Positions 1 to 33,134 of a stretch of DNA of 33,134 bases are shown one piece after another. The DNA comes from a virus (Duplodnaviria; Caudoviricetes). The stretch is from positions 1 through 33,134 of IMG/VR virus record IMGVR_UViG_3300029448_000195; one strand, 5' to 3'. The notes under the pieces were generated by a model. It saw only the letters and a program-made list of their open reading frames with translations, searched no databases and was not told the origin of the DNA. Made by a program: the position numbers and the translations under genes. Positions within the stretch are counted from its first letter, which is position 1. The number at the start of each line of letters is the position of its first letter.

Positions 1-2
1 GT

Positions 3-521
3 ATTGATTCTGGTGGACATCATACCAACCAGGTTTATTCATTTACAAAACCACGCCAAGGCAGAAGAATATTTGCAATTAAAGGTGCTAATGTTCCAGG
101 TAAGCCAATTGTTAGTAAGCCAAGTTATGTAGGTAAAACACAAACAGCTTTATACACAGTTGGAACAGATACGGCTAAAGAAAACATATTTGCTAGGTTA
201 AATGCACCAGAGGATGAAACAACACTGCATTTTCCAGCTGATGTTGATGAGGAGTTTTTTAAACAGCTTACAGCTGAGAAAAGAATTACTAAATGGATCC
301 GTGGCCGCAAATCTTTGGCCTGGAAACAAATTAGGCCAAGAAATGAAATTTTAGATTTAATGGTTTACAACTTTGCTGCAATTTATCTGCTCAATCCAAA
401 TTTTGATCTAATTGAGGAGAGATTGGTAACTGGATCTAAAGAAGATCCAAACTTAGTGCAAAATCAGCAAAAAAATAGAAATGCCAGGCCAAAAAGCAAT
501 TTTATTAATAGTTGGAAGTAA
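3..521 (+). CDS. terL: Terminase large subunit, lambda gpA type (C-terminal nuclease part, 5'-truncated by the window)
   Basis: The frame is open from base 3 (IDSGGHHTNQVYSFTKPRQGRRIFAIKG...QLTAEK...RNEILDLMVYNFAA) to TAA at 519-521. IDSGG, AIKG, QLTAE and RNE.LD are GpA-family motifs. The ORF track shows only the last 68 aa. Confidence 0.93.
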   Translation: MDSGGHHTNQVYSFTKPRQGRRIFAIKGANVPGKPIVSKPSYVGKTQTALYTVGTDTAKENIFARLNAPEDETTLHFPADVDEEFFKQLTAEKRITKWIRGRKSLAWKQIRPRNEILDLMVYNFAAIYLLNPNFDLIEERLVTGSKEDPNLVQNQQKNRNARPKSNFINSWK

Positions 522-524
522 TAT

Positions 525-573
525 TTACGAATTACATTGTTTTTGCAGCTGAGATCTCTTACATAACTCGTAA
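525..573. repeat. 49-bp dyad element, copy A (TTACGA...TTTTGCAGCTGA...ATAACTCGTAA)
   Basis: 37/49 ungapped identity to 22598-22646; terminal inverted repeat TTACGA/TCGTAA; starts 3 bp after the terL stop. Confidence 0.9.
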
Positions 574-584
574 TATTTATATAT

Positions 585-612
585 TTGACAAGATTTAAAA
601 CGACCTTAGTGT
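585..612 (+). promoter_or_regulatory. Putative sigma70-type promoter of the head/tail operon
   Basis: TTGACA (585-590), 16-bp spacer, TAGTGT (607-612); SD GAGG before ATG 650. Confidence 0.55.
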
Positions 613-649
613 TTTTGTGTAAGTTTACATTTTAAATACAGAGGATTAA

Positions 650-1270
650 TTGGCCAATTTATTCGATTCAACTAACTATCCAAACTATGTTCCTTCAGAA
701 TTAAAGAAGGGTGATAACTGGAATTGGAAAAATGATAGTCTTGGAACAGACTATGACAACTCATCTTTTACTCTTAAATATGAATTTAATCTAATTGATG
801 GATCCACAAATACACATTTTCAAATTGTGGCCAGCAATGATGGATCTAATTACAAAGTTGAGGTTCCACATTCAACAACGACTAATTACACCGCTGGCGA
901 ATACAATTGGATAGCTAATATCCATCGTAATTCTGGCGGCAGAGTTAAAGTTGCTGAAGGGTTTATGACACTTCAAGATGATTACGCTACTACAAGTTCC
1001 TCGGTAAGATCTTTTGCCAAGCAAATGCTTGATGCGATTGAGGCCGTGGCTTTAAACAGAGCCACCATGGATCAATCATCAATGAGTATTGCTGGTAGAT
1101 CTCTTTCCAGAATGTCTATTGACGAATTAATGAGTTTTAGAGATCGTTTTAAAACTGAATACTTGCAAGAACTAAAACAAGCCAGGGCCAAGAACAAAAA
1201 AGGCACTGGTAACAATATCAAAGTTAGATTTGGTCAACACTCAACATTTAATCCAACAGACTTAACATAA
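650..1270 (+). CDS. Head-completion/adaptor protein: gpW-like C-terminus with an N-terminal beta-rich extension
   Basis: Lies between terL and portal; C-terminal SMSIAGRSLSRMSIDELMSFRDRFK resembles lambda gpW-like proteins. Confidence 0.7.
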   Translation: MANLFDSTNYPNYVPSELKKGDNWNWKNDSLGTDYDNSSFTLKYEFNLIDGSTNTHFQIVASNDGSNYKVEVPHSTTTNYTAGEYNWIANIHRNSGGRVKVAEGFMTLQDDYATTSSSVRSFAKQMLDAIEAVALNRATMDQSSMSIAGRSLSRMSIDELMSFRDRFKTEYLQELKQARAKNKKGTGNNIKVRFGQHSTFNPTDLT

Positions 1271-2754
1271 TGGCCTGGTACAACAACATTTTTAATAGAA
1301 CTCCTAAGCAACAAAAGAAAACTTTTAAAAGAAGTTACCAAGGAGCATCAACTGGTAGGTTGTTTGCTGACTTTTTAACATCTAGCAAATCAGCTAATGC
1401 TGAAATAAAAGATAATCTAAGAACTTTAAGAGATAGAGCCAGGGAATTAGCAAGAAATAACTCGTACATTAATCGTTATTTAAACCTAATGATCTCTAAT
1501 GTAATAGGTAAGCATGGAGTGAGAATCTCATCTAAGGCTAGAAATGATAATGGATCTTTGGATCTGTTGGCCAATAGACAAATAGAAGATGCCTGGAAGC
1601 AATGGACTAAGTACGGAGTGCCAACTGCAAATGGCAAGATGTCATTCCTTGATTGTCAAAAACTCTTTGTAGAATCTTTGGCCAGAGATGGTGAAGTTTT
1701 AGTTAGACATATAAAAACTAATAAAAATTCTTTTGGTTATCACATACAATTTTTAGAAGCTGATTACTTGGATGAAGATCTAAACACCACAGCAAAAAAT
1801 GGTAACAAGATCTGCATGGGTGTTGAGGTTGATTCTTATTATCGGCCAGTTGCTTATCATTTATTTAAAGAACATCCATATGACACCACTTACTCTGCTA
1901 AATACAACAAAAAGCACATAAGAGTTCCAGCAGAAGAAATTACACATTGCTATATGCCTAACAGGGCCGAGCAAACTAGAGGTGTAAGCCACATAGCAAC
2001 AGCCATGGCCAATGTAAAACAATTAGATGGTTATTTAGAGGCTGAGATTATTGCTGCTAGATTAGGGGCCAGCAAAATGGGTTTCTTTACTTCACCAGAC
2101 GGCAATTCATTTGTTGGTGATGATACTGAAGATACATTTAACCCAGTTATGAATGTAGAGCCTGGAACCTTCCATCAATTAAGCAGCGGCCAGGAGTTCC
2201 AAACATTTGATCCTAATCATCCAACAAGTGCATTTGAATCTTTTACAACTACAGTTTTAAGATCTATTGCTTCAGGACTAAATATCTCATATCACGCTTT
2301 AAGCAATGACTTAACTTCAGTTAACTATTCCTCTATCCGCCAGGGTGCTTTAGAAGATAGATCTAACTTTCAGATCTGGCAAGAATTTATTGTTCAGCAT
2401 TTTATAGATGTTGTATTTAAACGCTGGTTAGAAATGGCCATAACAACTAAAGCTATTAACTTGCCAATTGGTAAATTCAGCAAGTTTGCCAATTCAATAA
2501 ATTACATTCCAAGATCTTTTCCCTGGATAGATCCATTAAAAGAAATGCAAGCCAATGTGGTTGGCCTACAAAATGGAATTGTTACTTATTCAGATATTGT
2601 TTCTAGTTATGGAAAAGATGTAGAAGAAACATTTGAACAACATCAAAAAGAAAAGGAATTGGCGGATCAATATGGGATCTCCACGGCATTTCAGCCATTT
2701 GGTAATAAGGCCCCAGTTCCAGCAGAAGTAGAAGGAGATCCAGATAATGAATAA
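1270..2754 (+). CDS. Portal protein, lambda family
   Basis: 494 aa; motifs LRDRARELARNN, RDGEVLV, RAEQTRGVS, LSNDLTSVNYSSIR and WIDPLKE. Confidence 0.96.
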   Translation: MAWYNNIFNRTPKQQKKTFKRSYQGASTGRLFADFLTSSKSANAEIKDNLRTLRDRARELARNNSYINRYLNLMISNVIGKHGVRISSKARNDNGSLDLLANRQIEDAWKQWTKYGVPTANGKMSFLDCQKLFVESLARDGEVLVRHIKTNKNSFGYHIQFLEADYLDEDLNTTAKNGNKICMGVEVDSYYRPVAYHLFKEHPYDTTYSAKYNKKHIRVPAEEITHCYMPNRAEQTRGVSHIATAMANVKQLDGYLEAEIIAARLGASKMGFFTSPDGNSFVGDDTEDTFNPVMNVEPGTFHQLSSGQEFQTFDPNHPTSAFESFTTTVLRSIASGLNISYHALSNDLTSVNYSSIRQGALEDRSNFQIWQEFIVQHFIDVVFKRWLEMAITTKAINLPIGKFSKFANSINYIPRSFPWIDPLKEMQANVVGLQNGIVTYSDIVSSYGKDVEETFEQHQKEKELADQYGISTAFQPFGNKAPVPAEVEGDPDNE

Positions 2755-4687
2755 CAAGTTTCAAGAGGCAATTACGCCAAATGAAAAACATCCTAGCGAG
2801 GTAAGCATGGAATTTAAAAGTGAAAATCCCATCCTCAGCGAAACAGAAGCAGAAGATTTAATTGATTCTGCTGAAGTCATTGAGGATGTTGAATTAGATG
2901 CAACAGAAAGATTGTTTGACGATGAGGTAACTTATCGAACCATAGATCTATCCAGGGCATCTTATATTGACGAAGAAACCAGGAGAGTTCGCATAGGAGT
3001 GTCATCCGAAAGCGGAGTTGAAAGGTCATTTGGTTTAGAGGTTCTAAGCCATAAAGCAGAGGATGTGGATATGTCATTCATGGCCTCTGGATCAGCACCA
3101 TTATTGAACAACCATAATATGGATGAGCAAATTGGTGTTGTTGAAGAATATAAACTTGATGAGGCCGCAAAAAGAACAGTTGCGGTTGTAAGATTTGGTA
3201 AATCTGCACTTGCTCGTGAAGTCTTTGATGATGTAAAAGACGGCATAAAAAGAAACATATCCGTTGGCTACAGAGTAAATAAACTGGAACAGGCAAGCAA
3301 TAAGGAGATTGGCGATCATTACAGGGCTAGTTGGACACCTATGGAAGCATCCGTAGTTTCAATCCCAGCAGATCAATCCAAGCAAGTTGGCGTTGGCCGT
3401 TCTAAATCTAACAATCTTCCAAACACAAAGGTGAAAATAATGGAAAACGAAAAACAAGAAATTAATCTTGATGAAGTTAGATCTCAAAGTGCAGACGAAG
3501 CAAGAAAAGAATTTGCTAAAAACTCAAAAGAGATTTTAGATCTTGCTGCCAAGCACAATAAAAGAGATTTAGGTAATCAAGCTATTCAAGATCAATTATC
3601 AGTTGACGAGTTCAGAGGACAATTACTAGAAACTATTTCTAATGATGTGCCTTTAGAAACTCCAAATGAAATTGGTTTAAGCAAAGCTGAAACACAAAGA
3701 TTCAGTATTATGCGTGCTATTAATGCAATGGCAAATCCAACAGATCGTAAAGCACAAGAAGCTGCACGATTTGAAATGGAATGTTCAGAAGCTGCTCAAG
3801 AAGCATATGGCAGAACAGCCCAGGGAGTTATGCTTCCAGCTGAAATTATGGCTAATTGGAATCAGCGTGATATGTCTGCTGGTAGTGATGGCGATTTAAT
3901 TGGTGAGGATTACAGAGGACAAGATTTTATCGATGTTCTTAGAAACAACTCAGCAGTTATGCCTTTAGCAACCAATCTTAATGGCCTATCTGGCGATGTT
4001 AAGATCCCTAAGAAAACTGCGGCTTCAACTGCGGCTTTCATTAGTTCAGAAGGCGGAGCAGCTGGCGAGTCAGAAATGACAATTGGCAACATTAGTTTAA
4101 CCCCTCGCACATTAGGGGCGTTTACGGATGTAACTCGCCAATTAATGATCCAATCTTCATTGGATATTGAAAATCTAATCAGACAAGATCTTGCAGCTGG
4201 AATGGCTATTGCAATTGATGATGCTTGTTTAGAAGGTGATGGAAACAATGGCAAGCCAACAGGTATTACAAATACCACTGGCATTAATACTGTTTCATTA
4301 AGTTCAGCAGCGGCTCCAACATGGGCTGAAATGGTTAGCTTGGAATCAGCTGTTGGTGTTGATAATGCTTTATTAGGCAGACTTTCATACATTGTTAATC
4401 CTACTAACTATGGAACATTAAAATCTACATCTAAAGACACTGGAAGCGGTATCTTTATTGCAGATGGCAATGGCATGAATGGTTATCCAATTGTTTCTTC
4501 AAATCAATTGACTGCCAACAACTATGTATTTGGAAACTTTAGCGACTTGCTAATCGGCTTTTTTCAAGGGCTGGATGTGGTTGTGGATCCTTATACATCT
4601 TCAAGTTCTGGAACTGTTCGAGTAGTTGCACTTCAATCTGTTGATGCAGCTGTAAGAAATCCAGTCTCATTTGTAGTTGGTTCTTAA
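2747..4687 (+). CDS. Prohead protease-major capsid protein fusion (HK97 fold)
   Basis: N-terminal protease motifs (PLLNNHN, NISVGYRV, PMEASVVSIPAD), then scaffold/capsid (FSIMRAINA, FISSEGG, TRQLMIQSS, FGNFSDL). Alternative start at 2807 (SD GAGG); internal start at 3440 (SD AAGGTG). Confidence 0.94.
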   Translation: MNNKFQEAITPNEKHPSEVSMEFKSENPILSETEAEDLIDSAEVIEDVELDATERLFDDEVTYRTIDLSRASYIDEETRRVRIGVSSESGVERSFGLEVLSHKAEDVDMSFMASGSAPLLNNHNMDEQIGVVEEYKLDEAAKRTVAVVRFGKSALAREVFDDVKDGIKRNISVGYRVNKLEQASNKEIGDHYRASWTPMEASVVSIPADQSKQVGVGRSKSNNLPNTKVKIMENEKQEINLDEVRSQSADEARKEFAKNSKEILDLAAKHNKRDLGNQAIQDQLSVDEFRGQLLETISNDVPLETPNEIGLSKAETQRFSIMRAINAMANPTDRKAQEAARFEMECSEAAQEAYGRTAQGVMLPAEIMANWNQRDMSAGSDGDLIGEDYRGQDFIDVLRNNSAVMPLATNLNGLSGDVKIPKKTAASTAAFISSEGGAAGESEMTIGNISLTPRTLGAFTDVTRQLMIQSSLDIENLIRQDLAAGMAIAIDDACLEGDGNNGKPTGITNTTGINTVSLSSAAAPTWAEMVSLESAVGVDNALLGRLSYIVNPTNYGTLKSTSKDTGSGIFIADGNGMNGYPIVSSNQLTANNYVFGNFSDLLIGFFQGLDVVVDPYTSSSSGTVRVVALQSVDAAVRNPVSFVVGS

Positions 4688-4712
4688 TAATCAGTGTTAA
4701 CCACTAATAAGA

Positions 4713-4738
4713 TGGCGGGCCTAGTGTCCGCCAGCTTT
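4713..4738 (+). terminator. GC-rich hairpin after the capsid gene (weak terminator or mRNA stabiliser)
   Basis: TGGCGGGC-CTAGT-GTCCGCCA followed by only GCTTT. Confidence 0.55.
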
Positions 4739-4753
4739 AAACAGGGAAAAAAT

Positions 4754-4966
4754 ATGAAAGTTTTAATTTTGGCAGACACAGTTGCTAACAGTAAAAGAGT
4801 TCACGCTGGCGATGTGATTGAGGTTACTCAATCTGAGGCCCACATTTTAATTGGTTGTAATAAAGCAAGCGTTCATGTTGCTAAAGAGAAAAAAGAAAGC
4901 AATAGAAGCGTAGGCTTGGAAGTTTCTGAAACTCCAAAACCAAAGAAAAGATCTAAGGCCAAATAA
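4754..4966 (+). CDS. Small basic head-associated hypothetical protein
   Basis: The SD AGGG favours ATG 4754 (MKVLILADTV...AGDVIEV) over the track start at 4694; usual position after a capsid gene. Confidence 0.75.
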   Translation: MKVLILADTVANSKRVHAGDVIEVTQSEAHILIGCNKASVHVAKEKKESNRSVGLEVSETPKPKKRSKAK

Positions 4967-5370
4967 TGGCCCTAGAAAGTGCTGCTGATTTCAGTTCCTA
5001 TGTAGATTCAAGCGTAGGTTTTGGAATCACTGGTACTTTTTTTGAAGTGCAAGACACTTTATGGGATACCAGGCCAGGTCTAATTGATACTTGGTTCGAT
5101 GTCGATAGCGGGGCTTCACAAAATATTAGTCTTATTATGGATGAGGATTATTTTGCCATTGAAGGCAACAGCATTGCAGCTGAAGGTTATCAACCCAGGG
5201 CCACAATGAAGGCCAGCGATGCTCCTTACATATCTCATCAAGATAAATTAATTGTTGATGCTGTTACGACAGATCAAGGCAATGTTATCAAGCCAGCAAC
5301 CACATATTTAGTGGTTGAAGTGCAACCAGATAATGTTGGAATGTTAACGCTAGTTTTAGAGGCCGCATAA
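4966..5370 (+). CDS. Head-tail joining/closure protein (gpFII/Gifsy-2-like), paralog 1
   Basis: Position; C-terminal YLVVEVQPDNVGMLTLVLE; aligns by eye with the next ORF. Confidence 0.75.
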   Translation: MALESAADFSSYVDSSVGFGITGTFFEVQDTLWDTRPGLIDTWFDVDSGASQNISLIMDEDYFAIEGNSIAAEGYQPRATMKASDAPYISHQDKLIVDAVTTDQGNVIKPATTYLVVEVQPDNVGMLTLVLEAA

Positions 5371-5720
5371 TGAGCCAAATTAAATATGAAACAGAGTCTG
5401 ATATGGCCGCATATTTAGATCCTAGCTATGGCCATGGTTTAGCAGCAACTTACACCAGGAATGGTGTTAACACTTCACTCAATCTTATTTTGAATGAAGA
5501 ATATGTGGAATTAGACGAAGGATCTGGAGTAGAAGCAGTACAACCTATTGCTTATTGCAGATCTGTAGATATTCCAAGCGTTTCACATAACGACACTTTA
5601 GCGGTTAGTGCATACAAAGATGTAAACGGCAATATTTTAAAGGCCGCAACTAACTACAAGATAGTTAATGTGCAAAAAGATTTTAAGGGTTTTACGGCCC
5701 TAGTTTTAGAGGAACAATAA
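5370..5720 (+). CDS. Head-tail joining/closure protein (gpFII/Gifsy-2-like), paralog 2
   Basis: YKIVNVQKDFKGFTALVLE; colinear similarity to the previous ORF. Confidence 0.75.
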   Translation: MSQIKYETESDMAAYLDPSYGHGLAATYTRNGVNTSLNLILNEEYVELDEGSGVEAVQPIAYCRSVDIPSVSHNDTLAVSAYKDVNGNILKAATNYKIVNVQKDFKGFTALVLEEQ

Positions 5721-6166
5721 TGGCGGATCATGTAAGACAACAAATCCGCAACCAGGTAGTTACACAATTAACTGGTTTAACAACCACTGGATCTAATGTA
5801 TTTGATTCCAGGGTTTATCCTTTAGAAGATGGCAACTTGCCAGCGATTTTGGTTTATACAAAATCCGAAGATAGCGAGCCAATAGAAATTGGCCCAAACA
5901 GAACAAGTGAAAGAATGTTAAGCCTAATTGTCGAGGCCTATGTTAAGAGTACAACTAATTTTGAAGATACTCTGGACACTGTTTGCAAAGAAGTAGAACA
6001 AGCAATTGCAGCTGATCCCACATTATCTGGGAAGGCCAAAGATTGCTACATAGAATCTACTGAGATTGAATTTAATGCAGAGGGGGAACGGCCACTGGCT
6101 TTCGCTACTTTGACTTTTTTAACTAGCTACTATGTCCAGGAGCAAAATCCAGATGTGGCGGTTTAA
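5720..6166 (+). CDS. Tail terminator/completion protein
   Basis: HVRQQIRNQVV...VFDSRVYPL...LPAILVYT...LDTVCKEVEQAI; lies upstream of the tail tube gene. Confidence 0.8.
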   Translation: MADHVRQQIRNQVVTQLTGLTTTGSNVFDSRVYPLEDGNLPAILVYTKSEDSEPIEIGPNRTSERMLSLIVEAYVKSTTNFEDTLDTVCKEVEQAIAADPTLSGKAKDCYIESTEIEFNAEGERPLAFATLTFLTSYYVQEQNPDVAV

Positions 6167-6179
6167 CCAGGAGTAAATT

Positions 6180-6341
6180 ATGAAAATGATTTCACCAGAT
6201 GGCAAAGATTTTATAGATGCACATCCTACAAGGGTTGAGTATCTTAAAAAAAAGGGTTGGAAGGAAGAAGCAGCCCAGGAAATTAAATCTTCTTCTAAAA
6301 AACAGGCGAAAGCCGAGGTAAACGAAAATGTCGATACATAA
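6180..6341 (+). CDS. 53-aa hypothetical protein (not in ORF track)
   Basis: SD AGGAG; MKMISPDGKDFIDAHPTRVEYLKKKGWKEE...; fills the gap before the tail tube gene. Confidence 0.75.
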   Translation: MKMISPDGKDFIDAHPTRVEYLKKKGWKEEAAQEIKSSSKKQAKAEVNENVDT

Positions 6342-6717
6342 GGGCTCTGAAGGGCTTGTAAAGGTTGGTGCTAATACTGTTGCTGAAGTTAGATCTTATT
6401 CAATTGATGAATCTGCTGACACAATAGAATCCACATCAATGGGCGATGCTGCCAAAACATTTGAATCTTCACTTACATCCTTTAGTGGATCTGTTGAGTG
6501 TTTTTGGGATGAAACAGATACAACTGGCCAGGTGGCCATGAGTATTGGTTCTACCATAACTCTTAACCTATACCCAGAAGGTGCTGATAGTGGTGATACT
6601 TACTACAGCGGATCTGCTGTGATTACTGGAAAGACTGTTTCTGGTGCACATGATGGATTGGTTGAGGCAAGCATTAGCTTCCAGGGTAGTGGTGCATTAA
6701 CTATTACAACAGTATAA
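6328..6717 (+). CDS. Major tail tube protein
   Basis: HKGSEGLVKVG...VAEVRSYSIDE...ESTSMGD...FSGSVECFWD...SFQGSGAL. Confidence 0.88.
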   Translation: MSIHKGSEGLVKVGANTVAEVRSYSIDESADTIESTSMGDAAKTFESSLTSFSGSVECFWDETDTTGQVAMSIGSTITLNLYPEGADSGDTYYSGSAVITGKTVSGAHDGLVEASISFQGSGALTITTV

Positions 6718-6720
6718 AAA

Positions 6721-7056
6721 ATGTCAGTAATAGATAACGCAGTTAAACATTTTGAAAATCAAGATGTGAGAGTAACGCAGGTTCCAGAATGGGGCCAGGA
6801 TGATGAACCTTTAAAGATATACAGCAAGCCATTAACGCTTAGTGAAACTTCTAAACTCTACAAAATGAGCCAGGAAGATGATCTAACGATGATGGCTTAT
6901 GTATTAATTTACAAGGCATTGGATAGCGAAGGGGAAAAGTTATTTGATATTGGCGATAAAAATAAACTTCTAAACAAAGTTGATCGTGAGGTGTTAGTTA
7001 GAGTGGCCCAGGAGATTATGGGGCAAGAGCCTATTGAGGAAACAAAAAAGGACTAA
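6721..7056 (+). CDS. Tail assembly chaperone (gpG-like)
   Basis: Lies between tail tube and tape measure; VPEWG...KALDSEGEKLF; ends in the slippery sequence A AAA AAG. Confidence 0.85.
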   Translation: MSVIDNAVKHFENQDVRVTQVPEWGQDDEPLKIYSKPLTLSETSKLYKMSQEDDLTMMAYVLIYKALDSEGEKLFDIGDKNKLLNKVDREVLVRVAQEIMGQEPIEETKKD

Positions 7057-7205
7057 CAGAGGATGCTAATTTATTTCTGCAATACAGCCTTGCAGAAAGA
7101 CTAGGCAAAACCCTAGACGAACTACAGCAAATTAGTGTCCAGGAATACCAGGGCTGGATTGCTTATTTAGAAATCTTGGAAGATAGAAGGAAGCATGGCA
7201 AATAA
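7044..7205 (+). other. Programmed -1 frameshift site (A AAA AAG, 7044-7050) and gpT-like extension
   Basis: The -1 frame reads GLTEDANLFLQYSLAERLGKTLDELQQISVQEYQGWIAYLEILEDRRKHGK* (stop 7203-7205) and has no ATG of its own. Confidence 0.88.
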
Positions 7206-8943
7206 AAAAGTCAAAATTGAGTTAACAGCTGTTAATAAAACACACGCTGCTTTTAGTAAGGTCACCTCTGGCTTAAAAACAGTTGGTGGTGCAGCTGGCT
7301 CAGCAGCCAAGGGTGTTGCTGGCGTAGGATTAGCTGCGGCTGCAACAGCTACAGCACTTGCTGTTCTGGTTGGCAAATCTTTTGAATATATTGATACGCT
7401 TGACAAAACTTCCAGAAGAACAGGCATTGCTACAGACACATTGCAAGCCTTTCAATTGGCTGCAATTGAATCTGGATCTTCCGTTGAACAGGCCCAAAAA
7501 GGTTTAGAAAAATTTAGTAGATCCATTGGTGATGCCGCCAGTGGTTTAAAAACCCAAGCAGATATTTTTAAAGATCTTGGTATAGATCTAAAAAATTCCC
7601 TTGGCGAAATGCGAGATCCAACACAAATATTATTTGAGGTTGCAGAAGGGCTTAAAAATTTAGGTTCTGAAGCTGAGAGATCAAGAGTGCTTGCTAATTT
7701 ATTTGGTAGGGCTGGAATGCAAATGAGTGAGGTTTTTAGGGATGGTGCCAAAGGATTAGAACAGTTTATAGAAAGATCAAGAGAACTTGGAATAATCTTG
7801 CCAGATAAAGTTATTAAAAATGTAGCTAAATTTAACGATCAATTTTCAGTTTTAAAATTACAAATAAAAGCAGTTGGAAACAACATAACTGGTGCATTGG
7901 TGCCAGCTTTTTCTCTTGTAGTTGGCGAACTTACAAATATGCTTACAAGCACAAATGAGGCTGAAGGCGGATTTGAAAGTTTAGGTAAAAATATGGCCAT
8001 AAGCATAATGCAAGGGGTTAAATTTGCGGTTCTATCTGTCCAGGAATTATTTAGAGGAATTGAACAACAATTTTTAACCTTTGCTGCAAGTGGTGCTGGC
8101 AAATTATTTGGTTTTGATCTAACGCCTATACAAAAAATGCAAATTGAATTAATCAACGCTCAAAATAAAGTTGAGAGTATTCAAAAATCTATAACAGATT
8201 TCAACACTGGCCAGCAAGATACAATTTTTGGGATTAGCCCCACTGACATAAGTTTGCTAAATAACAGCCTATTTTCAGCAGAGCAAAATGTTATTAAATT
8301 GAAAGAGCAACTAGGTGATATGTTGCCACCAGAGAAAAGCACTGCTGTTTTAGACTTTTTAGATAAAATGATTAAGGCGGTTAAAGAGGGCGGTGATGCT
8401 TGGGAAGTGCTTGGCGATAAAGGCATAAACTCAGTTACAAATTTACAACAGCCATTGCAAGTATTTGACAGTCAATTAAAAGATATTAATAAAAGCATGG
8501 GTACTGCAATAGTTTCTTCAATGAAAAAATTTGAAGATACTATTATGGAAGGCCTAAAAAATGGAAAATTTGCATTTGAAGATTTTGCAACTTTTGTTGT
8601 TGAACAGTTGCTAAGAATTGCTATACAGCAAATGATAATTGCACCTATGACATCTAGCCTTTCAGCAATGTTTCCTAAATTTGATGGCGGTGGATATACA
8701 GGCATGGGTTCAAGGAGTGGCGGAGTAGATGGTAAAGGTGGCTTTCCAGCAATACTACATCCAAATGAAACAGTCATAGACCATACAAAAGGCCAGGGCA
8801 TGAGTTCTGGTGCCAACATAACATTTAATATCCAGGCCAATGATGCCGCTGGGTTCGATCAATTATTAAATAGCAGAAAACAAATGATTACTGCAATGAT
8901 AAATAACGCCATGAACAATCGTGGCAAAATGGGGGTAGTGTAA
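7195..8943 (+). CDS. Tape measure protein
   Basis: 582 aa, Ala/Gly-rich and helical; C-terminal FDGGGYTG...GGVDGKGGFPAILHPNETVIDH. Confidence 0.92.
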   Translation: MANKKVKIELTAVNKTHAAFSKVTSGLKTVGGAAGSAAKGVAGVGLAAAATATALAVLVGKSFEYIDTLDKTSRRTGIATDTLQAFQLAAIESGSSVEQAQKGLEKFSRSIGDAASGLKTQADIFKDLGIDLKNSLGEMRDPTQILFEVAEGLKNLGSEAERSRVLANLFGRAGMQMSEVFRDGAKGLEQFIERSRELGIILPDKVIKNVAKFNDQFSVLKLQIKAVGNNITGALVPAFSLVVGELTNMLTSTNEAEGGFESLGKNMAISIMQGVKFAVLSVQELFRGIEQQFLTFAASGAGKLFGFDLTPIQKMQIELINAQNKVESIQKSITDFNTGQQDTIFGISPTDISLLNNSLFSAEQNVIKLKEQLGDMLPPEKSTAVLDFLDKMIKAVKEGGDAWEVLGDKGINSVTNLQQPLQVFDSQLKDINKSMGTAIVSSMKKFEDTIMEGLKNGKFAFEDFATFVVEQLLRIAIQQMIIAPMTSSLSAMFPKFDGGGYTGMGSRSGGVDGKGGFPAILHPNETVIDHTKGQGMSSGANITFNIQANDAAGFDQLLNSRKQMITAMINNAMNNRGKMGVV

Positions 8944-9548
8944 TGAGTGGCTCTTTTCCAACAACACCAAAATTTAGGGCCATAAACTTTCAGGACAACA
9001 GGCCCACATTAGTAAATCAAACTTTATCTGGTAAAAAATCAGCCAGGCAAATTGGTGGCCAGTATTTTTCTTTTACAGTTCAGATGCCGCCTATGCAACA
9101 AGCAGATTCACAAAAGATTTTTGCATTTTTGCAAAAACAAAAAGGTGCATTTGAAAATTTTACAGTGCAACAACCATTAGACAATTTAGGATCTGATAAA
9201 GGCGAAACAGATATAGCAGTTGTGGGTGTTCATGCAGCCCAAGATGCAACTATTGCTATGGATGGTTTTACAGCCTCAACAGCTGGCGTATTAAAGGCTG
9301 GAGATCTTATTAAGTTTGCCAATCATACAAAAGTTTATATGGTGCAAGACGATGTAACCGCAGATGGATCTGGGGCTGCAACTGTTTCTATATCTCCTAA
9401 TCTTGTTTCTGGCCTTGCAGACAACGAGGCTGTAACCATGAATAAGCCAGCTATGACTGTTTATTTATCTACTGGTGAATTAATGTATGCAACAGACACC
9501 TCTGGCTTATTTTCTATCTCTTTTGATGTAAGAGAGGTTATAGCCTAA
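8943..9548 (+). CDS. Distal tail protein
   Basis: Follows the tape measure; TLSGKKSARQIGGQYF...LKAGDLIKFANHTKVYM. Confidence 0.75.
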   Translation: MSGSFPTTPKFRAINFQDNRPTLVNQTLSGKKSARQIGGQYFSFTVQMPPMQQADSQKIFAFLQKQKGAFENFTVQQPLDNLGSDKGETDIAVVGVHAAQDATIAMDGFTASTAGVLKAGDLIKFANHTKVYMVQDDVTADGSGAATVSISPNLVSGLADNEAVTMNKPAMTVYLSTGELMYATDTSGLFSISFDVREVIA

Positions 9549-10096
9549 TGCCAAGATCTTTAAGTGCTGCAATACAGGCCCAGGTATCGGCACAGCAAAC
9601 TAATATTTGTTACTTGGTAGAATTTGCTCTTTCTTCAACAGTTAGGGCCACAGATTTTTATACAGATCTTGTTTTTAACTCAAATAGTTACTCAGCTGGT
9701 GGATCCTTTTTACAAATAAATCAAACACAGGAAACTGGCGAATTAAAAGTTGATGAGATCTCAATTACTTGTAGCAATGTAACTAATGAAATTAGATCCC
9801 TGGTATCAAATGGCAATTATGTAGATAAAAAAGTAACTGTAGATCTGGGCTTTTTAGATTCAAATGAAAGCCTGGTGGGTGCTATAAATTTCTTTACTGG
9901 CAACATTAGATCTGTGGCCATAAGTGAAACTGGCGATAGTACAGATATAAATATTATTGTTGCCAATCACTGGGCCAACTGGAACCTTACAAAAGGCCGC
10001 CATTTTTCCGATGAATCACAGCAAGCATTTAGCAGTGGTGATAAGGGTTTTGAATTTGCCACCGAGACAAAGGATGATATTAGGTGGGGTAGTTAA
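9548..10096 (+). CDS. Tail hub/baseplate protein (gpL/DUF2163-like)
   Basis: MPRSLS...; C-terminal GRHFSDESQQ...GDKGFEF...DIRWG. Confidence 0.72.
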   Translation: MPRSLSAAIQAQVSAQQTNICYLVEFALSSTVRATDFYTDLVFNSNSYSAGGSFLQINQTQETGELKVDEISITCSNVTNEIRSLVSNGNYVDKKVTVDLGFLDSNESLVGAINFFTGNIRSVAISETGDSTDINIIVANHWANWNLTKGRHFSDESQQAFSSGDKGFEFATETKDDIRWGS

Positions 10097-13000
10097 TGCT
10101 TCCACATTTTAAAAAACCAAAATTTTTACGAGAAATAGGTACAGGCGGTGCTAGAAGTAGTCCAAGCAGTGGCAATCCAGTAGTAGATTTTTTTGTTGCT
10201 GTGGGTTCATGGTTTGCATCCAGTAAAACTGCACAGGTTATTTGGACTGCATTTCAAATACTTACAGTTGCTGTTGGTATTAAGAATTATAGAACGGCCC
10301 AAGATCTATTAAACAAAGGCCAGGACATTTTGGCAACCAAGGTTGCGGCTGGTGGCAAGGTTCCAGTTATTTATGGAACCAGAAGGGTAGGTACACAGTT
10401 AATTTTTTTAGACACAGCTGATAATAGATCTAAAGATTTATTTTGTGTTTATGCTTTATCTGTTGGTGAAGTAGATCATATAGATTTAACAACCATTGAA
10501 ATTAATGGGGTGCCAATACAGGACACTAAAGTTTATAGAGATGGTTTTTATTTAGGATCTGACAAAATTAATTCTGGTGCAGGATCTTTAAATACAGCAA
10601 CTCAGATAGGCGGCATTAACAGCACATCATCTGGCGGTCTAAGTGGTACAGATCCAACAAAAAGATATAGATTTGTTTGTAATGCACATCATGGAGCCGC
10701 AAGCCAAACTGTTGATCCAATGCTTAATGCCTCTATTGCAAGCAAATGGACAACCGCACATAAATTAAACGGCATTGCTTATATAGCTTTTAGTGCTGAG
10801 TTTGATAGCAAGGCCATGTTTAAGGGCCTTCCACAAATAACAGTAGTTGTAAGAGGTAAAAAAGTTTTTGATCCCAGAGACGGCAACCAGACATTTGGCA
10901 CTACTAGCACTTATACATATTCAAACAACCCAGCTTTATGTTTCCTAGACTATATATCTAATTCTGAATATGGAAAGGGCCTTGGATCTAACGAATTAAA
11001 TTTTACTACTTTTGGAACAGCTGCTACAGCTTGCGATACTTTAGTTAACACGCCAGATTTTAATGGATCCGCAACATCAATAACATTTAGTGGAACAACA
11101 GGTACAAATCAAATAACCACAACTGAAGCTATTTGGAAAAAAATTAGGGCTGGCGATAAGTTGTATTTAACAGACAGCAGTTCTGGAACAGTATTTGATG
11201 GTGTCCAGGTAGATTCTACATCCAGAGATCATTATTACGGCTCAGACCAAACCAATAAAGTTATTTTTGGATCTAATTTAGGATCTACATTTACCGATGA
11301 AACAGGAACAGTATTGGTTAAGACCAACAGATTTCAATGTAATGGTGTAATTGACTGCAATAAAACAGTTATGGAAAACAGCCAGGCATTGTTGGCTTCA
11401 ATGCGAGGCATATTTAATTATGTTGATGGCAAATATGAACTGGCAATAGAAGATACTGGATCTTCAACTTTTTCAGTAACTGACGATCACATAATAAGTG
11501 ATGGCGGCATAAGCATTAACTATGGCAACAAAGACAATCGATATAATAAAGTGGTTGTTAATTATTTTAATTCACAAAAAGGATATGAGGCAGATACTGT
11601 TACTGTTTTACATTCTGCAACCACAGATGCAAATGATTTTACTTCAGACGATGGTGGTGAAGAATTAGAAATTAAAATTGACTGTGAGTTTGTAAGCTCT
11701 CCTTATGTTGCATACAACATGGGCCGTGGTTTATTGGCCAGAAGTAGATACCAAACACAAATAACATTCCAGGCAACTCCAGAATTATACAAATGTAATG
11801 TTGGGGATATTATTGATATTACTTATTCTCCATTAGATCTAAGTTCAACCCTTTATAGAATTGAAACCATAGATCTATTGCCAAATGGTTTGTTAAGTGT
11901 AACCGCCATAATTTATATAGATGTTTATACTTATACTTTGCCAGCAGCTGCTAATGTTGCTCCCAAAGCAGATTTACCTTCAGCATTTGCCCTGGTAACA
12001 CCAACAGGGCTATCTTTTGTTGATACTGATGCCTCATCAACTGGCCGTGCATACATTACCTGGACAGAAGTTGATACATACCCAGTAAATGAATATAGAG
12101 TAATTATTAAAAGTGGATCTACGGCTGTTTATAATAATATTGTTACATCCAATTATGCTTTTTTAGATATGCTTCCAGCTGGATCATATACAGCTGAAGT
12201 TACGGCTATTAATTCTGTTAAAGCAGAATCAGAGGCTGGCACTTTATCTTTTACAGTTGCAGATCTTCCAGTTAGAACAGAGGATGTTCAGTCAGCTGCA
12301 ATCACAACCCTTAAACTTGCTGCTGATGCAGTTACAAACGCTAAACTAGCCGTGGATTCTATCCAGGGTGATGTTATTGCTGCTGGTGCGATAACTGAGC
12401 AAAAATTTGCAGACGATTCTATTTCAGCTGATAAGTTAAAATCAAATTCTGTAACTACAGTTAAAATTTTGGCTAGAAATATAGTTGCTGAATCTATTGG
12501 AACAGATGCTGTAATTGCCAGGACAATACAAACAGATGCAGTAACCGCTGACAAAATACAAGCAGATGCTGTTACAGCAAATAAAATTAATGTTACAAAT
12601 TTAGCGGCAATAAATGCTGACATGGGAACCATTACAGCTGGCACCATTTCAGCTGGAACAGTTAAAGCTACAACGCTTGAATTAAATGGAACAACGCTAA
12701 GTGCAGATGCTAATGGATTAAAAATAGCAGCCAGCGGTGTTTCTTCTGGAGAGTTGGGAACTAGATCTGTTGGATCTATGGTTGTAAATGGGGCCTCTGG
12801 ATCTAGCAGTTTTGGCGATGGTAGATCTGGAGATAATTTTGGCAGCTTAATACAAGCAACATTTACTACAGCTGAGGCTGGAGATTATCAAATTGTTGGC
12901 AATTGCATGGTAGGTGGAACCATTAACAATTTAACCCAGGTAGAATCAAGAATAAGAATTGGCTCAACTGTTATAGCTGATTACAATTCTCCAGTTGGTG

Positions 13001-13167
13001 GCAATATGCTACAGCCCATTATTCTTGCTGGTAAAGTAACACTTGCTGCAAATACAAGCTATACAGCAATTATGGAAGGCCAGGTAATTCAAGATAATTC
13101 TGGAGTAACACCAGCCATTGCTGGTTTTAGCACTAGAATTTCAGCACTTAAATTAAATAAACAATAA
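10096..13167 (+). CDS. Tail tip/central fibre protein (gpJ-like)
   Basis: 1023 aa; VPVIYGTRRVG, VVRGKKVFDPR, SNNPALCFLDY, RFQCNGVID; FN3-like segment; DAVTADKI-type repeats near the C-terminus. Confidence 0.88.
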   Translation: MLPHFKKPKFLREIGTGGARSSPSSGNPVVDFFVAVGSWFASSKTAQVIWTAFQILTVAVGIKNYRTAQDLLNKGQDILATKVAAGGKVPVIYGTRRVGTQLIFLDTADNRSKDLFCVYALSVGEVDHIDLTTIEINGVPIQDTKVYRDGFYLGSDKINSGAGSLNTATQIGGINSTSSGGLSGTDPTKRYRFVCNAHHGAASQTVDPMLNASIASKWTTAHKLNGIAYIAFSAEFDSKAMFKGLPQITVVVRGKKVFDPRDGNQTFGTTSTYTYSNNPALCFLDYISNSEYGKGLGSNELNFTTFGTAATACDTLVNTPDFNGSATSITFSGTTGTNQITTTEAIWKKIRAGDKLYLTDSSSGTVFDGVQVDSTSRDHYYGSDQTNKVIFGSNLGSTFTDETGTVLVKTNRFQCNGVIDCNKTVMENSQALLASMRGIFNYVDGKYELAIEDTGSSTFSVTDDHIISDGGISINYGNKDNRYNKVVVNYFNSQKGYEADTVTVLHSATTDANDFTSDDGGEELEIKIDCEFVSSPYVAYNMGRGLLARSRYQTQITFQATPELYKCNVGDIIDITYSPLDLSSTLYRIETIDLLPNGLLSVTAIIYIDVYTYTLPAAANVAPKADLPSAFALVTPTGLSFVDTDASSTGRAYITWTEVDTYPVNEYRVIIKSGSTAVYNNIVTSNYAFLDMLPAGSYTAEVTAINSVKAESEAGTLSFTVADLPVRTEDVQSAAITTLKLAADAVTNAKLAVDSIQGDVIAAGAITEQKFADDSISADKLKSNSVTTVKILARNIVAESIGTDAVIARTIQTDAVTADKIQADAVTANKINVTNLAAINADMGTITAGTISAGTVKATTLELNGTTLSADANGLKIAASGVSSGELGTRSVGSMVVNGASGSSSFGDGRSGDNFGSLIQATFTTAEAGDYQIVGNCMVGGTINNLTQVESRIRIGSTVIADYNSPVGGNMLQPIILAGKVTLAANTSYTAIMEGQVIQDNSGVTPAIAGFSTRISALKLNKQ

Positions 13168-13403
13168 TGAGCACCATATACGCACCAACGCCAGAAAATC
13201 CTTTAACAACGACACAGAAAATAAGGAACCAAAGACTGTTTATGTTACAGGATTGCGATTGGTCTGTTGGTGTTGATAGCCCATTTAACGATGCAAAAAA
13301 AGCAGAGTGGATAACATACAGGCAAGCGTTAAGAGATTTGCCATCTCAATACACCGATGCTGATAACTTTGCAGATGTAATTTTTCCCACACCGCCAGAA
13401 TAA
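13167..13403 (+). CDS. Tail fibre assembly chaperone
   Basis: IRNQRLFMLQDCDW...EWITYRQALRDLP...FPTPP. Confidence 0.85.
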   Translation: MSTIYAPTPENPLTTTQKIRNQRLFMLQDCDWSVGVDSPFNDAKKAEWITYRQALRDLPSQYTDADNFADVIFPTPPE

Positions 13404-13441
13404 AAATATATATGCGAAAAGATCTTAATAAAAGTAAAATT

Positions 13442-13458
13442 TATAAACAACAAAAGGG
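13442..13458 (+). promoter_or_regulatory. 17-bp motif TATAAACAACAAAAGGG, copy 1
   Basis: Exact copy; ends 6 bp before ATG 13465. Confidence 0.85.
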
Positions 13459-13464
13459 TGGCTA

Positions 13465-16371
13465 ATGGCTCAACATGATTACAATTTAATTAATCAATCT
13501 GGAGCAAACTTCAGAACTGATTTAAACAATGCACTTACTGCAATTGTTTCTAATAACTCTGGAGCCTCAGAACCAGCAACTATGTTTGCCTATGAATTAT
13601 GGGTAGATACTAGCAACTCAGTTATGAAGATCCGCAACAGCGGAAATAGTGCCTGGATAACTTTGCCTTTTAGCATTGGCACCAGCAATAGTGTTGATAT
13701 AAATGCTGGCACAGTTAATGGCATTACCAGTTTATCTTTTAGTAGTGGATCCACAGTTGCATCAATTTTAGATGAAGATAATTTAAGTTCAGATAGTGCA
13801 ACAGCTTTAGCAACTCAACAATCAATTAAGGCTTATGTTGATAGCCAGGTTACGGCCCAGGATTTAGACTTTCAAGCAGATAGCGGTGGTGCTTTATCCA
13901 TTGATTTAGATAGCGAAACTTTTACCTTAACTGGTGGCACAGGAATTGATACAGCTGGATCTGGTAATACAGTTACTTTTTCTATTGATTCTACAGTTGC
14001 AACCTTAACTGGATCTCAGACACTTACAAACAAAACCATTGATCTTGATAACAACACAGTTTCAAACATTGAGGTTGATAATTTAAAATCTGGTGTCCTG
14101 GACACAGACTTAACCTCAGTTTCTGGATCTGATGATACTCTGGCCTCAGCAAAAGCAATTAAGACTTATGTTGATGCGGCCATAACAGCTGAAGATCTTG
14201 ATATAAGCGATGGATCTAATTCTGGATCTATAGATCTTGATTCAGAAACTTTAGGCTTGCTCGGTGGCACGGGTGTTACCTCTGCTTTATCTGGTAACAA
14301 CATTACATTTTCTATTGGCCAAGCGGTTGGCACTTCAGACAATGTGCAATTTGGAGTTGTTACAGCTGCATTGACTGGTAATGTAACTGGCCAGGCAAGT
14401 GATATATCTAATCATTCAACCTCAGATCTAAGCGAAGGATCTAATCTTTATTTTACCAATGAAAGAACAGACGATAGGATTGCTGCATTAATACAAAATG
14501 GAACAGGTATAACCTGGACTTATGATGATGCCTCTGGAACATTAACTGGCGTTGTATCGTTATCAGCTTTTAATACATCGCAATTATCAGAATCTGGCAA
14601 CTTGTATTACACAGATGCTAGAGCAAGGGCCGCAATATCAGAAAACTCTGCTCAACTTTCATATAATTCCTCTACTGGTGTTTTAACTTATACCCAGGGA
14701 AATTCAGACACAGTATCAGAAGGATCTACTAATTTATTTTATACAGATGCCAGAGTAGCAACCAAGATTGATTCTTATGTTAATAAAGCATTTGTAGATG
14801 CACTTAATGTTGTAGCTGCATCAACCTCTGGAAATGCAGCCACGGCCACGGCCCTGGCAACAACCAGGACATTTTCTATTACAGGCGATGCTACAGCTTC
14901 CGCACAAGACTTTGATGGATCTGGCAATGTTGTTTTAACTCTTACAATTGATAATGATGCAGTTGCCCTGGGAACAAAAACCACAGGAAATTATGTGGCC
15001 ACAATTGCTGGCACCACTAATGAGATTGAAGTAACTGGATCTGGATCTGAAACAGCAGCTGTAACCATTGGCCTTCCAGATGATGTAACAATAGCTGGAA
15101 ATTTAACAGTCAATGGAACTACAACCACAGTTAACACAGACACATTAGCAGTTAAAGATCCGTTAATTAAATTGGCCACAGATAATGCTGGTGCTGATTC
15201 AGTAGATATAGGTTTTTATGGCCTTTATGATACTTCTGGATCCCAAGATCTTTATGCAGGCCTTTTTAGGGATGCCAACGATAGTGGTAAATTTAAACTG
15301 TTCAAAGATCTGCAAGCAGAACCAACAACCACAGTTAATACAAGTGGAACTGGATATGCTGGCGGTACACTTGTTGCAACCATTGAAGGTAATGTAACTG
15401 GTAATGTTACAGGCCAAATTTCCACTTTATCTAATCACGATACAGATAATTTAAGCGAAGGATCCACAAATTTATATTTTACTAATGCCAGGGCAAGATC
15501 TGCAATTTCAGCAACAGGAGATATTTCTTATAACAGTTCAACTGGTGTTATATCTTTTACAGCTTCAGCTGCACCAGTAACTTCTGTTAATTCAGAAACA
15601 GGGGCCGTAGTTTTAGATACTGGAGATATTGCTGAAAGCGGCAATCTTTATTACACAGATGCCAGGGTTGCTACAAAAGTTGATTCCTATGTCAATAAAG
15701 CATTTGTTGATAATTTATCAGTGGTAGCTGCAAGTGCTACAGTTCTTGCTAACGCCAGGACAATAGCTGGCGTATCATTTAATGGATCTGCAAACATTTC
15801 TCTGGACACTTCTAACATTACTGAAGATAGCAGTTATTTATATTACACAGATGCCAGGGCAAACAGTGCAATTGATGCCAGAGTAACTAATACCTTTATT
15901 AATAATTTGAGTGGCGTTGTTGCAGATACATCTACAGCACTTGCAACAGGAAGAACAATTGGAATGACTGGCGATGTTGTTTGGACTTCTGCAAGTTTTG
16001 ATGGATCTGGCAATGTAACAGGATCCGCAACCATACAAGCAGATGCAGTAGAACAGTCAATGATTGCAGATGATGCGGTAGGTGCAGATCAATTAGCAAG
16101 CAGTTCAGTTGTTACGGCCTCAGTTGTTGATGATGCGATAACCCAGGCCAAAATAGCTGCCAACTCAGTTGGCATAACAGAATTAAATGTAAGTGATGGT
16201 AGCAATGGCCAGGCCTTAAAAACAGATGGAAGCGGCAACTTATCTTTTGGATCAGTTTCCGTTTCTCAAACATTAACAGTAGTTGGCCGTGCAGCCAATG
16301 TAGCAATAACAATAACAAGTGGAGTGCTGGGTGTTATAGCCAGATCTGGCACTATCAATGTAGGAGTATAA
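13465..16371 (+). CDS. Long tail fibre protein with internal repeats
   Basis: 968 aa, rich in Ser/Thr/Gly/Asp; N-terminal MAQHDYNL...FRTDLNNAL; six (N/Y)L(Y/F)(Y/F)T(D/N)(A/E)R repeats. Confidence 0.85.
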   Translation: MAQHDYNLINQSGANFRTDLNNALTAIVSNNSGASEPATMFAYELWVDTSNSVMKIRNSGNSAWITLPFSIGTSNSVDINAGTVNGITSLSFSSGSTVASILDEDNLSSDSATALATQQSIKAYVDSQVTAQDLDFQADSGGALSIDLDSETFTLTGGTGIDTAGSGNTVTFSIDSTVATLTGSQTLTNKTIDLDNNTVSNIEVDNLKSGVLDTDLTSVSGSDDTLASAKAIKTYVDAAITAEDLDISDGSNSGSIDLDSETLGLLGGTGVTSALSGNNITFSIGQAVGTSDNVQFGVVTAALTGNVTGQASDISNHSTSDLSEGSNLYFTNERTDDRIAALIQNGTGITWTYDDASGTLTGVVSLSAFNTSQLSESGNLYYTDARARAAISENSAQLSYNSSTGVLTYTQGNSDTVSEGSTNLFYTDARVATKIDSYVNKAFVDALNVVAASTSGNAATATALATTRTFSITGDATASAQDFDGSGNVVLTLTIDNDAVALGTKTTGNYVATIAGTTNEIEVTGSGSETAAVTIGLPDDVTIAGNLTVNGTTTTVNTDTLAVKDPLIKLATDNAGADSVDIGFYGLYDTSGSQDLYAGLFRDANDSGKFKLFKDLQAEPTTTVNTSGTGYAGGTLVATIEGNVTGNVTGQISTLSNHDTDNLSEGSTNLYFTNARARSAISATGDISYNSSTGVISFTASAAPVTSVNSETGAVVLDTGDIAESGNLYYTDARVATKVDSYVNKAFVDNLSVVAASATVLANARTIAGVSFNGSANISLDTSNITEDSSYLYYTDARANSAIDARVTNTFINNLSGVVADTSTALATGRTIGMTGDVVWTSASFDGSGNVTGSATIQADAVEQSMIADDAVGADQLASSSVVTASVVDDAITQAKIAANSVGITELNVSDGSNGQALKTDGSGNLSFGSVSVSQTLTVVGRAANVAITITSGVLGVIARSGTINVGV

Positions 16372-16372
16372 G

Positions 16373-17383
16373 ATGAGTGATTTTTTCCCTTTAATAGTTG
16401 ATGGCAGTGGAACGCCAGCAATCAAAGAGATCCCCAGCGGTGATGTATTAGATTTAACTGGTGTAACAGTTAAGGCAATTACTGTTGATGGTGTCTCATC
16501 TTTTTCAGATGGATCTGCTGCGGCTCCGTCAATCACCAATACTGGCGATACAAATACTGGTTTATTATTTAGTGCTGCTGACAAAATGCAATTTTCTTCT
16601 GGTGGCGTTGCTCAATTTACATTAGAAGATGGTGCCATTGTTCCAGTTACAGATAATGATATTGATTTAGGCACATCTTCTTTAGAGTTTAAAGATGCTT
16701 ACTTTGACGGCACTGTAACCTCAGATGCTTTTGCTGGCCCATTAACAGGTGATGTAACTGGTAATGTTTCTGGTAGTGCGGCCACTGTAACTGGTGCAGC
16801 ACAATCTAGCATTACAAGTCTTGGAACACTAACAACGCTTACAGTTGATAATGTAATTGTTAATGGTACTAATATTGGTCATACATCTGATACAGATTTA
16901 ATGACACTTGCTGATGGAGTATTAACAGTAGCAGGAGAGGTTGATGCCACAAGTTTAGATGTTTCTGGCGATATAGATGTTGATGGAACATCCAACTTAG
17001 ACAATACAGATATAGATGGAACCTTAAATACTTCTGGCGTTGTTACATCTCAAACCTCAGCAAACATTAGCCAGGTGGCCATTACATCAAGTTCAAATGC
17101 TGTTGCCTGGGATGCAGCGGCAGCGGCCAATGCCTATCATGTAACCACAGAAAATACGACCATTTCATCTCCTAGTAATTCAACTGAAGGTGCAATTATT
17201 ACGCTTGAACTGGCCCAGGGCGGAACAGCTAGAACAATCGCTTGGAATACAGTCTTTGAGTTTGCTGCAAGTACAGCACCAACTGTTACAGCTACCGCAA
17301 ACAAAACTGACATTTTCAGCTTTAGATATAACGGCTCAGTCTGGCAAGAAATTGGTAGAGTTCAAAACATGGCACAAACCTAA
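16373..17383 (+). CDS. Tail fibre/virion structural protein
   Basis: 336 aa; DGSAAAPSITNTGDTNTGL, DNDIDLGTSSLEFKD, QSSITSLGTLT; C-terminal QGGTARTIAWN...TDIFSFRYNG. Confidence 0.78.
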   Translation: MSDFFPLIVDGSGTPAIKEIPSGDVLDLTGVTVKAITVDGVSSFSDGSAAAPSITNTGDTNTGLLFSAADKMQFSSGGVAQFTLEDGAIVPVTDNDIDLGTSSLEFKDAYFDGTVTSDAFAGPLTGDVTGNVSGSAATVTGAAQSSITSLGTLTTLTVDNVIVNGTNIGHTSDTDLMTLADGVLTVAGEVDATSLDVSGDIDVDGTSNLDNTDIDGTLNTSGVVTSQTSANISQVAITSSSNAVAWDAAAAANAYHVTTENTTISSPSNSTEGAIITLELAQGGTARTIAWNTVFEFAASTAPTVTATANKTDIFSFRYNGSVWQEIGRVQNMAQT

Positions 17384-17384
17384 T

Positions 17385-18905
17385 ATGGAAACGCTACAGC
17401 GTACAGCAAATAGAGGAAGCATATCTACTGGGTATGATATTGATAACTCTTTGAAGTTTGAAGCTGATAATAGAGAATATTTACGCTGGAATGATATTAG
17501 TAGTTATGCTTCTTCTACTCGTAAAAAAACTTTTAGCTTCAGTGCTTGGGTTAAACTTGCTGAAGTTGGTTCTCAATGTATGATTTGGAGTACTGCTGCT
17601 AATGGCTATTTAACTATTCAAGCAAGTGGTGTTATCAAATGGCAACAAACTTATGGTGGTGTGCAAAAAACTTTAAATACAAATAGAGTTTTTAGAGATA
17701 CTTCAGCATGGTACAACATAATTATTGCTGTAGATTCAACACAAAGTACTGAAGCAAATAGGTCAAGATTGTATGTTAATGGTGTAGAGGAAACTTCTTT
17801 CAGTTCAGCTACTTATCCTAGTCAAAACGCTGAAGCACAAAATGTTTATGAACAACATCATTATGTTGGTGAGTGGGGTGGTGGTCAATCTGGGTGGTGC
17901 GGTTATATCGCAAATCCTACTTTTATTTCAGATGCACAAATAACACCATCTGATGTTGGTGAGTTTGATGAAGATAGTGGAATTTGGAAACCAAAAGAAT
18001 ATACAGGAACAATTAGTTCACCTAGTTACTTTTTAGAATTTAAAGATAGTTCTGATTTAGGTAATGCAACATCGGGTTTAAATGTATCTACCTTAAACAA
18101 CATCACATCCGCAGACCAATCTGTGGACAGCCCTACTAATAATTTTTGCATAATCAACAATAATACTAGGCAAGGCAATCAATATGGAGCCTATAATTCA
18201 AACCAACAAGCAACCAATGGTGGAACTGTTATAGTGGAACCAACTGGTTCTTTTGGTCAAATATCAGCAACTATGGGTGTTGGTGCAGGTAAATGGTATT
18301 GGGAAATGAAAGCTGTTGGTATGGTTAGTTTTAGTGCTGCGGGCCAAGTATATGGCATTACATCACCAGTTAATTTGGGTGGCTCAGAATCAAGGTCAGA
18401 AATTAGACCAGGGGCAACAACCGCAGTAGATACTTCAGCACAATACGCTATTTATCCTTTGTATGCAGACCAAAGCAGAAGTTACAGAGGGGATTCTGAT
18501 AGCAGTGCTAATTGGACTTCTAGCGATGAGGGTGCGGCTAATAATGTAATTTGGAGAATAGCTTTAGATTTAGATAATGGAAAAATTTGGTATGGTAGAA
18601 ATAATGTATGGCTACCAGATAAAGATACAGATACAGCCAGCAATCCATCTACAGGTTCCAATGCTAGAGACACAGATTTATTAGGAGCCACAAGATTGGT
18701 GGATGGATTTTATTTGCCTTCTTTTGGAAGTTACAATGGAAATGAAGGGCACACCATACAAACTAATTTTGGTGGGTATTCAATAATATCTAATTCAAAA
18801 AGTTATAGCGATGGCAATAACTACGGAGCATTTGTTTATGAGGTTCCAACTGGATTTTATTCTTTGTGTTCACGAAATATTGCAGAATTTGGGGGTGAAG
18901 CATAA
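17385..18905 (+). CDS. Putative receptor-binding protein (LamG/ConA-like plus SPRY-like domains)
   Basis: ATG 17385 lies just after the upstream stop; FSFSAWVK, FRDTSAWYNII, RLYVNGV, GKWYWEMK, ALDLDNGKIWYGRN, NFGG. Confidence 0.78.
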   Translation: METLQRTANRGSISTGYDIDNSLKFEADNREYLRWNDISSYASSTRKKTFSFSAWVKLAEVGSQCMIWSTAANGYLTIQASGVIKWQQTYGGVQKTLNTNRVFRDTSAWYNIIIAVDSTQSTEANRSRLYVNGVEETSFSSATYPSQNAEAQNVYEQHHYVGEWGGGQSGWCGYIANPTFISDAQITPSDVGEFDEDSGIWKPKEYTGTISSPSYFLEFKDSSDLGNATSGLNVSTLNNITSADQSVDSPTNNFCIINNNTRQGNQYGAYNSNQQATNGGTVIVEPTGSFGQISATMGVGAGKWYWEMKAVGMVSFSAAGQVYGITSPVNLGGSESRSEIRPGATTAVDTSAQYAIYPLYADQSRSYRGDSDSSANWTSSDEGAANNVIWRIALDLDNGKIWYGRNNVWLPDKDTDTASNPSTGSNARDTDLLGATRLVDGFYLPSFGSYNGNEGHTIQTNFGGYSIISNSKSYSDGNNYGAFVYEVPTGFYSLCSRNIAEFGGEA

Positions 18906-20014
18906 TGGGTAAATATACTTCAATAGACAGGCCAGAAGATCATTTTACTACAATGACTTATACAGGAGATGGATCAACCTCTAGGGCATTAGTTAATGGC
19001 GGAGAAAATAATTTAAAGCCAGATATTTTGTGGATTAAGAAACAAACTGCTGCTGCTAGTTATTATTGGGGCACTAGCTCATGGAGAACAGATGCTGGAG
19101 ATATAAGTGCACATTTGTATTTTGAAACAGATCAAAATGGTGCAAGAGTTTATGATACAACCTCTGGAAAATCATTTGATACTGATGGCTTTACAATTGG
19201 CCAAAATGCTGGAGTAAATACTAATGCAGATAAATACATCGCTTGGCAATTTAAAATGCAAGGTGGTAGCTTGACAACAAATAGTGATGGCGATGTAAAT
19301 ACATCCATTCAAGTAAACAGTGATGCAAAAATTTCAAGCGGAACTTATGTAGGTAATGGTACGGCTGATACAAGTTTTGGTCATGGGTTGGGATTAAAAC
19401 CAGATTGGTTATTTATAAGGTCTTATTCAAGATCTGAAGATGGCAAAGTTTATATGAAGGGCGCTGAAACTGCCAATGGTGGTATGCAGACACTTAATGA
19501 ACAGGCAGTACCTAATGATTCAAATAATCTTATGTATTCACAACCAACATCAAGCGTTTTTTCAACTGGTGCCGCTTTGGAAGTAAATCAAAATAATGGC
19601 AAACTTGTTTTTTGGGCCATGTCTAATGTTCAAGGTTTTTCAAAATGTGGTAGTTTTTGTGGCAATGGAACTGCTGATGATGGGCCATTTATCTACCTAG
19701 GTTTTACCCCATCTTTTGTAATGATAAAAAGGACTGATTCAACAAATGACTGGATCATACATAGCTATAAATTAGGAACAAATGCTGGTAGTGGCAATAA
19801 TATTGGAAACTTATTTAATCAAAACGATTGCACTTTAAAAGCAAACACAAATGCACAAGCAAGTTCATATGGTGAAATTGATATGTTATCTAATGGATTT
19901 AAAGTTAGATTAGGTGGTGCTGCTGAAAATGCAGCAAATGGTAAATATGCGTATCTTGCTATAGCCATACATCCAATGGTTACAAGTGGCGGAGTGCCAG
20001 CTTGTGCAGTTTAA
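18905..20014 (+). CDS. Virion/tail-associated protein with repeated YTGNG...KPD.LWIK units
   Basis: YTGDG...KPDILWIKK; YVGNG...HGLGLKPDWLFIRS; GNG...GPFIYLGFTPSFVMIKRTD. Confidence 0.72.
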   Translation: MGKYTSIDRPEDHFTTMTYTGDGSTSRALVNGGENNLKPDILWIKKQTAAASYYWGTSSWRTDAGDISAHLYFETDQNGARVYDTTSGKSFDTDGFTIGQNAGVNTNADKYIAWQFKMQGGSLTTNSDGDVNTSIQVNSDAKISSGTYVGNGTADTSFGHGLGLKPDWLFIRSYSRSEDGKVYMKGAETANGGMQTLNEQAVPNDSNNLMYSQPTSSVFSTGAALEVNQNNGKLVFWAMSNVQGFSKCGSFCGNGTADDGPFIYLGFTPSFVMIKRTDSTNDWIIHSYKLGTNAGSGNNIGNLFNQNDCTLKANTNAQASSYGEIDMLSNGFKVRLGGAAENAANGKYAYLAIAIHPMVTSGGVPACAV

Positions 20015-20035
20015 AATAAAAAAGAGGAATTAATT

Positions 20036-20617
20036 ATGTGGGCTTTAATAGAAAACAATGAAATCAGCAAGGTCTTAACAAGACCAAAAGCAATAACCAT
20101 TGGGGATGTATCTTATCCGCAAAATATCTTTATGCTTTGGTCAAGCGAGGAACTTGAATCAATAGGTATTTATGAGGTAGTTGTAGATAACAGCAATTTA
20201 AAAAATGGTGAATACTATATCAACACAGATCAATCTTTTGATTGGAATGGTACTGAGGTGGTTGCATCCTATGGCGAAGCAACGCCTAAAGAATTAGATG
20301 ATACAACTGATCCAGAGACTGGCCATATTACGCATGGTCTTAAATGGAATCATAAAGAGGTTATTAAGAGCCAAGCCTATGGTTTATTGCAGCCCAATGA
20401 TTGGTATGTAGTAAGACACCAGGAAGCTGGTACTGACATACCAGAAGCCTGGGCCACATTTAGATCTGAGGTAAGAGCAACAGCAGCAGATATGCAAAGC
20501 AAGATTAATGTTTGTACCACAGTAGATGAGTTAGCAGCTTTGTATCAATACAACGATGCAGAGCCACCAGCAAGGCCCCTAGGTGAGTGGCCACAATCTC
20601 CAGATAATTCTGTATAA
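20036..20617 (+). CDS. Tail fibre assembly-like protein
   Basis: YPQNIF.LWS.EEL.SIGIYEV; LQPNDWYVVR...WATFRSEVR...WP resembles the chaperone at 13167. Confidence 0.68.
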   Translation: MWALIENNEISKVLTRPKAITIGDVSYPQNIFMLWSSEELESIGIYEVVVDNSNLKNGEYYINTDQSFDWNGTEVVASYGEATPKELDDTTDPETGHITHGLKWNHKEVIKSQAYGLLQPNDWYVVRHQEAGTDIPEAWATFRSEVRATAADMQSKINVCTTVDELAALYQYNDAEPPARPLGEWPQSPDNSV

Positions 20618-20625
20618 TTTAATTT

Positions 20626-20642
20626 TATAAACAACAAAAGGG
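20626..20642 (+). promoter_or_regulatory. 17-bp motif TATAAACAACAAAAGGG, copy 2
   Basis: Exact copy; preceded by TATAAT (20613-20618); upstream of ATG 20656. Confidence 0.85.
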
Positions 20643-20655
20643 AGTATTAATACTT

Positions 20656-20928
20656 ATGAACGATAAAAATAAAAAAACAGAAGAAGAAGTGGTAGTGGAT
20701 CCAGTGGTAATTAACATTGAGGATAATGATGGCAATGTTAGATCCTGGAAACAATCAGAATGCACAGAACATCAATTGCAACTGATTAGAGAGTTAGAGC
20801 CTATCTCTAAGGCCTTAGTAAATTTAGAAACTGAATTTGCCAGGGTAAACAGAGACAAGCAATACCGCTTAGATGATTTTATTGCAGCTGGCAAAGAAGC
20901 TGAAGCTGCTCAACCAGAGGAAAAATAA
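20656..20928 (+). CDS. Hypothetical acidic protein
   Basis: 90-aa ORF with SD GGAG. Confidence 0.7.
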   Translation: MNDKNKKTEEEVVVDPVVINIEDNDGNVRSWKQSECTEHQLQLIRELEPISKALVNLETEFARVNRDKQYRLDDFIAAGKEAEAAQPEEK

Positions 20929-20930
20929 TT

Positions 20931-21038
20931 ATGGATTTATTAATAATTACTGTACTTTTCGTTATCGCAACAGGTTTTGCAATTCGCAAATTTCAACCAG
21001 ATCGTTGGGCCAAGATTAAACAATTCTTGAAGTTCTAA
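20931..21038 (+). CDS. 35-aa single-TM protein (not in ORF track)
   Basis: MDLLIITVLFVIATGFAIRKFQPDRWAKIKQFLKF*; SD GAGG; TAATG coupling to the next gene. Confidence 0.7.
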   Translation: MDLLIITVLFVIATGFAIRKFQPDRWAKIKQFLKF

Positions 21039-21253
21039 TGCCTAACCCTAAGCCCACAGCTGCAACAGTACACACTGAGTTAGTTCGACATGAAACTGAG
21101 TGTTATGAACGCTGGAAAACTAATTTCAAGCAGCTGGACAAGCTAGAAGTTGCCATTGCTAAATTGCAATGGTGGCTAATAGGTGGGGTTACAACTATTG
21201 GTGTAACACTTTTTACGCTAATCATTACTCTTTTAATTAGGATAAATTACTAA
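21038..21253 (+). CDS. Coiled-coil protein with C-terminal TM helix (XhlA-like; lysis-associated)
   Basis: HETECYERW...LDKLE...WWLIGGVTTIGVTLFTLII. Confidence 0.7.
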   Translation: MPNPKPTAATVHTELVRHETECYERWKTNFKQLDKLEVAIAKLQWWLIGGVTTIGVTLFTLIITLLIRINY

Positions 21254-21732
21254 TGAAATTTAATAAAATCAAAAACATTGTTGGATCTCTGGCCCCAACT
21301 TTAGGATCTGCATTAGGCGGCCCAGTAGGCGGCATGGCTGCTAACTTAGTTGCAGAAGTTTTAGGCTGCGATCCAGCACCTAAAAAAATAGAACAAGCAA
21401 TACACAATGCAACGCCAGAGCAATTGTTGGCTTTAAAAAATGCTGAGTTAGAATTTGAGGCCCAAATGAAGCAAATGGATGTAGATGTATTTGCCCTGGA
21501 GACACAGGATATACAAAATGCCAGATCCACTTTTTCTAAAGATTGGACACCAAGATTTTTAGGATCTGTAACTGTGCTTGGTTTTATGGGTTACATCTTT
21601 TTAATTACGATCTATCCAGTTAACGAAAATGCAGATGATGTAGTTAATTTAATCCTGGGGTATTTCTCTGGAATCGCCTCAGCTGTTATTAGTTTTTATT
21701 TTGGGGCCAGCAATAAGGCCGAGGATAAATAA
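21253..21732 (+). CDS. Holin-like membrane protein
   Basis: APTLGSALGGPVGG; DIQNAR...DWTPRFL; two C-terminal TM helices ending SFYFGAS; adjacent to the endolysin. Confidence 0.75.
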   Translation: MKFNKIKNIVGSLAPTLGSALGGPVGGMAANLVAEVLGCDPAPKKIEQAIHNATPEQLLALKNAELEFEAQMKQMDVDVFALETQDIQNARSTFSKDWTPRFLGSVTVLGFMGYIFLITIYPVNENADDVVNLILGYFSGIASAVISFYFGASNKAEDK

Positions 21733-22199
21733 TGCACCAGGAAGATAAACATTTTGATAGATGCCTTATTAGATCCAGGCTTAAAGATTTTGAAGGTGTG
21801 GTTCTCCAGGCATACGAGTGTTCAGCTGGCTACACTTCAATTGGCATAGGCCGCAACCTGGACACCAGGGGCATAACAGAAGATGAGGCCATGTATTTAT
21901 TAAACAATGACATTGAATCTGTATTTAAAGATCTGGATAGACATCTGGCCATTTGGAGATCTTACCCATTAAAGGCCCAATATGTTTTTATAGATCTCTG
22001 CTTTAACCTGGGGATCCATACATTGTTATCTTTCAGAAAAACCCTGGCCTTTTGTGAATTAGGCGAATGGGAAAAAGCAGCTGCTGAATTACTTAATTCA
22101 AAATACGCCAGGCAAGTGGGGAGAAGGGCAATCTTTAATTCTGAAGAATTGGCTAAATGTCAAAATCCAACACAGACAACCACAACGCCAAACGCTTAG
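21732..22199 (+). CDS. Endolysin, T4-lysozyme-like (GH24)
   Basis: FEGVVLQAYECSAGYTSIGIGRNL aligns with the T4 lysozyme E11/D20/T26 region (here E, C, S); DLCFNLG; AAAELLNSKYARQVGRRA. Confidence 0.9.
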   Translation: MHQEDKHFDRCLIRSRLKDFEGVVLQAYECSAGYTSIGIGRNLDTRGITEDEAMYLLNNDIESVFKDLDRHLAIWRSYPLKAQYVFIDLCFNLGIHTLLSFRKTLAFCELGEWEKAAAELLNSKYARQVGRRAIFNSEELAKCQNPTQTTTTPNA

Positions 22200-22597
22200 G
22201 ATCCCTGGGCGAATCGTTAGTTAAGTCATGCTTGCTTGAATACTCAGATTTTTGCTATGAAACTTGCGAATCGCATCCAGCAGATCTCATCGTTGAATTT
22301 GGTAATGCCTTATATAAGGTGCAAGTTAAATCCAGGAACAAATCAAAAGAGGGCAAGTTCACATTTCCTATTGAAAGCCATAGGGCTAAATCTGATACAC
22401 ATAAACATTATCATTGCGATATTTATGCTTTTGTATTTTTCCCAGGTAAAAGAATCCTCTTTGTACCAAACACAAGCGGCCAGAAATATTTTATATTCCA
22501 AGAAACCGCCATTATTGATGGCATGGAGTTTTCGTCTCTCCAGGACACTTTAGATGCACTTTCACAGATCCCAGTATTAGATAATCTCCTGGAATAA
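22157..22597 (+). CDS. PD-(D/E)XK endonuclease
   Basis: GSLGE...PADLIVE...YKVQVKS...CDIYAFV. Confidence 0.8.
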   Translation: MSKSNTDNHNAKRLGSLGESLVKSCLLEYSDFCYETCESHPADLIVEFGNALYKVQVKSRNKSKEGKFTFPIESHRAKSDTHKHYHCDIYAFVFFPGKRILFVPNTSGQKYFIFQETAIIDGMEFSSLQDTLDALSQIPVLDNLLE

Positions 22598-22646
22598 TTA
22601 CGAATAATTGTAATTTTGCAGCTGACACCAGGTAAATAACTCGTAA
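22598..22646. repeat. 49-bp dyad element, copy B
   Basis: Direct-orientation partner of 525-573; begins immediately after the nuclease stop codon. Confidence 0.9.
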
Positions 22647-22674
22647 TTTAATTTATAAATAACAAACTAGAAAG

Positions 22675-22702
22675 TTGATAGTTATATATTTATATATATA
22701 AT
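22675..22702 (+). promoter_or_regulatory. Putative sigma70 early promoter
   Basis: TTGATA, 16-bp spacer, TATAAT in a very AT-rich intergenic region. Confidence 0.65.
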
Positions 22703-22751
22703 ACATAGTATGTTATTTATAAATTGGCTAAAAGCCTGGGAGAAACTTAAC

Positions 22752-22967
22752 ATGGAATATTACGAAGAAAAAATTTTAAGATTCAAAATTTTATCAAAGT
22801 TAAATGAAGAATCTGATACACCAGAAAATTGGTGTTTAACTGCAAGTGCATCATCTTTAGAAAATGCTGAGGCTATGTTAGACAGCCCAAGATTAAAAAG
22901 AAGATGTCTTGATTATAAAATTGTTGATGCTGGATCTGCTACAACAATAACCAGAGAGGTGTACTAA
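22752..22967 (+). CDS. Hypothetical early protein
   Basis: The SD GGGAG favours ATG 22752 (MEYYEEK...). Confidence 0.7.
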   Translation: MEYYEEKILRFKILSKLNEESDTPENWCLTASASSLENAEAMLDSPRLKRRCLDYKIVDAGSATTITREVY

Positions 22968-23344
22968 TGCAATACGAAGTATCACCAGAAAGCTATTTGT
23001 TAGACGAGAAGGCCAGCGATTATGAATCCTGGTCTTATTGGTCTGAAAAACATTTAGATCCGCAAAAGATCTGGGGCCATGGATGGTGCCATATTTATGG
23101 CAACAGAAATTGCACCTGGAAACTTAAAGACGAAAGCTGGCATTTACAAACAACTGCTATCTTTAAATACACTCACATTGATCTGCTAACTAATGACACT
23201 CCTTATGATTCAGTGTCATTAAGAAAGGCCATTGTTGAAGTTTGGTTTGGATCCTTAGCACCATTCGACCAGAACAAGAATAGAAAGGATGCAAGAAATT
23301 TAGGTGCAAAGATGCACAGAGCAAAATTAAAGGGGGTAGCATAA
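22967..23344 (+). CDS. Hypothetical Trp-rich protein
   Basis: 125 aa; TAATG-coupled; SD GAGG. Confidence 0.72.
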   Translation: MQYEVSPESYLLDEKASDYESWSYWSEKHLDPQKIWGHGWCHIYGNRNCTWKLKDESWHLQTTAIFKYTHIDLLTNDTPYDSVSLRKAIVEVWFGSLAPFDQNKNRKDARNLGAKMHRAKLKGVA

Positions 23345-23697
23345 TGGACTATAAAGAAACAGAAACTATTTATAGATACAGAGATCGATATCCAGGCGGC
23401 CAAAATCTAACAAGCGATAATTCACAAAAAAAATTGTGGATAAATCAAAAAGAAATGATCGTTGTAAAAAAATTATTATTTCTGGCCCAGGAGCAAGGAT
23501 GGTATTTTGTTGATGAATCTAATGAGTATGGAGAATTAAATAATTTTATAGATACCTTAGATACAAAACTGGCCAAAGCAATTTCAACTTTTGTAGCTGC
23601 TGGCTGGTTGAAACCGCACAATGCTTGTAAATTTATGCGAAAAGGTCAATTTTTAGAAAAGACCTTTAGCGAATATGAAAAAAATAGGAGTAATTAA
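23344..23697 (+). CDS. Hypothetical protein
   Basis: 117 aa; TAATG-coupled. Confidence 0.72.
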   Translation: MDYKETETIYRYRDRYPGGQNLTSDNSQKKLWINQKEMIVVKKLLFLAQEQGWYFVDESNEYGELNNFIDTLDTKLAKAISTFVAAGWLKPHNACKFMRKGQFLEKTFSEYEKNRSN

Positions 23698-23843
23698 TGG
23701 AAATTTTAATTTTTTTAGGCCTGGTATTTATACCTATCAAATACATATTTGATGCTTATATGGCCCACAGAAGGAGAATTAGGATCTGGAGACATATACC
23801 TATGTCTATGCGATTACACTACGATCAACGCAATGTTAAGTAG
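23697..23843 (+). CDS. 48-aa membrane peptide (not in ORF track)
   Basis: MEILIFLGLVFIPIKYIFDAYMAHRRRIRIWRH...; SD AGGAG; TAATG coupling. Confidence 0.68.
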   Translation: MEILIFLGLVFIPIKYIFDAYMAHRRRIRIWRHIPMSMRLHYDQRNVK

Positions 23844-23928
23844 TATTGATTGGAGTTTGGTTCAGCTGCAACTAGCAGCTGGGCTGGCCCCAGTTTTCGT
23901 TATTTTGTACTTTTTATATAAATCGTAG
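23833..23928 (+). CDS. 31-aa hydrophobic peptide (not in ORF track)
   Basis: MLSSIDWSLVQLQLAAGLAPVFVILYFLYKS*; overlaps the previous stop; no clear SD. Confidence 0.45.
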   Translation: MLSSIDWSLVQLQLAAGLAPVFVILYFLYKS

Positions 23929-23995
23929 TAGGATTGTTATCTTTAAATATATATAAATATAGAGGAGACTTTGTTATTTATAGGAGTTGAATAGG

Positions 23996-24688
23996 ATGGA
24001 GAATATTTTAAGAGAGACTTCTAATCTCATAAAATTAAGAAGAAGGGTGGTTGTTTACTTACCAAACAAAAAAGTAAAAACACGGCAGCTGGCCGCAGAT
24101 CTACTAAATTTACCAAAACACAATCAAGCTACTTGCTTAGATTTGTTTATAGATAAGCCCAGCAAAAAACCAAAAGATAAACCAGAACTAAGAAGGGCGG
24201 TTGCCTTATGCAATGATAGGAATGCAGATCTTATCATTCCAGATCTAGGAACCCTGGCCCAGAGCATACATTTTCTTGCTGAAGTATCTGGCTTAAAGCA
24301 TAAGCTGTATGGAGTAACCAGGCCTAACGGAGAAATCTTTTTGATGCCTCTGGACATACCAACACTGGCCAGCATATCAGCTAACATAAGAAAAGATGTT
24401 AGGGCCAAGACCAAGGCCAGGCTCCAGGAGTTAAAGGATCAAGGTGTACAGTTAGGATCTCCAGATCCCATGAAGGGCCTAGGTGTTGCTCATGCGGCCA
24501 ATAGATCTATTGCAGACGATTATGCCAGGCAAGTCATTCCAGAGATCCGTGAGATCCAGGCCCTAGGGCATAAGACTTTGATGGCCATAGCCAAGATGCT
24601 AAATGCCAGGGGCGTAAAGACTGCTAAGGGTGGCCAGTTTCATGCAACCACAGTTAAAAACATTTTAGATAGATCAAAATTTTTATAG
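23996..24688 (+). CDS. Serine recombinase (resolvase-like) homologue lacking catalytic residues
   Basis: DKPELRRAVALC...ADLII, KTKARL..LKDQGVQLGSP and TLMAIAKMLNARGVKTAKGGQFHATTVKNILDR match small phage serine recombinases, but YxRVS reads YLPNK and LDRLxR reads LGTLAQ. SD spacing favours ATG 23996. Confidence 0.82.
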   Translation: MENILRETSNLIKLRRRVVVYLPNKKVKTRQLAADLLNLPKHNQATCLDLFIDKPSKKPKDKPELRRAVALCNDRNADLIIPDLGTLAQSIHFLAEVSGLKHKLYGVTRPNGEIFLMPLDIPTLASISANIRKDVRAKTKARLQELKDQGVQLGSPDPMKGLGVAHAANRSIADDYARQVIPEIREIQALGHKTLMAIAKMLNARGVKTAKGGQFHATTVKNILDRSKFL

Positions 24689-24697
24689 GAGAAAATT

Positions 24698-25213
24698 ATG
24701 GATATGGACAAAAATACACTAAAGACATTTTGCAAATATCAGCAGACTGTATTGTTTGAGGAATTAGAGTTTCAAAAATTTAGCGAGACTGTTGTTACAG
24801 ATCCCCAGGAAAAGGTTGTTTCATATTATATTTTTGAACAGCACCTGGAGAATAATCATCCTTCACAAACAGATATTTTGTATGCCTTACGAATGTCTCA
24901 TTCAACTTTGCGAAAGATTTTAAAGAAGCTGATTAAGATAGGCTATATAAAAGAATGTGAAAAACATGATGCCAGGTTTACCCATTATCAGCCAACTGAA
25001 ATGGTGATAGAGGGTTTTAAGATCCACACGGCCAGACATTTTAAAACCTTGTTTAGCATCGCTACACAACTGCTGCAAGATAATAATACTATTGAAATAA
25101 TACGATCCGCTATTGATATTAAGCTGGGTTCTTACGCCAACCAAAAGCCATATGGTGATATGGATCTTGATAACATAAAAAAAATATTAGTTACTTTGGA
25201 AACTAAAAGATAA
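24698..25213 (+). CDS. Winged-helix (MarR-like) DNA-binding protein
   Basis: SQTDILYALRMSHSTLRKILKKLIKIGYI...DAR...YQPT. Confidence 0.72.
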   Translation: MDMDKNTLKTFCKYQQTVLFEELEFQKFSETVVTDPQEKVVSYYIFEQHLENNHPSQTDILYALRMSHSTLRKILKKLIKIGYIKECEKHDARFTHYQPTEMVIEGFKIHTARHFKTLFSIATQLLQDNNTIEIIRSAIDIKLGSYANQKPYGDMDLDNIKKILVTLETKR

Positions 25214-25247
25214 TAGTGTTGCGAATTAGCACTAATTTGGAACACTA
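25214..25247. promoter_or_regulatory. 34-bp dyad (operator and/or terminator hairpin)
   Basis: TAGTGTTGCGAATTAG-CA-CTAATTTGGAACACTA, arms match 14/16; a T-rich tract follows. Confidence 0.7.
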
Positions 25248-25274
25248 ATAATCTTTGTTTTTTTATTTAACATA

Positions 25275-25303
25275 TTGACTGACTTAATAAAAATAAATAT
25301 AAA
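25275..25303 (+). promoter_or_regulatory. Putative sigma70 promoter, possibly giving a near-leaderless mRNA
   Basis: TTGACT, 17-bp spacer, TATAAA; ATG 25315 has no SD. Confidence 0.5.
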
Positions 25304-25314
25304 TATACAAATAT

Positions 25315-25617
25315 ATGAGCAACGGACATACAACAAAATTTAGAACTCACACTGGCCCCAGGCAAACAGAAGGATATAGAAGGGAAGTGCCAGCTGCAAA
25401 AAGAATTACCATTCCAGCTGAGAACAAGGATCAATATGCAATGGCGGCCAAAGAATTTATGCAGCTGGGCCAGAAAATGCAAAAGGCTTTAAATCAAAAA
25501 ACATCTTTTATCAGCCAGAAAACTTATCTGGACTATTTAATTAATAACACCAATTGGAACCTAAAGGCCCATGCGGATGCAAACAACAACCCATATCACT
25601 ACAAAGGCAACACTTAA
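25315..25617 (+). CDS. Hypothetical protein
   Basis: 100-aa ORF. Confidence 0.68.
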   Translation: MSNGHTTKFRTHTGPRQTEGYRREVPAAKRITIPAENKDQYAMAAKEFMQLGQKMQKALNQKTSFISQKTYLDYLINNTNWNLKAHADANNNPYHYKGNT

Positions 25618-25659
25618 AACTGGGTGTACCCTTTTGATATTTACAAGGAGTTTATAAAC

Positions 25660-25992
25660 ATGGAACAATTTAACCAGCCAGAACTAAACCTTACAACAGT
25701 AGGTGATAGAGCCTCAAAAAATTTATGTAAAGTAAAAAAGACTTCGCATAATATATATTCAATCCAACAAGCCTATATTCCAGGCAGGGCAGACAAAACA
25801 GAAAAGTTAGGATCTAAAAGTATAGCACTTAATGTCATGGGAAAACCCCAGAAGGTGCGATTTAAAAGGAATCTCATTTCAGCTGTAACCAGTGAACATG
25901 GGGCAACCCTTTTGGAACTTATAAACCAAAAAGAGCCAATTATTCTCCGTGATTCCGTGGAAGAAGTCATTTATTTAATTAGATCTAAATAA
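25660..25992 (+). CDS. Hypothetical protein (C-terminus loosely FlbD/LytTR-like)
   Basis: The SD AAGGAG favours ATG 25660; ...NLISAVT...TLLEL...IILRDSVEEVIYLI. Confidence 0.65.
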   Translation: MEQFNQPELNLTTVGDRASKNLCKVKKTSHNIYSIQQAYIPGRADKTEKLGSKSIALNVMGKPQKVRFKRNLISAVTSEHGATLLELINQKEPIILRDSVEEVIYLIRSK

Positions 25993-26201
25993 TGAAATTG
26001 CATATTTCTAAATGCGAGGAATACAACATTGTTTATGTTTATAACAACAAAAGAGTAATGCAAAAAGAAGCAAGAAAATTTGGTTTTGAAGAACAAGGAA
26101 CAATTAATTTTAACCAGAGGCGTGTGGCCAGCATATTAGAAGCCATGCAAAAAATATCAGCCTACACAGGCAACACAATTGATTACAAATTAGGAAAATA
26201 A
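25992..26201 (+). CDS. Hypothetical protein
   Basis: 69 aa; TAATG-coupled. Confidence 0.62.
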   Translation: MKLHISKCEEYNIVYVYNNKRVMQKEARKFGFEEQGTINFNQRRVASILEAMQKISAYTGNTIDYKLGK

Positions 26202-26202
26202 T

Positions 26203-27150
26203 ATGGGAACAGTAGGAAAAATTACAGACGATGGTTACGCTTCATGCAGCTTGCTGCCAAGAATTTGGACTAAAGATGTTACAACTTTAGATAACTGCAT
26301 AAGAGCCAGGAAGGGCGAAAGTGTTAGAACGCCTGGTAACAGAATTACTGAAATGGGTAATGTTCTGGAAGAACCATGCATTAGGCGAGCAGCTGAGTTG
26401 CTTGGCCTGGAAGAATTAGAGGTAGATGTTAAAAAAAGATTTACCCATGACACTTTAGAGTTACAGGCTTCATTAGATGCAAGGGCCGTGGCAAATAACT
26501 TGGTGATACAAGATGATTCAGAGTGGGGTATATACACTCCTGGAGCAACCAAGGTACTGCTCAACGGCCCAGGAGTAATTGAAAACAAAGTTACCAGGGA
26601 TTACCCAGCAGCTGAGTTAGAGGAATGGAGAGGCCTAATACAAATGCAAGGCCAGATGGAAGTTATGGGATATGACTGGGGTGTTGTAAGTGTGCTTTAT
26701 CAATCAACAGATTTTAGACTTTATGTCTTTAAAAGAGATCCAACATTTGCAGCTGTTCTGGCTGAAAAGATTAATGACTTTGAAAGAAGGATCCAGGAAG
26801 AAGATTACTGGCCAGCCAAAGTTCCAGAGGATGTTCATAAAATTTACAAAGATCCCTATGGCAAAGAAGATGTCATAGAACTAGATGCCTCTGTTGAAGA
26901 TACAGTTAAGGATCTCCTGGCTGCAAAAGAATTAGAAAAAAATGCAACTGCAATAGTTAAAGATCTTAATTTAAAATTAATGGTTGAATTAGGCAATCAT
27001 GTCAAAGGCCGTGCTGGTGAATATGATCTTTCATTAGGAACAATTACCAGAAAGCCAACGCCAAAGAAAATGGTTCCAGCCAATCCAGGTGGAACTTATA
27101 GAGCAAAAACAGTAAGGGTTAAAAGAAGGGCCGCACCTGTAGGGAGTTAA
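26203..27150 (+). CDS. YqaJ/lambda-exonuclease family protein
   Basis: GNVLEE, QASLDA, VIENK and IQMQGQMEV motifs. Confidence 0.88.
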   Translation: MGTVGKITDDGYASCSLLPRIWTKDVTTLDNCIRARKGESVRTPGNRITEMGNVLEEPCIRRAAELLGLEELEVDVKKRFTHDTLELQASLDARAVANNLVIQDDSEWGIYTPGATKVLLNGPGVIENKVTRDYPAAELEEWRGLIQMQGQMEVMGYDWGVVSVLYQSTDFRLYVFKRDPTFAAVLAEKINDFERRIQEEDYWPAKVPEDVHKIYKDPYGKEDVIELDASVEDTVKDLLAAKELEKNATAIVKDLNLKLMVELGNHVKGRAGEYDLSLGTITRKPTPKKMVPANPGGTYRAKTVRVKRRAAPVGS

Positions 27151-27189
27151 CTTAGGAGAGTTATGCACGGCCCAGATAAAATTATAAAA

Positions 27190-27206
27190 TATAAACAACA
27201 AAAGGG
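27190..27206 (+). promoter_or_regulatory. 17-bp motif TATAAACAACAAAAGGG, copy 3
   Basis: Exact copy; followed by the imperfect palindrome GCTTTTATA-TAT-TATAAAAAGC. Confidence 0.85.
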
Positions 27207-27257
27207 GCTTTTATATATTATAAAAAGCAACTATATTTATACATGGAGAGTTTAATT

Positions 27258-27482
27258 ATGAATGAGTTTGATAAATACGAAGAACAAGGCGGCAAGGTCA
27301 ACTTGCGAGTATCGCCAGAACTAAGAAAAAAAATAAAACAAGTCAGCCTGGATAGGGAAGTGCCTATGCAAAGCATTGTTGAGTATTGCTTAAAAGTTTG
27401 CATTTATGCGATTGATAGCAATCCAACAAAAAGCGGCAGTGTTGTTTTAGATGTTGAGTTAGATCTTGAAAAAATATGCTAG
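27258..27482 (+). CDS. Ribbon-helix-helix (Arc-like) DNA-binding protein
   Basis: KVNLRVSPELRKKIKQVSLDREVPMQSIVEYCLK; the SD GGAG favours ATG 27258. Confidence 0.75.
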   Translation: MNEFDKYEEQGGKVNLRVSPELRKKIKQVSLDREVPMQSIVEYCLKVCIYAIDSNPTKSGSVVLDVELDLEKIC

Positions 27483-27571
27483 TTAGAGGCATAGAGATCC
27501 CAGAACATTTGCAACATTTACCAAGGCATAAGTTAATACTTTTGCTATACCTATTTGGCAGGGTTGTATGA
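27476..27571 (+). CDS. 31-aa hypothetical protein (not in ORF track)
   Basis: MLVRGIEIPEHLQHLPRHKLILLLYLFGRVV*; overlaps both neighbours, with ATGA coupling downstream. Confidence 0.6.
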   Translation: MLVRGIEIPEHLQHLPRHKLILLLYLFGRVV

Positions 27572-27849
27572 GTATTTTTACATTTACAGCTGGGGGTGCA
27601 ACATATGGCAGCACTGCAAATGTTGCTACGATTGAGGATAAAACTGTTGCATTGCAAAGAGAAATTAACAGGCTTAATGAAATTATTAAGTATCAAGAAG
27701 AACAAATAGAAAAGCTGCAATCTACACCAGCTGGATTTACTAAAGGCCAACTTAAATTATTAATACAAAAGATGCACCCAGATAAAAATGCTGGATCCGC
27801 AGAATGTGCAATTTTGTTTAAAAAGCTTATGGACATTAAAAATGGTTAA
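27568..27849 (+). CDS. Coiled-coil protein with a C-terminal partial J-domain (HPD)
   Basis: LKLLIQKMHPDKNAGSAECAILFKKL. Confidence 0.65.
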   Translation: MSIFTFTAGGATYGSTANVATIEDKTVALQREINRLNEIIKYQEEQIEKLQSTPAGFTKGQLKLLIQKMHPDKNAGSAECAILFKKLMDIKNG

Positions 27850-28258
27850 TTCCAGAAACAAGGGTGCGGCCTTTGAACGCCATATATGTAATTTCTTAAA
27901 TGATCTCCTGGAGAAAAAAGGCCTGGATAGATCTGTTAAAAGGAACCTGGATCAATATCAAACTAAAGGCCTGGCAGATCTCTACTTTGAGAACTTTGCC
28001 ATTGAGTGCAAACGCTACAAGGAACGAAAAGACAATTGGCCCATAACTAAATGGTGGGAACAAACAGTAGCAGCAGCTGGCGATAAATACACGCCAATAC
28101 TAATTTATAAATATGATCGCCAGGAAATTAAGGCCGTCATACCATTGTCATACTTACATCCAGATCTAAAAGAGGTTATGGATCCTTCCAGGATCTGCAT
28201 AACTAACTTTAAACATTTCCTACAAATAGCAGAGGCCAAAATTGAAGATCGTTTTTGA
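27842..28258 (+). CDS. Holliday junction resolvase-like PD-(D/E)XK nuclease
   Basis: MVNSRNKGAAFER...RNLDQYQ...ADL...FAIECKRY...WWEQT...PILIYKYDR. Confidence 0.85.
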   Translation: MVNSRNKGAAFERHICNFLNDLLEKKGLDRSVKRNLDQYQTKGLADLYFENFAIECKRYKERKDNWPITKWWEQTVAAAGDKYTPILIYKYDRQEIKAVIPLSYLHPDLKEVMDPSRICITNFKHFLQIAEAKIEDRF

Positions 28259-28472
28259 TGATGAGTTTGAGGAATATCTATTTGGCCGCTGGGCTGACTA
28301 TAGAGAAAGCCTGGGCCATGAAGATATTGAATTAGATTTATTTGAATTTGAGGATGCACATAAAGAACAGATTTTAGCTTTTTATAAATTGTCATTAATT
28401 AATTTAGAAAAAAGCAAAAGGGATTACCAAACTTGGTTATCAAAATTAAACAAGAAAAGAACTTTACATTAA
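28242..28472 (+). CDS. Hypothetical protein
   Basis: 76 aa; TTG start; fills the gap between neighbours. Confidence 0.6.
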   Translation: MKIVFDDEFEEYLFGRWADYRESLGHEDIELDLFEFEDAHKEQILAFYKLSLINLEKSKRDYQTWLSKLNKKRTLH

Positions 28473-28483
28473 AAGGAGTAAAA

Positions 28484-29068
28484 ATGGGATTATTAGATAG
28501 TGGCGGTGGTAACAGCAGTTACCTGGTTTACAAACATGGCGATAAAAATTTCTGGTTAGGCAAAGATGACATTTGTGAATTTGATAAGTTGGTTGTTGAT
28601 GTTGATAGCGTTAAAACTGGCTGGGGCATTTATGCAGAAGATAGGTATCAATTTGTTTGGGGTGAGAAGCCTGGCATTTTAGGGCCAAAGCCAGCTGACA
28701 TAGGCGAGGAATATTGGCGTAAAGCCTTTAGCGTTGATTGCTACATTAAAGACACTGAGGAAAGTGTTTTATGGCAATCAATGACTGTAGGTAACTGCAT
28801 GGCCTTTAATGCTTTAACTGATACTTACTTGGATAGAATTGAGGAAAAGAAGCCTGGCCAAGTAGGTGCATTTATTTCCCTTAAAGATGATAAGAAAAGA
28901 TTAAAGGTTGCATATAAGGATGAGAAGAAAAACACATCCTGGCCTTTGTTTGAATTTCATAGCTGGATAGATAGGCCAGAAGGTTTTGTATCTGTAACAG
29001 CAGCAGCTGAACAGAGAGAAGATACAGCTGATACAAGCAGCGTTAATGAATCAGACATCCCATTTTAA
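28484..29068 (+). CDS. Single-stranded DNA-binding protein-like
   Basis: SD AAGGAG; DSVKTGWG...FHSWIDRP; acidic tail ending SDIPF; lies upstream of the primase. Confidence 0.72.
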   Translation: MGLLDSGGGNSSYLVYKHGDKNFWLGKDDICEFDKLVVDVDSVKTGWGIYAEDRYQFVWGEKPGILGPKPADIGEEYWRKAFSVDCYIKDTEESVLWQSMTVGNCMAFNALTDTYLDRIEEKKPGQVGAFISLKDDKKRLKVAYKDEKKNTSWPLFEFHSWIDRPEGFVSVTAAAEQREDTADTSSVNESDIPF

Positions 29069-30997
29069 ATGCAGCAAGTGGACTGGGCCAGCCTGGCCAC
29101 CTCTGTTGCGGTTGAAATTTTAGGTGAACCAAAAACTAAAACAACTACACATTGGCGGTGGGGCAATAAAGGATCTTTAGCATTAGCAGTAGAAGGCGAA
29201 GGCAAGGGTAACTTTTATGATTTTGAACAAGATAAGAGTTTTACTTGCCATGAGTTCATTATTGAAAATGGCAGAGATCTCCAGGCCACATTAGAAGCAC
29301 ATGGTTATAAAAAGTTTGATCGAGAGGGGGCTGGAATTGATGTACAACTTTCTCCCCAAGAAAAGAAGGCTCCCTCTAGGTCATTCGATAAGTTCCAGAT
29401 GCAAAACCTGGCCAATGCAGCTGAGATCAAAGTGCAATATAGCGACACATTTTGGGTTATGCGATTCCCAGAAGGCCATCACATTAAACAAAAATACGCA
29501 CCATTTACCAAACAAGAAGATGGCTCCTGGATCCTGGCAAGGCCAGAGGCCCCATTACCTATTTATTTATCAGATGGTGATACAGAGGGCTCAGTTTTGA
29601 TCGTAGAGGGTGAAAAAGCGATGCTCGGTGCGGCTAAGTTATTCCAGGGCCAAGTCTGTTGCCATCATGGCGGTGTTAATAATTGGAAAGAGGGCAAATC
29701 AGATTGGACTCCAATTTATGGCCGCAAAGTTTTAATCTGGCCAGATAACGATGAAGCTGGCCTAAAAATGGCTACAGAACTAAAGGCTTATTTAAACAGC
29801 AAAAAGTGCCAGGTAGAAATTATAAAAATACCAGATGATTTTGCTGAAAAAGATGATCTATGGGATGCAGCTGCAAACAACTATTTTGATTCCCTGGAAT
29901 CTTTTGCAGATTACATAGAAAACAACCTGGACAGATCTGCAAGAGGATCTTTTGAACTTATGTCTATTGCTGATATGGAAGCAAACATTAAAGAACCAGA
30001 ATGGTTAATAGATCAGATTCTGGAACGCAATACCATTGGATCTATATTTGGATCTCCTAAATCTGGTAAGTCATTAATCAGTTTAAGCATGATGATGGCC
30101 ATTTCTAATGGCACTGAATGGTTTGGCCATAGTGTTAAACAAACGCCAGTTGTTTTGTTTTGTGGTGAAGGTGAAAGATCTATGCACAAAAGAATATTGG
30201 CCTGGGCCAAGTTCAATGAGCAATCAGTAAGAGATAACCCATTTAGGATGTCTAACAGGCCAGCCAGGATCTTAGACGATGAAGATTTTGCACTCATTAT
30301 GCAAACGCTTAAAAACACCTATGAGGAATTAGGCGATATTGGCTGTGTTTGTATTGATACGCTGCAAAGAAACTGGGGTGGTGGTGATGAGAACTCTAGC
30401 AGCGATATGGGTAAGTTTATCCAGCGAGTAGATGAAATTAAATACGAGTTTGATTGCAATGTAACTCTGGTACATCACTCTGGCCATGTAGGTGGTAAAT
30501 CAAGGGCCAGAGGATCATCTGTTTTGCCGTCTAGTGTTGATTTTGAGTTCCAGGTGGATAGAAAGAATGGCCCAGAAGATGATCCCAGGATGTACACCAC
30601 AATTAAACAAACATTAAATAAAGAGGGAGCAGATCTACCGCCAATAAATTTTGAGGTGATACCAGTACACAATTTAAAGGGCTATGTTTCCCAGGGATCT
30701 GCAACAGTAGATCTAACTGAGTTTGTTCCTGGTAATGAGGTTGAAGATCCAGAGAATTTAACGGCCATAAATAACGCCATAACTATTATTCATTCTGAAA
30801 AAATTAAAGCTGATATAGATCCATTTGAAGCCATGGTTAGCATAGATGAAATAGTTGATTACCTGGATGATCCAAAAAAGAACAAAAAATGGGTTTATAA
30901 CAATATTAATAAATACAAAGACCATAACTCTCATTGCTGGGTAAAGGCTGAACGAGGCCAATACCAGTGCGAAAACCTATTAACTACGCCTTTTTAA
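29069..30997 (+). CDS. Primase-helicase (TOPRIM plus RepA/AAA_25-type helicase)
   Basis: WRWGNKGSL; LIVEGEK and IWPDNDEAG (TOPRIM); GSPKSGKS (Walker A); CIDTLQR (Walker B); LVHHSG; RGSS. Confidence 0.93.
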   Translation: MQQVDWASLATSVAVEILGEPKTKTTTHWRWGNKGSLALAVEGEGKGNFYDFEQDKSFTCHEFIIENGRDLQATLEAHGYKKFDREGAGIDVQLSPQEKKAPSRSFDKFQMQNLANAAEIKVQYSDTFWVMRFPEGHHIKQKYAPFTKQEDGSWILARPEAPLPIYLSDGDTEGSVLIVEGEKAMLGAAKLFQGQVCCHHGGVNNWKEGKSDWTPIYGRKVLIWPDNDEAGLKMATELKAYLNSKKCQVEIIKIPDDFAEKDDLWDAAANNYFDSLESFADYIENNLDRSARGSFELMSIADMEANIKEPEWLIDQILERNTIGSIFGSPKSGKSLISLSMMMAISNGTEWFGHSVKQTPVVLFCGEGERSMHKRILAWAKFNEQSVRDNPFRMSNRPARILDDEDFALIMQTLKNTYEELGDIGCVCIDTLQRNWGGGDENSSSDMGKFIQRVDEIKYEFDCNVTLVHHSGHVGGKSRARGSSVLPSSVDFEFQVDRKNGPEDDPRMYTTIKQTLNKEGADLPPINFEVIPVHNLKGYVSQGSATVDLTEFVPGNEVEDPENLTAINNAITIIHSEKIKADIDPFEAMVSIDEIVDYLDDPKKNKKWVYNNINKYKDHNSHCWVKAERGQYQCENLLTTPF

Positions 30998-31002
30998 TAT
31001 GC

Positions 31003-31114
31003 AAACTCTCTTAACTCTCTTTAATACTCTCTTTACTCTCTTTGTAAATCGCATATATCTATTAATACTCTCTCTCCTCTCGCGTGTCTTTAGACACGAG
31101 AGGAAGGGAGTTTT
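31003..31114. repeat. ACTCTCTT direct repeats plus a long hairpin (putative origin and/or terminator)
   Basis: ACTCTCTT at 31005, 31014, 31026 and 31035, with a variant at 31067; hairpin TCCTCTCG(CG)TGTCT-TT-AGACACGAGAGGA followed by AGGGAGTTTT. Confidence 0.7.
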
Positions 31115-31132
31115 AAATGAGGCGGTGGGAGC

Positions 31133-31630
31133 ATGAATAATATTTATGAAAATAATGCTAATAAATCGATCTCTGAAGTTAACAAAAAAGAACAATGGAT
31201 TGAACGCTATTGGAACAAAAGCCGTCTTTTATCGATTGTTAGTTATGGTATGAGAATTAGATTCCAAAAAGCTGAAATGCTTTACAAAGATTCTCTTTAT
31301 ACAACCAATTACAAAAACATAAGCAAGATGGCTGAAATGATGGTCAGAGGATATGAAGCATTAATTAAAGAAGCTGAGGATCTTGGTTGTACCAGATTAT
31401 CAGTAACCATGTGGCCGCATGAACACAAAAAGACCAGGTACATGATTGTTAAAAATGATGAGGAGTTTTGGTTGGCCCATAACGCTTATGCAGAAGAACC
31501 AGATTGCATCGTTATATGCCTAAGCGAACTTTTCAAGATGGCCGATGATGATTTGTTAAAAACAAAAAAGATGATCCAGGAGACAACAGGACAACCTGGA
31601 AAAATTATTGACTACAAGAAAAATGACTAA
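31133..31630 (+). CDS. Hypothetical protein
   Basis: 165 aa; SD-like GAGG/GGGAG; follows the primase-helicase. Confidence 0.75.
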   Translation: MNNIYENNANKSISEVNKKEQWIERYWNKSRLLSIVSYGMRIRFQKAEMLYKDSLYTTNYKNISKMAEMMVRGYEALIKEAEDLGCTRLSVTMWPHEHKKTRYMIVKNDEEFWLAHNAYAEEPDCIVICLSELFKMADDDLLKTKKMIQETTGQPGKIIDYKKND

Positions 31631-31907
31631 ATGGCATGGCGGTAAAGGATCTGGAAAAAGAAAGAATGATGATCAAGAACAATATGCAGAAAACTGGGAA
31701 AAAATATTTAACAAGGAAAAAGATATGCCAACTAAATTAAAAAAATCTTCTGTGATCTTTAATAAGGCCAGCAGAAAAAAAGAAATTGAACATCATTACA
31801 TCAAGACTACAGATACTAAGATCCTGGAACAAATGCTTGCAGCTGACACTACCAGGCCAAAGATTAAACAAAAGATAAGAAATGAATTAACCAGGAGAAG
31901 CAAATGA
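31623..31907 (+). CDS. Basic hypothetical protein, possibly two fused mini-genes
   Basis: MTKWHGGKGSGKR...YAENWEKIF, then MPTKLKKS... with its own SD (AAGGA) before ATG 31725. Confidence 0.65.
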   Translation: MTKWHGGKGSGKRKNDDQEQYAENWEKIFNKEKDMPTKLKKSSVIFNKASRKKEIEHHYIKTTDTKILEQMLAADTTRPKIKQKIRNELTRRSK

Positions 31908-32065
31908 AATGTTTTAACTGCAATGCGGATATGAAATTTCAAGAAGAAAAAGAAATATCCAGATACAACGATTTATACGATCACAAACTAACTTTTAAAT
32001 GCCTGGAGTGCAATTCATGTGCTGAGGCTTATGTTCCAAAGGAAAACAACAATGCAGATAGATAA
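31904..32065 (+). CDS. 53-aa zinc-ribbon protein (not in ORF track)
   Basis: MKCFNC...FKCLEC; ATGA coupling; SD AGGAG. Confidence 0.75.
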   Translation: MKCFNCNADMKFQEEKEISRYNDLYDHKLTFKCLECNSCAEAYVPKENNNADR

Positions 32066-32306
32066 AATAATTAAACAAAAGGGCCAGGAATATGGAAGGC
32101 CAGATATGTTCATGGGCCAACTGGCCCAGGTATGGGGAGCCATGTTAGGCAAACACTTATCAAGTACACAGGTTGCGGCCATGATGATGGCCTTCAAAGC
32201 AATAAGAGGATGTAACAATCCAGGGCACCAGGATAGTTTTCTTGATGCACATGGCTACTCAAAGATTGCGATGGATATATTAAAAGATGATGAGGACTTT
32301 GTGTAA
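32052..32306 (+). CDS. DUF6378-like protein
   Basis: KGQEYG.P...LAQVW...VAAMMMAFKAIR...HQDSFLDAHGY. Confidence 0.75.
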   Translation: MQIDKIIKQKGQEYGRPDMFMGQLAQVWGAMLGKHLSSTQVAAMMMAFKAIRGCNNPGHQDSFLDAHGYSKIAMDILKDDEDFV

Positions 32307-32313
32307 AATGTTT

Positions 32314-32330
32314 TATAAACAACAAAAGGG
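32314..32330 (+). promoter_or_regulatory. 17-bp motif TATAAACAACAAAAGGG, copy 4
   Basis: Exact copy; ends 5 bp before ATG 32336. Confidence 0.85.
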
Positions 32331-32335
32331 TGAAT

Positions 32336-32506
32336 ATGAGTAAGACTAAAGATATAGATCCAAACAAACTAAAGAAGCAAATAGAATCTGGCAAATCATC
32401 ACATGATGCCGCCTTATCTCTAGGCGTTAGTAAATCAACTGTACTAAAGAAGGCTAAGGAGTTTGGCTTATCGTTTAGCAATAAATCCTGGTGGAGATCA
32501 CTATGA
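32336..32506 (+). CDS. 56-aa helix-turn-helix protein (not in ORF track)
   Basis: MSKTKDIDPNKLKKQIESGKSSHDAALSLGVSKSTVLKKAKEFGL...; ATGA coupling to the next gene. Confidence 0.78.
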   Translation: MSKTKDIDPNKLKKQIESGKSSHDAALSLGVSKSTVLKKAKEFGLSFSNKSWWRSL

Positions 32507-33090
32507 AGATAGATGTTAAGACAAACATTAAAGAAGTAACTAAAGACCTATCCAGGACACAAAAGAAGCAAATCCCATTTGCTACAGCTAATGCAATTAA
32601 TACAACACTGTTTCAGCTAAGAAAAGAAATGGGTAAGCAGACAAAAAAGAAATTAGATAATCCAACTCCATTTACTCAAAGAGGATTTATGGTTCAAAAA
32701 GCAAATAAGAAAACTTTATTTGGGTTGCTGTTTTTAAAGGACGAGGTTGCAGATTATTTAAAGTACCAGATAGATGGTGGCGTTAGATCTAGCAGCAAAA
32801 AGTTTGCGATACCAACAGACAATGCCAAATTAAATAAATATGGAAACATACCTGGTAAAAAATCTGGGGTTGTTAAAGGGAAAAACCAAAAGATATTAAC
32901 AATTAATAATATGACTGGTGTCTACCAAACACATAAAGATAAAACAGTTAAGCTGCTGATAGCATTTAAAGATAAAGCTGTTTATAAAATTAAATTTCCT
33001 TTTTACAAAATTGGTCAAGGCTTTATTAATAGTAAATTTAATAGAAATATGATTGATGCACTAGATAGAGCATTAAAGAGTGCTAAATAA
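32503..33090 (+). CDS. Neck/tail completion protein (lambda gpZ/HK97 gp10-like)
   Basis: KQIPFATANAINTT...LDNPTPFTQRG...YLKYQIDGG; very basic; start at ATG 32503. Confidence 0.72.
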   Translation: MKIDVKTNIKEVTKDLSRTQKKQIPFATANAINTTLFQLRKEMGKQTKKKLDNPTPFTQRGFMVQKANKKTLFGLLFLKDEVADYLKYQIDGGVRSSSKKFAIPTDNAKLNKYGNIPGKKSGVVKGKNQKILTINNMTGVYQTHKDKTVKLLIAFKDKAVYKIKFPFYKIGQGFINSKFNRNMIDALDRALKSAK

Positions 33091-33096
33091 TATGAT

Positions 33097-33132
33097 AGGT
33101 TCTTTCCAGCAATGCGCTGTGGGTAAATTCGC
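33097..33132 (+). other. Lambda cos-region-like motif (putative packaging site)
   Basis: AGGTTCTTTCC...GTGGGTAAATTCGC resembles lambda GGGTCCTTTCC (cosQ) and GCGGGTTTTCGC; located where terS is expected next. Confidence 0.5.
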
Positions 33133-33134
33133 AT

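Follow-up and report, generated by a model that had tools for sequence, protein, structure and literature searches.

Phages are expected, by the textbook view, to lose restriction targets or to stay neutral to them. The genome considered here raises the question of why a marine bacterial virus should instead abound in four words that are probable targets of this kind: GGCC, RGATCY, CCWGG, and CAGCTG. The stretch of DNA that was analysed (33134 bp, hereafter the window) represents a siphophage genome that is nearly complete. Its last bases match the start of relatives' contigs and thus terS and most of terL alone are missing from it; the window stops at the genome end, and in relatives the absent part holds terS and terL alone. 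The nearest cultured phages are Roseobacter phages CRP-406, CRP-701, and CRP-811, which have a lambda-type portal (47–49% portal identity) and are 29–33 kb long. The features referred to below are listed here, with the fraction of codon-compatible places at which a favoured site is found.

1270..2754, +, lambda-type portal gene, sites at 29/75 places
2747..4687, +, protease-capsid gene, low site use (18/133)
7195-8943, tape measure gene, low site use (16/109)
16373..20014, +, variable tail-gene block, nearly without the four words (2/77 in 17385-18905, 5/55 in 18905-20014)
22157..22597, +, PD-(D/E)XK nuclease gene following the lysin, in enriched and purging lineages
23987..24688, +, serine-recombinase-like gene, sites at 27/54 places, in enriched loci only (16/16 matches)
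24698..25992, +, winged-helix gene and two small genes, in enriched loci only at E<1e-6
26203..32306, +, recombination/replication arm (exonuclease, RusA-like resolvase, primase-helicase), highest site use
33100..33134, +, genome end, matching the first bases of relatives' contigs that run into terS

Word Frequencies in the Window

The window contains 196 GGCC, 227 GATC (160 of them RGATCY), 157 CCWGG, and 55 CAGCTG sites, the density of the four favoured words being ca. one site per 60 bp, or ~17 per kb. The manual counts of the initial annotation proved exact: the portal gene holds 11 GGCC, 14 GATC (11 RGATCY), 7 CCWGG, and no GGTC/GACC, CCGG, or GCGC, and the recombinase-like gene (23987-24688) holds 11 GGCC, 10 GATC, 7 CCWGG, and 1 GGTC/GACC. 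Its impression that the same words and CAGCTG are frequent elsewhere was borne out genome-wide when 200 synonymous codon shuffles of the 43 ORFs were used as the null. Observed counts over shuffle means in these ORFs were 190/72.9 (2.6-fold) for GGCC, 221/127.3 for GATC, 156/53.7 (~2.9-fold) for RGATCY (AGATCT, AGATCC/GGATCT, and GGATCC), 149/40.2 (3.7-fold) for CCWGG, and 51/19.1 (2.7-fold) for CAGCTG. The GATC excess is that of RGATCY, as YGATCR is not enriched. Maximal-order Markov models gave observed/expected ratios of 1.55 for GGCC, 1.39 for GATC, and 1.92 for CCWGG, and the excess of these three words survived both controls; CAGCTG (55 vs. 50.9 expected in the Markov model) showed no excess over its own 5-mers.

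The signature extends to positions 1-1270 and to the 2,047 non-coding bases, where 22 sites were found against 3.9 expected. It is strong in the replication arm (53/104 places used in the primase gene and 19/26 in the resolvase gene) and weak in several tail genes. The tail-gene block at 16373..20014 is also free of avoided words, and it is likely a recent import, because its 17072-17487 stretch is 80% identical at the DNA level to a purging relative. Regular spacing of sites was not seen, the coefficient of variation of the gaps never falling below the null, whether words were taken singly or pooled. Other words are near-absent from the window (CCGG, ACGT, GGWCC, and CCTCC, 0 each; GCGC and CCTGA, 2 each), and those purged in the clade of this phage include CCTGA, CCTGC, GAGCT, GGWCC, and CCGG. 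The loss of GGTC/GACC that had been noticed initially is real as a count (37 vs. 78.5 in the shuffles, or 0.47) but for the most part not an effect of its own: after modelling of competing words the deficit was gone in the window (β −0.07 ± 0.20), with β −0.4 ± 0.1 in a pooled set of eight clade sequences. The loss is mostly a by-product, and direct avoidance of GGTC/GACC, one of the explanations proposed originally, is not needed.

Preference at Individual Site Positions

A conditional logit model was fitted to 9,944 synonymous positions, with 38 other words and codon and junction-dinucleotide terms included. The β values obtained were 2.89 and 2.93 for CCWGG (positions 1 and 2), 3.02, 2.96, and 2.92 for RGATCY (positions 1–3), 2.31 and 1.51 for GGCC, and 1.29 for CAGCTG (position 2). 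The preference was similar across all tested site positions, A/T positions included, and in RGATCY the A/T and R/Y positions were favoured as strongly as C. No general depletion of C-to-T neighbours was observed in the window by this model (odds ratios of 1.71 for CTWGG, 1.26 for RGATTY, 1.16 for CAGTTG, and 0.93 for GGTC); further neighbours gave 0.78 (TAGCTG, not significant), 1.34 (GGCT), and 2.58 (TCTGG). Star-site conversion was discarded, since one-off neighbours are not generally depleted. Phosphorothioate marks (residual CCAG odds ratio 2.2) were also set aside: degenerate 5–6-mers and purging fit type II targets better.

The initial annotation had put forward, as its leading idea, Vsr very-short-patch repair at four methyltransferase motifs, to which a single methylcytosine shielded from deamination may be added. 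The halved GGTC/GACC count speaks for it, as do two asymmetries between relatives: at the inner GGCC position, losses are fewer (C>T 12/51.6) and gains more numerous (T>C 12/2.1) than at the outer one, and T>C gains of CCWGG are 7.15 at position 2 vs. 1.87 at position 1. The pair data thus leave room for a small position-specific component. As the main cause such repair is contradicted, and we regard it as highly improbable, because the preference is position-independent: the effect reaches beyond one cytosine to the A/T and R/Y positions, CTWGG, RGATTY, and CAGTTG do not fall below expectation and GGTC is close to it, and the position-1 comparator TCTGG is itself favoured. Moreover, gains by transversion and by C>T occur at 2–6 times the neutral level, and vsr was found in 0 of 266 SAR86-order genomes, which are incomplete and represent a candidate host group only.

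Gains and Losses of Sites between Close Relatives

We compared 322 pairs of extant relatives; the differences are unpolarised, with direction inferred under an assumption of stationarity, and changes touching avoided words were left out. Site-destroying differences amounted to 357/938, or 0.38 of neutral (gene bootstrap 0.34–0.41), and site-creating differences to 357/95, or 3.75 of neutral (3.2–4.2), while site-preserving switches (88/86) and flanks (1.10 and 1.00) were neutral. Taken together, these values indicate that a site is favoured as a whole, at a scaled strength near 2.3. The combination (0.37, 3.76) matches a one-parameter prediction for segregating selected variants, which gives 0.39 at S=2.33. 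Given a large marine population, a very small fitness effect would suffice for a scaled advantage of this size per site. Losses are more frequent in the closest pairs (17/30 = 0.57 vs. 0.34–0.38), a trend that rests on 17 events. Changes that create an avoided word, as distinct from the four favoured ones, stood at 269/1431, or 0.19. Comparison of the primase gene with contigs of four runs revealed strain differences only.

Sister Lineages and Unrelated Phages

Among 119 portal-bearing loci of relatives, GGCC, RGATCY, and CCWGG are purged almost to zero in 61 and enriched in 33; in one complete relative the four words occur 0/0/1/0 times in 34.6 kb. Enrichment recurs in the L160 lineage, which enriches CCWGG without purging CCTGA, in the L178/L459/L460 lineage, in a podovirus (L458), and in a curli-gene phage fragment (L457). 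The recurrence includes two unrelated phages, which over-use RGATCY and CCWGG. Lineages that merely tolerate a word have β values of −1.0 (CAGCTG, L130), −1.0 (RGATCY, L173), and 0.7 (CCWGG, L125). Site-poor tail blocks of 2 kb are present in several clade members. Whether overlap with a favoured site rescues avoided words was examined on 300,585 unique 21-mers drawn from 71 enriched loci; in the 28 words covered, no rescue was seen (GGCCGG 0, RGATCCGG 0; RGATCTAGA 3/46 vs. 16/247 elsewhere). CTGCAG (8/20 overlapping) and TCTAGA (6/20) were exceptions for which matched next-base counts gave no clear support.

In agreement with the initial annotation, no methyltransferase gene was found among the 43 ORFs or in a six-frame search of the window. 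C5 methyltransferase matches are sporadic in relatives, occurring in enriched (L090, L217), intermediate (L044/L140), purging (L224, L227), and distant (L254) loci; N4/N6 matches occur in L088, L213, L121, L178, L169, and L240. A phage methyltransferase was rejected as the cause, being absent here and present in enriched and purging lineages alike, and the PD-(D/E)XK nuclease (22157..22597) was rejected on the same distribution. The genes at 24698..25992 are candidates for a phage-side factor; an atlas look-up with the protein at 25624 gave no informative family.

SAR86 as a Candidate Host Group

The link to SAR86 is one purging relative that lies within one SAR86 single-cell assembly; protein clusters yielded no host names. 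Restriction-modification cassettes are patchy in SAR86, C5 enzymes being present in 53 and N4/N6 enzymes in 31 of 266 SAR86-order genomes. SAR86 methyltransferases adjoining nucleases of the BglII/BstYI and MvaI/BcnI families were found, and no nuclease of the HaeIII or PvuII family was seen among the 106 ORFs scanned; for a putative SAR86 nuclease, a PDB look-up gave no match. MzaB-E genes (PADLOC families) lie beside a C5 methyltransferase, and SAR86 C5 enzymes that adjoin MzaB-E score high against the DrmMII profile. DrmA and DrmB were not among the best five PADLOC families, either for the 97 proteins scanned or for the 92 SAR86 proteins from 10 islands and nine shorter loci.

The signature itself was not detected on SAR86 chromosome stretches, where β for all four words is within 0.2 of zero. 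CAGCTG does not exceed ~0.38/kb in 266 SAR86-order genomes (1.66 in the phage), and AGATCC does not exceed ~330/Mb in 251 of them (1,222 in the phage) or ~550/Mb per strand in 401 gammaproteobacterial genomes (table values, rounded genome sizes). The last set includes the unpublished G314, G415, G569, and G581, of which the result is independent. Hosts with the signature, for which the initial annotation had suggested looking, were not encountered in these sets.

Selection, Drive, and Other Explanations

Either a host defence or process rewards methylated sites, or a methyl-directed drive acts on phage DNA. The best reading, which we put at close to an even call, is that phage DNA is under weak selection to carry host-methylated sites. 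The host population likely methylates GGCC, RGATCY, CCWGG, and CAGCTG, and each methylated site would likely benefit the phage slightly rather than expose it to cleavage, perhaps because a host defence that takes methyl marks for self is damped. There are strong indications that type II restriction-modification systems of the host group target the four words, and the words would be methylated in virions; we hold with moderate confidence that selection, and not conversion, is at work. Of the original proposals, the connection with methyltransferase or restriction targets and selection for self-marking fit the data, and the part involving Vsr does not. Selection agrees with the excess after codon control, the similar preference at all tested positions, purging in sister lineages, recurrence in unrelated phages, and lack of a phage methyltransferase. 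Uneven spacing and the site-poor tail blocks, which a density-reading sensor should penalise, count against it, as does the failure of overlaps to rescue avoided words, which constant methylation might bring about. Four different words would also call for a rewarding system each, or for a single general one; a Mza-type system with a C5 methyltransferase in SAR86 is weakly suggested as one candidate.

The main rival, possible but unlikely in our judgement, is methyl-directed gene conversion, a molecular drive in which a recombination heteroduplex pairing a methylated site with a mismatch is repaired toward the methylated strand, so that site alleles spread without fitness gain. It mimics selection in all pair statistics, and the pair data cannot separate the two. 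It also predicts that sites act independently and additively, that they follow no spacing rule, and that site-poor blocks are tolerated, and it explains lineage-specific word subsets of similar strength (β ~1.5–3.5) in separate lineages; genes for an exonuclease and a resolvase are present in the phage, which also exchanges genes. To our knowledge, however, no enzyme performs such conversion for four different marks, SAR86 chromosomes and the 401 sampled gammaproteobacterial genomes are nowhere near the phage density, and methylation would itself have to be assumed. A replication-level ratchet, as proposed for cyanobacterial HIP sequences, appears improbable. In it, a site-completing mismatch is methylated on the new strand and kept by repair, and a site-breaking one is repaired to the methylated parent, so that gains rise and losses fall at every position; with fast methylation, neutrality of switches and flanks would be possible, judging from the accessible part of PMC4390886. 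Yet the ratchet predicts constant ratios at all divergences, while the closest pairs lose more, it would not be expected to agree with the selection curve, it should mark the host chromosome, where no such mark is seen in SAR86, and the published model saturates near one site per kb against ~17 in the window.

About equally doubtful is that the words serve without methylation, a host or phage protein such as the winged-helix or recombinase-like one binding or nicking them, the match to restriction targets then reflecting reuse of a host enzyme. The unrescued avoided words and the confinement of the 23987-25992 gene block to enriched loci suit this explanation, though clade-specific genes may merely mark shared ancestry, the same words are favoured by unrelated phages in which no shared genes were detected, and four unrelated words for one protein are unlikely. 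Passive displacement, in which some thirty other words are purged and synonymous choices are thereby shifted to the few that are tolerated, draws on the purged neighbours CCTGA, CCTGC, GAGCT, GGWCC, and CCGG. It is contradicted, and has very little chance of being right, because covariate-adjusted estimates stay high (odds ratios of 4–20 with those words in the model); in addition, pair counts exclude changes touching avoided words, word-tolerating lineages lie near or below zero, and L160 favours CCWGG while sparing CCTGA.

Comparison with Known Systems

Dcm/Vsr very-short-patch repair leaves CCWGG over-represented; here, unlike in that system, CTWGG is not depleted, the effect goes beyond the methylated C, and no vsr was found in the 266 incomplete genomes of the candidate host group. 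The Bacillus phages SPR and phi3T carry multispecific C5 methyltransferases, and enzymes of this type with long modular variable regions occur in L044, L090, L217, L224, and L227, but not in the present genome. The HIP1 and alternative HIP sequences of cyanobacteria are reportedly treated by Xu et al. 2018 (PMC5861425). In the accessible sections of Elhai 2015 (PMC4390886), they are over-represented palindromes tied to methyltransferase targets, with the choice between repair ratchet and selection left open. Like them, the words of this phage are strongly over-represented after composition control; unlike them, they mark the DNA of a phage while the putative host chromosome lacks the signature, and they come four at once and at ~17 sites per kb, with no GmeC rule or regular spacing, and with close relatives of opposite state as a built-in control. 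Restriction-site avoidance in phages, described by Rusinov et al. 2018 (PMC6286503) in the portion available as avoidance or slight excess (bias ~1.1) only, resembles what sister lineages do with type II words and this phage with CCGG, ACGT, GCGC, GGWCC, and others, but the sign is reversed for the four words, which are gained and kept.

DISARM is presented, in the available parts of PMC9142583 and bioRxiv 2021.12.28.474362, as a methyltransferase-paired defence in which methylated DNA lowers DrmAB ATPase activity and whose class 2 methylates CCWGG; for class 1, the available part of the latter describes more defence with more unmethylated sites, and phage protection not scaling with site number. 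The DrmMII-like C5 enzymes beside MzaB-E in SAR86 recall this system; it differs in that DrmA and DrmB did not appear among the best five families of the scanned proteins. Protection that does not scale with sites counts against selection. Viral methylomes that may include relatives are listed in supplements of PMC9516812 and PMC8919816.

Biological Significance

A literature search that lay outside most subscription titles returned no paper describing phage enrichment of such words. Within one family, these words are either purged to zero or favoured about tenfold per site, and the favoured state has been reached convergently by unrelated phages. It is conceivable, if less likely than selection as such, that some marine phages hoard host methyltransferase targets as passports against methyl-silenced defence (e.g., Mza-type, SAR86), while sisters on other hosts erase the same words. 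If so, whether a phage genome favours or purges a word would tell which marks the host writes and rewards. The finding bears on the open question of selection vs. repair for HIP-like repeats, and could yield a sequence-only grouping of uncultured phages by host methylome.

Results

The counts of the initial annotation were recovered exactly upon recounting, and the enrichment it reported persisted against 200 synonymous codon shuffles (observed/shuffle mean: GGCC, 190/72.9; RGATCY, 156/53.7; CCWGG, 149/40.2), as did the frequent use of CAGCTG (51/19.1). Maximal-order Markov ratios were 1.55 for GGCC, 1.39 for GATC, and 1.92 for CCWGG, but CAGCTG was close to expectation (55 vs. 50.9); these ratios are smaller than the codon-shuffle ones because the excess passes to sub-words. 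Other words were purged from the window (CCGG, ACGT, GGWCC, and CCTCC, none; GCGC and CCTGA, two copies each), and 35 of 64 six-base palindromes were missing. Asymmetric words were purged as well (CCTCC/GGAGG, CTCTTC, GAAGAC, TGCCCA, and GACGC, 0; GGATAC, 1; CCTGC, 7); CCTGA and CCTGC are, contrary to the window, over-used by relatives that purge the favoured words.

The model of base choice at 9,944 synonymous third positions took account of codon, junction dinucleotide, 38 avoided words, neighbours that very-short-patch (Vsr) repair should deplete, and each motif by position. Log-odds were even across CCWGG (2.89 and 2.93 at positions 1 and 2) and RGATCY (3.02, 2.96, and 2.92 at positions 1–3); GGCC gave 2.31 and 1.51, and CAGCTG 1.29 at position 2, with only six opportunities at each of positions 1 and 3. 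No depletion of Vsr neighbours was seen in the model (odds ratios: CTWGG, 1.71; RGATTY, 1.26; CAGTTG, 1.16; GGTC, 0.93). Both results contradict the Vsr-type repair suggested initially, which we now consider highly improbable. Displacement by avoidance of other words is equally hard to credit: the four words stayed favoured with the 38 avoided words in the model. A stepwise search run without guidance took up CCWGG, GGCC, AGATC, CCAG, and GATCC first and did not include GGTC. Thus, the preference acts on whole sites. The reported loss of GGTC/GACC stood as a deficit against codon shuffles (37/78.5), but not as direct avoidance, given the model value for GGTC; it is mostly a by-product. Eight pooled clade sequences behaved as the window did, with GGTC slightly short (−0.4 ± 0.1). 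GCWGC and GCSGC had high raw counts, yet were neutral in the model. After the four words were modelled, preference was left over for CCAG/CTGG (odds ratio 2.2), CGCCA, CCGCA, CACGGC, and GTTCCA, and ATNNTA was under-used in all four modelled sets.

Relatives were gathered by scans with portal, primase, tail, and lysin. By GGCC, RGATCY, and CCWGG, the 119 distinct portal loci (at least 60% identity, at least 3 kb) comprised 61 purging (observed/expected at most 0.5), 33 enriched, and 25 intermediate loci. The purging loci, 596 kb in all, held 24 GGCC, 16 RGATCY, 4 CCWGG, and 36 CAGCTG; a complete relative of 34.6 kb (G269) held a single CCWGG and none of the others. In a tree of 96 portal proteins, the window's clade had a support of 1.0, and loci L153 and L071/L073/L160 fell outside it amid purging lineages, among the branches listed. 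Enrichment recurs in other lineages, each with a different word subset: model betas were 3.5 for CCWGG, 1.8 for RGATCY, 1.5 for GGCC, and 1.1 for CAGCTG in the L160 lineage, and 2.6 for RGATCY, 2.4 for CCWGG, and 1.3 for GCSGC in the L178/L459/L460 lineage, where CAGCTG was avoided. A pattern scan of viral contigs, the pattern itself containing favoured words, gave 117 loci (80 with flanks), mostly background or clade members. Two had no gene detected in common with the window: podovirus L458 (CCWGG, 2.2 ± 0.3; RGATCY, 1.6 ± 0.3) and the 6-kb curli-gene fragment L457 (CCWGG, 2.3 ± 0.6; RGATCY, 2.4 ± 0.7; GGCC, 1.5 ± 0.4); the matched stretch was taken out for their observed/expected values and left in for the model. 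The genes of L457 (G271) are, as we take it from sequence appearance, curli-assembly-like, FecR-like, and CHASE2-like. Recently exchanged tail blocks lacked favoured words and had already lost avoided ones; therefore, purging is fast and accumulation slow. The L066/L067/L159 lineage showed zero purging, with CCGG, GCGC, and GGWCC at or over expectation, which suggests that its host lacks these systems or that some general shield operates.

Gain and loss were compared along 322 minimum-spanning-tree edges between extant relatives (at most 16% DNA divergence), using isolated, unpolarised synonymous differences in codon alignments of enriched-clade genes and matched neutral changes as the expectation. 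Differences that destroy a site amounted to 357/938 (0.38; gene bootstrap 0.34–0.41) and those that create one to 357/95 (3.75; 3.2–4.2); switches that preserve a site were neutral (88/86), as were flanks (1.10 at 1–3 bp, 1.00 at 4–8 bp), and differences making an avoided word were 269/1431. Pure protection, expecting gains of ~1, and pure creation, expecting losses of ~1, were both rejected. Every substitution class contributed, with non-uniformities resting on small counts: inner GGCC positions had fewer losses and more gains by transition than outer ones, and CCWGG position 2 turned over faster than position 1. The gain/loss ratio gave a scaled preference S of ~2.3, for which the losses expected under selection or conversion are 0.39 among segregating differences and 0.25 among fixed ones. 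The losses seen were 0.37 overall, 0.57 (17/30) in pairs below 2% divergence, 0.34–0.38 at 2–16%, and 0.43 at 16–30%, which fits either process, the trend being thin and the neutral class perhaps constrained itself. Protein sequence is likewise shifted: enriched homologs had 14–21% more codon-compatible places per 1,000 codons than purging ones, and control words showed no such difference.

The window, the sole contig of its record, is a siphophage genome of 33,134 bases (G+C 37.6%), all on one strand, with the following genes in sequence:
terL C-terminus, portal, protease-capsid, tail genes, holin, lysin, PD-(D/E)XK nuclease, recombinase-like gene, exonuclease, RusA-like resolvase, primase-helicase.
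Its last bases match the starts of relatives' contigs that continue into terS, so the window end is the genome end and only terS and most of terL are missing. As initially stated, it carries no methyltransferase gene (43 ORFs; six-frame profile search). Two adjacent head-closure-like paralogs (4966–5720) each match phrog_82. Among 13 aligned homologs of a serine-recombinase-like protein (23996–24688), nearly all read YLPNKK at the N-terminal motif that in resolvases is the catalytic YxRxS; judged from sequence, the protein is likely a catalytically dead DNA-binding derivative. Just 14 such proteins were found, all within the enriched clade. Across the phage family, methyltransferases are sporadic, in enriched and purging states alike. 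C5 enzymes with long variable regions (L044:3517–4821, L090:1243–2433, L217 near 10949, L227 near 2789, L224 near 4302) occur in both, at differing insertion sites; their variable regions are shuffled shared modules, in which they resemble multispecific phage methyltransferases.

The closest cultured phages are Roseobacter phages (portal identity 47–49%). The sole host clue came from a SAR86 single-cell assembly, one of 266 genomes, in which 50 kb of host genes adjoin a relative of the purging type (portal 70%). The host genes pass straight into the phage exonuclease (G001:C4, about 50150–50500), neither an integrase nor a tRNA being visible where they meet, and the join may represent a prophage or a chimera formed during amplification. 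Hosts sharing the signature together with methyltransferase and vsr genes were sought, as initially proposed: SAR86 chromosomes showed no such signature, 401 sampled gammaproteobacteria showed none for AGATCC, and no Vsr was found in 266 incomplete SAR86-order genomes. SAR86 methyltransferases were patchy (C5, 53/266; N4/N6, 31/266). The 106 ORFs neighbouring them included nucleases of the BglII/BstYI, MvaI/BcnI, TdeIII, Bsp6I, and AlwI families, and none of the HaeIII or PvuII families. Namesakes of these families cut RGATCY or AGATCT, CCWGG or CCSGG, GGNCC, GCNGC, and GGATC, respectively, which match the purged words. MzaB-E adjoined a C5 enzyme in 3 of 10 SAR86 islands picked for methyltransferases, and MzaB-D in a fourth; in islands L464–L467, MzaB-E recurred next to a C5 methyltransferase resembling Dcm/DrmMII, and some of these islands also had WYL and RmuC genes.

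Discussion

Our top-ranked, still tentative, reading is that putatively methylated sites in phage DNA would be favoured by weak selection. Precedent for it is partial. Methylated DNA lowers DrmAB ATPase (PMC9142583), but class 1 DISARM defence rose with more unmethylated sites, and the protection of phages did not scale with how many sites they had (bioRxiv 2021.12.28.474362). CCWGG and GGCC occur in marine viral methylomes (PMC9516812), and a few siphoviruses were methylated although they lack methyltransferases (PMC8919816). Against selection count the absence of even spacing of sites in the window, the tolerance of site-poor blocks, and the lack of any rescue of avoided words by an overlapping favoured site. 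These same features suit methyl-directed conversion in recombination heteroduplexes, a less likely alternative, which makes the same pair-test predictions, so that the tests here do not separate it from selection. We give little credence to a replication ratchet, as in the model for cyanobacterial over-represented palindromes (HIP; PMC4390886), and as little to use of the unmethylated sites by a protein.

Avoidance of restriction targets is the documented rule for phages (PMC6286503), and we found no literature report of a phage lineage amassing several restriction targets purged by its sisters. The pattern, judged a member of none of the Vsr, HIP, and phage-methyltransferase classes, is filed under methylation-linked motif over-representation, on the presumption of methylation. 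Since sister lineages erase the four words, type II enzymes of the host group likely target them, and a force that bears on entire sites, in phage DNA and across unrelated phages, points to a host factor behind the preference.
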